Assembly: GCF_003918875.1 (NCBI RefSeq)
Contig: NW_025765173.1
Coordinates: 124,001 to 188,000, forward strand
Reading direction: 5' to 3'
From: Haliotis rubra
Lineage: Eukaryota
Length of the DNA: 64,000 bases
Shown: positions 1 through 64,000 of the stretch, in pieces
Position numbering within the stretch: the stretch's first letter is position 1
How the letters are laid out: each line of letters starts with the position of its first letter
Notes under the pieces: model-generated
What the model saw: only the letters and a program-made list of their open reading frames with translations
Database searches by the model: none
Told to the model about the DNA's origin: nothing
Program-made: the position numbers and the translations under genes

Positions 1-200
1 CTCTCAGCAATATTCCAGCTATATGACAGCAGCCTGTGGAAAACCATGATTGGGTCACACAATCCAGTGACTGATATTGTGAGGACTGTCAACCCCACGG
101 GGTATGATAACAATCATCCAAGTCACTGAGCCTGACCAACCAATCCACTTTGTTGGATCAAACAGCCAGCATAGGTTGTTGGTCACCGGTTTCCAAATGG
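1..200 (-). mobile_element. SINE family 2, degenerate
   Basis: CTCAGCAATATTCCAGCTATATG...AATCCAGTG...GAGCCTGACCA matches family 2. Confidence 0.65.
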
Positions 201-421
201 GAATCCCCACGGCTGGCTGTATACATACAGTATTTCTGCACCAAATCTCAAAATATGACAACCAATTTGTCCAATTTATTTGCTTTAGAAACCTTTTAAA
301 AAGATGTGGTATAGTACTGATTAGTTATCTCCCCTTAATAATAATGATTCTGACAATTCACTGAAGTACATGATGTTTAACACTACGGACATAACATATG
401 TATCATAACAGTAGAACTCAC

Positions 422-589
422 TGAAAATAGTATAAAATTCACAGATAGCTTCACGAATAACTTGTAGATCTACTTGAAAGCCAAACTGACTTGCTAGAGC
501 TGCCTGACAGTTGGTGAGTATTGATGGGTCGACTGTCGGCTTGAAGGGGAAGGGCAGCTTCACTGGAGACTCGTTGCTTACTGGGCCAT
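422..589 (-). CDS. IAP exon: linker plus start of a UBA-like region; the gene probably continues beyond the left edge
   Basis: Acceptor CCTGTTTCAG|AT (phase 1). Encodes DGPVSNESPVKLPFPFKPTVDPSILTNCQAALASQFGFQVDLQVIREAICEFYTIF. Donor A|GTGAGT. The AAL..FGF....IREAI pattern resembles the IAP UBA (MGF motif). Confidence 0.7.
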
Positions 590-1210
590 CTGAAACAGGA
601 GGTTACATGGTGAAGATGTTGCAGATATCAGCAATGAACACATACAAAGCTTTGCTTTTATTCACAGTCTCTATCATTAAGGATCTGTAACCCCACTTGA
701 GTGTATCAGGGCTACCTCCATTCATATATAATATCATAAACATAAACCAGAAAGTCAACTTAGGTCAAAACCAAAGTATTTGGCAATGGTAAGTAGGTAA
801 TAGAGCGTAAATACTTATAACATTAGTGGCATTGTGGGCACGAAAATGACTTATACCGATACCATGGCTTACAATGTTTACAGGTTATAGGTTAAATACA
901 TGCTGATGAACTTTCACGATCATCATGGTCATGTGTCCAGATTATGGAAATATAGATTTAATAACATGCTTATCAGTACTACTCTCCACTTACATACAAT
1001 GCCATGTACACTAACGGTAAATAGCAACGTACAGTCAAACACTGTTAACCTACATTAATATTTAAACTTATCAGAGGTTCGACACAACTGAAAAATGATG
1101 AATAAAGACAGCATTCAAAGAGACCTAGCTTTTACTTCGAGACAAACATAAATTTGAAACAATAGCATTTGACTGTTGGTTTCAAAATAATTGAGAGAAA
1201 TATCTCTTAC

Positions 1211-1241
1211 CTTCAGTTGGCATTTCACAGGATGTCATCTC
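1211..1241 (-). CDS. IAP 31-nt micro-exon (EMTSCEMPTE)
   Basis: Acceptor CCTCTTTAG| and donor G|GTAAGA. Its phase 0 to 1 exactly bridges the flanking exons. Not in the ORF track. Confidence 0.7.
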
Positions 1242-2155
1242 CTAAAGAGGAAAACGTTCAGAGTCATCATTACAATCAACCAGATTAACTGAGTCATGCT
1301 AACTGATATATTAGAGACATTTTCACAAACATTTATCATGTCTCTTGCTGATAATAGAATCATTCAATCAAATCTAATTGTAGAATCAATATTAGAAATA
1401 CTAGTTTTCTGATTGCACATAGTATGCTGGGCACAGATGCAGGATAAGTTGAGCCTTATTCAATGACAAAATCAGCAACATCACAAAAGTACTTAGGGAA
1501 AAAGCCTGCACTGGGAGCAGGTTGAAAAAAATCCCCATACCCAATGACTTAATTTCTCAACATTTTCAATTTTAGAATCGTCAGACCTTTAAACTAAGAA
1601 TACATTAAAGTCTTGTCTGAATACATATGTTATAGAATATAATACAAACACAACCCAATAATCCTGTATTGGTAATGCATAAATTTAATATCATGCTCAA
1701 TGTGTTTCCAAAATTATCTCCCTTGACTGATATGAACAATGTCGGCTTGGTTGAGGCATACATCTCCCACTGTTCAGACAAAGTGTCACCAGTGTTACTT
1801 TCACTCTCAACATTTGATTAAGTATGGACCAAATAATGGAAATTACCTGATCACATTAAACAATATTACAGTAATACATGATGACACGCCTTGGTTTCTG
1901 GAATTTGGAATTTCTGTCTCTCTACATGCACTGTATCCTCTGTCCTCACACATGAACCTATGCATCTTTCAGGTTATTTCACACTGGTTGACCAATGGTT
2001 GAAAGATGTTGTGTTGCATGGTGACTGTTCAGCAATGTGCTGGCAATTAGGGCCTCACCCTGAGAGTGTGGGTTTGAATCCTGGATAGAATGGAACTCTG
2101 TACTTGACTTAGAAAGTGTAATCCAAAATATAACATATTACTAAGTCCAGATTAC

Positions 2156-2319
2156 CTGTGTCTCCATGGCGAGTTGCTTGATGTCATGATACTGAGAGAG
2201 TTGTTGCAGGTAGAGACAGCTAGGGGAGTGTTTGGCATGTTGGACCAGTGCATCAGCATCTGTCTGCCACTTGCTGAGACTGCAGCCACAGGTGAAGCAG
2301 CTCACTTTGTCAAATGTTC
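2156..2319 (-). CDS. IAP exon: second half of BIR3
   Basis: Acceptor TTGCAG|GA completes Gly in phase. Encodes TFDKVSCFTCGCSLSKWQTDADALVQHAKHSPSCLYL with the CxxC...H...C zinc ligands. Donor CAG|GTAAT (phase 0). Confidence 0.9.
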
Positions 2320-2532
2320 CTGCAACAGTCAACACAACAATCAGCATTTTGATGGCACATGTTGAGTGGAATGTCACAAGATAAACAAAAAAATCAATAA
2401 CATTAAATCATATGTATTAACTCCATGAACGTTGACATAACATTAATAACAAGAACACCAAACTTGTAACTACAAATAATAACACGAACAATAAACTTTG
2501 TCATGTTAAGTTTTGCATCTCATAATACTTGA

Positions 2533-2698
2533 CTGACTGACTGAGTTTGGTTTTACGCCGCTTTTAGCAATATTCCAGCAACATCATGGCGGGGGACACC
2601 AGAAATTGGCTTCATACATTGTACCCATGTGGGGATTCGAACCCGGGTCTTCGGCGTGACGAGCCAACGCTTTAACCACTAGGCTACCCCACCGCCCC
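2533..2698 (-). mobile_element. tRNA-headed SINE (family 1), full length
   Basis: A-box TAGCCTAGTGG, B-box GGTTCGAATCC, short-repeat tail. Exact 12-bp TSD CATAATACTTGA. Confidence 0.9.
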
Positions 2699-3016
2699 CA
2701 TAATACTTGAAAACAAGTGGAAAAAGTAATTTGTCATGTTTAAGAATCTGTGCTTATAAGTGTGAAAATGAAAAGTCCATTTGTCAATATTTATAATATT
2801 GTTTATAATGTATATTCACTGCTTTACTACAGTGATACCTTGATTGTATTTAATTTAATTCAATTTAATTTGAACCAGACAGGCAGGCAGACAGACATGC
2901 ATACACACATACAGTCAACATGTACACCCCTGTAAAATGTCAACAATATCGTATGTTGGAGAATGGTGTCTAAAACATTGACCATTATTGTGAACTGTTA
3001 CCTGAGGATACACTAA

Positions 3017-3642
3017 AGTACTCACGGAAACAGAAATAAAATGTTTTTTGGCATTGATTTGGTCATTACTTCATCAAAATGGGTAGTTTTATTAACTTTT
3101 AACAAATATTAAAATAACTATGGTTTTCCCAACTTGGCCTTTTAATTTGGTCCTCTAATCATCAATCCAAATACCATTTTACAGGTAAAAATCACAAAAA
3201 TTTGAATATTTTCAACAGATTTAGGAACGTGTTATAACTTACGTCACAATCAACGATGGGTGGTAACAACTACCTGCAGCATTGATTAGACAGGAAGACG
3301 CATTCAAATATCAGTTAGGATAAAAGAAATAAAGGCTGAATGGTATATGACGTTTTTCATAAAATATATTATGAATGCCAAGATATGGAGAGTAAATCTC
3401 ATTTACATACTATAGCTTGTATCAGAAACGAACATTTTGACTTGATGGAATTTCAAGGGGTAAAAATGACATGATTTGATCTCCTGTAAACCCATCTATT
3501 TCGGATGATTTTACAAAAAAGTGTTAAAAACAAAAGTTGAAAAAAATTATAGTCATAGAATATTTAACAATCAAACTTAAGTTGTGATCAAAACTACAAA
3601 ATAAACTCCAAAAACCATTTTATTTCTATTTCCGTGAGTACC
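3017..3642. mobile_element. Non-autonomous DNA transposon (Kolobok-like) in IAP intron
   Basis: TIR (A/G)GTACTCACGGAAA(C/T)AGAAATAAAATG, flanked by CTAA/TTAA. Confidence 0.75.
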
Positions 3643-3879
3643 TTAATCATCCCTACTATTTTACCTGGAGTATAATATATGACCCTGTTGATGAAACATG
3701 TCACTGATAGAATTATAAAGATATGTGTTTAAAGCCATATCAAAGATCTTCTTAATTATAACTTAATTAAAACTGCCAATGACCATGCTGAGTGTCATCT
3801 ACTGTTTTAATTTGACACCATGCTAAGGATGGTCAATATGGTATGGTATGAAAAAATGTGGTAAATCAAGATGTTCAAC

Positions 3880-4861
3880 CTGTGTAATAGAAACCAGCTT
3901 CGGCAAGCTGCTGTGCTGTCGGATTCATTTGTGGAGGCCAATCCTTGAATGTTTCCTTCCGAACAGTGAAATCCTCAAAAAAGGGATTGTGAAACATGCA
4001 CGGCACACTCGAACTTGTTGTGTTGTTGTTATCTTCATCACTGTCACTTGATGTGTCACTGTCACTATGCTCACTGTCTCTCTCTATCAACTCTTCCAGT
4101 CGACATGACACATTACTTACATCAAAACCTCTGAAGAATGGGCAGTTTGGGCTCAGTGCTCTATGTATATCCTTCACAGGGGTAGTACACTCAGCTGTAG
4201 GACAGGTGGTTTGCTCACCACAGAAAACACATCTAACTTTATCGCCTGTCAACATGACAAATCCACTGGATGCTAGTTCTTTTGCTTTGAGACATGGTTT
4301 AGCTGCAAATGTGGCGTATCGCTTGCTTTCGAAAAGCATGTTGTTGCTGCCAAATTTTGGGATGAATGGCAGTTTGAGCATTGACTGAACCTGTGCATTT
4401 GTCAAACTACTGTCGTTTGTGCGTAGATTATCATCCTCTGGAAATAACTGACGTCGTACGATTGTAGATTCAGCAGACGTTAGGAACAATTCGGGCGACA
4501 ATGGGGTCAGAGATCTTGTAGAATAGGGACTAGATACATCTGTTTCAGCACTTGTATCATCGGCACTTTGACAGCTGAGGAAGGGACATTCTGGACTGCG
4601 ACACAAGTGTACAGAGAACGGGGACTCGCCATAAAATGCACTCCAGTCCTTCATGACAAGACCACACGAAAAGCATCTTACTTTGTCCCCATCCGAGCTG
4701 GGGTCCCGGTAGAATCCAGATTTTGAAAGCTTCAATGACGATGGAATTGGTGTTAAATTGGCGATTCCCTCAAATGAGGTCACCGGTTTTAGGGGGTTTT
4801 GACCAAATGATGCAACCCTCAGCATCTCTAACGACATGTCAGCACACGAAGAAGACTCCAT
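3880..4861 (-). CDS. IAP (BIR-repeat protein, XIAP/cIAP-like), first visible coding exon: BIR1, BIR2 and first half of BIR3
   Basis: The first ATG in the ORF is at 4861 (MESSSC); the track's start at 4900 is TTG. BIR1 is RVASF...GFY...DKVRCFSC...H...SPECPF. BIR2 is RYATF...LASSGF...DKVRCVFC...H...SPNCPF. BIR3 begins RKETFKDWP...LAEAGFYYTG. The exon ends ACA G|GTTGAA (phase-1 donor). Confidence 0.9.
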
Positions 4862-5681
4862 TGCGAAATACTCCAGGAATGATAACAACGTATAATCCAA
4901 TATTTTGAAAATATAAACAAAAATAACGATGTACCCTCAGTTGTCAAACAATGCGGGAAACACCACCATTTTGTGTTGTGGATATGATGTCAGGAATAAT
5001 AAGGGGAGATAATATTTTGCCTTTGTGCGATTGTGTACCACTAAACCATTTTCCGTCACGTTTTCGTGTCAGCTGGGAACTTTAGTAGCTGGACAAACTA
5101 ACAAACTAACAAACTATCATGTCATGTTCTTAGTTCGTAAGGAAATCATTTTCACAAACAACCTATGCATACGTGTGGAAATTGAGAGCTATTATGCAAA
5201 CAGTGAGCAAACTTACAATGGGGTTTTAAATACAAAGCCATATAATAATATAGGCTTCAGGTAAATAGATGTAAGGAACTAAGCATATCATATCAACGCA
5301 TTTAAAATAGCGGGCAGAGATGTAAGCAAGTCTGCTTCTTCAGAATTGGTTTGACGATAATGCCTCAAGATTCGTAGACATATAAAATATTCCTGAAAAA
5401 TGTTTTAGACTAATATGATGGCTGAAAGTTATCACTGGCAAACGTAGGGTCGTACGACGGATAAAAACCAAATTGAGCTACAGAGATCGATCGTACTTTT
5501 GATGATACAACACGTTATTCGTTTCAACTCTTGACTTCAGCAGGTTTTAACAGGTTCCAGTCAGTCTTGGCAGATGTAGGCCCACGTTAAAGTAATATTG
5601 CACCCTTACGAGAATAGCGGTGATTCAGAAGCACCTGTCGCGGTGACTCTTTCTGACAAGCGTCTCACGCTCATTCTGTCT

Positions 5682-5833
5682 TGAGTGAGTGAGTGAGTTT
5701 GGTTTTAGGCCGCTTTTAGCAACATTCAAGCAAAATTACGGCGGGAGACACCAGAAATCGGCTTCATAAATACTGTACCCATGGGGGGAATCGAACCCAG
5801 AACGCTTTAACCACTAGGCTACCCCAGCGCCCC
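5682..5833 (-). mobile_element. SINE family 1, internally deleted
   Basis: Matches 2533-2698. Confidence 0.85.
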
Positions 5834-6498
5834 GGGATCCCGTCTTGATCTGTCCCCACTGTGAGGTATACGTTCTTTAATGAAAAACGTTTCCATCGAG
5901 GGAACGTTATATTTTCATAAATCATTTTATTGTAAAAGAAGTTTAAATACTATTATTATCATTATTATAGAGAAATAAGAAGATGATTAATGTATTTAAG
6001 TCGTACACTACAGTTCAATAAAGATACACATATAATATCCATCTATATCCAAACACCCATCCCCGTGGCCTGTAATTTCGACTGGTTTGAATTGGGTTCT
6101 TCGCTATTTTCGCTGCGCTGCGCGAAACCTATTGGACGTTGCAAGAAGGAGAAGCCTTAAATATAATGAAAATGTATAGCCAAACTGTCATATGTTTGTT
6201 GTTGTTTTAATGCTTACCAGATTTGTAATGTGAAGGTATCGAGGAACATCATAATTATGCACCTAAAAAACTACATAGGATGACTTCAGCTACTTCAGGT
6301 TTACAAACGAACAGGTGATAACTCTTGGTTAAAATGTAACATCTGAGATAAATCAATGATTTAATGATTCACCATTTAAATTGGCTGTTCTGCTAGACAT
6401 TTGTCATACGCAGATATATAGTTTACCGTGTTCGTGGTCTAGTAAGCTATGACAGAAACCAGTAATTACCAGCACGCACATTTTCGTAAATCTACCTG

Positions 6499-6701
6499 CA
6501 TGAGACAAAATATTATGGATGTCAACTTCTTCTTTATTGTATACACAACGTTTCAGGGCTTTTCCTTGTGAATGACCTGACGAAGGGCAAGGAAAAGCCC
6601 TGAAACGTTGTGTATACAATAAAGAAGAAGTTGACATCCATAATATTTTGTCTAATACTTGAATACAACTTGTACCAACTTCTATATGCCTCTCAAGAAC
6701 C
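6499..6701 (+). mobile_element. Short palindromic Penelope-like element with hammerhead core
   Basis: Perfect 66-bp inverted repeat (6503-6568 / 6588-6653), AATAAA at 6618, a unique 3' tail, and an exact 11-bp TSD AAATCTACCTG (6488-6498 / 6702-6712). Confidence 0.8.
6571..6617 (+). ncRNA. Putative minimal type I hammerhead ribozyme
   Basis: CTGACGA (6577-6583), stem II AGGGC/GCCCT with an 8-nt loop, GAAA (6602-6605), then CGTT (palindromic minimal stem III with GUU triplet). Stem I is weak. Confidence 0.6.
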
Positions 6702-6795
6702 AAATCTACCTGTGTTTGAATAACAAAGCACAGGACTCACAGGATAACAACTTCTTGTTTATTGCATAAAGCGAAGTTTCCTACACCGTTACCAC

Positions 6796-6960
6796 TGACT
6801 GACTGACTGAGTTTGGTTTTATGAGGCTTTTAGCAATTTTCCAGCAACATCACGGCGGGGGACACCAGAAATGGGCTTCATTGTACCCATGTGGGGATTC
6901 GAACCCGGGTCTTCGGCATGACCAGCCAACGCTTTAACCACTAGGCTACCCAACCGCCCC
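6796..6960 (-). mobile_element. SINE family 1, full length
   Basis: Matches the family. TSD ACACCGTT(A/G)CCA. Confidence 0.9.
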
Positions 6961-7372
6961 ACACCGTTGCCAAGCTGAATGTGTACAATCAATGATGATG
7001 ATGGTTTTATAGATTTAACGTGCCGCTTTCCGACATAATGCGTATTTCGCACACGGGTGTACATCCAAGAGATGAGACGTATGTATATGTAGTATGTTGT
7101 GACAAGTAGCAAATTAACATTAACAACAACAGGTAATTGATAACAAGTTGCACATAACTGGAGGGGCCAGGTGGGGAGTAAGGACAACGAATAACATAAG
7201 TAATGAAACCAATACACGATTGATTTGTTAGTTGATTGGATGTCGGCTGGATAGTTGATTAACAGAGTCTGTTGCTTGATTACCCTTTCGTAGGCTGATG
7301 GTATGTAATTACGTACAGGGAAATGTTTTTGGTAAACATATTCCGATCAGATGTGAGAATTCAAGGGCCCTG

Positions 7373-7638
7373 GGCCCCGTTCCACAAAGCGATCGTAGCG
7401 CTAAGGTGATCGTAACTCCCATACCTTAACATAGACTTGCGACTGTCGTAGAGCTAAGGTGATCGTAACTCCCATACCTTAACATAGACTTGCGACTGTC
7501 GTAGCGCTAAGGTGATCGTAACTCCCATACCTTAACATAGACTTGCGACTGTCGTAGCGCTGAGGTGATCGTAACTCCCATACTTTAACATAGACTTGCG
7601 ACTGTCGTAGCGCTGCGATCGCTTTGTGTAACGGGGCC
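7373..7638. mobile_element. PIF/Harbinger-like MITE with internal 53-bp tandem array (about 4 units)
   Basis: TIR GGCCCCGTT(C/A)CACAAAGCGATCG(T/C)AGCG, with a CTG TSD on both sides. Confidence 0.8.
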
Positions 7639-10156
7639 CTGGTTGTCAACTCCCTTCCATGCTGATCCGAAACCCAGTTTATCAAGTCACTAACGCTATT
7701 TAGTGATTACGCCGCGTAACTTCAATGCGGCTAAACGACTGGGAGATGGAAGTTTGTTTCTTTAAGACTCTAATTAGTTCCTGTAAGCCACGATAGGTTC
7801 ACGTTCATGTAACAGGATTAGCTGTTTTTAATGCTCGCTAAGGATTGCAGCTTACATGAGTTCGTCAAACAATGCTATCCATAAAGTTATAATCTTTGTT
7901 ATTATCTGTATTGTTCGCTATAAGTGTTCGTCGGGTGTGAATAGCGGACTAAGTAAATGGTTGTAATGATGAAGGATCACCGAAGCATTCAGTTAATAAA
8001 TTCATTAGTTACTGACTACTGCTTGGATCCAGGCGCCGCAATTCGCTGTTCAGAGTTGCGTCCCTTAGGACCTCAGAAACTTGTTTCATGGTTTTTCACT
8101 TTCATTCACTCAGTTAACAACATTGCTATGTTAAATTTCTGCCCTATAATGAACATTATTGCAATGCACATACGACAACAAATAGATGATACATCAGAAA
8201 GGAATGTGTTTAAGGGTGAAAACATACGCACACAGTTAAGAAGATCAGATCTGAATGAATATGCAGCGTATTTCACGGCGTAAAGAGATTTCACTGAAAG
8301 GGGTAGTCTACCTGGACAGTTGTAACACCGACATTTATGTATAAACTCTCTATACAAAAACAGAAATATCGTATAAATTCAGTATGTGCTATATCCATTG
8401 TCAGACGCGCTCACAATATTCCTAAACACTATTCTTGTGATAGCTGACTTATAGAGAGACTTGTTTATATTAGTGTGTAAACTGTGATTCACTTAGGTAA
8501 TATACAAAATGCCGAAATATTTCAGTCATTTTACAAGATGACTGAACATTCTGTGGACTGACTAATATTATTAAGAAGTTCAAAAGGGCTCAAACAATAC
8601 AATAGAATTAATGTGCTAGAAATAGAAGCCCTAACATGGGGTAAAATGATAATAGAAAAATAATACATACTTTCATTTATAAAGGCCTTCTTTGGTTTTC
8701 GTTTTCAAACACAATATTCAGTTACTGGGTTTTAAATTCAACATGAAAATGTATTAAATTCGTTATCATAACAAAGTTTACATGGACATATTTCAGTCAA
8801 TTTGGAAAACGACTGATACATTTTGTAAATTGTCTCATTCCTAATTACAGTAATTTTACACATCCTCTCTGACAGATATGCATATCGAGTGCGTATTATT
8901 AGAGTATTTATATTGTAGTGATGAACGATTTTAGATTCCCAAACGTTGTTTTAATGAGAATTAAAAACACGGATGTAAAATTTGTCAGTTGAAACACTCG
9001 TAAAATCCACAGATAATGTATCAGTATATAACGCTGCGCTATTGAGTTTAAGCTGTCAGTGAATATACAAAAGTATATTTGCTTCGCATTGCACGAATGA
9101 CTAGGTACATATATGAGAATGGACGTGATAACATGTATATATTAGGCGAATTGCCGTTAGCTATATAATCATGTGATTTACCGATACATACACATTGTGT
9201 GATTGACCGCTACCTACAGTTCGTGTAATCACCATATCGACCTCCACCGTGTGTGATCGACAATTACCTACATTATGTGCCGTTACCTAAGTATTTCGTG
9301 ATTTACTGTGTTTGAACTTTACCTACATATTATATATGACTGTTACCAATATAGCTTGTGATTCACCTTCACCTACATTTTGTGCCGTTATCTACACTTA
9401 CCGTGTACCTAAAGAGACCCCACTCGTTGCTTTACTGGTCGTATATTCAGTTACACAGTACGGACATTTACCTACGTATTATGATGATGAAGAGTTATCA
9501 CACGTAGCTACGTATGCTGTGTGGATGACTGTCACTTAGACAGTGTATGTCTGTTATCTGGTTTTTGTAACTGCATGTTGAGATATTTAGTAATTGGTAC
9601 CTGTCCATACTTTACGAAATATTGTTATCTACCTGTGTAAAACGTGGTTATCCACATATCAATGCATATCATCGTATCATAGCTGTTTAGATAAATGTAC
9701 GTAATGTCAATCTCAAATAGTTGGAATATTGACGAGTGCGGAGTTACACAGCAACCCACCAAGCCAACCAACCAGACCTACATATTTGAACAACTATCGT
9801 ATATGCATGTTTAGCGAATGGCGGTTGCAAACCTAAACCTGTTTCATTTTTCATTATTCGTACGAGAAATCCCACAGTTAATTTGTACTTAAGGTTAAGA
9901 AGAAGCAACAGTATAACAACGACTGATTAGATACGACTGGTTGATATATTTGTGAACAGTACCCCGGTAGTAACGCCAAATACACGCAGAATACAAGAGC
10001 CGGATTAAAGTCGTTCACTCACTCGTCATACTTAACTCTGGACACTTAATGCGATTCCTGATCCTTCTATACAGGTTGTTTAATGCCGGACTGATCAACA
10101 AAAATTCACGCTCTGTTGTTTTCAGCGAATAATGGGCTGTGTACTTAGATCGGAAC

Positions 10157-10384
10157 GGTTTGTTTGTATGTTTATGTTATCACCGCTCTCAGCAGTATTC
10201 CAGCTGTCTGACAGTGATCTGGGAATAATCCAGTCTGGACAAGATAACAAGTGGCTGACAATATGAACTTTAATACGAGGACATGTGTCAACCAAGTCAG
10301 CGGACTGACAACCGATCCCGTTAGTCGCCTCTTACGACTAGCATGGGTTACTGAAGCCCGATTCTAACCCGAATCTTCACGGGT
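10157..10384 (-). mobile_element. SINE family 2 (pseudoknot-like head)
   Basis: Begins ACCCGTGAAGATTCGGGTTAGAA...GTCGTAAGAGGCGAC on the minus strand. Confidence 0.85.
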
Positions 10385-10453
10385 CTATACTGGATGGAAG
10401 CCCAGTGAGAGGGGGTCTTCAGAAACTAAACCAAAGTGAAATCTCGACTTTCC

Positions 10454-10633
10454 TGACAAATCTATGGATAAATTCTTTTATTTGTGAGTGCGACGTTTGG
10501 GTACAGATTCTTGTACCGTTGTCAAGCGGAATTAACCTCTATCGAACCGTCGCACTCACAATATAAAAGAATTTATCCATAAATTTGTCAATATACATTG
10601 TACTTAACAACTTCTTACATGCCACTCAAAGAA
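10454..10633 (+). mobile_element. Related palindromic Penelope-like element, older
   Basis: About 45-bp imperfect inverted arms TGACAAA.TATGGATAAATTCTTTTAT...GTGAGTGCGACG. Has CGAACCGTC and a tail AACTTCTTACATGCCACTCAAAGAA similar to the 6499 element's tail. Confidence 0.65.
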
Positions 10634-11556
10634 TCTCCAAGGTAGCCTTTACATGTACACCGACTAACCACACCATGGAAAAAGTGAATGTCAGGGTGAT
10701 TGTACAGTCGACATATTGTAATGCGTAATATACAATACATCAGCGAAGTTCAGACTGTTGTATCCTGGCCAAAGGAAAGCGATTTCACTACATGAATATA
10801 CACACACACATTTGATTAAAAGTTAGGAATGCAAATTGTATCATATCACGCGTGTTATCACTCCAGGAAATATGAAAACACAGTGTCACGTCAACGATAT
10901 GTCACACCTACCTTGAAGCGGACTAGTTTTCGCTGACCTGGTTATATTTATAAGGATTACGTCTCATGCTATGATGGACAATTTTACGTTACGTAACACA
11001 CACATTAAACGATTTATCGAAAACCCCGCAAACGTTAAACACGCTTAAATAATGTAATTGTGAACATATTATCGTGGTATCAGCGCGCCACACGCATCAG
11101 TCAAGTGTTCTAATCATTACATTATGCTTGTCATGTGCAGTACATGTAACCGGTTTCATAAACCATTTTCGGTTTACCTCTCCCGGATTCAGGAACTCGT
11201 TGATTTTCATGGCAATAGCACTGCCAGGGGCGGCCGTATCGCGGTGGTTGAACTGTAAAGGCGAGCGACCTACTCATCTACACTGTTTGTCTGTACAGGT
11301 AGATTTCACGCGGTTACTGTCCATGGCCGACAGGTGCTCGCTATTTCCAGTTGCGTCAACCCGTTTGTTATCACCAGTGAAATAGACATTGTTCAAAGGC
11401 GACACACCTCTCTCACACATGAGGCTTGGAATTGACAAAGCGCTGTGGATTTCAGGTAGATTTGAGTTACCTGACGCCAGTACGTGAATTAACATTTCAC
11501 TCTACGAAATGAACATGTAGTCAATTTCACCCCGTGACGTTCATTTCATTTTCAAA

Positions 11557-11761
11557 ATGCCTCACTGGTCGGAAAAAGGACTCCGGTATCAGTCAGGTGT
11601 GATGATACAGGTGGCTGGACTCTGTGTGTACGTGATCGGATTCGGCAGCCCCGCCTGGACACAAATATACTCGCTGTATAGAGAGGACAGTGTCACGGAA
11701 TACCATGGGTTGTGGCAAATATGTGGACAGACAATATCTTCGTGCCAGTTGTTCAGCCACG
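11557..11761 (+). CDS. Claudin/PMP22-like four-TM gene A, exon 1 (TM1 and extracellular loop 1)
   Basis: MPHWSEKG, then TM1, PAW-x16-GLWQICGQTISSC (claudin W-GLW-C-C signature). Donor G|GTGAGT, phase 1. Confidence 0.9.
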
Positions 11762-12225
11762 GTGAGTGACAGCTGTCAAGTAAACATTGTTTCATTACTG
11801 TAATTAGGTGAACATTTGTGGTAAACAGATGGGCTTCACCTGGTTAATGATTTATACGCTTTGTGACGGTGAGTTGGGAAGTGACGTGATTAAACACGGG
11901 AAGGTTTTATTACAGGAATGAGACTCTGCATTCACTGCATGCGATAATATGTATTGTAGAGACATACGCCCTCAAGATATGTAATATGTGCACGGTGTCA
12001 TATGTGTGACTTTAATTGTTTTTATTATCTGATTTTCGTTCAAAAGGTACACTAATTATATAGTCGACAAAAAATCCTGTTATGTTTCTGATGGAATTAC
12101 TGCATGAAATATTTCTATTTTTAAAAACATGAAAATATGCAATATTAAATGTATAAGATGTTTTACATACACAAAAACCATATTCACCCTTCTCAAGTGT
12201 ACATGACCTAACACTAGAACTATTT

Positions 12226-12375
12226 GGGTGGTGGTTAGCCCATAGGGTAAAGCATTAGCTCCTTTAGTCGACGTCGCTGGTTCGATTCTTCATATTGTTA
12301 CAATGCGTGGAGCCCAATTCTAGTGGAATATTATTGGAATATTGCTAAAAGCGGCTTTAATTTGTTTAAACACTT
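12226..12375 (+). mobile_element. SINE family 1, degenerate
   Basis: GGTTCGATTC...GGAATATTGCTAAAAGCGGC. Confidence 0.7.
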
Positions 12376-12759
12376 GCTTATTAAAACTGTTAAATCTTAA
12401 CAATCACGTTACAATCCAATTCAGCTGCTGGAACAAAGAGCATGGAATAAACGTTGACCCTCTCCTGTGAAGTCCAGTGATATGATTGATACTTGTGTAA
12501 CTGACAGTTTGACTGTAGCAAAGATTTGCGAGCGACCTACTTTTAGTGCAGTTACATATCCCAGTGTTGTAACAAGTCTCCAGCTATATGCATATGCCTA
12601 TGGCCGTGTTTAACCAATATACTGAAATATATAACATGTATCTTTTAAATGTAATTTTGACGTATTTGTATGCGGCTTGTAGGTATTAAATTGTTATTGT
12701 CGACGTATATAGATGGCCGATGCAACCTAAATTTTCTCTCACCCACCCACAACTCACAG

Positions 12760-12760
12760 A

Positions 12761-12816
<56 letters not shown>

Positions 12817-12822
12817 GCACGC
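12760..12822. repeat. (GCAC)n microsatellite
   Basis: Direct reading. Confidence 0.95.
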
Positions 12823-14084
12823 TGACATCCTGTCTCCACCTCCCCGTCTCACGTGTCTATGATCCATTTTGCCTGGATAGGTGCGGTATGTTGTAAATCA
12901 GAATAAGTGTTCCGGCTGTGTATAGCATGAGTAATGAAACTAAGTTGAGTTACACCTGATGTTCCGACCAGCGAGGCATTATGTAGCTCTGTTCTAGGGT
13001 GGCCCCGTCGTCTACGGTGCTGACATTTGGGCTGTAGTGATGCCAGAAACGTTTAACGGCGGATTTGAAGCCCAATTTACCCTGATTGAATTTCCAGGTT
13101 CGTCAGCAACAGTTACAAAAGTAAATGTCTAATACCTGTCTTCCAGCATTAAGCTGATACGACGTGGTGTAACTGAAAAGTGAAACTGTTCAAAGAAGCG
13201 CGAAACCAAACTCACTCACTCATTCAACTATTTGCCTTCGCTTTCATCCCGCAATGATTTGATGAGTATTTGAACACATTAGAACTTTCACCACTCCCAC
13301 CACTATCATTTTTTGCGACCGGCTTTCTTGGAAAAAGCCCTTCTTTCAGAATGACGCGACTGATGACACATGCTAACATCTAGGTTAGGGTAAGGGTTAT
13401 CCCAGGTCATCTGATTGGCTGAAAAGATAAGCAGGAAGAGGTGGGGTGTCCCTTCAAATCTGCATTGTTGACCTAGCAGAGACATGGGGGCCTGCATTGG
13501 TGACGTCAGCCTGAAAGTGTGGCGACGAATTTTCAAATAATAGTCACGGCACTGAAGTCGACATTGTTTACCTGTACATGTTAATCCTTCTTAATTTGAG
13601 AGATGTACTTTCAAATACGTGAAGGGCTAAGCTTTATGTGATTAAAATGTCTTTGACAAACCCACTCCTTAATATACATATTACTATGAACGCAGTTATA
13701 AACGGTTGGTGTATCCAACTTTATATCAACGAAGATGGCGTCGATTTAAATCTAGATATTTTAAACCGATGTGTATTTTATTTTTATTTTTTTTAAACGT
13801 TGATCTAATGAGATACACAAGCTACGACTCAGATCATAATGCACGCCTTTCTTCACCATAACCGATAAATCGATTATGTTTCATGTGTATCATGAATTAT
13901 TCGTGACATGAGTGACGTTAATCGAACTCGATCAATGACGTGACGAGACTTATTACTCACCACCTCACAGCCTCTCAATGAGAGTATTATCATCTCCGCT
14001 GCTTGTGTTGGTCGCTACAGGTATATGTCCAACATATTCCTGATCAGTCTTTAAATCTGACTCACTGTTAATTGTGACAATTGA

Positions 14085-14136
14085 ACAACAGCAGAAGCAA
14101 CAGCAACAACAACAACAACAGCAACAACAACAACAA
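14085..14136. repeat. (CAA/CAG)n microsatellite
   Basis: Direct reading. Confidence 0.9.
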
Positions 14137-14651
14137 AATGTAAAGTATCTAATTTAAAACAGATATTACAACATCGGTTTCATTTGCTGCTGCTGCTGCT
14201 GCTATGCAGTTAATTTGACGAGACAGTCCCACGCTTTGTCTATGGAGGCGCCACGGCCTCCACCGGGCTTAAACGACGTAAAATACGTGAGTCACGGAAA
14301 AAGGGTTATGAAATTCCTTGGTTATTAATTAGGTCCATATACAATCTCGGACGTAACCATACCAATAAATCTGCTGATGTCCTTTTACATAAATCAAATG
14401 TAATCATTTGTCATTGAATTCTCTGTCCTTTCGACACTCATGTGATTGACAAGATTCAGGAAAACCGTGGACATGTCACGCAAATATGCGAACCTCGACA
14501 TGTCACGCTTGCAAGGTCACCCAATCACCCAATTGTCCGACTCCCCATTGTTCTTGGTGTCTCCGAAAACTCATTGGTGGACTGGACTAGGCAGTGCTTC
14601 CTGGGAGGTGTCCCATGCGCTGTCTGGGCAACGTAAAGGGGAAGGGCCCTG

Positions 14652-15131
14652 GGTGTCGTTGTACAAAGCGGTCTTAGCGCCAAGGTGACCGTAACTCCCA
14701 TACCTTTAACATGGACTTAAGGTAGCCTTAGCGATAAGGTGACCGTAACTCCCATACCTTAACATGGACTTAAGGTAGCCTTAGCGATAAGGTGACCGTA
14801 ACTCCCATACCTTAACATGGACTTAAGGTAGCCTTAGCGCTAAGGTGACCGTAACTCCCATACCTTAACATGGACTTAAGGTAGCCTTAGCGCTAAGGTG
14901 ACCGTAACTCCCATACCTTAACATGGACTTAGTGCTTAAGGAGCCGCTAAGGTGACCGTAACTCCCATACCTTAACATGGACTTAAGGTAGCCTTAGCGC
15001 TAAGGTGACCGTAACTCCCATACCTTAACATAGACTTAAGGTAGCCTTAGCGCTAAGGTGACCGCACCTCCCATACCTTAACATGGACTTAAGGTAGCCT
15101 TAGCGCTAAGGTTGTTTTGTACAGCAGCACC
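14652..15131. mobile_element. Related Harbinger-like MITE with internal 53-bp array (about 8 units), intron 1 of gene A
   Basis: Imperfect TIR GGTG..G.TGTACAAA.C...CTTAGCGC, CTG TSD. Unit is CGTAACTCCCATACCTTAACATGGACTTAAGGTAGCCTTAGCGCTAAGGTGAC. Confidence 0.78.
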
Positions 15132-15234
15132 CTGATCTCAGGATGAGCCTGACCAGCCTGTGCTAGGTTCACCGTGTGCCAGGATCACCGTGTACCAGTT
15201 ATTTCGGGAGGTCAGGGTTTAATTAACGCGGAGT

Positions 15235-15700
15235 CGCTTGAACCTTTGCACATCTGATGACCCCCTGGTGATGAATGTCAAGACTATCGAAAACAAGGAA
15301 GTCCACAGCTATTGCGCCTTGGGTGTTGGACAAGATATCAATGTTGAAGTTGATATTGTTGACGGCGATGTACTGCTGGATTGTAACGCGATGCATGTAC
15401 GCCAGGTGAAGTCATTCACTAAGTTTGCCCAGAGTCGGTGATTTAAGGAGAGGCTTTCTCAACCACTCAGTCGTGTATACAAGCAGTGTGTGGAACAGAA
15501 TAGCAATCCAACCGACTCGTTTGCCTGGATGAAGTCGACTCTTCTTACAAGTGCAACAGAGGGTTTTCTTTTGCTGCCCAGAAACAGAGCTGATGATGAG
15601 CATACACATGTTCTCTCAACTCCATCATATCATGATCTGTAACATCTGTAACTTTAAATATCGCCTCAAAGAATACAAATCATGCATCGTTGTAGTTTTT
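15235..15700 (+). pseudogene. Degenerate non-LTR retrotransposon fragment (R4/Dong-like C-terminal region)
   Basis: Reading across a stop and a frameshift gives SQPLSRVY...DSFAWMKSTLLTSATEGFL.AAQKQ. This resembles the KPLHG.Y...S..WL...TEG...AAQ.Q motif preceding the CCHC knuckle in RLE-type elements. Confidence 0.55.
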
Positions 15701-16371
15701 TTAACGAAATGAATGCGTCTCTAGGTGTGTTTTGAAAATAGATGAACTGTTCTGTTCCATCAAACCGCAACTGGAGATCAATCTGTAGCCATCTTTCGTT
15801 TTGTAAGGGCCTGTTGGTGCTTGGGTGTTTTCGGTAATCGTTTTTGTGTTTAAGAAAGGCATGTATTGCACTCTGTTTGCTTGCATGTACTATTTCCCTC
15901 GCTACACCCTTTAAGTTGACATATACATGTATCCCAGTGACACAAGCAATGTCGAAGACGAGGGTTGTGACATGGGTCAGATTGCGACTAATTTTATGAC
16001 ACGACGCTGTCATCCCTGTACCGTTGTGTAGCACGTGCAGTACATGTTTGTGCTGTTCCCCCTACCGTCGTGCTCCCTCCGTTAAATACGTCAACTTGTA
16101 CACGTAACAACATGATAGTTTTTTAAACTCTTTTTCCAGTGATGGGTACACAATAACAAACAGCAGATATTGTTGGGTACAGAGTATTCATTGCATGTAT
16201 CGTATCGACATTTAATAGACTATTCCCGATTTTGAATTTTTGGCAGTTCATCATTTTGAGACAAACAGACTAGCCTACCATGTTGTATATAAATATTGCG
16301 GTCATGTTTGGTGTAGAGGTTGTGCGCTCGCTGACCACGCAGAACTTACAGGTTTGATTCCCAACGGCTCA

Positions 16372-16518
16372 GGGGCGGTGAAACCGTCCGCTCGTCACGC
16401 CGAAGGCCCGGGTTCGATTCCCCACATGAGTACAATGTGTGTACCTTTTCTGGTGTCCTACGCCGTGATATTGCTGGAATATTGCTAAAAGCGTCGTAAA
16501 ACCAACCTCACTCACTCA
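16372..16518 (+). mobile_element. SINE family 1
   Basis: Exact 12-bp TSD CCCAACGGCTCA. Confidence 0.9.
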
Positions 16519-18032
16519 CCCAACGGCTCAGCTTCTCCCTCAAATATCGGTTTCCCTTCCCCACCCACCCTCGATAATGGTAAATGTCTGTACTTTTCAA
16601 AACCTGAATATTAACGAAGAGACTTCCAGCACAACTGACAAACCAGTCGAAATGGCCTCCAAATAGCGGTGGAATTCAAGCAAGACTAGCTTTAGATTAT
16701 ACATAAAAGTTCAAGCCTCGGAGTCGATATTTGTCGCCGTGGTTTTATAGGATCACCTTGCCAGCGCTGCCAGTAAGACAACCACACAGATAATGGTTCT
16801 TTGAGGCTATTTTAATATACGGCTTTCCGTCAACATTCCAGATTCGACCTCGTTCTAAGACTAAAGCTGCCAGGCGCTGTAAAATCGTTAGGAGACATAG
16901 TACCTTATGAAGGGAGATCTGGCGAGACTGCTTTCGTAACCATATCCCGTTTCTTCATTGATTTGTAATACCTAGGCTGCAGTGTTTCATGAATGCGGTT
17001 ACTCACCACCCGTCTTTAAAATCCAGGAATATAAATCAGACTTAATTCACATACACGGAACGATTATGGCGTAGAACAAGTTTTCGAATCTAACACTCTG
17101 TTTCAAGCTGTATTGTTGCCACAGCAACAACATATTTATTTCTTTAACAATAGTATTGATCACAGATCTCCAGAAATAATTACTCGAAAAAACACCAAGT
17201 CATACTGGGCTATAGTAATTCCATCACAGTGTATTAATGGAGCCACATTACCCTTCAATCATTACTGGTACGCCTGCTTGTCATTATAATGTCAGTATGA
17301 GATATGAATCAATGCATTTAGACACATGGTACTATTATGGTCTAATCTTAGCTGTGCCTGACTGTATTGGTAATTACTCTACCGTTATGTGTGTGTGATG
17401 GTAATGCAAGACTGATATGTGATGGCACGTGTGCCTGTGTGGTAGTGAGTGCAACGTGGATAGCGTACCCTCGTTAAACTGGACATTGTTTAAACCAGTA
17501 CACATATTGTATCTCCTGCAAAATAAATACCAAACACGAATTCCTCATGACTGCCTAAAAACTAACGCTTAGTCTTATTATTGTAATAGCTTATGATTTT
17601 GATAGAAACAAATAATCCCTTTTAAATTGAAAAGGAGACTAGTGAGATGTGAGATTCAGAACCCGGGGCAAACTAGACTTGCTTCATTTACGGTTTTAGC
17701 AGAAACAGCTGGGCGGAAGGGAAAATGATGGAGTTGAGGGATTGTGAGAAGACTATGGCAGGGCCTTGCCGATTCGGGTTTCTTGTTAATCAGGAGGCCA
17801 TACGCCGGACCTGTTTTCTCCACAACCTGATTAACCAAAACATATCTGCTACTTGCATTTAGAAATGTACTCGAGGTTTAGTCAGTTTCGACCTTGTTGA
17901 TATGGACACTTTATAATCCGAACTTCGTTAATCCATGACCCTAAGTCTATGGATACTGTGGATCTGAATATCTTTACTATTGACACATCAATAGCACCTT
18001 AGTCCATGGATAATACAGCCCGAAACTTATTA

Positions 18033-18166
18033 CTGACTGAGTGAGTGAGTTATCACGGCGGGGGACACCAGAAATGGGCTTCACACAGTGTACCCATGTG
18101 AGGAATCGAACCCGGGTCTTCGGTGTGACGAGCGAACGCTTTAACCACCACGCTACCCCACCGCCC
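18033..18166 (-). mobile_element. SINE family 1, tail partly deleted
   Basis: Matches family head and body. Confidence 0.85.
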
Positions 18167-18795
18167 CTTTTAGTCCGTGAAAAATGTACTCGAACTTATT
18201 TCGCTCGAAAATAGTACTCTCCTGAAGTCGTGTTTGTGAGACTTTCTTAGTTCGGGTTTGACTAACAGTGGTCTGTAAATTCGTCACATTAGATAAAGAT
18301 TGTTCCGACAGTCATTCAGTCCGATTATTAACATGTATGTGTTTTATGATCTGTTTCTTAGATTCCTGGCACTGAGCTTCAGCTAATGAAGCAATATTCA
18401 TTCATTCCGACTATAATGACACTGAACTAAAAATAGACGTTTAATCAAATGTTCACACACGCATGCGAGAGTATCTCTGTTGTATGTGGCGACATTGACG
18501 TCACGACAGCAGTGACGACATTGTGGCTGTTGTCATAGTGATTATTATAAAATAATGGACTGCACAATGCAAAGAATAATTCGTGATGCTTGGGCTCTAG
18601 TTTGCTGATGAAATAGTATCAAATAACGTTAGACAAAAATGAAACCCAAATTATTCACTTAAATAGTAACGAAGTAAGAGTCACAAGCTCAATATGTATA
18701 TCTCATGACGTACATGTATTTTGATGAAGATATCCAATTAGAAATATCTGTTCTTTATCACGCGGGATTCTCAGTGCATCTCACTTCAATTTCAG

Positions 18796-18951
18796 AGGTG
18801 CATTCCTGGCACCAAGCTACTCGAGGTCTGACGACAATCAGTCTGATATTTGCTGTGATATCATTACTACTGCTGATACGATACAACTTCACCCAGTATG
18901 CACGGACTGCAGTGGACACGAGGTCCGTGAAGGCGCTGCCCACTCTTGCAG
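18796..18951 (+). CDS. Claudin-like gene A, exon 2 (TM2 and intracellular loop)
   Basis: Acceptor ATTTCAG|AG. Encodes EVHSWHQATRGLTTISLIFAVISLLLLIRYNFTQYARTAVDTRSVKALPTLA, including the claudin-typical W.QA.R motif before TM2. Donor G|GTAAAT. Confidence 0.88.
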
Positions 18952-21298
18952 GTAAATATACTAAACCATTTCCATGGAGATAAAGAATCTCTGCTGGGCA
19001 GGTGTTTATGAATCACAATCTAACTGTGATGACACCAGGTGTTCGAGACAAAGGTAAGCATATCCCGTCCCGTCTGTGGCACCTGTCACAAACACAACTC
19101 GCTTGTTTACCTGAAACAAATACTGCAACATAAAGGTACAAACCAAAATTCGGAATTACATCTGACAACAATTTTGTTATTGGTAGAAAAAAAAAGAAAT
19201 TTCTACCAAATATCTACCGTACAGCTTACTGAAAGTTTGCAGAGGTCATGAATGTTATATTAACATAATGGTAAACTGATTAATGGAAACAAGAGACTAA
19301 AGGAAGCTGCAGGTAGCGGTTATTGGAGAAAACATGGTACAGCGACAGAGTTATGCCAGATGACCAGACAAACCCTACCTACTGTGCTGAGGATGTTGTC
19401 ATTATCTCACCTATGGTGTTTGTTTACTTTCTTATTTGATTCCCCTTATTATGATGAAAAGCAATCAGACTGACTAATATAGTTTAAACGACGAACAACA
19501 GCTCACGGTGCCGAACGACTAGAAATGGATATGTTATATATGTAAGGGCAATCGCACCCCATTGCTTAATGTACACTGTGTCATACACAAATGTATCGTC
19601 ACAATTTCATTTCCAAGCTTACATTTCCTACGCAAGTTGCAGTCTTTTAACGTAAAATGAACGTGTATTATCCCTCTTTTATCATCGTTTCGTTGAAAGC
19701 GTTTTAACTTTTTGGTTCCAATGTTGGTATGGTTCCTGTTCTCTGGTTAACAAATCTCGTTAAGAAAAAGTTCTTTTAATCGCGGGTAAAATAGCAATCT
19801 GTCGTATCTATATGGAGAAGGGTTTTGAAATTTTCCATGAAAATTTTGTGTGATCCAGATCATCATGTGTTACACCGTGAATTTGTCAAGCTTCGATTAT
19901 TCTCCTCGAATTAGCAGTCTTCCATGTGTATACAATCAGAATTATTAAGCACACTGATAAACTTTGATGGTGTGAATGCATTGAATGCACTGAATTCGCT
20001 GATTAATATCTATGTGTTGAAGAATAAGAATGTTTAAAATCGCTCGAGGATGTCAGTAACTCAGCTAGCGTTACCAGCATCACCTTATGTACAGTGATGC
20101 GTGTGGCGTGAGGCGCTGCATTGTCATTTCCAGATGACGTGATTCGTTGTCTATGCTTCCAATCACCGGATTGTCTGGTCTGGATTCAGGTATTGACAGG
20201 CTACTAATGTGTATTGCTAATGTGACGTAACATAACACTCACCCATTAACTCTCTTTAATTGACTTGTGAGGTCGTAAACACAAGGCCTAGAAATAGACA
20301 TAGTCAGCGTTATGGGACATCCGCCTACAATGGAATAATGCAAGCGTATTTGTAACATATCGGTGTTTCTCATTTCTCGTGGCGCAAAATGTAAGCTAAA
20401 TACATACATTCCTAAGAAAAAGCTGAAATATAAGTAGATATGTAGAAATTAGGTAGTGAAATGAAACTCAAAAAATTCAAAAACCAAAGCATAGAGAAAA
20501 GAAAATTAGGAAAAATCATTCCAGCCAGGCCTCCCATGATACCCCCAAGCTCGCTGCTACCCATATTCAGTAATGTTACTGTGCCCGACCCGCGCATACA
20601 CGAGAAGATCAACATGTAACATGGTAACGTTGTTACAAGATCAGATTAGATGTTATGCATATTGTTTACACAAAATGACATTAATCATGAGAAGTATAGA
20701 CCTTCCTCGTGCCAACTGGTCACTCGATCCCTCAAACAACACCATCGCCATGTTCAAGCACTCTGTACATGTTATGATAGGACTACAATAACATTTTAGG
20801 ACATGCTGGTATGGATAATTTACACTGTTATCTAAGATCCCCAAGTGAAATTGGAATGGCATGTTTAAGCAGAGCAACGTGGTTTTTCATTGTTGTTTGC
20901 GTTCATACTGTGGCAATCAACGCTTGCACGTGCGAGGACAAGAACATTACCGCATCTAAAATTTTGTCAAATCAATGTATGCTGTAGTTGATAGAAGCTC
21001 CATGGCATAGGCAAGGACCTGTTTCGTGGAACATTAAACACAATAGATATGCTTTGTGTCCATTGTCGGAGCGCGCTGACATACCATTATATTTTTAATA
21101 GTTTATCAAGCAGCCGGACTGAGCGTTAATGTTCGAGAGAGACGAGATTTCATCATTGTTTAAACACATACATGTTTTATCTGAGGGAGGGACACAGGAT
21201 GTTGTCAAATGGAATATATTTAATAGCTGCTTGAAAGGTCGGGGAGGGAGGTGTGTGTGTGTGTGTGTGGTGGGGGGGGGGGGACCGACTAACTGAGT

Positions 21299-21384
21299 AA
21301 CACATTGTACCATTGAGGGGAATCGAACCCGGGTCTTCGGCGAGACGAGCGAACGCTTTAACCACTAAGCTACCCAACCGCTCC
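21299..21384 (-). mobile_element. SINE family 1, head only
   Basis: A/B-box head. Confidence 0.8.
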
Positions 21385-21652
21385 GTATGAATCATTACTG
21401 CCCTTATTTACAATACGGGGCCCATCTGCTAAAAGTGATCTTAATTTACATTAAGTCTCTGCAGAGTATGGCAGGTATAGTAAGTGCTAAGATAGCTTAA
21501 TGCAAGTTGGTCCAGGTCTTCTTGTTGCCACAAAAAGCAGCAAAATGATGTAAGCAATATTCACTCATTGACATCACTGCTGATTTTTCCATTGCCATTG
21601 TATGCCTGAGTGTGTCGTGTTGTAACCAGCTATACTGTGTTTTTCCCCGAAG

Positions 21653-22014
21653 GTATCACCGGGATCATCGGCTCCTCTATCTACGCAATACGGACACAGC
21701 TGCTGGTGTCTCGGAACAACGTTACTCTATCCTGGGGGTTCGCCCTGGCGGTGCTAGGGAACGCTATGATGATACTGAGTGCCTGTCTCCTGTCTTCCCG
21801 ACAGAGACGTCCACCCAACCCCCAGGCCAACAGGATGCGGACTTGGTCGACGGAGGTGAACCTGCCGTCTGGTGGCTCTGCGGGATTTGCCTACTTGGGA
21901 GGATCAGGAGGCCCGATGGTCAACCCAGCCTTTCAGGACGCTTCGTTCGTGAAACCACCCGACTTTGCTGACGCTCCTCCGAGTTATGAGGAAGCAATGA
22001 GGGGTACAGCATGA
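21653..22014 (+). CDS. Claudin-like gene A, exon 3 (TM3-TM4, tail with PPSY); spliced protein 240 aa
   Basis: Acceptor TTTTCCCCGAAG|GT. Encodes GITGIIGSSIY...LSWGFALAVLGNAMMILSACLL...DAPPSYEEAMRGTA*. SWGF is typical of the family's TM4 entry. Confidence 0.88.
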
Positions 22015-22384
22015 TATAATCGACTCGGAACCGGCGGCCAATGTATTGTGTCGTGTGAACGCTGGGGTGAAGTCCTGGAATATTTTGAAATGAAATTAAT
22101 AGTGTTCTGAACGTGTTCCTCGCCTACCATCACAAAGAGCACAGGATACGTGGACAATACTGATCGATATGTATTGATTGTAACCTTTAATTAATGAGGG
22201 ACTAGGGACTGGCAAATGTACAGACCTATCAAATTTCATTCAAATCCATCAAACCCCTCTTTGTTGCTCTGCTTATTCAATACGTAAGATGTTTATCAAT
22301 CTAACAGTTAAAGATTACCCTAAGTACACAGAGGTCAAGGTCTAGACGGAAACTAGACAATGCACTAACGGGCACAGTGCCTGA

Positions 22385-22550
22385 CTCAATGGTTGAGTAT
22401 GGTTTTACGCTGCTTTAAGTGATATTCCAGAAATATTACTGAGCGGGAAACCAGAAATGACCTTCACACGTTGTACTTATGTAGGGAATCGAACCCGGAC
22501 TTTCTGCATGACGAGCGAACGCTTTTACCACTAGGCAACCCAACCGCCCC
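22385..22550 (-). mobile_element. SINE family 1 just downstream of the gene A stop
   Basis: TSD GGCA(C/T)AGTGCCTGA. Confidence 0.88.
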
Positions 22551-23289
22551 GGCATAGTGCCTGAAGTAGTTAATACGAACTGTTTATAAATTATTACATG
22601 TTATCCTTGAGGTAAGGTGTTATCATCAATAAATGTTCAGGGTGTAAAATTCGGTCATCATCTCCTCCAAAGACTTCTGTGGAGCAAGTGTAAGCTTTGT
22701 TTTTCACATCAACTGGGGTCAGAAGAGCTTGATGCATTCCATATTCACGTGATACATTCTATATTAATGTTTATACTGTAGAGTGGTTTTGGCGTTTGCA
22801 TAACTGCATATTATAGTGTGACATTAACACATGATTGACTTTAAAAATTGCAATATAATTATTACCTGTTTGTAACATGAAACCATATGCATTATTCAGG
22901 ATTCCTGCATAATATGCCATGCTTCAGGAGTGGTCAGGGAACGGTACAACACTGACTGAGCTTCAGGAACATCAGTGTCCACTGAAGTGTCTACCTCGAC
23001 ACTGTGCTGGGTGTAAATCAGGGGAACTCATTGTCCTTAGAGAACATTACTGCTAAAGCTGCAAGTGGTCATCTGTTAATCAGTAGTTATGACCTATGTT
23101 ACTCGAATCCTTTAACTAATGGAGATCAGGCAGTTAACGGGTTATGTTGTATGCGTCATATATGTAACATATTACACCAGCCATGTGGATTTAACAGACT
23201 CACGAATGTCAAAATAATACATATACTTTTAATACTGTTTCCTGTCGACAATTTAAATATATCAACATGACAACGGCGATCATTTCTGA

Positions 23290-23865
23290 ATTACGTCCAC
23301 TAAGATGACTATGTTCATTGCGTCCAAACTAATGTATGTATTATATTACGTCAAGAGTAATGTATGTATTGTTTTACGTCAACAACAATGTGTGCATTAT
23401 ATTACGTCAAATAATGTATGCATTGTTACGTCAGCAATAATGTGTGCATTATATTACGTCAAATAATGTATGCATTATATTACGTCAAGAGTAATGTATG
23501 TATTGTTTTACGTCAACAACAATGTGTGCATTATATTACGTCAAATAATGTATGCATTGTTACGTCAGCAATAATGTGTGCATTATATTACGTCAAATAA
23601 TGTATGCATTATATTACGCCAAAAATAATGTGTGCATTTGTACGTCAACAGTAATGTAAACATTATTTTACGCCAACAATAATAGATGCATTGTTTTACG
23701 TCAACAATAATGTATGCAATATATTATGTCAAACATAATGTATGCATATTTTACGTTAACAGTAAATTTTGCATGATATTACGTCAACAACAATGTCTGT
23801 ATTTGTTCATGTCCGCATTGTGTTTATCAGTAATACTTTCTGCATTATTTTACGCCAAACATAAT
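23290..23865. repeat. Minisatellite of about 27-30-bp units, each centred on TTACGTCA
   Basis: Units such as ATTATATTACGTCAAATAATGTATGC, decaying at both ends. Confidence 0.85.
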
Positions 23866-24021
23866 AATTGTGTAGAGTTGTTGCTGCTCTAACTAACCAT
23901 AATTATGATAACCAAAAATAACATAGCGGTCGAACGCAAAGATTGGACCTTTCAATACTGTCTCTGGTATTACATATTTTGTTTATGAGAGCTTGAACCA
24001 CTTTCCAGTTTTGGTACAGAA

Positions 24022-26634
24022 AATATGTTAAAGCTGAGAACATATACATATATGTACAAACATCTATCTGTTGAATATGTTAAAGCTGAGAACATATACA
24101 TGTATGTACACACATCTATCTGTTGAATATGTTAAAGCTGAGATCATATACATGTATGTACACACATCTATCTGTTGAATATGTTAAAGCTGAGATCATA
24201 TACATGTATGTACATACATCTATCTGTTGAATATGTTAAAGCTGAGAACATATACATGTATGTACACACATCTATCTGTTGAATATGTTAAAGCTGAGAT
24301 CATATACATGTATGTGCACACATCTATCTGTTGAATATGTTAAAGCTGAGATCATATACATGTATGTACACACATCTATCTGTTGAATATGTTAAAGCTG
24401 AGAACATATACATGTATGTACACACATCTATCTGTTGAATATGTTAAAGCTGAGATCATATACATGTATGTACAAACATCTATCTGTTGAATATGTTAAA
24501 GCTGAGATCATATACATGTATGTACATACATCTATCTGTTGAATATGTTAAAGCTGAGAACATATACATGTATGTACACACATCTATCTGTTGAATATGT
24601 TAAAGCTGAGATGATATACATGTATGTACACACATCTATCTGTTGAATATGTTAAAGCTGAGAACATATACATGTATGTACACACATCTATCTGTTGAAT
24701 ATGTTAAAGCTGAGATCATATACATGTATGTACACACATCTATCTGTTGAATATGTTAAAGCTGAGATCATATACATGTATGTACATACATCTATCTGTT
24801 GAATATGTTAAAGCTGAGAACATATACATGTATGTACACACATCTATCTGTTGAATATGTTAAAGCTGAGATCATATACATGTATGTGCACACATCTATC
24901 TGTTGAATATGTTAAAGCTGAGATCATATACATGTATGTACACACATCTATCTGTTGAATATGTTAAAGCTGAGAACATATACATGTATGTACACACATC
25001 TATCTGTTGAATATGTTAAAGCTGAGATCATATACATGTATGTACAAACATCTATCTGTTGAATATGTTAAAGCTGAGATCATATACATGTATGTACATA
25101 CATCTATCTGTTGAATATGTTAAAGCTGAGAACATATACATGTATGTACACATCTATCTGTTGAATATGTTAAAGCTGAGATGATATACATGTATGTACA
25201 CACATCTATCTGTTGAATATGTTAAAGCTGAGGGAACATATACATGTATGTACACACATCTATCTGTTGAATATGTTAAAGCTGAGATGATATACATGTA
25301 TGTACACACATCTATCTGTTGAATATGTTAAAGCTGAGATCATATACATGTATGTACACACATCTATCTGTTGAATATGTTAAAGCTGAGAACATATACA
25401 TGTATGTACACACATCCATCTGTTGAATATGTTAAAGCTGAGATCATATACATGTATGTACACACATCTATCTGTTGAATGTGTTAAAGCTGAGATCATA
25501 TACATGTATGTACACACATCTATCTGTTGAATATGTTAAAGCTGAGATCATATACATGTATGTACACACATCTATCTGTTGAATATGTTAAAGCTGAGAA
25601 CATATACATGTATGTACACATCTATCTGTTGAATGTGTTAAAGCTGAGATCTATACATGTATGTACACAATATCTGTGAATAGTAAAAGCTGAGAACATA
25701 TACATGTATGTACACACATCTATCTGTTGAATATGTTAAAGCTGAGATCATATACATGTATGTACACACATCTATCTGTTGAATATGTTAAAGCTGAGAT
25801 CATATACATGTATGTACACACATCCATCTGTTGAATATGTTAAAGCTGAGATCATATACATGTATGTACACACATCTATCTGTTGAATGTGTTAAAGCTG
25901 AGATCATATACATGTATGTACACACATCTATCTGTTGAATATGTTAAAGCTGAGATCATATACATGTATGTACACACATCTATCTGTTGAATATGTTAAA
26001 GCTGAGAACATATACATGTATGTACACACATCTATCTGTTGAATGTGTTAAAGCTGAGATCATATACATGTATGTACACACATCTATCTGTTGAATATGT
26101 TAAAGCTGAGAACATATACATGTATGTACACACATCTATCTGTTGAATATGTTAAAGCTGAGATCATATACATGTATGTACACACATCTATCTGTTGAAT
26201 ATGTTAAAGCTGAGATCATATACATGTATGTACACACATCTATCTGTTGAATATGTTAAAGCTGAGATCATATACATGTATGTACATGTTAAAGCTGAGA
26301 TCATATACATGTATCTATCTGTTGAATATGTTAAAGCTGAGATGTATGACACATCTATCTGTTGAATATGTTAAAGCTGAGATCATATACATGTATGTAC
26401 ACACATCTATCTGTTGAATGTGTTAAAGCTGAGATCATATACATGTATGTACACACATCTATCTGTTGAATGTGTTAAAGCTGAGATCATATACATGTAT
26501 GTACACACATCTATCTGTTGAATGTGTTAAAGCTGAGATCATATACATGTATGTACACACATCTATCTGTTGAATATGTTAAAGCTGAGATCATATACAT
26601 GTATGTACACACATCTATCTGTTGAATGTGTTAA
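24022..26634. repeat. 52-bp satellite, about 50 copies
   Basis: Unit AATATGTTAAAGCTGAGATCATATACATGTATGTACACACATCTATCTGTTG. Confidence 0.97.
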
Positions 26635-27143
26635 GGTTCCTTATTTACACGTTTTGTCCTAAATGTTTATTGTTCTTGCAATCAGAGAAAGATCATGTAT
26701 TCCTTTTGTCTCGGCTTTAGTGCATGCACGTTCATGCACGTTCATGCACGTTCATGCACATTGTTTCTAAGTCAAACACTGAGCTGTATATAGTTTATAC
26801 ATTGGTTTTGGCTGCTGTCATCCAGATAAAGACCACATGAGGTTCCGGAGTATGCAACCTACCAATCAGCAGATGGATTGCGGTATACCATTGACTTTGA
26901 TGTCCGTCACTACCGAATATTAAGAAGAACTATTAAGGGAACATGAAGCAACATTTTGCTTGATACCAATCAAAAGGTTATCCGTTTGCATTTGTTATAG
27001 ATATATTTACTTCTGTTGTGTGTGATTATGTTTTATTTGTAAATACTATGTGCTATTTCGTATATTTGTTATGTTTGGTACTTCTTTCATATACCAACTG
27101 GGCCGCCTCCCTGGTCTGGTGGTGTGAGCAGAGGCTACAGAGA

Positions 27144-27384
27144 GGTTGGTTTGCTTGTTTTTGAACCGCACTCAGCAATTTTCCAACTATATGGCGGCGG
27201 TCTGTAAATGATCGAGTCTGGACAGACAACCATGTGATCAACAGCATGAGCATCGATCTACGCAATTGGGATTCAATGACGTGTGTCAACCCAATCAGTG
27301 CGTCTGACCAACCGATCCCCTAAGTCGCCTCTTACGACAAGCATGGGTTGCTGAAGACCAATTCTAACCGGGATCTTTACGGGT
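27144..27384 (-). mobile_element. SINE family 2
   Basis: Full length, same 5' start. Confidence 0.88.
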
Positions 27385-27645
27385 TAATCCGGAGAGGTCA
27401 CTGGTTCGGTTACCAGCCACCATAAAATATGGTACGCGTGATTACCCTGACAGAGGACGACAATAACCGGTCAGCTCTGTGTGAGTGCGGTATCCTGTTA
27501 AACTGCGGCATGGTGACTCAGTGGAATAGCACTATAAAGCAGGGATACGTCCCGACTAGTACAAGCCGCTCTACCTACATACAGAGACGTGCATCATGTC
27601 AGTATATTCTCGAAGGCGACGTTAAACCTAACCTCACCTACCTTA
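27385..27645 (+). mobile_element. Old SINE of a third type (V-SINE-like)
   Basis: GGTTCG B-box remnant, AAAATATGGTAC, AGCACTATAAA, GACGTTAAACC end. Similar to 45340-45605. Confidence 0.45.
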
Positions 27646-27818
27646 CTAGTATCCTTACTCTTTGTGGTCAAACGCTGAGATGAGCTAAAGTTCACTCACG
27701 GACTTCAGAAAACATTACGGTTGCATAAACTAAGACGTCTGACGAGGGGTCAAAATACACCTGACATTTCCATATAGCTACGAATTACATACACCAGATT
27801 CACCCAAAGCAGTGCCTT

Positions 27819-27981
27819 AGAGTGAGTGAGTGAGAATGGTTTTAAGCCAATTTTAACAATATTCCAGCAATATCACGGCGGGGGACACCAGAAATGCACT
27901 TCACACATTTTACCCATGTGGGGAATCGAACCCGGGTCTTCGGCATGACGAACGTACGCTTTAACCACAAGGCCACCCAAC
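27819..27981 (-). mobile_element. SINE family 1
   Basis: Matches the family. Confidence 0.85.
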
Positions 27982-28189
27982 TAGGCTTAGAAGTCACTTG
28001 TGCACAATTTAACACTCAAGAACTAAAATATGTCATAATGTGCAAAACGCAGAAGAACATTCAAGCCAAACAGGCAAATTGAATTATTTCTTTGCATGCA
28101 TAACAAAGGGCACGGTTTGATAAGGGACCATTTGGCCAACGGAAAGTGCATAATTTCAGAAAAGAAGAAAACTTGCACTTCCCTTGCAA

Positions 28190-28276
28190 TGAATATTATC
28201 TCATCATGAATGTTATCTCATCATGAATGTTATCATGAATGTTATCTCATCATGAATGTTATCTCATCATGAATGT
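28190..28276. repeat. 17-bp tandem repeat
   Basis: ATGAATGTTATCTCATC, about 5 copies. Confidence 0.85.
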
Positions 28277-29571
28277 GTTCATATACAGATACAGTACATT
28301 TCAGTTCAACATTGTATGTTGGAGGTGATGGCCTTACAATATGCATAGTCAAATCTGAAAAGTATTATAATAGGGATGATTTATGGAAACGCTTTTCTAA
28401 TGTTGGAATGTGAACAAGGCCTCTCCACACACACTGCTTATCAACAGTACAAACATATCATAAAATATTCATCTTGGGTCACACACTTGCATGTACATGT
28501 ATTTTATCTGAAAGTTAGAAACCTCCGTCTTTTCATTCAATTTGGTCACGCTTTTATTCACGTCAACAGACTTATTTTCGTACGTGTAAGACAACCAAAT
28601 TCTAATTTTACGAAACGTTAAAAGTTAATATTATAACAGGGTCAAGAATGGACTTCATCCAAACTCGTCCGCCAAGGGAAAGCAAATTCATTGTCTGAAA
28701 ACTAAACAACTACAATCATCCGCCAGCTACACCGGGAGACGTAGACTTTTAGTCAGATAAACTACATCTGATGGTGTTTACTATTGGTTTACAGTTATAT
28801 ACTTACCTCCATGTGCTAGACTACTATTAGCTCATAGTCATAGAGTGACTCTTCTTGCAGACTTTCTGCCACTGTTCAGTTATTGTATTGTCAAACATGC
28901 TTGTACATCTCTAAGCTGACAAATTACATCTGATCGTGTACACTGTTGGCCTTTTGGTTTGCTATTAGCCTATAGCCATATGTGCCTTTCTTGAACTTTG
29001 CATCTCAAACAGTCAGATTGTCTGTCTATATCTGATTTTATGTATCACTGGCATACAACCTTGAAGTTTACATTCTCTGTCAAACATTGTGCCAATCTTG
29101 AACCGGATTGTACCAGCCGGAGATAGAGTATATCTGATTTTATACAGCAGTTTTATATAATACTGTATATCTGTACAGCCATAGAATTACTTCATTACAC
29201 TTTTCAATGTCCACCTCCTTGAACTTTGTTATGAAGCTTGTACAACAAGCTGATGCCTGTTCGTACCCATGTGTCTGTACCCATTATGCTGGAATAAAAA
29301 AACAAAAAAAACCCCAAAAAACCTACACTGGGAGATACCAATCTAAACAGACCACGGAAAACTCCCGGCGACAACACATGTTCGCTAATAGGGTAAGCAT
29401 GTACTGGCCTTCCACCAGGGACAAAAAACAACTATTTTGTCTCAAAACCTAGCACCTGGATTCGAACATATGATCATACGTTTCGGCACGCCTAAGGGAG
29501 GCAACTCTGAAGTTGGGCTTGTTGACGAGTAAACTGATCACACCTTATGTCTCTGATACATAAGGCAAACA

Positions 29572-29723
29572 TGTAAGGGACATTCTCGCGATCTCGTGTT
29601 TTTGGTACATAGCACGTTTTGTCAAAAGTCGACAAATCTCGCATTCTCGCACTTTTGGCATTTTTAGCTTGTTTCTGAAGGTCGAGATCGCGAGAATGCG
29701 AGATCGCGAGAATGTCCCTTACA
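29572..29723. mobile_element. MITE
   Basis: Perfect 25-bp TIR TGTAAGGGACATTCTCGCGATCTCG, with sub-terminal repeats. Confidence 0.75.
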
Positions 29724-30254
29724 GTATTCCATAGACACAAGCATTGCATAGTATATGTTACCCTGACCATTGTGCAACACTGCCCTCAAACAGTGCTGTC
29801 CCACTCAAGTGTATACAACACACAACAGTGCCTCGGTAGGTGGCGTTGGTGTCTCGAATACCAACCACTGAATATTTCAGTCATAATGCTATCACGAAGA
29901 TTAACTGAAGGCGAAGAGGATGTCACTATATCGGAGAAACCTAGTTGCTACTTGTACGATAATACTACTGTTAGCCTTTCGAATGCTTCATGTTTGAAGA
30001 GAATCAATTATACTCGATCAGTATGAGGTATCAATTTACTTGGTAAACACTTTGATTTTACGTCCGCTTTACCTTAATACAATAAAGTAGAATTTCTGGA
30101 GAAGATCTCAAATGTTTTGAGATGAACTTGACTCTAACGTACGATATGACCTTTTTTGGTCATAGTTCCATCAGATTGAAGTATTAACAGACGGACAATG
30201 TCAAGGTTACCACTGCTAATCCCCGTGAATTTTGATAGAAACAAATAATTACAA

Positions 30255-30379
30255 ACTGAACAACATTAGAAACGCACCACACTAAAATGCAGAGACGATG
30301 CTCAGATATCAGGGGTACATTTCATTCTGATGAGGATTTTTCGTATTATACGGGTGGTGCGTTTCTAATGTTGTTCAGT
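30255..30379. mobile_element. Tc1/mariner-like MITE
   Basis: Perfect 26-bp TIR ACTGAACAACATTAGAAACGCACCAC in a TA-rich context. Confidence 0.7.
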
Positions 30380-31059
30380 ATATTTAAGTTAAATTGAATA
30401 TTTAAAGGATATTAAATTTAAAGGATCCCCGGTGAGGCCATTATAGCTAAAATGGACAGTTAATGGAAGACCTCGGGATTCTGCAAATGACAATGCCCTC
30501 AAAAATAGCATTACCCTTATAATATTATAACCCGGACCTTCACGGATTGGGTGGGCGGAGGGAAAGTGATATGGTTCAGGGACTGAGAGACAGACTGTCT
30601 AAAGTACATCGCCAGCCAGACTGTCTTACCATGTCTAGCCACGGGTAGTTTACGTCAGAATGTCTGAATCTGACAACGCTCAGCGACGAGAGTCGACATT
30701 TATGTTCATACACTGCTTAAACGATACTTGGCATCCAAAACCGTAATGGTTGTGTTTCTATTGTGACAGTCATCCCATTTACTTGCTGTGTTTTTGCGAA
30801 TGGCGTCCGTTAGATAGCAAGGGGTGAGTGTTTTGACATTTGTCATGCTGGTGTCCATACGAGCCGAAAACATGTATTCTTGACGCGTGTGGCAGTGACA
30901 CATTTATTTCAACGAAAAGTTCCCGATAGCATTAACGCATATATTATATATTCAGAATAATGAACGAGATGCCACCACTGCATCTCCTTGACTGAACTGT
31001 GATAATCGGTGTCACCTGTTCTTATCTCCTCACCATTATGACTTTCAGACACCTTTCAA

Positions 31060-33430
31060 TCAGTCTGTAACACACAGGCTCGCCCTTCACACACTGTCTG
31101 TAAGACACAGGCTCGCCCTTCACACACAGCCTGTAACACACAGGCTCTCCCTTTACACACAGTATGTAGCACACAGGCTCGCCCTTCACACACAGTATGA
31201 AACACACAGGCTCGCCCTTCACACACAGTCTGTAACTCTTAGCCTCTCCCTTCACACACAGCCTGTAACACACAAGCTCTGAATTCACACACAGTCTGTA
31301 ACACACAAGCTCTCCCTTCACACACAGTCTGTAACTCTTAGCCTCTCCCTTCACACACAGTCTGTAACTCTTAGCCTCTCCCTTCACACACAGTCTGTAA
31401 CACACAAGCTCTCCTTTCACACACAGTCTGTAACTCTTAGCCTCTCCCTTCACACACAGTCTGTAACACACAAGCTCTCCTTTCACACACAGTCTGTAAC
31501 TCTTAGCATCTCCCTTCACACACAGTCTGTAACACACAAGCTCTCCCTTCACACACAGTCTGTAACTCTTAGCCTCTCCCTTCACACGGTCTGTAACACA
31601 CAAGCTCTCCCTTCACACACAGTCTGTAACTCTTAGCCTCTCCCTTCACACACGGTCTGTAATTCTTAGCCTCTCCCTTCACACAGTCTGTAACACACAA
31701 GCTCTCCCTTCACACACAGTCTGTAACACACAAGCTCTCCCTTCACACACAGTATGTAACTCTTAGCATCTCCCTTCACACACAGTCGGTAACACACAAG
31801 CTCTCCCTTCACACACAGTCTGTAACTCTTAGCATCTCCCTTCACACAGTCTGTAACACAAAAGCTCTGAATTCACACACAGTCTGTAACACACAAGCTC
31901 TCCCTTCACACACAGACTGTAACTCTTAGCCTCTCCCTTCAGACACAATCTGTAACTCTTAGCCTCTCCCTTCACACACAGTCTGTAACACACAAGCTCT
32001 CCTTTCACACACAGTCTGTAACTCTTAGCCTCTCCCTTCACACACAGTCTGTAACACACAAGCTCTCCTTTCACACACAGTCTGTAACTCTTAGCATCTC
32101 CCTTCACACACAGTCTGTAACACACAAGCTCTCCCTTCACACACAGTCTGTAACTCTTAGCCTCTCCCTTCACACGGTCTGTAACACACAACACACACAG
32201 CTCTCCCTTCACACACAGTCTGTAACTCTTAGCTCTCCTTCACACAGTCTGTAATTCTTAGCCCTTCACTCACCTTCACACAGTCTCCCTTCACACACAT
32301 GTAAGCTCTCCCTTCACACACAGTCTGTAACACACAAGCTCTCCCTTCACACAGTCTGTAACTCTTAGCATCTCCCTTCACACACAGTCTGTAAACACAA
32401 AAGCTCTCCTTCACACACAGTCTGTAACTCTTAGCATCTCCCCTTCACACAGTCTGTAACACAAAGCTCTGAATTCACACACACATCTCTGTAACCTTAG
32501 CTCTCTCCCTTCACACACAGTCTGTAACACACAAGCTCTCCCTTCACACACAGTCTGTAACTCTTAGCCTCTCCCTTAACACACAGTCTGTAACACACAA
32601 GCTCTCCCTTCACACACAGTCTGTAACTCTTAGCCTCTCCCTTCACACAGTCTGTAACAGCACTCAAGCTCTCCTTCACACACACACAAGCTCTCCCTTC
32701 ACACACAGTCTGTAACTCTTAGCCTCTCCCTTTCACACACAGCCTGTAACACACAAGCTTCACACACTCTGTAATTCACACACAGTCTGTAACACACACA
32801 CACAGCTCTCCCTTCACACACAGTAACTCTTAGCTTCACACAGTGTAACACACAAGCTCTCCCTTCACATTCACACACAGTCTGTAACACAAAAGCTCTG
32901 AATTCACACACAGTCTGTAACACACAAGCTCTCTCAGACTGTAACTCTTAGCATCTCCCTTCAGACACACACGCACAAGCTCTCAATTCACACACTTCAC
33001 ACACACAGAGCCTGTAACACACAAGCTCTCAATTCACACACAGTCTGTAACACACAGGCTCTCCCTTCACACAGAGCCTGTAACACACAAGCTCTCAATT
33101 CACACACAGTCTGTAACACACAAGCTCTCCCTTCACACACAGTCTGTAGCACACAGGCTCTCCCTTCACACACAGTCTGTAACACACAGGCTCTCCCTTC
33201 ACACACAGCGTGTAACACACAAGCTCTCAATTCACAGACAGTCTGTACCACACAGGCTCTCCCCTTCACACAGTGTGTAACTCTTAGCCTCCCCCTTCAC
33301 ACACAGCCTGTAAGCTCGCCCGACAGAGACAGCGTGTAACACACAGGCTCTACCTTCACACACAGTCTGTAACACACAGGATCGCCCTTCATAGACAGTC
33401 TGTAACTCTTACCCTCTCCCTTCACACACA
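31060..33430. repeat. 33-bp satellite with two alternating variants
   Basis: CTTCACACACAGTCTGTAAC followed by ACACAAGCTCTCC or TCTTAGCCTCTCC. Confidence 0.95.
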
Positions 33431-33446
33431 TACTTTCTCTGTGTCA

Positions 33447-34041
33447 CCCTTCGTCTCTCGATCACTGTTCACTGAAGCTGTGATGCTATATGTTCGTCTT
33501 CACTGTTCACTGAAGCTGTGATGCTATATTTTCGCCTTCACTGTTCACTAAAGCTGTGAAGCTATATTTTCGCCTTCATTGTTCACTGAAGCTGTGATGC
33601 TATATTTTCGCCTTCATTGTTCACTGAAGCTGTGATGCTATATTTTCGCCTTCATTGTTCACTGAAGCTGTGATGCTATATTTTCGCCTTCATTGTTCAC
33701 TGAAGCTGTGATGCTATATTTACGCCTTCATTGTTCACTGAAGCTGTGATGCTATATTTAAGCCTTCATCGTTAACTGAAGCTGTGATGCTATATTTTCG
33801 CCTTCACTGTTCACTGAAGCTGTGATGCTATATTTTCGTCTTCACTGTTCACTGAAGCTGTGATGCTATATTTTCGCCTTCACTGATCACTGAAGCTGTG
33901 ATGCTATATTTTCGCCTTCACTGTTCACTGAAGCTGTGATGCTATATTTTCGTCTTCACTGTTCACTGAAGCTGTGATGCTATATGTTCGCCTTCACTGT
34001 TCACTGAAGCTGTGATGCTATATTTTCGCCTTCACTGTTCA
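33447..34041. repeat. 38-bp satellite, about 15 copies
   Basis: TTCACTGTTCACTGAAGCTGTGATGCTATATTTTCGCC. Confidence 0.95.
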
Positions 34042-34299
34042 ATTTGTGACGAAGGAACGTCTCTGTGTGGCACATTCTTTCTTACTCTCGTTATCTCTTT
34101 TATTGCTTTTTGTAGTCTAATTACACAAACACACATGCAGCTCACGGCCTCCAAGTCGATTTTCTTCAACTTGCAATGTAAGAAAACAAAGCAAATCTGG
34201 AGACTATAAGATGCAGGATACAATATCCCCTAATGTAGTCAAATCAAAGTCATATATATCCACAATTTATAAGCGAGCTTGGCATGTCAGTGGAGACAA

Positions 34300-34495
34300 G
34301 AAGGATCAGGTGGTCACGCTGCCTTACGGGGTTGATGCATGTCATTGTATCCCAGTTGTGTAGTTCGATGCTCATTAGGTCAATCACTGGATTGTCTCGT
34401 CTAGGGTTGATTACTCATAGACCGCCGACAAATAGATGGAACGTTGGTTAGTATGGCATTAAATAAACAAAACACAAACAAACAAACAAACACGA
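34300..34495 (+). mobile_element. SINE family 2, degenerate
   Basis: GGATCAGGTGGTCA...TCACTGGATTGTCT...AGACCGCCG...(AAAC)n. Confidence 0.7.
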
Positions 34496-34644
34496 ACTGA
34501 GCAATGACGATGTTTATTACATAATGGCTTCTTCTCTACATGTACTTGTTCCCTAACATCATACCCTAATAAATAATAATAATTGATTTGTGTAGCGCCT
34601 TCCTTCCAACTTTTGCTGCTCACTGGCGCTTAAAAGTTTCTGAA

Positions 34645-34737
34645 CTGGGCTTCACACATTGTACCCATTTAGGGAATCGAACCCGGGTCTTCGCCGTGAC
34701 AAGCGAACGCTTTAACCACTAGGCTACCCCACTACCC
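34645..34737 (-). mobile_element. SINE family 1, head only
   Basis: Matches the family head. Confidence 0.8.
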
Positions 34738-35454
34738 TTCCATAGACGTGAACGACAGACAAACATGCAGAGGTGAGTGACGACACGTGAACTCCACATG
34801 ATACCACATAGCATTCAGTGAAGAAAAATACTGTGATTACACCTTTAAATGGAATTTACGCGTTGTAGCAATGCTGAGCGCATATCGCTCAGCTGACATG
34901 TTTCCATCCGAACTAACAAAAATCGATAAGGTATACAAACAACTATTTCAATTGCTCGCGGATTTGATCCATGACCTCTTTTCAGATACGTTAAAAAGTA
35001 ACTTCCTGCGTTCATTTCTCCGGGTACGTCATGCTAACGCCAAAGATTATTGTTTTACATGAGGTAAAACAACCACGCATGCTTTTATCAGAGGTAGGCA
35101 AACAGACTGATCGACATGCCGGACTAGTCACCATGACGACCAACATGTTATTAGGCAACTATTGATCTTGTGTCCACTTTAGCTACTAATTAGATATCAT
35201 TTCAATTTCCAAGTATTCACATGCATAACGGTGAATATCTGTTTCCCAGAAGATCAATAACGCAGCACATGACGATGGCTACCTAAATACCACATGTACT
35301 CATCCACCGACTCGTGTTGGTTCTTATAGCCTTGTGGAGGCCCCACGATTTGGTATTACGTGGGTGGGGCAGGGTATATGTGGGCGTGGCGCCGTGTGTG
35401 CTTGTGTGCGTTCGTGTGTGAGAGAGAGTGAGTGAGTGAAGAGTTTGAGGGTGA

Positions 35455-35619
35455 NNNNNNNNNNNNNNNNNNNNNNNNNNNNNNNNNNNNNNNNNNNNNN
35501 NNNNNNNNNNNNNNNNNNNNNNNNNNNNNNNNNNNNNNNNNNNNNNNNNNNNNNNNNNNNNNNNNNNNNNNNNNNNNNNNNNNNNNNNNNNNNNNNNNNN
35601 NNNNNNNNNNNNNNNNNNN
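35455..35619. other. Assembly gap
   Basis: N run. Confidence 1.
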
Positions 35620-36128
35620 CATGGTGCGGGTAGAGGTGTAAAGGTTAGGGTGAGGATGTGTGCAAGGGGTAGTGTGGGGATAATGGACTGAAGCGTTTCA
35701 TTTGTAAATGAAATATGTAGAGAAACAAAATTGAGTTTGTCAGTGAAAACGTTGTCACGGTATTGCCACCAACTGTTTCAGGTACGTATTGTCGTATACC
35801 TCTGGATCCGTGTGTGAAAAAAATATCGTCTTTCAACAGGAACTATTTCAGCACAAAGAAGAAATCGTGATAATGTTCAAAACCTCAAAACGTTTTTTTC
35901 ACAAATATTTGCATGTCGTAACAGTTTATCGACGACATGACGCAAGGGAAATTGTTAACGGCGACAAACAAACGCTCATTCCAATAGCCCTTTCAAGTCA
36001 CAGTATTATGTTACCTAGTGATTATCTGTAGTTGTCAATGTTGCCGTTGATAAATAGTCCGTCTCACAGTTCCTGAACCTTCCGTCCAGCCTCTCTGTAA
36101 TACAAAATCCCTTCATGAAGCGATTTTC

Positions 36129-36270
36129 TTCTTTGAGTGGCATGTAAGAAGTCGTGAAGTACAATACTGACAAATTTATGGATAAACTATTTTATTTTGT
36201 GAGAGCGTCGTTTCGATAGAGGTTAATTCCTGCTTGACAACGGTACAAGATTCTAAATAAATTATGTCAG
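36129..36270 (-). mobile_element. Copy of the 10454 element with one arm largely deleted
   Basis: Reverse complement matches about 10505-10633, including CGAAACG and the tail. Confidence 0.65.
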
Positions 36271-36338
36271 TAAAGTCAAGATTTCACTTTGGTTTAAGTT
36301 CTGAATACCCCCTCTCACTGGGCTTCCTTCCAGTGTAG

Positions 36339-36555
36339 ACCCGTAAAGATCACGGTTAGAATTGGTGTTTAGCAACCCATGCTAGTCGTAAGAGGCGACT
36401 TCCGGGATCGTGTGGTAAGACTGGCTGACTTGATTGACACATGTCATCGCATCCCAACTGCGTAGATTGTCTGGTCCAGATTTTATTATTTACAGACCGC
36501 CGACATATAACTGGAATATTGCTGAGTGCAGCGTTAAACAACCAACCAACCAACC
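36339..36555 (+). mobile_element. SINE family 2
   Basis: Same 5' start, (AACC)n tail. Confidence 0.85.
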
Positions 36556-36641
36556 TTCCATTATAAATAGAGATATGTGTTTCCCAGACTTAGCGTAAGT
36601 CTAGTAGACAAGTTGCACGTATGTTGGTATTCGACGAATAG

Positions 36642-36656
36642 GGGAATTTCCAGGAA
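36642..36656 (+). promoter_or_regulatory. Overlapping NF-kB-type (GGGAATTTCC) and STAT GAS-type (TTCCAGGAA) motifs about 750 bp upstream of the gene B ATG
   Basis: Exact consensus matches; function untested. Confidence 0.35.
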
Positions 36657-37405
36657 GCAGCGTTGAACACACAAAGGGAAAATACGTCATCTGGGTTATA
36701 CAGCTGCGCAGCATGCATGCAATGTACACCGTGTGAGACAGACCTCATGCACAGTTGAGCCATGTTGACATAGCTGACAACGCCTAGTTTGATAAGCTTA
36801 CAAGGTTAAACCAGGGATTATTCAGTTCTGTTTAGGCTGAGCTTGGAAAATAGTGAACTATTTGACACGCGGTGTCACTTTACGATCGATTTCCTTGGCG
36901 CATAAAACGTAACCAGGTTAGTATGTAGTTTGTTGACATAACCCTGTCCCAGAGATCGATAACACCTGGTGATGGTGCACATGTCGTGCAGTAATATTGT
37001 GTCATCTTCATTCAGTAGGTGAAATGCATGACCTGTCAACATGCAGGTACACGAAACGATTGATTCCGGAGGGCTGGGTCTTACCTAACACCTGTAAGAA
37101 AACACCATTGTGACCTATGAGGAAATTACGTGACGCATACTGTTAGATAAGGGAATGACACAGGTTGTATTCAGTGAGTGACACTCTTAGCCACCGCGCA
37201 CCCTCCAGCGTACATCATTTATTCAGTAGTGTCCATAGTACTGGACGACAAGCACCCGGGGGGAATTTCTGTGCGTGTTTACACAAAGAGTTTTCTTATA
37301 TTCAGTTAGCACAATGTGCTGTTCAAAGAATCGGCTCAATTCCTAGGAATTCTGTTCAAGTGGAGGAGATAAGCACAACAGGGAGTGAGATACCGAAGTG
37401 CTGCC

Positions 37406-37607
37406 ATGCCCCACTGGGAGACCAAGGGCAGGCTCTACCGTTCCGGTGTGGGGGTGATGGTTCTCGGGTTCCTGGGATATACCGTAGCTTTTGGAGTGCC
37501 TGCGTGGAGACGTGATGGTGACACGACTGTCCTGTCCTCTGGGCTGTGGCAGTACATGTGTGACGGTCTTCACAACTGCCAGACATACTCTGCTGTAGAA
37601 ACAGACA
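37406..37607 (+). CDS. Claudin-like gene B, exon 1
   Basis: MPHWETKG...FGVPAW-x11-GLWQYMCDGLHNC. Donor A|GTAAGT, phase 1. Confidence 0.9.
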
Positions 37608-37665
37608 GTAAGTACATGAACTAATCATAGGTATTCAGTATTATTCAAATGTTCATTAAATATCA

Positions 37666-37918
37666 ACCCGTGAAGATCCGGGTTCGAATTGATCTTCGGT
37701 AACCCATGCTTGTCGTAAGAGGCGACTGACGGGATCGGGTGGTCAGGCTCGCTGACTTGGTTGACACATGTCATCAACAGATACAGCACCAATTGCGTAG
37801 ATCGATTCATGGTGTTGATCACGGGATTGTCTGGTCCAGACTCGATCATTTACAGACCGCTGCCATATAGCTGGAATATTGCTGAGTGCAGCGTTAACCA
37901 TCCAGCAAACCAGACAAC
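37666..37918 (+). mobile_element. SINE family 2, intron 1 of gene B
   Basis: Full length, imperfect TSD TCATTAAA(T/A)ATC. Confidence 0.9.
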
Positions 37919-38186
37919 TAAATCATTAAAAATCGCACCTTAATGAAAATGCTGATAGTCATAAAATACTAATTTCATGTTTTGTCTCATACTCCAGCAT
38001 GTTGCCTGTTGTGTGACACTGTTTGATGTCACCATAGTATCACCCCTATCATTTCTGTTTAAGATTAAATATTTATAAGGTTCATAATTTCCCAGATGAT
38101 TTCGTAAATGTTAATTATACCCACAACACTAGAGAATAACCAGTCTTGACTTTATGACGAAACAGATTTCATTTCATGTAAAACGC

Positions 38187-38436
38187 ACCCGTGAAGATCC
38201 GGGTTAGAATTGATCTTCAGTAACCCATGCTTGTCGAAAGAGGCGACTGACGGGATCGGGTAGTCAGGCTCGCTGGCTTGGTTGACACATGTTATCGGTT
38301 CCCCATTGCGCAGATCGTTGCTCATTCTGTTGATCACTGGATTGTCTGGTCCAGACTCGATTATTTAGAGACCGCCGCCATATAGCTGGATTATTGCTGA
38401 GTTCGGTGTAAAACTAAACTCACTCACTCACTCACC
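38187..38436 (+). mobile_element. SINE family 2, intron 1 of gene B
   Basis: Full length, (ACTC)n tail. Confidence 0.9.
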
Positions 38437-38456
38437 CACATAAAATGCGAAATGAC

Positions 38457-38890
38457 TAGGACTGGTATATCGCAGTACGCTTTTCAAACGATACGTATTA
38501 CAATATTTTTGTCTGAATCGGTGTATTGGGTAAAGAACATACATGACTTTTTTTGTGATTATCGTTATGGTTTAAATTTAAATCTACACAGACTTCACAA
38601 CAAATGTTTTCCTTCGTTTTCAATGACAAAACGGCATACTGTAATACTATAAATTGTATACAAAAGAAAATAGAATCCCTGATGATGCAACCTAATTTTG
38701 CGATTGCTGTTATCAAAACCATAACATGTATGTGTAGGGATTATAATGTAGAAAATAGGATTAACATGTACAATTAGTGTCACTCACTGTCAAACACTGA
38801 AGTTCCCAATATATCGCAATACGTATCACAAAACGGGTACCTGAATCGCAATATATTGCAATGCAATTTATTTGCCAATACACAGCCCTA
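38457..38890. mobile_element. Degenerate hAT-like MITE
   Basis: Ends TAGGACTG / CAGCCCTA, with sub-terminal ATCGCAATA-type repeats in inverted orientation. TSD unclear. Confidence 0.4.
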
Positions 38891-39872
38891 AACATAACGG
38901 AATAGGAATGGAATGGAATGGAATATAATGTATCAGTGAAGACATCAGATCTTCACCAAGAGGATACCAATCCAGAGAAACATACATTCGAAGTGTAGGG
39001 CTTTTTGGCACTTGTGTGCTTGTTGTGCATTTGTGCATAAAGAAGGGTCAATTTTCGCTCAACCAAAAGGAGGTACATTGCTGATTATCTTTCGATATCG
39101 CGTACACCTTAGGGCTAGGAGTATTCCTGTAGGCGTTTTGAATTCTTTGCTTGCAATTCTTCTGTTACCGGGTGTTCGCGAAAACTCAAACGTATTCTAC
39201 TTGATCGGAGATCTCGTCACAAGCACATGCAAGGGCAAGGCAATTGTCAACAAAATTCTAACTTACACTATACGGGGAAAATAGCAACTTTAAAACTGAA
39301 GATGGTAGAAGGTTTGACTGTGATACGCGACTAATATTTTTGACGTTTTTATGGACTTAACCTTATGGGTGACAATAAGGATAATGTGTCGGAGACATGT
39401 TTCGACTCTTCCTTTTGCTTGCAGTAGGGGATGCTGGATAACACAAGCTATTTGTTTACATTAGAGCCAGATATATACGTGATTAAATTATGCTTATGAT
39501 GACGCTGGTTCTTGGCGCGGCACGAACAGGTACACGAGTATGATAGTGTTAATAGAAAACATGGCGTAGACAAGCTTACTCAACTAGCGTATGACATCCT
39601 GCAGCATTTCTTTCTTGGTAGCAATAAGTCTAGAAATAGACTACAATGGACAATTGAAACATGTGAAATTGAAAGGTAGGAGTACGACTTTCAATCATTT
39701 TACTCGCAAAAACATTACATTATAAAGCGTTTAATCTCTCTAAACGTGTCATCTTCAACACGTAACAGGAAACGCGATAGTCAAAATATTTTTAGATAAA
39801 CGTCGAATGCACACTGCGTCAGAGAAGCCAGTTGAAACAATAGTACGTTGCGATTAACATCGATATGCAACT

Positions 39873-40078
39873 NNNNNNNNNNNNNNNNNNNNNNNNNNNN
39901 NNNNNNNNNNNNNNNNNNNNNNNNNNNNNNNNNNNNNNNNNNNNNNNNNNNNNNNNNNNNNNNNNNNNNNNNNNNNNNNNNNNNNNNNNNNNNNNNNNNN
40001 NNNNNNNNNNNNNNNNNNNNNNNNNNNNNNNNNNNNNNNNNNNNNNNNNNNNNNNNNNNNNNNNNNNNNNNNNNNNNN
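39873..40078. other. Assembly gap in intron 1 of gene B
   Basis: N run. Confidence 1.
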
Positions 40079-41168
40079 CCCCGACAAGTCAAGTGAGCTG
40101 CATCAGTGCAGTACTAGGATGCTCCAGGGCTGGTAGGTTGAGAATGACTTCAAGGAATGTTTTTATAACTATTGTTTCTGAAACGACTGAGCAAAATATA
40201 GAATAGTGAAGAAATATTAAACCTGTTTTGTTTAAGGGTAATATTATTTTTTATCACATAGGGAGTAAATTTCCACAACGTCGGGGAAAATTGGGACAAA
40301 ACCCTTTTTTCATTAAAAATTCAGGAGATGGAAAACACATACAGTCTTGAATTTAGAATTATTTTAACACTCGCATTACATCTTGAAATGAGAGTGTAAA
40401 TTGCTTACATTATAAACTTTTTATTTATATTTTTGTCTTGTTACCCAACGGTGCCAGAGCTACATTACTTCGGGTTTTCCTACCACATTAAGCTGACACC
40501 CGTGATATAACTGGAATACTGTTCAAAACGACTTTAAACACAATACACTCACGACGAAGTCCACACGTTTATATCCTCATGGCATAATTATGTAAACTCA
40601 AGACACTTCCTTTTTAATTCACCTGGAACGAATCCTTGCATTGTCTACTTTCCTCTGTGCAAGGAAAGACCCACCTTGACCCAGTACTATGACTAAAGTG
40701 ATATTCATCTCCTGTCAATCACGTAATTAATGTATCACTTAGAGGAAAACACGCCGTATTATCAGAGCAATAAATCACATTGTAAAGTGAGTACTTGTGC
40801 AGCGTCAACATGGACTTTGTTCTTACCGTATGGACCCAAATATAAACTTCGGGCCGATCAGTAGAGGGTCTTAACATTAGGTATGACAATCTGTAGTAGT
40901 CCGAAATGCATTATTTTCTGATGTGAGCAAGTGTGGAAGTTATTATATTTAGACGCATATACGGGCCACGATTGGTGAAACTTTGTGTAACAGCATAGAT
41001 TAGTGCAGCGGTATGGGCATTTCTGGAAGGGGCAAGAGCTTGAATCTATCATCTCACTTTACATCAAGGCCGGCAGCTGTGTGAAGATCGTTCTTCATGT
41101 CACAAGTTAGTTTTTCACCTGAGAATACAGTGGAACATATGGTACAAGCTGAAATTGGGTAAAGCATC

Positions 41169-41354
41169 TAATTTGAGCGGCATTTTAGAAGTTGGGAAGT
41201 ACAATATTTACAAATGTTATGGATAGCAACTTCTATATTTCGTGAGTGTGCCGTTTCGTGGACCTTGTATCTCATTCCTGCTAGAATCTGTCTCGAAACG
41301 TCGCAGTCACCAAAATATAGAAGGTGTTATCCATAAAGTTTGTCTATATTTTAA
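41169..41354 (-). mobile_element. Related palindromic Penelope-like element in intron 1 of gene B
   Basis: Arms ACAAA..TTATGGATA..A.CTTCTATATTT, CGAAACGTC, the same tail on the left, and a candidate TSD GGTA(A/T)AGCATC at 41158-41168 / 41355-41365. Confidence 0.6.
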
Positions 41355-42004
41355 GGTATAGCATCGTAAATCAGTTTCGTCACTCATAAGGACATGTGCT
41401 CCATATGACCACCTTATGTTAAGACGGCCTTTTTAAGACCTTGAAAGTTGTGACGTTGATCTTTCGAGCTGGTGACTCTTGGTAGAAAAAGCAGCCTCGC
41501 TTCTATCTGTGAAATATAGACACTAATGCCTTAACTTACTGAAACACTGCTCGACTGGAACGATAACGTTTGGGAAATAGTAATAGTAATAGTCCGCTAA
41601 TATGGCGCTCATATCCTGGCACATTGCCTGCTCACGGCGCTACGTACATTACTATCCCCGGTCATAGGACACTATCGTACTTTCCGATATTTTTTTCAAC
41701 TCCCTGCGTAACATACAGCCATGCTGTGTTTATCCCCTGGTGACATATACTGGTATAGGAGACTGCAGGTAGCGCTTATTACTGACAATACGACCTAGCG
41801 ACAGCAAGGCAATTACAGCCGGCTACCACGCAACAAGCCTTGGCTGACCAGGTAAACCACACCTGCTGCGATAAGGACGCAGTAGTTGGTCTTTCCCGTG
41901 GCGTTTGAAATGTTTTCCCATTGAATTCCCTTTAAGATAATTTAATGCACTAAGTCTGACTCACGGCATTTCTTTAACGGAGTTGTGGGTTAATCTCGTG
42001 TTTA

Positions 42005-42251
42005 GGCCATGTATAAAAATATTCCTGTTTCTCATTACCAGCTGACTAAAAAATTCGACCCGACCCTAAGATTGTTTAATTTTTTACACTAGAGAAAATG
42101 CAACTTTGACTCTCAAAATGTGCATGAATTTTTCCACAGAAATCAATGTGTTTTGGACATAAAATAAATAAAATGTAAACATATAATCCGCCCGCCCGCC
42201 CCATATTTGTTTTAAAAAGTGACGAGAAGCACGAATATTGTTTATGTGGTC
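42005..42251. mobile_element. Degenerate MITE with TTA flanks (Harbinger-like)
   Basis: TTA|GGCCATGTATAAAAATATT ... AATATTGTTTATGTGGTC|TTA. Confidence 0.45.
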
Positions 42252-42480
42252 TTAGAGCGTTAGCTCGGGTACAACGTGAGAAGCCCATTTCTGGTGTCCG
42301 CCGCCTTGATATTGCTGGAATATTGCTGGACACTAAAATTGTCATTTTTACTATATAAGAAAACCCAGGCAATCAGCGCGTCGAGCGACACGCTTCAGCC
42401 AGGCAACCACATCGTCTTGTATATTACTTTCTGAGCAGCGGAACACTGAACGTATACCTTAAACCATTCTTCTCTTCCAG

Positions 42481-42630
42481 CGTTGTTCCAGGTATCCCGA
42501 GTGCTGGCGTGCATCGCACTGGCTCTCTGTTTCATCGCCCTGTGTCTTATCTTCCTCCATAACTGCACGGCCTACTCGAAAAGTCTTCAGTCAGAAAATG
42601 CCTTCATCTCCATATTCCCTGTGTTTTGTG
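42481..42630 (+). CDS. Claudin-like gene B, exon 2 (150 nt)
   Basis: Acceptor TTCTCTTCCAG|CG. Encodes TLFQVSRVLACIALALCFIALCLIFLHNCTAYSKSLQSENAFISIFPVFC. Donor G|GTATGA. Confidence 0.9.
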
Positions 42631-43742
42631 GTATGATTCTTTTACATTGTCCCCAGCTCGGAAGAATGCAACACATGTCAGCCTGACCTAGCTCACACAT
42701 GTCCACTATCTATCAATAATCATATAAATGGTTTAAGAAAAGGATAACAAAACCTCTCAAGACAGGGATTTTCAGATAATAGGATGATATATTTGACTAA
42801 ATTTCTCTTTACAGATGCCTGCGGTTAATATTGACATTAGACTATGCTATTCGTGAAATCACGAGTTGGTTCAAATCGGTTAATACAAAGCTACTTCCGC
42901 ATGGGAACGCAACCTAGTAACACAGACATCTGAAAACAAGCAACTTGTGCTCCATAATATGAAATCTAATCCTAGTATTCGGTGAAAATAATGCCAGCTT
43001 CTACATCATGCCGTGTTCACATTATGGAAGCTGCCATCCATAAATTCTCCCCTTTATGCATATCAGTTCTTAATGCCAGTCAAAGACTTTAAAACATTCG
43101 TGTTCTTATAGTGTTGACCTCGACGGTGTGTATCGCTGATCATGCTACCAAACACAGATGCACCGTAGTTGATGTAGATGTCACCGTAATTGACTACGTC
43201 TAGGGACTGCATTTCCTCCTTTTGAACTATTTGTGATAGGGATACGGATATGAACAACTGTTAGTTTTCGGCGCGGTTAATTAATATTTGATAATTAATT
43301 CAAATAGTAAAAGGTCAGTCAAAGAGCACATGCTTAAAATCGAGCTCATAGTAGACAGGACTATGATGGTCCGTATGCATGAACTGTGTTGGCAAATAAA
43401 AGCGACATAATCTTTCCCATGATCATACCTAATCTCTGCGGAAAGCTGAATCTATGGCACGGTTCTGACTATATCACATTCATGAGTTTATTTTATAATA
43501 CTCCTGTTTTCAAGTTGGTTTTATTGTTTGCAGAGAGTTTTCATTTCAAAGTGTGTAAGGCTTACACTCGTATTGCACGTTAACATGAGGCTTCTAGCCA
43601 GTCAAGTTACCAGCTTATAGGCAACTAAGTAAGATTTTGCAATTAAATACTTTCCATTCTATGTTCATATTAATACACGTGGCAGATGTTCCTTGCAATA
43701 CATTTCAATTGGTGTCAAGATGTAAACCTCATTATAGATAAG

Positions 43743-44022
43743 ACCCGTGAAGATCCGGGTTAGAATTGATGGTAAGAGACGACTAACGGGATCGGGTGGT
43801 AAGGCTCACCCCAGTTGCGTAGATCGATGCTCATGCTATTGATCACTGGATTGTCTCGCTTACGTAGTTGACAGATGTCTTCTACAGTTTCAACACCAAT
43901 AGCGTAGAATCGATGCTCATGGTGTTGATCACTGGATTGTCTGGTCCAGACTCGATTACTTACAGACCGCCGCCATATAGCTGGAATATTGCTGAGTGCG
44001 GCGTTAAACTTAAACTCACTCA
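43743..44022 (+). mobile_element. SINE family 2 with internal deletion and duplication, intron 2 of gene B
   Basis: The GATGCTCATG...GATCACTGGATTGTCT segment occurs twice. TSD CTCATTAT(A/T)GAT. Confidence 0.85.
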
Positions 44023-44376
44023 CTCATTATTGATGAATGACAACACAAACTATTCTGATGAATTGTTAACTGTTTTATCTGATGTGTAGTAGCAATATCA
44101 GTATCATCAGCATTAACTGATTCGAAAATATTAACACGTCAACACCAGGGAATAACCAGTCTCGATTATCCTCCGGAACACATTCAATGAGAGTATAAGG
44201 CAAAACAGCGATGGTAATTATGCTAAAAAATCAATGATGACACCAGGTGTTCGCGAAAACTACCAAGAAAGTCCTAACATTATCACATCTTCATAAGATG
44301 AAAAACACCATGCCGTTCCATACAATCAGTAGATGATACGTTGACATGTTTCTAATAGGTTTATTTTCAATTCCAG

Positions 44377-44783
44377 GCCTTCTCGCCATGTCTTCATGTG
44401 TGGTTTACCTTGAACAAGGCATAAGTTCCATCTATTGGGGAGCCGTATTAGGATTTGCCGCCAGTGGTTGTACCATATTTGGAGGCATCTGCATGGGCGT
44501 AGGGTTGCACATTGACAGGCTTAAAGCGGCGAGCACTCAACAAACGTCAAGTACAGTCCAGAACCAGACTGCTTTCAACCAAGACATTACGACAATGGCA
44601 ATTCCAGTGAACGTCATTCCCTCAAATGGGGCTCAGACAAATATGCCAATGGTTTCAATGGCCTCGAATACAAACACAGACTGTACCGGATCCTCGGATC
44701 AACAGCTTGCAACACAAGTCGATCAACAAGCGAGACTAAATCCATCTGCACCACCGCCCGACCCTGACTTCTTATACTACTGA
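44377..44783 (+). CDS. Claudin-like gene B, exon 3 (tail with PSAP); spliced protein 252 aa
   Basis: Acceptor TTTTCAATTCCAG|GC. Encodes GLLAMSSCVVYL...IYWGAVLGFAASGCTIFGGICMGVGLHIDR...LNPSAPPPDPDFLYY*. Confidence 0.88.
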
Positions 44784-45339
44784 ATACTTTGCAAGGAGTA
44801 TCAATACGGAGATTGGACTTCGTAATCAGATACTTATTGTTGAAAAGTGACAGATTGCTACATATCAAAGAGATCTAGCGTATATCTGGATTAAAGTGAT
44901 CATTGTGTGTTCTACCAGTGTCTAGTGTGCACTGTTGGTTTCTTGGGAACATGACATTTAATCATCCTCAGAGAAGGATATAGATACAGCGCTTGCTGCA
45001 GTGTGTATTGACTTCAAGGTGCTTGGACTTTTGTAACATCTACATAAGTTGGATGAACAAGATACACTAATTCCTGATCCAGACATATTTTTAACGCATC
45101 GAATGATTGAAATGTGTGTGGATTGAGTGCTCGTCCTTTTTCGGTTTTTAGTGTCGGTGAGTTTTAGCTTTGTTAGAAGAACTTGACATCGTTTTGAAGA
45201 AACAAATGCAACCATTCCTTAGCAGGGTACATTAAATACCAACCCCGACCCATGCTGGTCACAAACAGATATAGGCGTCAATCAATTAACCCACAGTGGA
45301 ATCCCAAGAGATGTTCCAAGAGATTGTCGACCACGTCAT

Positions 45340-45605
45340 TGGTCTAACGGACTGAGTGCCTGCTTGGTACTCGTGCGGTCGGTGGTTCGATTCTTAGCCA
45401 CTTCATACAAACAGAAAGATGTTAAAATATGGTACTTGGTGTTTACCTGCCTGACGCTTGACACTAAGGGCTATAAAGGGGTGTAAAACAATGGCTTTAA
45501 GTGTGATACATCGTCTCATTTGGCGAGCACTGTAAAATCGGTCAAAAACTCGAGCGCGTGCACGCCGCTTTTAAGCGCAACTATGTTGGAGGCGTTGTTA
45601 AACCA
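45340..45605 (+). mobile_element. Old tRNA-headed SINE of the third type (V-SINE-like)
   Basis: TGGTCTAACGG A-box-like, GGTTCGATTC B-box, AAAATATGGTAC, AGCACTGTAAA, GTTGTTAAAACC end. Confidence 0.5.
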
Positions 45606-46006
45606 AGTTGTTTCTGAGTTGACTTCGATACACGACGGCTTTGCTTGGCAAAAAGATCACACATGGATAGCATTTATAAATCTTATTTGGCAACTGTGAT
45701 GGGTCGCAAATTCATGTTATGAGTAGTACTGTGCTATCTTATCCAGGTTAGTCTAGATACCGAAGGCCATCATTTCCTTGCATATATTCATGTTTTTGGT
45801 ATGTCTATTGTTTGCTGTTTGAAGCGATCAGACAATCTAGTGATTGGAACATACTGTTTCCTATAATCTTTGCCAATCGTAATGTAAATCGAGGTTACAT
45901 TATCACGCTGGACTGCATTCACCACACTCTAACTACTCTCTAAGTTCAACATGCACCAGCTTGGTGTGTTACCGGTGACAGCCAAGTACACTCCAACTGG
46001 TGAATG

Positions 46007-46082
46007 AGGTGAGTGAGTGAGTTTAGTTTACGCCGCACTCAGCAATATTCCAGCTATATGGCGGCGGTCTGTAAATAATCAG
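46007..46082 (-). mobile_element. SINE family 2, 3' fragment
   Basis: Exact tail sequence. Confidence 0.8.
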
Positions 46083-46319
46083 GTTGCGGTAGATGGGAAT
46101 ACCGAGATGCCATTTAAAATCAAACTATAGGAACAATGAAATGGATTTGTGTGAACGTTCATTGTAGAGGTGTTGCTATCACTGCGTACGTGAAGGGAAA
46201 TATTGTTGATGGTACGTCATTTGTGAAACATTGTATATACTTACAGTTGTGTACATAAAGAAAATTGTGAATACAATGATTCATTCCACATGATTTGTTT
46301 CCTGTCGTTTATACTTCAT

Positions 46320-49300
46320 ACTCCAATCAATACTGTCACTTCCATTGCGCCAACTGTTACTCATGTTGTTCCAATTGTAAGTACTTTTGCTCCAGCTGTT
46401 ACTGCTCCAACTGTAACCATATACTGTTTCTCCAGCTGTTACAGCTATTGCACCAACTGTAACGATATACTATTTCTCCAGCTGTTACAACTATTTCCCC
46501 AGCTGTTGCATTGCTCCAACTGTAACCATATACTATTTCTCCAGCTGTTACAGCTATTGCTCCAACTGTAACCATATACTATTTCTCCAGCTGTTACAGC
46601 TATTGCTCCAACTGTAACCATATACTATTTCTCCAGCTGTTACAGCTATTGCTCCAACTGTAACCATATACTATTTCTCCAGCTGTTAGTGCTACTGCTC
46701 CAACTGTAACCATATACTATTTCTCCAGCTGTTACTGCTACTGCTCCAACTGTTACTAATGTCTCTTTTGCTATCGATACTTTCTCTCCTATAGTTACTA
46801 CCGTTGCCCAAACTTCAACTGTTCCAACTGTTTCTCCTACTGTTACTACCATTGCTCTAACTGTTACCACTATCTCTCCTTCCGTTACTACTATTGTTAC
46901 CCAACTGTTACTGCTGTTTCTCTTGCCATTACTATCATTGCTCTAACTGTTACCACTATCTCTCCTTCCGTTACTACTATTGTTACCCAACTGTTACTGC
47001 TGTTTCTCTTACCGTTACTATTATTGCTCCAACTGTTACCACTATCTCTCCTTCCGTTACTACTATTGTTACCCAACTGTTACTGCTGTTTCTCTTGCCG
47101 TTACTATCATTGTTCCAACTGTTACCACTATTTCTCCTTCTGTTACTACTATTGTTACCCAACTGCTCTAACTGTTTCTCCTTCCGTTACTATCATTGCT
47201 CCAACTGTTACCACTATTTCTCGTTCCGTTACTACTATTGTTACCCAACTGTCACTGCTGTTTCTCTTGCCGTTACTATCATTGCTCCAACTGTTACCAC
47301 TATCTCTCCTCCCGTTCCTACTATTGTTACCCAGCTGTTACTTCTGTTTCTCCTTCCGTTACTATTATTGCTCCAACTGTTACCACTATCTCTCCTCCCG
47401 TTACTACTATTGTTACCCAACTGCTCCAACTGTTTGTCCTTCCGTTACTATCATTGCTCCAACTGTTACCACTATTTCTCCTCCCGTTACTACTATTGTT
47501 ACCCAGCTGTTACTGCTGTTTCTCTTACCGTTACTATTATTGCTCCAACTGTTACCACTATCTCTCCTTCCGTTACTACTATTGTTACCCAACTGTTACT
47601 GCTGTTTCTCTTGCCGTTACTATCATTGCTCAGACTGTTACCACTATTTCTCCTTCCGTTACTACTATTGTTACCCAACTGTTACTGCTGTTTCTCTGGC
47701 CGTTACTATCATTGCTCCAACTGTTACCACTATCTCTCCTCCCGTTACTACTATTGTTACCCAACTGTTCCTGCTGTTTCTCTTTCCGTTACTATCATTG
47801 TTCAGACTGTTACCACTATTTCTCTCTTCCGTTACTACTTATTGTTATCTAACTGTTACTGCTGTTTCTCCTGGCCGTTACTACTATTCCTCATAACTGT
47901 TACCCACTTTCTTCTCCTTCCGTTACTCGTTACAATTTTTGCTCCAACTGCTAACAACTATTTTCTTCCGTTACTACTATTGTTACCAACTACACTGCTT
48001 TTTCTCTTGCCGTTACTATCATTGCTCAGACTGTTACCACTATTTCTCCTTCCGTTATTACTATTGTTACCCAACTGTTACTGCTGTTTCTCTTGCCGTT
48101 ACTATCATTGCTCCAACTGTTACCACTATTTCTCCTCCCGTTACTACTATTGTTACCCAACTGTTACTGCTGTTTCTCTTGCCGTTACTATCATTGCTCA
48201 GACTGTTACCACTATTTCTCCTTCCGTTACTACTATTGTTACCCAACTGTTACTGCTGTTTCTCTGGCCGTTACTTATTATTGCTCCAACTGTTACCACT
48301 ATTTCTCCTCCTGTTACTACTATTGTTACTCAACTGTTACCGTTGTTTTTCTCTTGCTGTTACTTATCATTGCTCAGACTGTTACCACTATTTCTCCTTC
48401 CGTTACTACTACTATTGTTACCCAACTGCTTGTTGCTGTTTCTCTGTGTTTCACTTATTAGTTGCTGCTCCAACTGTTAGCTTGCTTCACTATCTACTCC
48501 TTGTTACTACACTATCTTTTACCGTTAACTATTAAGCTTCAACTGTTCTCTTCCGTTATCCGCTTCTTACTATTGTTACCCAACTGTTAGCCATTCTTTG
48601 TTACTATCATTGTTCAGACTGTTACCACTATTTCTCCTTCCTGTTACTACTTATTGTTACCCAACCTGTTACAGCTGTTTCTCTTGCTGTTACTTCATTG
48701 TCTTAACTGTTACCACTATTTCTCCTCCCGTTACTACTATTGTTACCCAGCTGTTACTGCTGTTTCTCTTACCGTTACTATTATTGCTCCAACTGTTACC
48801 ACTATCTCTCCTTCCGTTACTACTATTGTTACCCAACTGCTCCAACTGTTTCTCCTTCCGTTACTATTATTGCTCCAACTGTTACCACTATCTCTCCTTC
48901 CGTTACTACTATTGTTACCCAACTGCTCCAACTGTTTCTCCTTCCGTTACTATTATTGCTCCAACTGTTACCACTATTTCTCCTCCCGTTACTACTATTG
49001 TTACCCAACTGTTACTGCTGTTTCTCTCTACTGTTACTTATTATTGTCTTAACTGTTACCTTCTCTATCTCTCCTTCCGTTACTACTATTGTTACCCAAC
49101 TGCTCCAACTGTTTCTCTTTCCGTTACTACCATTGCTCCAACTGTTACCACTGTCTCTCCTCCCGTTACTACTATTGTTACCCAACCGATTCTGCTGTTT
49201 CTCTTCCGTTACTACTATTGTTACCCAACTGTTACTGCTTTTTCTCTTGCCGTTACTATCATTGCTCAGACTGTTACCACTATTTCTCCTCCCGTTACTA

Positions 49301-49910
49301 CTATTGTTACCCAACTGTTACTGCTGTTTCTCTTGCCGTTACTATCATTGCTCCAACTGTTACCACTATTTCTCCTCCCGTTACTACTATTGTTACCCAA
49401 CTGCTCCAACTGTTTCTCTTACCGTTACTATTATTGCTCCAACTGTTACCACTATCTCTCCTTCCGTTACTACTATTGTTACCCAACTGCTCCAACTGTT
49501 TCTCTTGCCGTTACTACCTTTGTCTCCAACTGTTACCACTGTCTCTCCTCCCGTTACTACTATTGTTACCCAACTGATACTGCTGTTTCTCTTACCGTTA
49601 CTACCATTACTTCAACTGTTACCACTATCTCTCCTCCCGTTACTACTTTTGTTACCCAACTGCTCCAACTGTTTCTCCTTCCGTTACTATCATTGCTCTA
49701 AGTGTTACCACTGTCTCTCCTCCCGTTACTACTATTGTTACCCAACTGTTACTGCTGTCTCTCCTCCCGTTACTACTATTGTTACCCAACTGCTCCAACT
49801 GTTTCTCTTGCTGTTACTACCATTGCTCCAACTGTTACCACTATCTCTCCTTCCGTTATTACTATTGTTACCCAACTGATACTTCTGTTTCTCCTACTGT
49901 TACTATTTGC
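46320..49910. repeat. Compound satellite built on a 21-bp monomer (46-bp and 86-bp higher-order units)
   Basis: 46-bp unit at about 46400-46745; 86-bp unit (21+23+21+21) at about 46855-49900. Confidence 0.95.
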
Positions 49911-50230
49911 GTATTGATGTACCCTCATTTGACCTGGGATATTCAACAAATATTGAGGTCTATTTTCACATGTTGTGTTTACAAACATCTAAGTCAATAT
50001 TTTTACTACAATGGTATATGTAAATTACACATCATTATATCGCATCTGAACATGTAAAATGAGTGGCCATATGGTAGACAAATAATTACCCAAAGCTGCA
50101 GCAGCCAGATAGGGCAACCGTAGAACATCTAACGGTTATTATTAACTGCATACAGTTATCATGGAGTCTGTATATAGATGTCCTGATGATATGGACAACT
50201 GACCTAGTGGATACTGCATACAATTAACTT

Positions 50231-50328
50231 TGAGTGAGTGAGTATGGTTTTACTACGCTTTTAGCAATATTCCAGCAATATCCCGGCTTGGGATACCAGA
50301 AAGGGGCTTCACACCAAACTCACTCACA
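50231..50328 (-). mobile_element. SINE family 1, 3' half
   Basis: GCTTTTAGCAATATTCCAGCAATATC...ACCAGAAA.GGGCTTCACAC. Confidence 0.7.
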
Positions 50329-51323
50329 CATATAAAAAGTAAGGCAAACTCTGATGATGATCCAGCGCTGCTGCGATTGAAAATAATATCTCTTACAGCG
50401 ACTGGTATTACTGTCAGTGTGGAACGTCAGTCAAGATGGCAAATTCAACCATACGATTGATGCAGTGGTGACATCTTGAGATTGTGATTATTCCGAAAGT
50501 AGAGCCCGGTAAAGGTTATGAATATTTATCAACCCTGGGAAAGAAATATTGATACTCGTTATGTAGGGGGTAGATATAAATCCCGCCGAATCAATAGGTC
50601 AAGCTGAAGGTCGAGGACTTTAAATAGGAATGTCAAGGTTAGGGTTAACGTACGCGACACGTGATACCTGATTAGTTACAGGTTCACAGGGACCCTCATC
50701 TTCCATTGTGTTATGTCATTACTTGTATGTCAACAGTTTTGTCCGGTGCTTTATAATGTGTACATTAAACGGAAACAAACAATTACATAGAAATAAATTA
50801 TTTGTTTGTTTTTGATTATCCAGCTGTTATTTTCGGGATTGTTATTCCTAGGTGATATGGGCGTATTGACACAAGCCAGTTAGTTTCTGTATCCAGGTGA
50901 CAATTAAATTGCACTGTACGAAAAAACAAGATACGTTAGCCATGTGCACGTTATGTAACCTGCATGCCAAATCATGAGATTATCAGCCTTTAACAACCAC
51001 TAAGATGACACTCATTACGGCCTAGTGTCAGTATGTCAACATCGAGGCTTCTGGCAGAGGTTTACATTACGATTCCAACAATAATATTTATTTATAGTGA
51101 TAAATACCAAACATAATTTTTCATAACGTCTTTTAGGATAGTGGGACTTTAATTTACTGACCTCGTTTTGACCGTTTTCACTATTTGACTCGCGCAATGA
51201 CGCATGTAAGGATAATCGATAAACAAGACTGCATCAGTGCCAGTTGTTGCAATGTAGTTGCATTTTCACTTTCAATGATATCTTTACGCAAGAGAGCTTA
51301 TACCCTATGTAGACAATTCCGAA

Positions 51324-51540
51324 ATGCCACACTGGCGAGAAAAGTGCCACACGTACCATCTTGGGACTGTATGCACGACCCTGGGTTGTCTCGGGTATCT
51401 CATAACGTTTAGTGTACCCACGTGGAAACAGACTTACTTATACCACACCGTCGACTCCCAACAGAGGATGTACACCACGTCTGGCCTCTGGCTTCAGTGC
51501 GTCGGATGGACAAGATGCAAACCATTCGTCACGGGGGACA
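51324..51540 (+). CDS. Claudin-like gene C, exon 1
   Basis: MPHWREKC...FSVPTW-x19-GLWLQCVGWTRC. Donor A|GTAAGT, phase 1. The longer ORF in the track reads into the intron. Confidence 0.9.
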
Positions 51541-52171
51541 GTAAGTGTATGCGAGGAACCGCATCTGTCGTGTTTCAGGTTTATTTTGGACACTCGATGA
51601 TGGTTCTACTGTTGAAACTAATATTTTCTATCTACACATCGACATGTACATGTTCATCCCTATTCGATACTGTCACTCGCAAACAGATCACAAGTCATTT
51701 CGTAGGTGTAATTTGGATGCCGCCATCTTGGGTTCTATTTATAGTAACGCGAGAGAAGTGGCAATTGTTCTTTTATCTGTATATCTGAAGTAATGACCAG
51801 TAACTGTATTCCACGTGAGACGTATTGTAATGTCTTGAGTAAGTTAGGATGGGCCGTCAGCTGTTATATGACAGTTCAATGGGATAGTTGATGGAAAAGC
51901 TTAGAAGTAGGCGATCATAATAAATGTGATTTCACCATAATCAATAAATGGACTATTATAAGCTGTATGTCCACGTTCCTCCTTCAGCTGAAGAGGACAA
52001 GTTTAAACTAGCTTCAAAAGACTGAGTGTACTCGTCAGGATGCAGACAGTGAATCCTTAGGCCAGAGCCTTTAGAGCTTATGATATTGATAAGATGATAT
52101 AATCTTCAGAATCGTGTCCATTCCGTCAGCATTATTTCAGATCTTGGTCAAGGGTTACCAATCTTTCATAT

Positions 52172-55065
52172 ATGTTGATAACAAACCTATTCTGTATAAA
52201 TGTTGGTATAACAAGGGAGTTATGTTTGTATCTGACATGTTGACAGCAGAAGGGAAATTTCTATCCTTTGATGACTTTATATATCTATATAAACTCAGAA
52301 CAAATTTCCTGACCTTTGAAAGGGTCAAACAAGCAATTATTACTTATATGTTAAATGTAAATATTTCAGATTTTTCTCTGAGCATTAAACCGACATACCC
52401 TTTTAATTTGTCCAAACTAAAATTCAGTGAAAAAGGTAGAAAATATTTCTATGAAACACTCCTATGCTCTTAATTTAAAACAGAACTCTATAATAGAAAC
52501 TGGGATAGCTTGAATCTAAATCTCCTACCAAAGGAGTGGGAAATATTTAATATTATCCCATGGAAGTGCACCTATAGCACTGCTCTAAGATGGTTACAAT
52601 ACAGAATTATCCATAATATTCTACCTACAAAACAGTTTTTGTTTAAGATCAAGTACACAGACTCTCCCATTTGCAGTTTCTGTAAATATAACATTGAATC
52701 AATTACCCATCTATTTTGGGACTGTGAAATTGTTCAAGATATCTGGAAAAACCTCCAGTCATGGCTCTTAACTGGCTTGAATATTCCGTTATATTTCACA
52801 AAACATAATGTTTTACTTGAAATTAAAGGAAAAAATAATAATCCAATTAATGCCATAATACTTGTTGTGAAGCAAGTTATCTTTAGACACAGCAGAATTC
52901 AACTGTACCCTTTATCAGTCATGTGAAAAGGGAGATAATTGATGTATTACGACATTACAAAATATGTTTATTCCTCCTCTTGTGGTGTTGACAAATTCTT
53001 CTCCTTTTGGCCATCTCTACATGCACTCTTCCAGCACTATGAGGAGAGGGATGAATAATTTTGACTATGTTACATACATACATCAATACATCAATGCATT
53101 AATACATACATTAATACATACATCAATACATTAATACATACATTAATACATACATTAATGCATTAATACATACATTAATACATACATTAATACATACACT
53201 AATACATACATTAATGCATACATTAATATATACATTAATACATTAATACATACATTAACAATACATACATTAATATATACATTAATACATACATTAATGC
53301 ATACATTAATACATACATCAATACATACAACAATACATACATAATACATACATACATCCATACATACATTAATACATACATTAATACATACATTAATACA
53401 TTAATACATTAATACATACATTAATACATACATTAATATATACAATAATACATACATCAATACATTAATACATACATTAATACATACATTAATATATACA
53501 ATAATACATACATCAATACATTAATACATACATTAATACATACATTAATACATATACATTAATACATACATTAATACATACATAATAATACATTAATGCA
53601 TTACATTACATAAATACATTAATACATTGCATATATACATACATTAATACATACATTAATACATACATTAATACATACATCAATACATTAATACATACAT
53701 TAATACATACATTAATACATATACATACATTAATACATACATTAATACATACATTAATACATACATTAATACATTAATACATACATTAATACATACATTA
53801 ATATACATTAATACATACATTAATACATACATACATTACATTAATACATTAATACATTAATACATTAATACATACATTAATACATACATTAATACATACA
53901 TTAATGCATACATTAATATATACATTAATACATTAATACATACATTAATACATACATTAATACATACATTAATACATACATTAATGCATACATTAATACA
54001 TACATTAATACATACATTAATGCATTAATACATACATGAATACATACATCAATACATCAATGTATTAATACATACATTAATACATTAATACATACATTAA
54101 TACATACATTAATACATACATTAATACATACATTAATACATACATTAATACATACATTAATACATTATGCATACAATACATACATACATAATACATACAT
54201 TAATGCATACATATATTAATATATACATACATACATACATTAATACATACATTAATACATACATTAATACATACATACATTAATACATTAATACATACAT
54301 TAATAATACATACATTAATATATACATCAATACATTAATACATACATTAATACATATACATACATTACATACATAATACATACATCAATACATTAATACA
54401 TACATTAATACATACATTACATAATACATACATTAATACATACATACAAATACATACATTAATACATATTAATACATACATAATACATACATTATACATT
54501 AATACATACATAATACATTAATACATATTAAATACATTACATACATACATTAATATATACAATTACATACATACATTAATACATACATTAATACATACAT
54601 TAATACATAATAATACATACATTAATACATACATTCATACATACATACATCAATACATTAATGCATACATTAATACATACATTAATAATACATACATTAA
54701 TACATACATTAATACATTAATACATACACATTAATACATACATTAATACATTAATAATACATGCATGCATTAATACATACATTAATACATACATACATTA
54801 ATACATACATTAATGCATACATTAATACATACATTATAACACACACATACATTAATGCATACATATACATATGCGCACGCACGCACACTATGAAGATATG
54901 GTGTATCTGATGGGATTTGCAGACGTTTTTCTATAGAAATATCATTGATTGCTTCTGTATTCTTGTATGTCAGTACAATTGAACCTATCAATGTCATATA
55001 TTGACTTCATGTACTGAACCTATAAACAAGTGAAAAAATGGTAAATAAAAAAATCACCAAAAAAC
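52172..55065 (+). mobile_element. 5'-truncated L1/Tx1-type LINE (ORF2 C-terminal zinc-finger region plus 3' UTR) in intron 1 of gene C
   Basis: Interrupted ORF with WLQYRIIHNILPTK..LFKIK..DSPICSFC....ESITHLFWDC (zf-RVT-like). AATAAA and an A-rich end near 55044-55064. Exact 11-bp direct repeat ATCTTTCATAT at 52161-52171 and 55066-55076. Confidence 0.85.
53070..54885. repeat. Expanded compound microsatellite (TACA/TACATTAA) inside the LINE 3' UTR
   Basis: About 1.8 kb of ATACATACATTA-type units. Confidence 0.95.
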
Positions 55066-55574
55066 ATCTTTCATATGTGTGATCAGTTATCTGTCTGCCA
55101 ACTGTGGGCGTGGTCAGAAATCATGTAAAAATTTCTTCGGGACAGGAGTTTCAGGAGTCCGTTATGTTCTACGCGTGAGTGTATATTTTTTCTCAAACAT
55201 TATATGTGCATTCATTTCAGACACACAAGAATAAGCTATTACTGGTCAAGAGACAATCAAAGTTATGATAGTTGTGTTGCGCCATTCTGTCAGACATTCT
55301 CACGACACAAATACGCACATTAAACACACACACTCACACACGCGCGCACGCACATGCACGCACACACTCACACGCACACACTTAAACTTTCAAACAGTCA
55401 CACACATTTCAGTCAGATGTCGATTGTCCTTTTTCGACAGTATTTTTCACTCGTCAATATTATATCAATTTTGGCAGTGGAAGAGAATGGAGTTCAATCC
55501 TCAGTATCAAACTAGAACCGTATGTGTCAATAATTCATTGTATTTGGTATTGACCTGACCTGTTCTGTTTTCAG

Positions 55575-55724
55575 CTATGTTTCAGAGTGTGAGGTTTGTG
55601 GCTATCATGGCGCTCACATTCTCCATCCTTACAGTCTACATCATCTTCCTACACAACTGTACAACATACTCTAAACGACTGCAGTCAGAAAATGCCGTCA
55701 TCTCCGTCTTCCCTATTTTCCCAG
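55575..55724 (+). CDS. Claudin-like gene C, exon 2 (150 nt)
   Basis: Acceptor CTGTTTTCAG|CT. Encodes TMFQSVRFVAIMALTFSILTVYIIFLHNCTTYSKRLQSENAVISVFPIFP. Donor G|GTAACA. Confidence 0.9.
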
Positions 55725-55854
55725 GTAACATACTAATTAGTTTCTTTATAACCTCAGTATTGCAATAGTCACTCTTGAAAGCATAGGTAGCAATATGTTT
55801 GTTCCATTTATATACATGATTGTACATTCAGTTTTATATTTTTTGTTCTTTCAG

Positions 55855-56081
55855 GCCTTCTGTCAATAGCATCGTGTGTACTGTTTCTGGCAAGTCAAGG
55901 AACTGTCACGGCTTCGTGGGCCGTGTCTTTAACATTTATCAGTGGTGCGTTATGCATTGGCGGAGGAATGATCATGTTTCTTGGTCTCCATTTCGATAGA
56001 TGCAGAGCTTCGAGAACTATCAGCGTTAACCACGGTGTAATTGAACTTCATGTGATGGCCCACCTGTCTGTATCTGGCTAA
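55855..56081 (+). CDS. Claudin-like gene C, exon 3 (short tail); spliced protein 197 aa
   Basis: Not in the ORF track. Acceptor TTGTTCTTTCAG|GC. Manual translation GLLSIASCVLFLASQGTVTASWAVSLTFISGALCIGGGMIMFLGLHFDRCRASRTISVNHGVIELHVMAHLSVSG* aligns with gene B exon 3 (GLL..SCV..L, W, GG....GLH.DR). Confidence 0.85.
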
Positions 56082-56345
56082 CATTGGCACACATGACCAG
56101 TACCTTGGTGACCTTATTGGTCACATTACAGTACCTTGGTGACTTGATGTGGTGGCACACCTGTCAGAAACCATGCGATGTCATTTGAGGGCTCACCTTA
56201 CCGGACCTTGTGACGTCATGTGGTAGCGCACCTGTCAGAAACCATGCAATGTCATTTGAGGGCTCGACTTACCGGACCTTGTGACCTCATGTGGTAGCGC
56301 ACCTGTCAGAAATCATGCAATGTCACGTACCTTGTGATGTCACAT
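56040..56345. repeat. 71-bp tandem repeat overlapping the end of gene C
   Basis: CACCTGTCAGAAA at 56158, 56229 and 56300; degenerate copy at 56044-56072. Confidence 0.8.
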
Positions 56346-56453
56346 TTATGAATATATGTGTAATTATCGGTGAAATCATTTCATTTTGCAACTATAGAAT
56401 TAGACCCATCGTATGTTACATTAAACAGAAGGATATGCCGAACGTTACATATA

Positions 56454-56721
56454 NNNNNNNNNNNNNNNNNNNNNNNNNNNNNNNNNNNNNNNNNNNNNNN
56501 NNNNNNNNNNNNNNNNNNNNNNNNNNNNNNNNNNNNNNNNNNNNNNNNNNNNNNNNNNNNNNNNNNNNNNNNNNNNNNNNNNNNNNNNNNNNNNNNNNNN
56601 NNNNNNNNNNNNNNNNNNNNNNNNNNNNNNNNNNNNNNNNNNNNNNNNNNNNNNNNNNNNNNNNNNNNNNNNNNNNNNNNNNNNNNNNNNNNNNNNNNNN
56701 NNNNNNNNNNNNNNNNNNNNN
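56454..56721. other. Assembly gap
   Basis: N run. Confidence 1.
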
Positions 56722-57654
56722 CTATCTGACTTTTATAAATATATCTATATTAGTCCGACCAATTTCACATCACACACCCTCGTGGACATGCATCATACAA
56801 GCATTCATTTACTTACTTTTACACGTTCATACCTTCTTTTTGTAAATCTTACATTATTAGTTATCTGTTGAAATAGAAACAAACCATGCCCTTAATTGTT
56901 TATTGTAAATACAGTTTAATATTCGAACATCTAAGCATTGGCGATGTTTGTCAGGAGCAACTAAATGAATTATATAAACCTTGTAGCTCTAAGTATGCCA
57001 TCAGAGCTGTTTCTTACTGTGGTCTTTTTAACACATAGATTGAGCGTTTACATCATCAGATATCTTGAACATATTGTACCTTGGTTAGATTCCTAACAAG
57101 GGTTTTTAGCGATATATGAAGAATACTTTGTTGTACAATTTTACTTACATTGCATGACGTGTATTTTGAATACAAGGGAGTTTGAACTTGTCTGGTGTTT
57201 TTGTTGTTTTCCTCAGAAATCATTTATGAAAGTCTGCTAAGTTTGAAAATAATCCACAGTGTTTCTAATTTACGATGAAAATTTCAGTCAGGCTGCTTTA
57301 ACATATCCGGTTTCGACGGTGTTGTAAAATCACAACCCACCGACTCTACAACCTTACCAATATATGACGCCCTGTTGTCACGTATATCCACACTCTCCTG
57401 GTGATTGAGATGACACCCCATCTTGGCACAAAACAGGTGACACTCATTTCCCTTTGGGTTTCTGCACAGAATGCACAGCGTTATCACAAAATTGTATGTC
57501 ATCGAAAATATGTAACTACCCAGGTCGTAGTGACTGTCAGCGTCATAGTATTCAAGATCATTTAACAAATAAAGCCTCGTGTCAGAACAATATAAACCAA
57601 TGATTGATAATATGAGCAATTATTAAACTGCATGTTGCTTAAATCAATGGCTTA

Positions 57655-57818
57655 GGAGCGGTGGGGTAGCCTAGTGGTTAAAGCGTTTGATCGTCACTCC
57701 GACGACGTGGGTTCGATTCCCCACATGGATACAATGTGTGAAACCCATTTCTGGTGTCTCCCGCCGTGATATTGTTGGAATATTGTTAAAAGCGGTGCAA
57801 ACCTAAATTCACTCACTC
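57655..57818 (+). mobile_element. SINE family 1, full length, upstream of gene D
   Basis: A/B boxes, (ACTC)n tail, imperfect TSD CAATG(G/C)CTTA. Confidence 0.88.
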
Positions 57819-58403
57819 AATAAGCAATGCCTTAAGATTGTAACGTGTATACCCAAAGTAACACATATAACCATTGACGTCATGGGAAGAGGATAACCAT
57901 CCATTGATTCACGTAACGTCATCGTATCACAGTTCAATAAGGACAGAGCCATAAGGCGGAGGCTAAAGGTAGTTAAACATGGTATCAATGATACAATGCG
58001 CCATTCAAATGGAACAATTCATGACTCAGAATTATTGCCAACATATGAATCAATTAGATTATTTATGTGATTACAAATACCAATGAAATTCCAAGGACGA
58101 TTTCAACACATGTGATATCGGCGTTGAATGATTAGTTATTTCAAATGTCCTTTTATGAAACTAGTAAAGAGGAAGAATTTTGTCACATTAATGCATTGAT
58201 GTTAGGTTGTTTATTCAGCCGGTGAATTGAACCCATCTAGGGCCAAGCTTGCGAGTGTTATTACAGTATGGAGTGAAATATCAATACCTATATAATACAT
58301 TCATGCAAACAGACACACCAGCTGTTGTCGATCCTGTACACTTACGCTAGTATTTTGAGAAGCTATTCGGACCATTCTCCATGTAGATTGAGACAGTTTA
58401 GCG

Positions 58404-58641
58404 ATGCCTCACTGGGTAGACAAGTGCCGGACATACCGTCTAGGTGTAGTGTGCACCGTCCTGGGATTTCTCGGATATGTCCTGGCATTCAGCCTGCCCT
58501 CCTGGAGCCACGTGTTGGTATATTTTGGCGATATAGACACTGTACAGTATGATCAAGGGGAGTATGTGAATGGAGGGCTATGGCTGCACTCGTGTGAAGG
58601 GTTGTCCAACTGCCAACCATTTAACGTTACACAGCAGACAG
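58404..58641 (+). CDS. Claudin-like gene D, exon 1
   Basis: MPHWVDKC...FSLPSW-x23-GLWLHSCEGLSNC. Donor G|GTGAGT, phase 1. Confidence 0.9.
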
Positions 58642-59150
58642 GTGAGTCGGAATGGATGATGTCACAACTACTCTGTGAATATAGCAAATGTACGTGCACT
58701 GACGTTTGAATAATGAATCAGTTGTATATTTTATCAAATATCACAGAATACTTTCATTCAATGTTTTTATTCTTGGCAAACAGTGAAGGTGTAGTATGCC
58801 TGTTTCTTCTAACAATGCGTTATGTATGGGCAATATTTTCCAACTCTTAGGGTTTTATTTCCATACTGCATATCAGCTATTAAATAGGACTGAATTGAGT
58901 TAATATAATTATTTAGACACAAAAAAAGCACAAATTACAGAAAGGAACTTAGAAAGGTCGGTCTTAACGAGTTCATTCAGTTATAAGGTACCATATTTTA
59001 GGTAAGGGGGGTAATTTGATATTTTGTTGGGATTATCAGTTTACACCATAACATCAACTCACAACGAGATAGCAAGTGATATATAAAAGGTAATGTAGTA
59101 ATTATTAACAAGGTGACAGCTTGATTGTCAAAAGGACAAGTGACACAAAT

Positions 59151-59236
59151 CACCAGAAATGGGCTTCACACATTGTACCCATGTTTGGAATCGAACTCGA
59201 GCGAACGCTTTAACCACTTGGCTACCCACCGCCCTC
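59151..59236 (-). mobile_element. SINE family 1, partial
   Basis: Matches the family head. Confidence 0.75.
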
Positions 59237-60879
59237 ATGTCGGAACAGCAACGTGCTTCATTGTCATATATATTTCAGAAAACAATTTCTCACCTTTTGT
59301 GACAATAGAGAGAGAGAGAGTTGGGTTTGTGGACATAGTGTTTTGTTATAATTACATTAACAGAAGAATGATGCTCTTATATTTCAATGACATATAGAAG
59401 TTATTCTACTGTACAGTTTACCTTCAGATTTGAAAACAAACCTTTAATATGCATCCTGTATGTAATTTAAGTCAGGCTGATGATTTGCCCCACCCCACCT
59501 GTCTCCCCACCCCATCCACCCTAGCAGAATTTGTGTTTGGAAATAACGTCATTCTATAACCATTCTGTATCCATAAGAATATCCGGCCCCTTTCACCATT
59601 ACAATTTAGGGATCCCTCACACAACAGTAATTCTAAATGATTTACCGTTCGTTACCAGGAAGCTTTATCAGATTTTAGCCATGCAGGTGATATATGTACA
59701 CTCAGGTCACCCAGAGACGTATTATCAGATAAGAGACACACGTGGCTGTGTTGCTTAACCACGAAACTATGGTATACTTTTTCACATTGAGAACATGGAC
59801 ATACTTACTCTTTTCACGAACACTCCGTGTCATCTCTTGATTTTCAGTGATCCATGCATACCTTTCACCGCTATTTTGCCTGTTGTACCCATTTAATCTG
59901 TGACTAAATATTCTGAATATATATTTAACTATTGTGTCAATATATAAGTCTGGCAAGACCGATGTTTGACGTACACTCAAACAAAGAACAAATTAGATTA
60001 TGTGACTAAATAATTGAATGTTTTCTACATCATGGTACAAATCGACGAGTATATAGATATCCTGTTTGTATGTCTGGTTCACATGTGCCGAGATAACGTC
60101 CTCCCTACCTAATGTCATTTACGGTATGGAGGTCAGCCTGACCCGTCAGAATCAATACAGCCCAGTAGGATACTGAAGTACTGTCGAGGATATGTCACAC
60201 ATGCAGTGCACTGCTAAGAGTGTATCTAATGGATACATTGGTCCTACGTTATCGCATGTTACGTACTGACACTATAGAACTATAAGGTATAATACACTGT
60301 AAACCATTCGAAGTTTAAACATTATTTACAACTAAACACCCCAATTTTAGTTTTGAAATTTTAAAGAATTAAAATAAAATATTGAAGCATCAGATGACTA
60401 CTATCAGATTGATAAATATGAAATACAGAATAGTCTTTTCTAAATTCTTAAAGGACAAATAGTTTTGGAATACTTGACTGTTTTACTATCAATTACAATG
60501 TTTTTCAATATCTCTTTCTCTTTAACGATCGACATATAAAATTCAGAATGTAACACCATAAGAAAGAGACATTGAACAATATTTGTGTTTGCTGTGAGCA
60601 ATGGAAGTGGCAATGTAGACAAGTTGTGAATGTTCTGTTAATGACCTCTTTTGCTGAAAGTCGAAAAAGTCAAGTGTGAAGCCCATTTCACCAGTCTCCG
60701 GTATCTGCCGAAACACATGTATGTTGTGTGTTAATGACCTCTTTTCCTGAAAGTAAAAGTGCGCAGTGGTGCGCTGTGCCCTTTGTTCTGAAAGTTTATT
60801 ACTTAAAAGTTGACCATTGAAACTCTCGTGAAAACGGATGGGAATGAACTGTCAACTGTTTCTATTAATTGGACGGTGT

Positions 60880-61262
60880 TGAGTGTATTTTCTCGTAATT
60901 GAAATTTTTGTCTCGTTTTTTACATTATTTTCTCGTTGCCTCGAATATTTTCTCGTTGCTTCAGGTTTCTTTCAATAATCTGAAATTTCGAGCATTTACT
61001 CGTTGCTTCGAGTATTTTCTCGTCCCTTCAATTGATTTCTCCTTGCTTCGATTAATCTCTCGTTGCTTCAGGTTTCTGTCAATAGCTTGAAATTTCGAGC
61101 ATTTACTCGTTGCTTCGAGTCTTTTCTCGTCCCTTCAAGTGATTTCTCGTTTCTTCAATTAATTTGAATTAATTCGTTGCTTCAAGTTTCTTTCAAAAAC
61201 TTAAAATTTCAAGTTTTTGAAGGATACTTGAAGTAACGAGAAAATACTAGAAGCAACGAGTG
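60880..61262. repeat. Repeat block of TCGTTGCTTC sub-repeats with a ~107-bp duplication and inverted copies at the right end (probable DNA-transposon relic)
   Basis: Direct and inverted (GAAGCAACGAG) copies are visible. Confidence 0.6.
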
Positions 61263-61753
61263 CGTTCGCTGAAAAACTATTTTATGCTACAGACGTGTCA
61301 GCATTAGGGTTTCACACGATCAATCCTGTACAATGGACGTTGACCTAGGACGTAAAGAACAAGCTCAATCGTCGTCTGAGCACAATGAATCACAGACCTT
61401 GAAACGTCAAACGTAATATGTTCGCTGCATGCTAACTTCTGCCAGTTCCTCGCATGCCAAAACAATAGCCCTTCCAACATAAAAAATAAACCTTTTTTTA
61501 TAAAAAAGATATAAATCAGGACTGAAAACTAACACCTGCAATCATTCTGATATGTTTTGGTGATACTTTTCACAGATATTAACGTTCTTACAAAGGATGT
61601 TTGTTGTAAACATTTATAGTTTTAATATTTTGTACTAAAGCATATATTTCATTTTCCCCTATGTGTTATGAGCATAGTTGTGCAAACTGCAATATGGAAG
61701 ACCATCGTTTCTTCTACTGTGATATATATGACAAACGATCTTGATTGTTTCAG

Positions 61754-61903
61754 TCCTGTTTCACTCAGTGCGATCTTTGGCCAGTGCAACTCTCCTGTTG
61801 TTTGTTATATCGCTGGTCCTTATACCAATATACAACTTCACCGGCTACTCCAGATGGCTACAGAAGGAACCTGTACTTGTCTCAATATTTCCTCTTGTCT
61901 CAG
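61754..61903 (+). CDS. Claudin-like gene D, exon 2 (150 nt); exon 3 not in window
   Basis: Acceptor TTGTTTCAG|TC. Encodes VLFHSVRSLASATLLLFVISLVLIPIYNFTGYSRWLQKEPVLVSIFPLVS. Donor G|GTAAGC. Confidence 0.88.
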
Positions 61904-62532
61904 GTAAGCGATGCCAGTATTCATTGTCTCTTTAGGGAGGTATACAATGGTTAATTTTGTCGGTGTCATACTTCTGGACTGCCATATCTATGTAGTATTA
62001 AGGAGTATTGAAACTTGCCCCGCTCTAAATATGTTGCTGTTGAGTGATTTTGGTTACACGTAAACTAAAACAGTATTACATCTCTAGCATTTCGTGTCTG
62101 TTTGATGTGGGAGGAAAACCCGAAGTGTTTAGACGTTTACCACTTTGGTGCAAGACATGGGTATAGCAATGGTGCTGGCAAACCCATCACCATAATCAGA
62201 GATACATTATATTCGAATCAATGATCACAGGTTTCTGGCGCAGAGAGTTCCGGCACCGATTTAAGCACCATTTCCCCTTTTAACCCAGAAATATAAGGGC
62301 ATTCAACGTCATTGTCGCGAGGTGTTTAGTCATGAGCGGATATAATCACAGTCATATGTTATGTATTTAGGTATAGCCGACATAGCCGACAGCTAGACTC
62401 TTAAAGAATAGGGCAGTTATACTATATGTTATACATATAGCGGGGACAAAGGGCACGTAAAGTCCAAAAGTATACATTGGTTACTATTTATATGTTTTCC
62501 TGTATATAACTACAGGGATGTATAAAAATATA

Positions 62533-63801
62533 CAGTACAACCAGAAATTATTGAGAATTTAAAGATTGTAAATTTAAAAAAAAAATTCATTCATTACTCA
62601 CGTATTAAATGTGAATATTAGCAGAACATAACTCCAGATTTAAAGACAGGTGAACAGTTAGTATTTTGTCAAGTCACCATGGGCAGCAATGCAGGCTTCA
62701 ATGGAGCGGGGCATACTACTGATCAAAGAAGATAGCAAGTCGTGGTCCATGCTGTCCCAATATCGGACCACCTCTTCTTTCATTTCAGTAATATTTGTCA
62801 GATTTCTCTTATTAACACTTTCCTTCATAAGTCCCCAAACATTTTCTATTGGATTTAGGTCAGGGATATAGCTTGGCCAATCTAATAATGTCATATTTTG
62901 GGTCCGAAAAAAGCCTGTGAATGCTTTGAACGATGTTTCTATTTCCATAGAACACGTGAGCAGATGGAAGTAAATGTCCCTCGAGAATATCTGCGTACCG
63001 CTCACTGTTCATATTCCCTTCAAATACACAAAGGGGCGTTGCCCCTAACACAGATATGCCACCCCACACGTTACATTTCGGACTGTACTTTGGGCGCTGA
63101 TACAAAGGTTTTTCAGGTTGTTTGGTGTATTATTTCAGTGTATTAGGAAACAGCCACACAGAACTTTCATCTGAGAAAATCACATTGTCCCAGTTAACAT
63201 TTCTATGCTGTAAGCACCAGTTTAACCTTCGCTCCCTTTGTTCAGGTTTCATGATCGGTGATGGAATTCCTCGACTTTTCTGCCAACCCATTGCATGCAG
63301 CTCAGTTCTAATTGTCTCCTTACAGACAGCCACAGTTCCTCTATCAATCATATCCAGCCTTAAGATTTCTTAACTCCTTCGTTTGTTTTTAGAAACAAGA
63401 ATACCCAGCGCCTCCTTTCATCGACAGTCAATTTTCTGGGCCTCCCTACGCCTCCCTGGTGCTTAATGCCATATCCATTTGCAATATTTTTCAAAACACG
63501 ATAAACAGAGGACAAAGGGGTGCCGGTTCTACTTGACATCACTTTAGCTGATCTGATGTCCTTGTTATACTACTTAAAATCAACTTCCTCTTCTCTAAAT
63601 CATCCATACTGAGGATCACTGAAAATGTCGTCTGCTAGCAAATAAACAAAGGGGGACAACTCTTCACAAACAAATGAAAAAGGATTAACGGAGTTGTCTC
63701 TCGTGAATGAAACCAAGCACTTGATAGCTGGTCAAGGTTGTTTATACTAGAAATCCAATTAAACATATTTCTAAAACTCTCAATAATTTCTGGTCATACT
63801 A
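62533..63801 (-). mobile_element. Decayed Tc1-family DNA transposon in intron 2 of gene D
   Basis: Imperfect terminal inverted repeats (TIRs): CAGTACAACCAGAAATTATTGAGA on the left, TAGTATGACCAGAAATTATTGAGA (reverse complement) on the right. Both are flanked by TA. Confidence 0.92.
62658..63607 (-). pseudogene. Frameshifted Tc1 transposase
   Basis: Fragments in several frames: HTH and GRPRK linker, WDNVIFSDES (first catalytic D), VWGGIS..G, and WPSYIPDLNPIENVW (catalytic E). The QDN segment with the second D is absent. Confidence 0.9.
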
Positions 63802-64000
63802 TATTTCCGATTAACACTTGAGAATGTGTTTGCTGATTTGGGGTGGTGAGGCCCTCTACGCCCTGGGTTTGATTTACAACATGAATATAACGTGTAAGTC
63901 CATTGCTGGTGATGTTCATGGAATAGTGCTAAAGGTGACATGAAATAATGTCCAGTGGATTGAATAGCTTAGTTCTTGTTGTTTCCGACCCCAAGTCCAT

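What the first reader, a model, noticed from the sequence alone, without database searches (positions are those of the whole stretch)
6488..6712. Young ~200-bp retroelement containing a hammerhead core locked inside a perfect 66-bp hairpin
Seen: an exact 11-bp TSD and perfect 66-bp inverted arms. Across the loop and right arm lies CUGACGA - AGGGC/GCCCU - GAAA - CGUU, followed by AAUAAA. Known: Penelope-like elements carry minimal type I hammerheads with a palindromic vestigial stem III, reported to act as dimers, and they often form inverted terminal structures. Inference: a non-autonomous Penelope derivative. Its left arm is antisense to half of the ribozyme, so a full transcript should fold as long dsRNA (siRNA or ADAR substrate), whereas a transcript lacking the left arm could self-cleave after 6609. 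It sits in the divergent region about 1.6 kb upstream of the IAP ATG. Stem I is weak, so activity is uncertain.
Basis: partly seen in the sequence, partly recalled or inferred. Interest (0 to 1): 0.7.

Follow-up and report, generated by a model that had tools for sequence, protein, structure and literature searches.

The report
Mirror-image stump of a Penelope retrotransposon
This 200-base mirror-image DNA is one of hundreds of short stumps of a Penelope-type jumping gene, likely made when both strands of a DNA cut copied the front end of the element's RNA; its ribozyme is clipped and probably dead, so this copy is ordinary, though the family's break points likely mark where the RNA begins.

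Summary
In detail: 11-bp target duplication, perfect 66-bp arms, minimal hammerhead core. The interpretation needs correcting. This is not a self-spreading non-autonomous element: its junction occurs once in the genome. It is one of at least 953 tail-bearing stumps of an endonuclease-bearing Penelope-like family, whose longer copies join the same end to an RT/GIY-YIG ORF. Inverted tail-less end + tailed end + TSD is the published Penelope layout; 81 of 146 sampled copies carry an inverted segment. New here: arm ends pile up at one point just 5' of the hammerhead (50 of 70 arms, 1.3 expected), at an initiator-like motif 30 nt below a TATA box; a sister family does the same. The stumps are likely run-off copies of the transcript's first ~120 nt, primed from both DNA strands. 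A weaker pile at the predicted ribozyme cut (11 vs 2.9) hints at cleavage in vivo but is broad and not significant in the sister family. In this copy the junction removed most of stem I, so cleavage is unlikely even without the left arm. No expression data. The scan has already noted this pattern on other DNA (490 findings, at least 45 genomes).

The parts
6488..6498 (+). Target-site duplication, left copy (11 bp)
   Evidence: family TSDs are mostly 11-15 bp
6499..6568 (-). Left arm: antisense copy of the pLTR tip from about family position +87/88 (the tail-less end) to +19; 6503-6568 pairs perfectly with 6588-6653
6569..6574 (-). End of the left arm (family -1..+5, CATTCA on the minus strand) after a 12-nt gap that removed this arm's CUGACGA; stops at the family-wide wall
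   Evidence: alignment; similar junctions in L029 and L056
6575..6701 (+). Right arm: sense copy of the pLTR tip, family +5 to +123
6575..6615 (+). Minimal type I hammerhead motif: CUGACGA 6577-83, stem II 6584-88/6597-6601, GAAA 6602-05, CG palindrome, predicted cut after 6609; stem I reduced to 2 bp
6618..6623 (+). AATAAA; an A(A/T)TAAA hexamer lies 7-12 nt after the cut site in 7 of 9 family representatives; predicted poly(A) signal of the 3' pLTR
   Evidence: function is inference
6654..6701 (+). One-sided tail (about 35 nt plus a private 9-bp insertion) holding the ORF's ATG at 6686-6688 (MPLKN)
   Evidence: (L187 runs from a related pLTR into the ORF)
6702..6712 (+). Target-site duplication, right copy

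Best explanation
It is a single, dead-end insertion of the front tip (pseudo-LTR) of an endonuclease-bearing Penelope-like retrotransposon, likely made by priming reverse transcription from both strands of one staggered DNA cut on the first ~120 nt of the element's RNA. Shown: family identity, link to the RT/GIY-YIG ORF, fixed outer ends (about +88 on the inverted arm, about +123 on the tailed arm), variable inner ends that pile up at -1/+1, and a unique junction. Inferred: the element's protein nicks both strands 11 bp apart; one strand is primed at +123 and the other at +88 (the two start sites of PMC11167929); both cDNAs run towards the RNA's 5' end, predicted to be the transcription start at the initiator-like CATTC 30 nt below TATATATA; the two 3' ends are joined head to head, often after one added A and a 2-3 nt microhomology; gap filling gives the TSD. 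Here the top strand ran to -1 (losing 12 nt then or later) and the bottom strand was joined at +5, which clipped stem I. Both arms pass through the cut site, so the template was uncleaved RNA. The copy probably has no function; if read through it would form a 66-bp double strand.
For: Family: 155 exact and 953 near-exact (<=2 mismatches) tail matches, 0 for the reversed control. ORF link: L062 and L152 run from an RT C-half/thumb/GIY-YIG frame into the same hammerhead; nearest Atlas clusters carry HTH_animal, GIY-YIG and RVT_1; 60% identical to the intact 797-aa ORF of L345, which has RVT_1 and 99%-identical 222-bp pLTRs. Layout: 81 of 146 copies have an inverted segment, 67 of those 81 start at +82..+98; sister family B 52 of 69 and 41 of 52. 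Two primings: the inverted arm reaches >=10 nt further 5' than the tailed arm in 22 of 67 (A) and 21 of 41 (B), so it cannot be a fold-back copy of the tailed cDNA; tail-less sense copies ending at +88 exist (L069, L072, L074, L152); in the window copy each arm holds bases the other lacks. Same source for both arms: at each of four subfamily sites only 2 of 28-40 palindromes disagree between arms. Wall: 50 of 70 arms that reach it end at -2..+2, 1.25 expected; B 20 of 48, 1.3 expected. The wall follows the initiator-like motif (6 nt before CUGA in A, 7 in B), and no shared upstream exon is seen beyond it. Published layout: PMC3846280 and PMC8557442 (passages); both strands cut and extended, two RT starts: PMC11167929.
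Against: No transcription start was measured; the wall is read as the RNA's 5' end from motifs alone, and family A has an AG just upstream of it that could be a splice acceptor (D. virilis has an intron ending at helix I, PMC4209133). End positions come from local alignments and are blurred by 1-3 nt of microhomology. PMC3846280 explains such palindromes by self-priming on an antisense template, and many junctions do show short fold-back extensions. No intact ORF of family A itself was found among the loci fetched; the intact copy belongs to sister family B. Pfam gave no RT or GIY-YIG hit on the partial family A frames. The 12-nt gap may be a later deletion at the palindrome centre.
Confidence: 0.8

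Rival explanations
1. Fold-back: one cDNA runs off the RNA, hairpins on itself and copies itself back, and the endonuclease resolves the intermediate leaving the tail on one side (self-priming model).
For: Proposed in PMC3846280 and PMC8557442. Junctions often show a self-primed extension: T precedes the -1 base in 25 of 28 family A cases and GT in 13 of these (hand count). Both arms share subfamily alleles.
Against: Cannot give copies whose inverted arm holds sequence absent from the tailed arm (22 of 67 and 21 of 41), nor the window copy, where each arm has bases the other lacks. It may still act as the joining step.
Confidence: 0.12
2. A self-propagating non-autonomous mini-element (MITE- or retrozyme-like) whose hairpin switches an active hammerhead on and off.
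For: Perfect arms, TSD and intact core letters; retrozymes are proposed to derive from Penelope pLTRs (bioRxiv 10.64898/2026.07.22.740005, abstract and introduction).
Against: Junction found once in 1.38 Gb with up to 2 mismatches; inner ends differ from copy to copy; no tandem array; no TATA box in the copy; stem I clipped; core not conserved above background among copies.
Confidence: 0.04
3. The insertion has been co-opted to regulate the neighbouring IAP gene (hairpin RNA, siRNA source or terminator).
For: 1.63 kb from the IAP ATG; arms more alike than in 40 other palindromes, which gene conversion or selection could cause; a second haplotype may share it.
Against: With about a thousand copies, some must fall near genes; youth or conversion explains the perfect arms; no shared structure with other loci.
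Confidence: 0.04

Closest known systems
EN+ Penelope-like insertions with an inverted pLTR, one-sided 30-40 bp tail and TSD (Adineta vaga Pen2a, PMC3846280; general scheme PMC8557442; D. virilis Penelope, PMC2377424)
   Same: Head-to-head inverted ends, tail on one side only, TSD of about 10 bp, ORF start inside pLTR/tail, TATATATA about 20 bp before an initiator-like motif.
   Different: Here the whole insert is about 200 bp with no ORF body, and most copies stop at one point just 5' of the hammerhead, which the passages I read do not describe.
Minimal type I hammerheads of metazoan PLEs (PMC4209133)
   Same: CUGANGA and GAAA boxes, palindromic 15.2/16.2 with no helix III, short helix I, place in the pLTR; the paper also reports pairs on opposite strands 100-700 bp apart and many solo motifs from truncated PLEs.
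   Different: Family A mostly has G-A (or G-U) at 10.1-11.1 instead of G-C; the window copy has A-U there, no bulged base, and only 2 bp of helix I; its left arm lost the core.
Poseidon of Anolis (PAc) in vitro (PMC11167929)
   Same: Two RT start sites bounding the tail, both strands cut and extended, uncleaved RNA as main template.
   Different: In PAc the ORF starts inside the hammerhead and RT starts 111-118 nt into it; here the ATG lies in the tail at +108. The paper found no RNA-seq ends at the cut site; genomic ends here show a modest excess there.
L1 twin priming (recalled, no call)
   Same: Second primer from the other strand gives an inversion.
   Different: L1 inversions do not overlap the forward part; here both arms share >=30 nt of the same region in 50 of 67 copies.

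Membership tests
EN+ Penelope-like element | Single ORF with RT and C-terminal GIY-YIG joined to the same terminal repeat | tested here: met
   L062, L066, L152; Atlas clusters HTH_animal/GIY-YIG/RVT_1; 60% identity to the intact L345 ORF with RVT_1. Pfam did not hit the partial family A frames.
EN+ Penelope-like element | Inverted 5'-truncated pLTR plus 30-40 bp tail on one side, flanked by a TSD | tested here: met
   Window copy; 67 of 81 inverted arms start at +82..+98 while tailed arms end at about +123.
EN+ Penelope-like element | pLTR-ORF-pLTR full-length copy | tested here: inconclusive
   Found for sister family B (L345); for family A only 5'-truncated ORF copies were found; a related pLTR runs into a decayed ORF in L187.
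Penelope/Poseidon clade (versus Neptune, Nematis, Hydra) | Placement in an RT tree; no zinc finger in the RT-EN linker | not tested
   No tree was built; no cysteine cluster is apparent between thumb and endonuclease in L152 or L345 by eye.
Minimal type I hammerhead of PLEs | CUGANGA, GAAA, palindromic CG, UH cut site | tested here: met
   Present in the window and invariant in 10 family representatives (these were picked by a pattern that demands the core).
Minimal type I hammerhead of PLEs | Helix II with covariation | tested here: met
   3 of 5 helix II pairs and 1 of 3 helix I pairs change on both sides; 90% of cells paired; 0 of 500 shuffles reach the score.
Minimal type I hammerhead of PLEs | G10.1-C11.1 pair and bulged base 5' of helix II | tested here: not met
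   Window has A-U and no bulge; G-C in only 4 of 10 representatives.
Minimal type I hammerhead of PLEs | Helix I of 4-5 bp | tested here: not met
   2 bp in the window copy, pairing probability 0.05; family sequence 3 + 2 bp, about 0.66.
Minimal type I hammerhead of PLEs | Self-cleavage as a dimer or with protein | not testable with these tools
   Needs an in vitro assay.
Non-LTR retrozyme / non-autonomous family | Many copies or tandem units of one fixed structure | tested here: not met
   Junction unique; no tandem unit at the locus.
miRNA precursor | Rfam family at gathering score | tested here: not met
   mir-1597 47 of 93 bits, MIR2630 40 of 144: generic hairpin matches.

The most novel reading that the evidence does not exclude
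The thousands of pLTR stumps are a fossil 5'-end library of Penelope RNA: most record the transcription start, showing that the usual product of Penelope transposition is a two-strand-primed run-off copy of the transcript's first 120 nt (perhaps because a poly(A) signal just after the hammerhead removes the start sites from the 3' pLTR), and a minority record the hammerhead cut, which would be evidence that these minimal ribozymes cleave in the germ line.
Probability: 0.4. Interest if true: 0.55.

Novelty: new member of a known kind. Interest (0 to 1): 0.27.

Why it matters
The copy itself matters little. The family statistics bear on two open points of Penelope biology. First, how the inverted ends form: the data favour priming from both strands on sense RNA over fold-back on an antisense template. 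Second, whether minimal hammerheads cut in vivo: PMC4209133 notes the lack of in vivo evidence and PMC11167929 found no RNA-seq ends at the site. The wall gives a base-level prediction for CAGE or 5' RACE, and the intact sister element L345 is a ready substrate for the published in vitro assay.

Tried and rejected
Rfam scan: no hammerhead model hit. L091, first taken for a pLTR-ORF-pLTR copy, is a tandem homeobox gene duplication with a stump in each copy. Pfam on partial family A frames and a PDB sequence search: nothing. A sharp single-base peak at the ribozyme cut was looked for with gap patterns and not found: hand tallies gave, for family B, 30 distinct truncated ends among 46 rows (+44:2, +43:3, +42:3, +41:5, +40:7, +39:3, +38:2, +37:5) and, for family A, 25 among 35 rows (+44:2, +43:0, +42:5, +41:4, +40:4, +39:3, +38:3, +37:1, +36:3); duplicates, point mutants and internal deletions were dropped by eye. 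Family B also has piles at +48..+51 and +62..+64 that have nothing to do with the cut. A spliced upstream exon as cause of the wall: no shared sequence beyond -1. A cap-derived G before +1 in 7 of 16 cases (P 0.03): too few to use. Expression: no RNA holder listed. Empty allele: none among the joints shown, whose table was swamped by the neighbouring SINE; relatives were not resolved, so presence or absence outside this species stays open.

Full report
Observation. The coordinates are right. AAATCTACCTG flanks the insert at 6488-6498 and 6702-6712. The arms 6503-6568 and 6588-6653 are exact complements and the region folds 22 SD below shuffles. The hammerhead letters lie at 6577-6609 with the predicted cut after 6609. 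The BIR-domain gene starts 1.63 kb away on the minus strand. Rfam has no hammerhead hit.

Family. A search of the 1.38-Gb own genome with 6569-6701 gave 1574 first-look candidates, of which 40 were scored, at 86-90% identity apart from the window itself. A 22-nt tail pattern has 155 exact and 953 near-exact matches and none when reversed. Walking upstream from long copies led to frames with the RT motif KVDD, a thumb region and a GIY-YIG-type endonuclease that run through a 3' UTR into the same hammerhead (L062, L066, L152). The Atlas places the L152 frame among clusters with HTH_animal, GIY-YIG and RVT_1; Pfam and PDB searches on these partial frames found nothing. The frame is 60% identical to the intact 797-aa ORF of a sister element, L345, which has RVT_1 and two 222-bp pLTRs 99% alike. 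In this and other sister families the ORF begins with ATG-CC (MPLK) inside the tail. The window element is therefore the pLTR tip of an endonuclease-bearing Penelope-like element. I did not build a tree, so the clade is not fixed.

Anatomy in family coordinates (A of CATTCAC = +1). TATATATA lies at about -30, the hammerhead at +1..+46, the cut at +40/41, AATAAA at +49, the tail-less end at about +88, the ATG at +108 and the tailed end at about +123. The window copy is: antisense +87..+19, a 12-nt gap, antisense +5..-1 (TGAATG), then sense +5..+123 with a private 9-bp insertion in the tail. Both arms carry the same subfamily alleles (26A, 32T). The junction occurs once in the genome, even with 2 mismatches allowed.

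Copy survey. I mapped 146 distinct tail-bearing family A copies: 98 of the first 100 places listed, and the list up to contig C1557, after dropping duplicates and loci without a mappable tailed segment. I also mapped 69 family B copies from the head of the list. In A, 81 of 146 have an inverted segment, 67 of the 81 start at +82..+98, and 59 of 146 show a TSD of 10 bp or more, mostly 11-15; in B, 52 of 69, 41 of 52 and 45 of 69. This is the published layout: inverted pLTR, optional 31-bp tail, 9-10 bp TSD, TATATATA 20 bp before an initiator in Adineta (PMC3846280, passages); an inverted truncated copy and a 30-40 bp tail as general PLE traits (PMC8557442, passages); 34-bp repeats and inverted ends in D. 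virilis (PMC2377424, passages).

How it likely forms. PMC11167929 (main text read, parts 1-2 of 4) shows that a Poseidon protein cuts and extends both strands, starts RT at two adjacent internal sites bounding the tail, and uses uncleaved RNA. The copies fit. The inverted arm extends at least 10 nt further 5' than the tailed arm in 22 of 67 (A) and 21 of 41 (B) cases, which fold-back of the tailed cDNA cannot produce; both arms overlap by 30 nt or more in 50 of 67 and 30 of 41. At each of four subfamily sites the two arms disagree in only 2 of 28-40 palindromes, so both come from one RNA or one source locus. Inner ends pile up: 50 of 70 arms that reach it end at -2..+2 (1.25 expected from the background rate), and 20 of 48 in B (1.3 expected). 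Of arms reaching +14, only 20 of 125 (A) and 27 of 64 (B) go beyond -3. The wall sits on an initiator-like motif (CATTC in A, CAGTT in B; the TCAKTY consensus is recalled), not at a fixed distance from the ribozyme core, and no common exon lies beyond it. I read it as the transcription start: RT starts in the first pLTR of the transcript and runs off its 5' end. That is inference; no start was measured. A T precedes the -1 base in 25 of 28 A cases although the element has G or A there (hand count), which fits one added A and short self-priming before the two ends are joined. An A(A/T)TAAA hexamer follows the cut site by 7-12 nt in 7 of 9 family representatives; if used in the 3' pLTR it would cut off the RT start sites there and help explain why stumps outnumber long copies (inference).

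The ribozyme. Across 10 family representatives helix II and one helix I pair covary (4 of 8 pairs change on both sides, 0 of 500 shuffles reach the score), so the motif is real at family level and matches the minimal PLE hammerhead of PMC4209133 (parts 1-2 of 4 read), which cuts poorly and only as a multimer. Family A departs from it at 10.1-11.1. Among inserted copies the core mutates like the rest (71 of 1296 vs 567 of 9963 bases). In the window copy the junction leaves 2 bp of helix I (pairing probability 0.05 vs about 0.66) and the left arm has lost its core, so neither strand has a complete motif.

Do copies record cleavage? In A the window +39..+41 is the highest of 58 three-base windows between +21 and +80 (11 ends, 2.9 expected, P 2e-4), but neighbouring windows up to +44 are also high; in B it is 4 vs 1.6 (P 0.08), below piles at +48..+51 and +62..+64. 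Gap-pattern lists show no single-base peak. RT pausing at helix I or joining at the AACGTT and GTATAC palindromes could give the same hump. I rate cleavage fossils at about 0.35.

Age and function. None of the other 40 palindromes has arms as alike as this one, so it is younger than average or its arms were homogenised. One contig of run X1, possibly the source sample, matches 6200-6529 without difference; one of X2 has 4 flank differences and enters the element by 12 bases. No empty allele was seen in what was shown. No RNA holder was listed. Nothing ties the copy to the IAP gene beyond distance.

Novelty. The layout is in print. A run-off wall at the start site or twin priming for Penelope did not turn up in my searches (listings only, open-access library; supplements not read). 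The retrozyme preprint (part 1 of 5 read) concerns tandem arrays, which this is not. The scan's own notes hold 490 similar findings in at least 45 genomes, several with the same twin-priming, start-site and cut-site readings; I had noted these readings before that look-up and took from it the test of shared alleles between arms. Verdict: a new member of a known kind; interest 0.27.

Noticed in passing
L345 (G000:C2517, about 165450-168400): Intact Penelope-like element of sister family B: open 797-aa ORF, 222-bp pLTRs 99% identical; 834 tail matches with <=1 mismatch in the genome. Probably recently active.
   Followed up: partly
window 6742-6768 and 41173-41234: Short minus-strand pieces of related pLTR tips; the first lies 30 bp downstream of the element.
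   Followed up: no
window 5682-5833 and 6796-6960: Two copies of a very abundant SINE with a tRNA-like part on the minus strand.
   Followed up: no
window 7369-7642: 53-bp tandem repeat (about 4 units) enclosed by 50-bp inverted ends; looks like a MITE with an internal minisatellite.
   Followed up: no
window 3875-4936 (-) and about 11600 (+): BIR-domain (IAP) exon; weak claudin-like match on the opposite strand, more claudin-like frames by eye near 21.6, 44.3 and 51.3 kb.
   Followed up: partly
family A hammerhead, position +32: Most copies have G-A at the 10.1-11.1 position (A in about 83% of 136 arms), shared with three sister families, instead of the usual G-C.
   Followed up: partly
L091: 4.1-kb tandem duplication of a homeobox gene, each copy with the same Penelope stump in an intron.
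   Followed up: no
L022 upstream: A unit of about 50 bp from the element's 3' UTR (-244..-187) amplified into a tandem array of at least 20 copies in front of the pLTR.
   Followed up: no
family B, upstream of +1: No TATA box but repeated TGACGTCA motifs at about -35 and -21; CRE-like by recall.
   Followed up: no

Follow-up and report, generated by a model that had tools for sequence, protein, structure and literature searches.

Four claudin/PMP22-superfamily paralogs form a probable conserved gene cluster in abalone (Haliotis)

Tandem pairs or arrays are a frequent arrangement of claudin genes, and molluscs have septate rather than tight junctions, which gives any molluscan relative a cellular setting unlike that of the classic claudins. 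Extracellular loop 1 of the superfamily carries the signature W(x>8)GLWxxC(x8-10)C, and viruses and toxins are known to target claudin loops (PMC3879130). The beta1-beta2 region is highly variable among claudins generally (PMC6028499). Invertebrate claudin-like proteins are divergent members of the pfam00822 superfamily that keep the loop-1 signature, often lack the PDZ ligand, and act at septate or adherens junctions, among other roles (PMC3879130, PMC2172325). By analogy, these invertebrate proteins, which include Drosophila Sinuous, Megatrachea and Kune-kune and Caenorhabditis elegans CLC-1 to -4, VAB-9 and NSY-4, would most likely be the functional counterpart of the abalone proteins described here.

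The window analyzed here is a 64,000-nucleotide stretch of Haliotis rubra DNA, and the array that it holds is located on contig QXJH01001252.1. In a six-frame translation of the window, the word MPHW occurs four times, always on the + strand, at 11557, 37406, 51324, and 58404, against a chance expectation of about 0.06 (for a four-residue word of this codon degeneracy over 128,000 codon positions, assuming uniform codons). The original prediction of a tandem array of same-strand MPHW paralogs was borne out, the window containing four + strand genes of the claudin/PMP22 superfamily. Every gene consists of three coding exons and two phase-1 introns. In all four, exon 1 encodes the N-terminus, the first transmembrane segment (TM1), and extracellular loop 1; exon 2 runs from TM2 through a short cytoplasmic loop into TM3; and exon 3 completes TM3 and supplies TM4, the short loop 2 between them, and the cytoplasmic tail. 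The exons are as follows (a slash marks the exon-intron boundary):

Gene A, LOC124266391, 240 aa
11557..11761, + strand, exon 1, phase-1 donor ACG/GTGAGT
18796..18951, + strand, exon 2, 156 nt; TM2, the YNFT-x-Y motif on the cytoplasmic side, and the beginning of TM3
21653..22014, + strand, exon 3; completes TM3 and continues with loop 2, which bears an NVT sequon, TM4, a PPSY-containing tail, and the stop codon
Gene B, LOC124266392, 252 aa
37406..37607, + strand, exon 1, phase-1 donor ACA/GTAAGT
42481..42630, + strand, exon 2, 150 nt
44377..44783, + strand, exon 3; covers the end of TM3, a short loop 2, TM4, and a long tail that finishes in FLYY before the stop codon
Gene C, LOC124266398, 197 aa
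51324..51540, + strand, exon 1, phase-1 donor GACA/GTAAGT
55575..55724, + strand, exon 2, 150 nt
55855..56081, + strand, exon 3, separated from exon 2 by a 130-nt intron; includes a short tail and the stop codon
Gene D, LOC124266399, 272 aa
58404..58641, + strand, exon 1, phase-1 donor CAG/GTGAGT
61754..61903, + strand, exon 2, 150 nt; intron 2 leaves the window
66930-67360 in window-equivalent coordinates (18527-18957 of the fetched locus L002), + strand, exon 3, beyond the window

All four second exons are preceded by AG and followed by GT, with both junctions in phase 1, and this inspection of donors and acceptors upheld the predicted pair of phase-1 introns and second exons of 156, 150, 150, and 150 nt. 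The gene models first proposed stopped short, overlooking the third coding exon of each gene. For gene D that exon was sought in 61904-64000 and is absent there; the exons of gene C total 591 nt, or 197 codons. No extra exon was found between exon 1 and the exon bearing HNCT, which is the exon 2 of the first models. The last two coding exons of the PMP22 gene split the protein similarly, before TM2 and within TM3. Translations of the A, B, C, and D exons are identical to the H. rubra RefSeq proteins P0004, P0001, P0023, and P0005, respectively (A exon 1 matching P0004), and reading frames, starts, and GT and AG sites are intact in two or three Haliotis species. The predicted splice junctions thus appear to be supported by cross-species conservation and by the RefSeq models. 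RefSeq names all four products “uncharacterized protein,” and a literature search with the four LOC identifiers found no citing paper, in agreement with the suggestion that the family is probably uncharacterized; a literature search on mollusc claudin-like proteins with Lottia was likewise empty.

The Pfam comparison proposed with the original prediction placed gene A above the gathering cut-off of PMP22_Claudin (PF00822), with 36.4 bits against 26.7, and its orthologs score 38.0 and 40.1; on Claudin_2 (PF13903; cut-off, 29.1) A reaches 29.0. B scores 17.9 bits, under the cut-off, and neither C nor D gave a Pfam match. Single exons, too short on their own, gave only sub-threshold Claudin_2, Clc-like, and PMP22_Claudin scores, and given their weak Clc-like, Claudin_2, and Claudin_3 scores the abalone proteins fall in none of those subgroups. 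Three relatives also clear a cut-off: P0010, from Gigantopelta, and P0015 that of Claudin_2, and P0012 that of PMP22_Claudin. Against solved structures, a 13-sequence family profile matched claudin-18 (6.5e-10), claudin-19 (4e-8), TARP gamma-2 and gamma-8 (2.4e-8 for gamma-2, up to 1e-6), and LIM2 (4.6e-4). PMP22, EMP, and LIM2 (MP20) belong to the Pfam family matched by A, and differ in having very short tails. A profile of B, C, and D matched claudins alone in the PDB (claudin-9, 2e-5; claudin-19, 1.5e-4; claudin-18, 1.9e-3), and hhalign aligned it with A and relatives over the four-TM core with a probability of 99.6% (E, 5.7e-25). A is the conservative member, and B, C, and D form a divergent sister clade. 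The description “claudin-like” stands at the superfamily level, where profiles and fold agree, and does not extend to Pfam family membership for B, C, and D, which lie under every cut-off.

Residues M1, P2, H3, W4, K7, Y11, and G14, P32-x-W34, GLW, and one Cys are invariant in the four proteins. Like the classic claudins (PF00822; solved claudin-3, -4, -9, -15, -18, and -19), which are their best PDB profile and fold matches, they have four TMs, a W...GLW..C..C loop 1, a predicted beta-sheet on the helix bundle, and a variable beta1-beta2 segment. The loop-1 signature reads W34, 11 to 23 residues, GLW, 2 or 3 residues, Cys, 5 or 6 residues, Cys, its sole departure being a Cys-Cys spacing of 5 or 6 rather than the published 8 to 10 (PMC3879130). 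Loop 1 spans 32 to 45 residues. B, C, and D also differ from classic claudins in having a very short loop 2, only A passes Pfam, and the YV-type PDZ ligand is absent: A ends in RGTA, B in FLYY, C in SVSG, and D in ADQH, and none of the four paralogs ends in a classic PDZ-binding (-YV) or TTPV-type sequence. Tails run to 70 to 100 residues in A, B, and D, with an arginine-rich stretch directly past TM4 in D and the proline-rich motifs PPSY in A and PAPY in D. The shared motifs first reported, MPHW, P-x-W, GLW, and [HY]N[CF]T-x-Y, were all confirmed, the last in all four second exons, where it lies at the cytoplasmic end of TM2 (in A, residues 98-103 against a model helix of 72-100) and not in the extracellular loop to which it had been assigned. 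The segment between P-x-W and GLW differs among the paralogs as follows:

11659..11706, + strand, gene A variable segment, 16 aa, charge -2
37508..37540, + strand, gene B variable segment, 11 aa, charge 0
51426..51482, + strand, gene C variable segment, 19 aa, charge +1
58506..58574, + strand, gene D variable segment, 23 aa, charge -4

These lengths and net charges, with D acidic, agree with the original reading; the accompanying statement that the segments share no sequence was slightly overstated, since C and D have a few aligned residues in common. In the structural models the segment would correspond to the beta1-beta2 hairpin at the tip of the claudin extracellular domain; the predicted strands cover residues 35-41 and 44-50 in A, whereas in D they cover 32-41 and 48-57. 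Variability of this region is already known for claudins (PMC6028499), and it is a trait of the claudin family, not peculiar to this locus.

AlphaFold models of A (pLDDT, 71; helices 9-30, 72-100, 111-139, and 148-168) and D (pLDDT, 61; helices 2-30, 79-108, 119-147, and 151 onwards) each contain four TM helices, with which hydropathy concurs. The D model has no fifth strand and is of low confidence, especially at the hairpin tip. Foldseek placed the A model closest in the PDB to claudin-3, -4, and -19 (target TM-score, 0.74 to 0.79; rmsd, 3.1 to 3.4 Å), and the D model matched claudin-19 at a target TM-score of 0.71. The A model, of moderate confidence, and the D model, of low confidence, predict a claudin fold for the proteins, in which four bundled helices carry an extracellular beta-sheet, and the fold match suggests that both termini are cytoplasmic. 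TARP/calcium-channel gamma subunits and GSG1L have the same fold and superfamily and give comparable scores. Because profile and fold scores are about equal for claudins and TARP/gamma subunits, they do not fix the subfamily or, hence, a junctional function, and the four proteins might instead be auxiliary ion-channel or receptor subunits of the TARP/stargazin or calcium-channel gamma type. The gamma-2 and gamma-8 profile matches and the appearance of TARPs in both fold searches (target TM-scores, 0.60 to 0.78) fit such a role, as do the long tails of A, B, and D and the arginine-rich stretch of D, which might loosely resemble TARP tails. We nevertheless consider this improbable: the B/C/D profile finds claudins and no TARP in the PDB, the A model lies 3.1 to 3.5 Å rmsd from claudins and 5 to 7 Å from most TARPs, and the abalone loop 1 is short and claudin-like, whereas TARP/gamma subunits have a longer loop 1 and a TTPV end.

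The A-B-C-D order recurs in Haliotis asinina, each paralog having a one-to-one ortholog, and the Haliotis rufescens locus, as far as fetched, holds A, B, and C exon 1 in matching order; the left neighbor in both species is the same BIR gene. Sequences in the H. rufescens locus that initially matched exons 2 and 3 of C proved to be B exons and were dropped. Between Haliotis orthologs, whole-gene dN/dS ranges from 0.15 to 0.38 (A, 0.15 to 0.17; B, 0.31 to 0.38; C, 0.20 against H. asinina, with 0.08 for exon 1 alone against H. rufescens; D, 0.17). The cluster evolves under ordinary purifying selection. One-to-one orthology was demonstrated within Haliotis only, and the refuting outcome named with the original prediction, one-to-one orthologs across bilaterians, did not arise as worded. 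“Lineage-specific” holds insofar as every MPHW-type protein seen comes from Haliotis, but Gigantopelta, Lymnaea, and Littorina have clear relatives with a like N-terminal and loop-1 pattern; a word-indexed search with the 13-sequence alignment returned five Haliotis proteins only, which says little on wider distribution.

These comparisons bear on the proposal that the locus encodes a lineage-specific surface-recognition family, serving immunity, pathogen contact, or self/non-self discrimination, with a loop 1 kept hypervariable by diversifying selection. The hairpin does evolve faster than the core (pooled dN/dS about 0.40 versus 0.06 to 0.34; Fisher test of loop versus core, p = 0.09 for H. 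asinina and p = 0.028 for H. rufescens). Its length and charge vary among paralogs, and B has 4 of 11 residues changed in H. asinina and a 3-aa insertion in H. rufescens; the restriction of the MPHW type to Haliotis and the targeting of claudin loops by viruses and toxins (PMC3879130) would also suit such a family. However, loop dN/dS is far under 1 in both species comparisons, and 15 of 16 residues in A and 20 of 23 in D are identical between H. rubra and H. asinina (D charge there, -5). Copy number and order are stable across species, the sole extra copy being a pseudogene, and variability among paralogs is normal for claudins (PMC6028499). With loop dN/dS at about 0.40 and loop length and charge nearly constant within each ortholog set, the term “diversifying” is unsupported, and we give a recognition family only a slim chance. 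The gene family is genuine but rather ordinary, and it does not constitute a hypervariable system for recognition.

To the right of D, outside the window, lies a fifth copy, a D-derived pseudogene with frame-breaking deletions, a lost donor, and stop codons. The expectation that the array might extend to the right was thus correct insofar as it continues, but only as this decayed copy. The adjoining pseudogene, the lack of any B, C, or D score above a Pfam cut-off, and the TM3-TM4 block of B, where dN/dS against H. asinina is 0.89, would be in keeping with B, C, and D being relaxed, decaying duplicates of a claudin-like gene and A alone being functional. That reading is very improbable, since two or three species retain intact frames, starts, and splice sites, whole-gene dN/dS is 0.17 to 0.38, the alignment of B, C, and D with their orthologs has 43 invariant columns, and real decay, as in the fifth copy, looks different.

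Quite probably, the locus is a cluster conserved in Haliotis, and its four paralogous genes are functional members of the claudin/PMP22/EMP/MP20 superfamily. Their role is probably in junctions or adhesion: the proteins would reside in the lateral membranes of epithelia, with septate junctions as the most plausible site, where the extracellular sheet could serve side-by-side and cell-to-cell contacts. The paralog-specific hairpin (11 to 23 residues; charge, +1 to -4) might set partner or permeability specificity, and the proline-rich tails of A and D might recruit WW-domain proteins where classic claudins have PDZ partners. More speculatively, and in our view unlikely, the B/C/D clade, so far observed in Haliotis alone, has neofunctionalized, its hairpins being an adhesion or permeability code for particular epithelia, or contact points for pathogens or toxins, under episodic positive selection that is hinted at by the fast-evolving B and too weak to detect with three species. 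Tandem claudin paralogs with a variable loop 1 are normal for the family, and the locus is no new kind of system. Hardly any molecular work exists on the septate-junction and barrier proteins of molluscs, and recognizing B, C, and D as probable claudin-fold proteins invisible to Pfam is a modest annotation gain for abalone; the four genes, unnamed in RefSeq, are candidates for epithelial barrier studies in an aquaculture species.

Three runs of N interrupt the window, none overlapping a coding exon:

35455-35619, between genes A and B
39873-40078, inside gene B intron 1
56454-56721, between genes C and D

The 300-nt flanks of each run lie at one constant offset in public-record loci, so the public record is continuous across the runs with spacing unchanged. 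Rfam and tRNA scans of the window were both empty. The visible exons are intact, as the original prediction stated, but not despite a heavy transposon load. A large transposon load as the main intron feature was rejected: window repeats are chiefly minisatellite arrays, the remainder being dispersed short repeats and two ORF fragments of degraded transposons.

A six-frame translation of the window contains the tetrapeptide MPHW four times, at 11557, 37406, 51324 and 58404 and on the forward strand in each case, against about 0.06 occurrences expected by chance (our own arithmetic). Each occurrence opens the first exon (202 to 238 nt, closing at a phase-1 GT donor) of one of four claudin-like paralogs, called A to D from left to right. 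The second exons of 156, 150, 150 and 150 nt with phase-1 splice borders that had been read from the sequence were confirmed at all four genes, the invariant residues and motifs described with them are present as claimed, and the variable segment of extracellular loop 1, between P-x-W and GLW, does measure 16, 11, 19 and 23 residues in A to D, with net charges of -2, 0, +1 and -4. The original prediction overlooked a third coding exon, which in each gene follows the second phase-1 intron, completes TM3 and goes on to encode a short loop 2, TM4 and the tail. The summed exon lengths of A, B, C and D are 240, 252, 197 and 272 codons. L002 below is the locus of the public H. rubra record that overlaps the window and runs to its right.

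Second and third exons of the four genes
18796-18951, + strand: A exon 2, 156 nt, AG/GT flanks, phase 1 on both sides
21653-22014: A exon 3
42481-42630, + strand: B exon 2, 150 nt, AG/GT flanks, phase 1 on both sides
44377-44783: B exon 3
55575-55724, + strand: C exon 2, 150 nt, AG/GT flanks, phase 1 on both sides
55855-56081: C exon 3, preceded by an intron of just 130 nt
61754-61903, + strand: D exon 2, 150 nt, AG/GT flanks, phase 1 on both sides
66930-67360 in window-equivalent coordinates (L002 18527-18957), beyond the window: D exon 3

Window position 1 is position 124001 of GCA_003918875.1 QXJH01001252.1 (239,104 bp). Translated, the exons match, residue for residue, the corresponding stretches of the RefSeq proteins P0004 (LOC124266391) for A, P0001 (LOC124266392) for B, P0023 (LOC124266398) for C and P0005 (LOC124266399) for D, and the open frame of B exon 3 shows 100% identity to the 252-aa LOC124266392 protein of Haliotis rubra, annotated as uncharacterized, over the aligned part. 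A to D are a real, intact and conserved cluster of four genes for claudin-fold proteins, already in RefSeq as unnamed models. Spliced models were searched exon by exon, and whole-protein analyses were run on the database proteins.

Three runs of N lie in the window, and none touches a coding exon of A to D.

Runs of N in the window
35455-35619: between A and B
39873-40078: within B intron 1
56454-56721: between C and D

The 300-nt flanks of each run are identical to loci of the public record at a single constant offset, showing that the record is continuous across the runs with the same spacing, and the three-exon structure of B is identical in H. asinina and H. rufescens. The stretch at 56454-56721 is N in the window and has no N in L002, which comes from the same public record and for which the N-run listing shows zero runs; it may be masked in the window rather than a true gap.

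Membership of the claudin superfamily had been predicted, with a search of Pfam models as the check, and by that check A passes PMP22_Claudin (36.4 bits against a cut-off of 26.7; its orthologs score 38.0 and 40.1) and falls just short of Claudin_2 (29.0 against 29.1), but B reaches at best 17.9 bits, below the cut-off, and the Pfam scan of the C and D proteins gave no match. Profile searches against solved structures brought the other genes in. A 13-member family profile matched claudin-18 (6.5e-10), TARP gamma-2 (2.4e-8) and claudin-19 (4e-8), as well as claudins-9, -3 and -15 and LIM2, and a profile of B, C, D and their orthologs matched claudins only (claudin-9, 2e-5; claudin-19, 1.5e-4; claudin-18, 1.9e-3). 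Aligned with hhalign to A and the Pfam-positive gastropod relatives, B/C/D matched over the entire four-TM core (probability 99.6%, E 5.7e-25). AlphaFold models A (pLDDT 71, pTM 0.61) as four long helices, with three to four strands in loop 1 and a single strand in loop 2, and the top PDB matches of this model are claudin-3, -4 and -19 (target TM-score 0.74-0.79, rmsd 3.1-3.4 A); D gives a weaker model (pLDDT 61), with a claudin-19 match of 0.71 (target TM-score). Judged from sequence and fold alone, A to D could, with low probability, be TARP-like auxiliary subunits, a reading in keeping with the TARP gamma-2 match of the family profile, but TARPs ranked after claudins against model A, with higher rmsd. 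Taken together, the Pfam result for A and the profile and structure matches show that the claudin-like reading is right at the superfamily level, and the placement of B, C and D, which Pfam misses, is a modest addition to the superfamily.

Classic-claudin traits are only partly present. The superfamily loop-1 pattern is W...GLW..C..C with 8-10 residues between the cysteines (PMC3879130); A to D share the signature, but their cysteines are 5-6 residues apart. All four lack the PDZ-type C-terminus of classic claudins, and loop 2 is very short in abalone B, C and D.

The cluster is conserved across Haliotis. In H. asinina (CM074530.1, 63,578,523 to 63,637,205) A, B, C and D lie in the same order and orientation, with a BIR-domain gene to the left on the opposite strand, and in H. 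rufescens JALGQA010000020.1 the BIR gene is followed by A and B, with the first exon of C lying a further 8.9 kb or so along. In the window, too, the minus strand left of A has this BIR exon, at 3875-4900: an open frame of 341 aa whose BIR (inhibitor of apoptosis) domains score 90.6 bits. Synteny thus reaches past the array. Every start codon, reading frame and GT/AG site is retained in the orthologs. We calculated dN/dS by the Nei-Gojobori method, exon by exon on complete codons, between H. rubra and each of H. asinina and H. rufescens, and the values indicate purifying selection.

dN/dS by gene and, pooled, by region
A: 0.15-0.17
B: 0.31-0.38
C: 0.20 for the whole gene against H. asinina; 0.08 for exon 1 only against H. 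rufescens
D: 0.17
Variable segment: 0.40 in both species comparisons
N-terminus and TM1: 0.06-0.34
Conserved part of loop 1: 0.06-0.15
Exon 2: 0.16
TM3-TM4: 0.26-0.29
Tails: 0.26-0.33

Replacement changes are relatively commoner in the loop than in the core (Fisher test, p = 0.09 against H. asinina, p = 0.028 against H. rufescens), with omega far below 1. Between H. rubra and H. asinina the variable segment is identical at 15 of 16 residues in A and 20 of 23 in D; loop charge is maintained within every orthologous set, and length is altered in B only, by a 3-residue insertion in H. rufescens. The diversifying, hypervariable loop originally proposed thus finds no support in the orthologs, where loop dN/dS is 0.40, charge is kept and length is nearly constant. 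Rather than ongoing diversification, the data fit old paralogs whose loops are individually conserved under somewhat relaxed constraint; episodic selection on the loop is possible, the power of site tests with three species being low.

B evolves at about twice the rate of the neighbouring genes. Its TM3-loop 2-TM4 block (44377-44520) has 12 replacement and 4 silent differences from H. asinina (dN/dS 0.89), which may reflect either relaxed constraint or adaptive change, indistinguishable with three species. Codons 1-34 of A, B and C, all in exon 1 (11557-11658, 37406-37507 and 51324-51425), show elevated silent divergence from H. rufescens, at 41 differences in 102 codons against 25.5 in 100 for exon 2; this excess may be noise.

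On the models the variable segment forms a beta1-beta2 hairpin. Its strands are residues 35-41 and 44-50 of A and residues 32-41 and 48-57 of D, where the tip has low confidence, and the predicted claudin fold puts this hairpin at the outer end of the extracellular sheet. The beta1-beta2 stretch of claudin-15 has been characterised as "highly variable among claudins" and proposed as a site of trans-interaction (PMC6028499), so differences among paralogs in the segment are what the family normally shows. The [HY]N[CF]T-x-Y sequence, previously read as a loop motif, is instead predicted at the cytoplasmic end of TM2 and not outside the cell (residues 98-103 of model A, in which the helix spans 72-100), and glycosylation of its N-x-T is unlikely. 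By analogy with the family, A to D would reside in the lateral membranes of epithelial cells, with septate junctions the most plausible site, and their extracellular sheet would contact neighbours (PMC3879130, PMC2172325, PMC6028499). The paralog-specific hairpin would set partner or permeability specificity, and WW-domain proteins may bind the proline-rich tails, which contain PPSY in A and PAPY in D.

In a maximum-likelihood tree B, C and D group together (support 100/99), apart from A, which forms a lineage of its own; deeper in the tree, the nodes joining a solitary H. asinina paralog and proteins of Gigantopelta, Lymnaea and Littorina are unresolved, with long branches. The solitary paralog (203 aa; H. 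asinina locus L008 10001-14037, CM074530.1 at about 56.96 Mb, on the chromosome of the array at a distance of 6.6 Mb) reaches 27.6 bits on PMP22_Claudin, enough to pass, and has the same three-exon layout, with codons split at the same two points, indicating that the gene architecture predates the array. An exon-1 search of a representative library returned four matches below 1e-10, three of them named Haliotis proteins and the fourth (P0006) an unnamed read-assembly fragment near-identical to exon 1 of B from H. rufescens; matches in other gastropods began at 1e-7 and were otherwise weaker.

The suggestion that the array extends rightward held in part. L002 21294-27090, beyond the window (window-equivalent about 69697-75493), is a colinear duplicate of D at 80-84% nucleotide identity, covering exons 1 and 2, the sequence upstream and parts of the introns, but this fifth copy is decayed: exon 1 shows four deletions (19, 3, 11 and 3 nt) and an in-frame stop, and its GT donor is lost. 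The frame of exon 2 is open and contains a short internal duplication. After the copy, from L002 27531 onwards, comes an ORF for a Tc1/mariner-type transposase, and in neither H. rubra nor H. asinina was another gene called in the 10 kb on the right of D. The H. asinina locus L004 (22706-23067) holds a fragment resembling D exon 3, with stops and a frameshift, suggesting that the fifth copy is a pseudogene that predates the H. rubra/H. asinina split, although the two remnants cover different exons.

The heavy transposon load reported for the window reduces to two degraded ORF fragments; minisatellite arrays dominate, making up about a fifth of the sequence. Short dispersed repeats account for about 4.2 kb, and no Rfam family or tRNA was found in the window.

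Repeats in the window
24022-26634: minisatellite, 52 bp x 50
31061-33430: minisatellite, 33 bp x 72
33462-34041: minisatellite, 38 bp x 15
46816-49907: minisatellite, 86/172 bp x 17
53074-54836: minisatellite, 12 bp x 149
52510-52926, + strand: degraded zf-RVT (reverse-transcriptase zinc-binding region) fragment, C intron 1
62658-63005, - strand: degraded DDE_3 (Tc1/mariner-type) fragment, D intron 2

The minisatellite arrays also explain the strong GC/AT strand skews and, at 46894-49879, the apparent "ORFs" that run without stops in several frames.

What the first reader, a model, noticed from the sequence alone, without database searches (positions are those of the whole stretch)
21960..44783. 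Paralog tails partition the two viral-type late-domain motifs: PPSY in A, PSAP in B
Seen: the tails are non-homologous. A ends ...DAPPSYEEAMRGTA*, B ends ...LNPSAPPPDPDFLYY*, and C has neither motif. Known: PPxY binds WW domains of NEDD4-family E3 ligases, and P(S/T)AP binds the TSG101 UEV domain (ESCRT-I). The two motifs co-occur in ARRDC1, LITAF/SIMPLE and retroviral Gag, where they drive budding or endosomal sorting. Classical claudins instead end in a PDZ-binding YV. Inference: these tetraspans may be routed to multivesicular bodies or extracellular vesicles, possibly as hetero-oligomers in which A recruits the ligase and B recruits ESCRT-I. That would be a trafficking or vesicle system rather than a static junction.
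Basis: partly seen in the sequence, partly recalled or inferred. Interest (0 to 1): 0.7.

Follow-up and report, generated by a model that had tools for sequence, protein, structure and literature searches.

The report
Abalone claudin-like proteins with sorting tails
Four neighbouring abalone genes encode claudin-like membrane proteins, and two of them end in short conserved proline motifs that likely act as separate tags for endosomal sorting, a familiar trafficking signal on an unfamiliar scaffold rather than a two-protein vesicle-budding machine.

Summary
The motifs are real. Gene A (240 aa) ends with PPSY, gene B (252 aa) with PSAP, and gene C has neither. All are three-coding-exon PMP22/claudin-fold tetraspans, identical to annotated Haliotis rubra proteins. 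PPSY and PSAP are each kept in 4 of 4 abalone species. B's last 13 residues are invariant in a drifting tail; A's motif lies in a tail that is conserved throughout. Spliced A and B contigs occur in the same public runs.

The clean partition fails. Gene D, just past the window, also has PSAP but loses it in 2 of 4 species. A paralog on another contig carries both motifs overlapping in one tail (PSAPPPY). Six of 27 claudin-like tails sampled in this genome carry a motif (0.9 expected), as do snail relatives. The family therefore repeatedly keeps a whole or partial P[ST]APPxY-type box.

Best reading (inferred, binding untested): each protein carries its own endosomal-sorting signal, with A recruiting a NEDD4-type ligase to a nearby invariant lysine and B binding TSG101 or another C-terminal partner. 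I found no evidence for an A+B hetero-oligomer or for vesicle budding. This is a modest new variant of known PY/PSAP membrane cargo or adaptors.

The parts
11557..11761 (+). Gene A coding exon 1 (TM1, W-GLW-C-C loop)
   Evidence: protein equals P0001; contigs run exon 1 into exon 2 (table 8)
18796..18951 (+). Gene A coding exon 2 (TM2)
21653..22014 (+). Gene A coding exon 3 (TM3, TM4, 72-residue tail, stop)
21922..21933 (+). NPAF in A's tail (NPxF-type sorting-motif candidate; label recalled), invariant in 4 of 4 species
21952..21954 (+). Lys221, the only lysine in A's tail, invariant in 4 of 4 species, 8 residues before PPSY; candidate ubiquitin acceptor (inferred)
21976..21987 (+). PPSY (PPxY) motif of A, within an 18-residue invariant run
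37406..37607 (+). Gene B coding exon 1
   Evidence: protein equals P0004
42481..42630 (+). Gene B coding exon 2
   Evidence: GT..AG joint to exon 3 in 3 of 4 runs
44377..44783 (+). Gene B coding exon 3 (TM3, TM4, 88-residue tail, stop)
44742..44780 (+). B's invariant terminal 13 residues: PSAP (44742-44753) followed by an acidic/aromatic end
51324..56081 (+). Gene C, coding exons 51324-51540, 55575-55724, 55855-56081; 197 aa; short tail without either motif
   Evidence: equals P0003
58404..61903 (+). Gene D coding exons 1 (58404-58641) and 2 (61754-61903). Exon 3 lies past the window (L002:2930-3360) and carries PSAP followed by PY; 272 aa
   Evidence: equals P0002

Best explanation
A, B, C and D are tandem claudin-fold tetraspan paralogs, and the conserved PPSY of A and PSAP of B are likely independent, self-contained endosomal-sorting signals, probably partial versions of a P[ST]APPxY-type box that this family also carries intact in another paralog. 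Shown: the gene structures, the fold assignment (from predicted models), motif conservation and motif distribution. Inferred: A binds WW domains of a NEDD4-family ligase, is ubiquitinated on its single invariant tail lysine and is internalised toward multivesicular bodies and lysosomes, with NPAF as a further sorting element. B, whose distal tail has no lysine, would reach ESCRT-I directly through TSG101, or uses the longer terminal block for another partner. C, with a short tail, would be the stable surface form. The paralogs would thus differ in turnover or location rather than form one budding machine.
For: Fold: the B model (pLDDT 64.5) matches MP20 at Z 15.1 and claudin-15 at Z 15.0 over residues 1-170; A scores 36.4 bits on PF00822 against a cut-off of 26.7. 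Both tails are predicted disordered and follow TM4. Conservation: PPSY 4 of 4, PSAP in B 4 of 4; B's 13-residue invariant run lies in a tail with 43 of 89 invariant columns (permutation p 0.0014). K221 and NPAF are invariant in A. Family distribution: 6 of 27 sampled tails carry PPxY or P[ST]AP against 0.9 expected; 6 of 10 tails of 40+ residues; outside the cluster 3 of 23 against 0.71 (p about 0.015). The C2852 paralog has PSAPPPY in cis; P0020 and P0029 (Lymnaea) each have two PPPY. Precedent: a single C-terminal PPxY suffices for TMEM127 to bind WWP2 (PMC12720080, passages); SIMPLE/LITAF needs its PSAP for endosome-to-lysosome trafficking (PMC3514783, passages).
Against: No binding or localisation was tested. 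A's PPSY does not stand out from its own tail (57 of 72 tail columns invariant, core 139 of 171; p 0.12 for the run). The four species form two close pairs, so there is about one deep contrast, and the permutation ignores autocorrelation. D's PSAP became ATAP in 2 of 4 species, so it is dispensable there. B's invariant block extends 9 residues past PSAP, which TSG101 binding alone does not explain. Common ancestry of the boxes is not shown: A-B tail similarity is not significant (p 0.74), B-D is borderline (p 0.06), aligners stack proline patches, and the tree leaves A's link to B/C/D and the place of the C2852 paralog unresolved (support 56/81), so convergent gain is possible. The tail sample is incomplete and some tails may continue in further exons.
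Confidence: 0.55

Rival explanations
1. One reading: A and B hetero-oligomerise, with A bringing the NEDD4-type ligase and B bringing ESCRT-I in trans, driving intraluminal or extracellular vesicle budding (subfunctionalisation of a composite late domain).
For: Both motifs are kept in 4 of 4 species. A has the lysine and PY while B's distal tail has no lysine. Spliced contigs of both occur in the same runs: A in 4 of 4 (chosen for holding A), B's exon 2-3 joint in 3 of 4. An intact composite exists in a paralog. Single-PY adaptors can work as pairs (TMEM127 + SUSD6, PMC12720080, passages).
Against: The distribution is not exclusive: D has PSAP in 2 of 4 species (H. asinina D has PTAP and PSAP), and the family reaches the cis arrangement elsewhere. 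A and B are only about 24% identical and are not shown to be sister lineages. Presence in bulk runs of unknown tissue does not show co-expression in one cell. Nothing here points to extracellular vesicles rather than lysosomal turnover.
Confidence: 0.12
2. A (and the C2852 paralog) is a TMEM127/NDFIP-like adaptor: the claudin fold would grip a partner membrane protein, and the tail would bring a ligase or ESCRT to degrade that partner rather than itself.
For: TMEM127 binds WWP2 through one C-terminal PPxY (PMC12720080, passages). MOSMO is a claudin-fold subunit of a membrane E3 complex (bioRxiv 10.1101/2025.09.11.675358, passages). Claudin-fold auxiliary subunits (TARPs, GARLH4) rank among the fold matches.
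Against: No partner was identified. A has one PPxY and no LPxY in its tail, while NDFIP2 needs several PY motifs to activate the ligase.
Confidence: 0.15
3. B's PSAP is incidental to a longer proline-rich and C-terminal ligand (class II PDZ-like aromatic end, or an SH3/EVH1-type site; labels recalled), and the proteins are junctional or auxiliary subunits anchored by their tails.
For: All 13 terminal residues of B are invariant, including the last four. The C2146 paralog also ends in two aromatic residues. D tolerates PSAP to ATAP while keeping APP. PDZ ligands in invertebrate claudin-like proteins are often divergent (PMC3879130, passages).
Against: It does not explain A's PPSY plus lysine, or the excess of canonical motifs across the family.
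Confidence: 0.13
4. The motifs are neutral by-products of proline-rich tails in closely related species.
For: Single-tail chance is 1.5-3.5% and the finding was picked after the fact. A's orthologs are 84-94% identical overall.
Against: B's invariant end in a drifting tail (p 0.0014); family excess of 6 against 0.9; none of 22 listed coding variants in A and B falls in either motif, although 10 change other tail residues (small target, and the tool's lists were cut).
Confidence: 0.05

Closest known systems
PMP22/EMP/MP20/claudin superfamily (PF00822, PF13903)
   Same: Four TM helices, the W-GLW-C-C first loop, and a predicted claudin fold (B model vs MP20 Z 15.1, claudin-15 Z 15.0).
   Different: Gastropod-type, fast-evolving tandem paralogs with long proline-tipped tails and no terminal YV. 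B, C and D fall below Pfam cut-offs.
TMEM127 / NDFIP-type NEDD4-family adaptors
   Same: Multi-pass membrane protein with a C-terminal cytosolic PPxY (A); single-PY members can act in pairs (PMC12720080, passages).
   Different: No homology to them was shown here; WW binding and adaptor activity are untested; A has one PY motif.
LITAF/SIMPLE (and ARRDC1, recalled)
   Same: PSAP (with PPxY) in a cytosolic proline-rich region linked to ESCRT-I and endosome-to-lysosome sorting (PMC3514783, passages). The C2852 paralog has both motifs in cis.
   Different: No LITAF or arrestin domain; a tetraspan scaffold; A and B each carry only one of the motifs.
MOSMO (MEGF8-MOSMO-MGRN1 complex)
   Same: Claudin-fold tetraspan tied to ubiquitin-dependent membrane-protein turnover (bioRxiv 10.1101/2025.09.11.675358, passages).
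   Different: MOSMO has a short cytoplasmic tail and serves a RING ligase; here the predicted ligase is NEDD4-type, bound by the tail.

Membership tests
PMP22/claudin superfamily | W-GLW-C-C signature in the first extracellular loop | tested here: met
   W, GLW and the second Cys are invariant in 14 of 14 rows; the first Cys is present in A-D; signature as given in PMC3879130
PMP22/claudin superfamily | Four TM helices with claudin fold | tested here: met
   B model: top matches MP20 Z 15.1 (rmsd 2.7, 154 aligned) and claudin-15 Z 15.0 (rmsd 3.1, 156 aligned). A model (pLDDT 54.9): best match claudin-3, E 7.8e-3, none at E <= 0.001
PMP22/claudin superfamily | PF00822 score above the curated cut-off | tested here: inconclusive
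   A 36.4 vs 26.7 (met); B 17.9 (E 0.003, below); C and D no hit
Classical tight-junction claudins | C-terminal YV-type PDZ ligand | tested here: not met
   A, B, C and D end in RGTA, FLYY, SVSG and ADQH
Classical tight-junction claudins | Forms junctional strands or a paracellular barrier | not testable with these tools
   needs localisation and freeze-fracture or barrier assays
NDFIP/TMEM127-type NEDD4 adaptors (gene A) | Conserved cytosolic PPxY | tested here: met
   PPSY in 4 of 4 species, after TM4, in a region predicted disordered
NDFIP/TMEM127-type NEDD4 adaptors (gene A) | Several PY motifs, as in canonical activating NDFIP2 | tested here: not met
   one PPxY and no LPxY in A's tail; criterion from PMC12720080
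NDFIP/TMEM127-type NEDD4 adaptors (gene A) | WW-domain binding and ubiquitination of a partner | not testable with these tools
   needs pull-down and ubiquitination assays
LITAF/ARRDC1-type dual-motif proteins | PPxY and P[ST]AP in the same chain | tested here: not met
   not in A, B, C or D; met by sequence only in the C2852 paralog
   D also has PSAP (2 of 4 species); another paralog has both
   spliced contigs of both in the same runs (A 4 of 4 by choice, B joint 3 of 4; two studies; runs only guessed to be RNA, tissue unknown)
   needs co-immunoprecipitation and vesicle proteomics

The most novel reading that the evidence does not exclude
A composite PSAPPxY late-domain box of an ancestral gastropod claudin-fold tetraspan was split after tandem duplication, so that A (PY plus lysine) and B or D (PSAP) must co-assemble to recruit a NEDD4 ligase and ESCRT-I in trans. 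This would be a host-encoded, two-component, Gag-like budding scaffold built on the claudin fold, with the C2852 paralog as its one-chain version.
Probability: 0.1. Interest if true: 0.7.

Novelty: new variant of a known kind. Interest (0 to 1): 0.32.

Why it matters
PY and PSAP tails are well known on LITAF-, NDFIP- and TMEM127-type membrane proteins, but the nine literature searches run here listed no paper describing them on claudin-fold tetraspans or describing these abalone genes. If functional, part of the expanded mollusc claudin-like family would be endosomal cargo or ubiquitin adaptors rather than junction proteins. The natural series (both motifs, PY only, PSAP only, none) would also be a ready test set for how composite short motifs decay after duplication. 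The impact is limited: the motifs are common, the genes are lineage-specific, and no function is tied to them yet.

Tried and rejected
Complex prediction of the A and B membrane domains: no verdict (score 0.02, mark 0.34, alignments not used, controls not folded). This is neither evidence for nor against binding.

Genome-wide DNA pattern count for P[ST]APP[SPTA]Y: 58 matches against 74 for the reversed control. Of 30 loci read, most were short frames in a dispersed repeat, so the count says nothing about how common the motif is in proteins; it did recover the C2852 motif.

Full-length profile searches were crowded out by chance candidates and returned only 5 and 4 proteins, so there is no deep ortholog set. 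The representative search gave 16 hits, 2 of them unrelated repeats (P0021, P0025) that I dropped.

Run search: no holder on record as RNA was listed.

Trees could not place A or the C2852 paralog, so an ancestral composite motif is not established.

ESM Atlas returned only claudin-clan look-alikes (best 0.91) with no structure search. Earlier-findings look-ups returned nothing.

The idea that the window's repeat-derived PPPY/PTAP words are coding was rejected: they lie outside the spliced exons.

No supplements were read; tail-motif tables in supplements could bear on the novelty claim.
Full report
Setting. The window is G000:C283:124001-188000 of a 1.38-Gb genome. It holds four tandem plus-strand genes with three coding exons each and phase-1 GT-AG introns: A (11557-22014, 240 aa), B (37406-44783, 252 aa), C (51324-56081, 197 aa) and D (starting at 58404; last exon in the next stretch, L002:2930-3360; 272 aa). 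The models equal database proteins that the source names 'uncharacterized protein' of Haliotis rubra (P0001, P0004, P0003, P0002). Orthologs exist in H. asinina, H. rufescens and H. cracherodii; for C only three species were found, one of them partial.

What the proteins are. All carry the W-GLW-C-C loop of the PMP22/claudin superfamily. Only A passes the Pfam cut-off (36.4 vs 26.7 bits); B scores 17.9, and C and D give no PF00822 hit. AlphaFold2 models show four helices and a low-confidence tail (A pLDDT 54.9; B 64.5). The B model matches MP20 (Z 15.1), claudin-15 (Z 15.0) and claudin-19 (Z 14.7) ahead of unrelated bundles. The A model's best Foldseek row is claudin-3 at E 7.8e-3, with none at E <= 0.001. 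By claudin topology the tails after TM4 are cytosolic (established knowledge).

Observation. Tail shuffles give these motifs 3.5% and 1.5% of the time. The same words occur 11 and 16 times in six-frame translation of the window, nearly all in repeats, so frame and conservation are what count.

Conservation. A: PPSY is kept in 4 of 4 species, within an 18-residue invariant run that also holds the tail's only lysine (K221); NPAF just upstream is also invariant. But the whole tail is as conserved as the core (57 of 72 vs 139 of 171 columns), so the motif does not stand out (p 0.12). B: the last 13 residues are invariant in 4 of 4 species while only 43 of 89 tail columns are (p 0.0014, ignoring autocorrelation). 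The block runs from PSAP to the aromatic C-terminus, and the distal tail has no lysine. D: PSAP followed by PY in H. rubra and H. asinina (the latter also has PTAP), but ATAP in the other two; D's best conserved block lies elsewhere. The four species form two close pairs, so independent contrasts are few. Among 22 coding variants listed in public contigs (13 in A, 9 in B; the lists were cut), 10 change tail residues and none touches either motif; this is weak support given the small target.

Partition or family trait. Reading last exons of claudin-like genes found elsewhere in the genome gave 27 tails including A-D; broken copies were left out. Six carry PPxY or P[ST]AP against 0.9 expected from shuffles; 6 of the 10 tails of 40 or more residues do; outside the cluster 3 of 23 do against 0.71 (p about 0.015). 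One of them, on contig C2852, has PSAP and PPPY overlapping in one tail. The C2146 paralog has PPVY, which its H. asinina ortholog lacks. P0020 and its Lymnaea cluster-mate P0029 each carry two PPPY; the Littorina and two Gigantopelta relatives have none. A multiple alignment stacks the APP boxes of A, B, D, C2852, Lymnaea and Littorina, but pairwise tail similarity is not significant (A-B p 0.74, B-D p 0.06). In the core-only tree B, C and D form a clade (100/99), while A+B+C+D has support of only 56/81 and C2852 is unplaced. So PSAP is a labile trait of the B/C/D clade, PPxY recurs across the wider family, and the cis arrangement exists. Decay of one composite box is plausible but unproven; convergent gain fits too.

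Expression. In four runs (two studies, guessed to be RNA, chosen for holding A), contigs join A's exons in 4 of 4 (all three exons in one contig in X3 and X17). B's exon 2-3 GT..AG joint appears in 3 of 4, with pieces of both exons in the fourth. This shows spliced forms of both in the same bulk samples, not co-expression in one cell.

Mechanism. Most likely (0.55; the binding steps are inferred) each tail is its own sorting signal. A would bind a NEDD4-family WW domain and be ubiquitinated on K221, B would engage TSG101 or another partner of its terminal block, and C would lack such control. Rivals: a TMEM127-like adaptor for other cargo (0.15), a non-ESCRT C-terminal ligand in B with a junctional or auxiliary role (0.13), the in-trans budding pair (0.12), and neutrality (0.05).

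Literature. Seen as passages: PMC12720080 (a single PPxY of TMEM127 binds WWP2; TMEM127 and SUSD6 act as a pair), PMC3514783 (SIMPLE's PSAP is needed for endosome-to-lysosome trafficking), bioRxiv 10.1101/2025.09.11.675358 (MOSMO has a claudin fold within a membrane E3), PMC8811627 (PPSY/PPPY in ENTREP bind ITCH), PMC3879130 (many invertebrate claudin-like proteins lack PDZ ligands) and PMC4815072 (general). Nine searches, seen as listings and abstract starts, showed no paper on these genes or on PPxY/PSAP tails of claudin-fold proteins; the library lacks most subscription journals and no supplements were read. The labels NPxF, class II PDZ and SH3/EVH1, and the ARRDC1 and Gag motif content, are recalled.

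Verdict. The motifs are real and conserved on real genes, and a trafficking role is plausible. The headline of a two-paralog partition of late domains is not supported as a system. New variant of a known kind; interest 0.32.

Noticed in passing
G000:C2852:177946-177966 (minus strand; L075, L076): Unlinked three-exon paralog with a 120-residue G/P/Q/Y-rich tail carrying overlapping PSAP and PPPY; the best candidate in this family for a LITAF-like dual signal. Its orthologs were not retrieved.
   Followed up: partly
L002:8359-8560 and L003:about 426-600 (just downstream of gene D): Fifth, D-like copy with deletions and frameshifts in exon 1 and no exon 3 found in the remaining contig; probably a pseudogene.
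   Followed up: partly
G000:C465 (L085, L086, L113): Two further D-like copies, both frameshifted just after TM4; in one the displaced tail frame has lost PSAP. May be pseudogenes or an alternate haplotype.
   Followed up: partly
window 2147-4936, minus strand: Inhibitor-of-apoptosis gene exons with several BIR domains (PF00653, E 4e-25 and 6.5e-11), lying head-to-head with the tetraspan cluster.
   Followed up: partly
window 52474-52920, plus strand: LINE-type reverse-transcriptase remnant (zf-RVT, E 7e-10) inside gene C's first intron.
   Followed up: no
window e.g. 2688, 6950, 21374, 36497, 43967, 57665: Very abundant dispersed repeats translate to PTAP- and PPPY-like words in six-frame readings, a source of false late-domain calls in this genome; they have very high contig depth in the laid runs.
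   Followed up: partly
L025 (G000:C2770:259313-259933, minus) and L024: Two single-frame claudin-clan genes with proline/tyrosine-rich tails; L025 ends near PPPYY.
   Followed up: no
G000:C546 and C2279 (L098-L107): A separate tandem cluster of claudin-like genes with tails of only 6-16 residues.
   Followed up: no
window 31000-33400, 46300-50000, 53000-55000: Long degenerate tandem-repeat arrays giving spurious long open frames between and within the genes.
   Followed up: no
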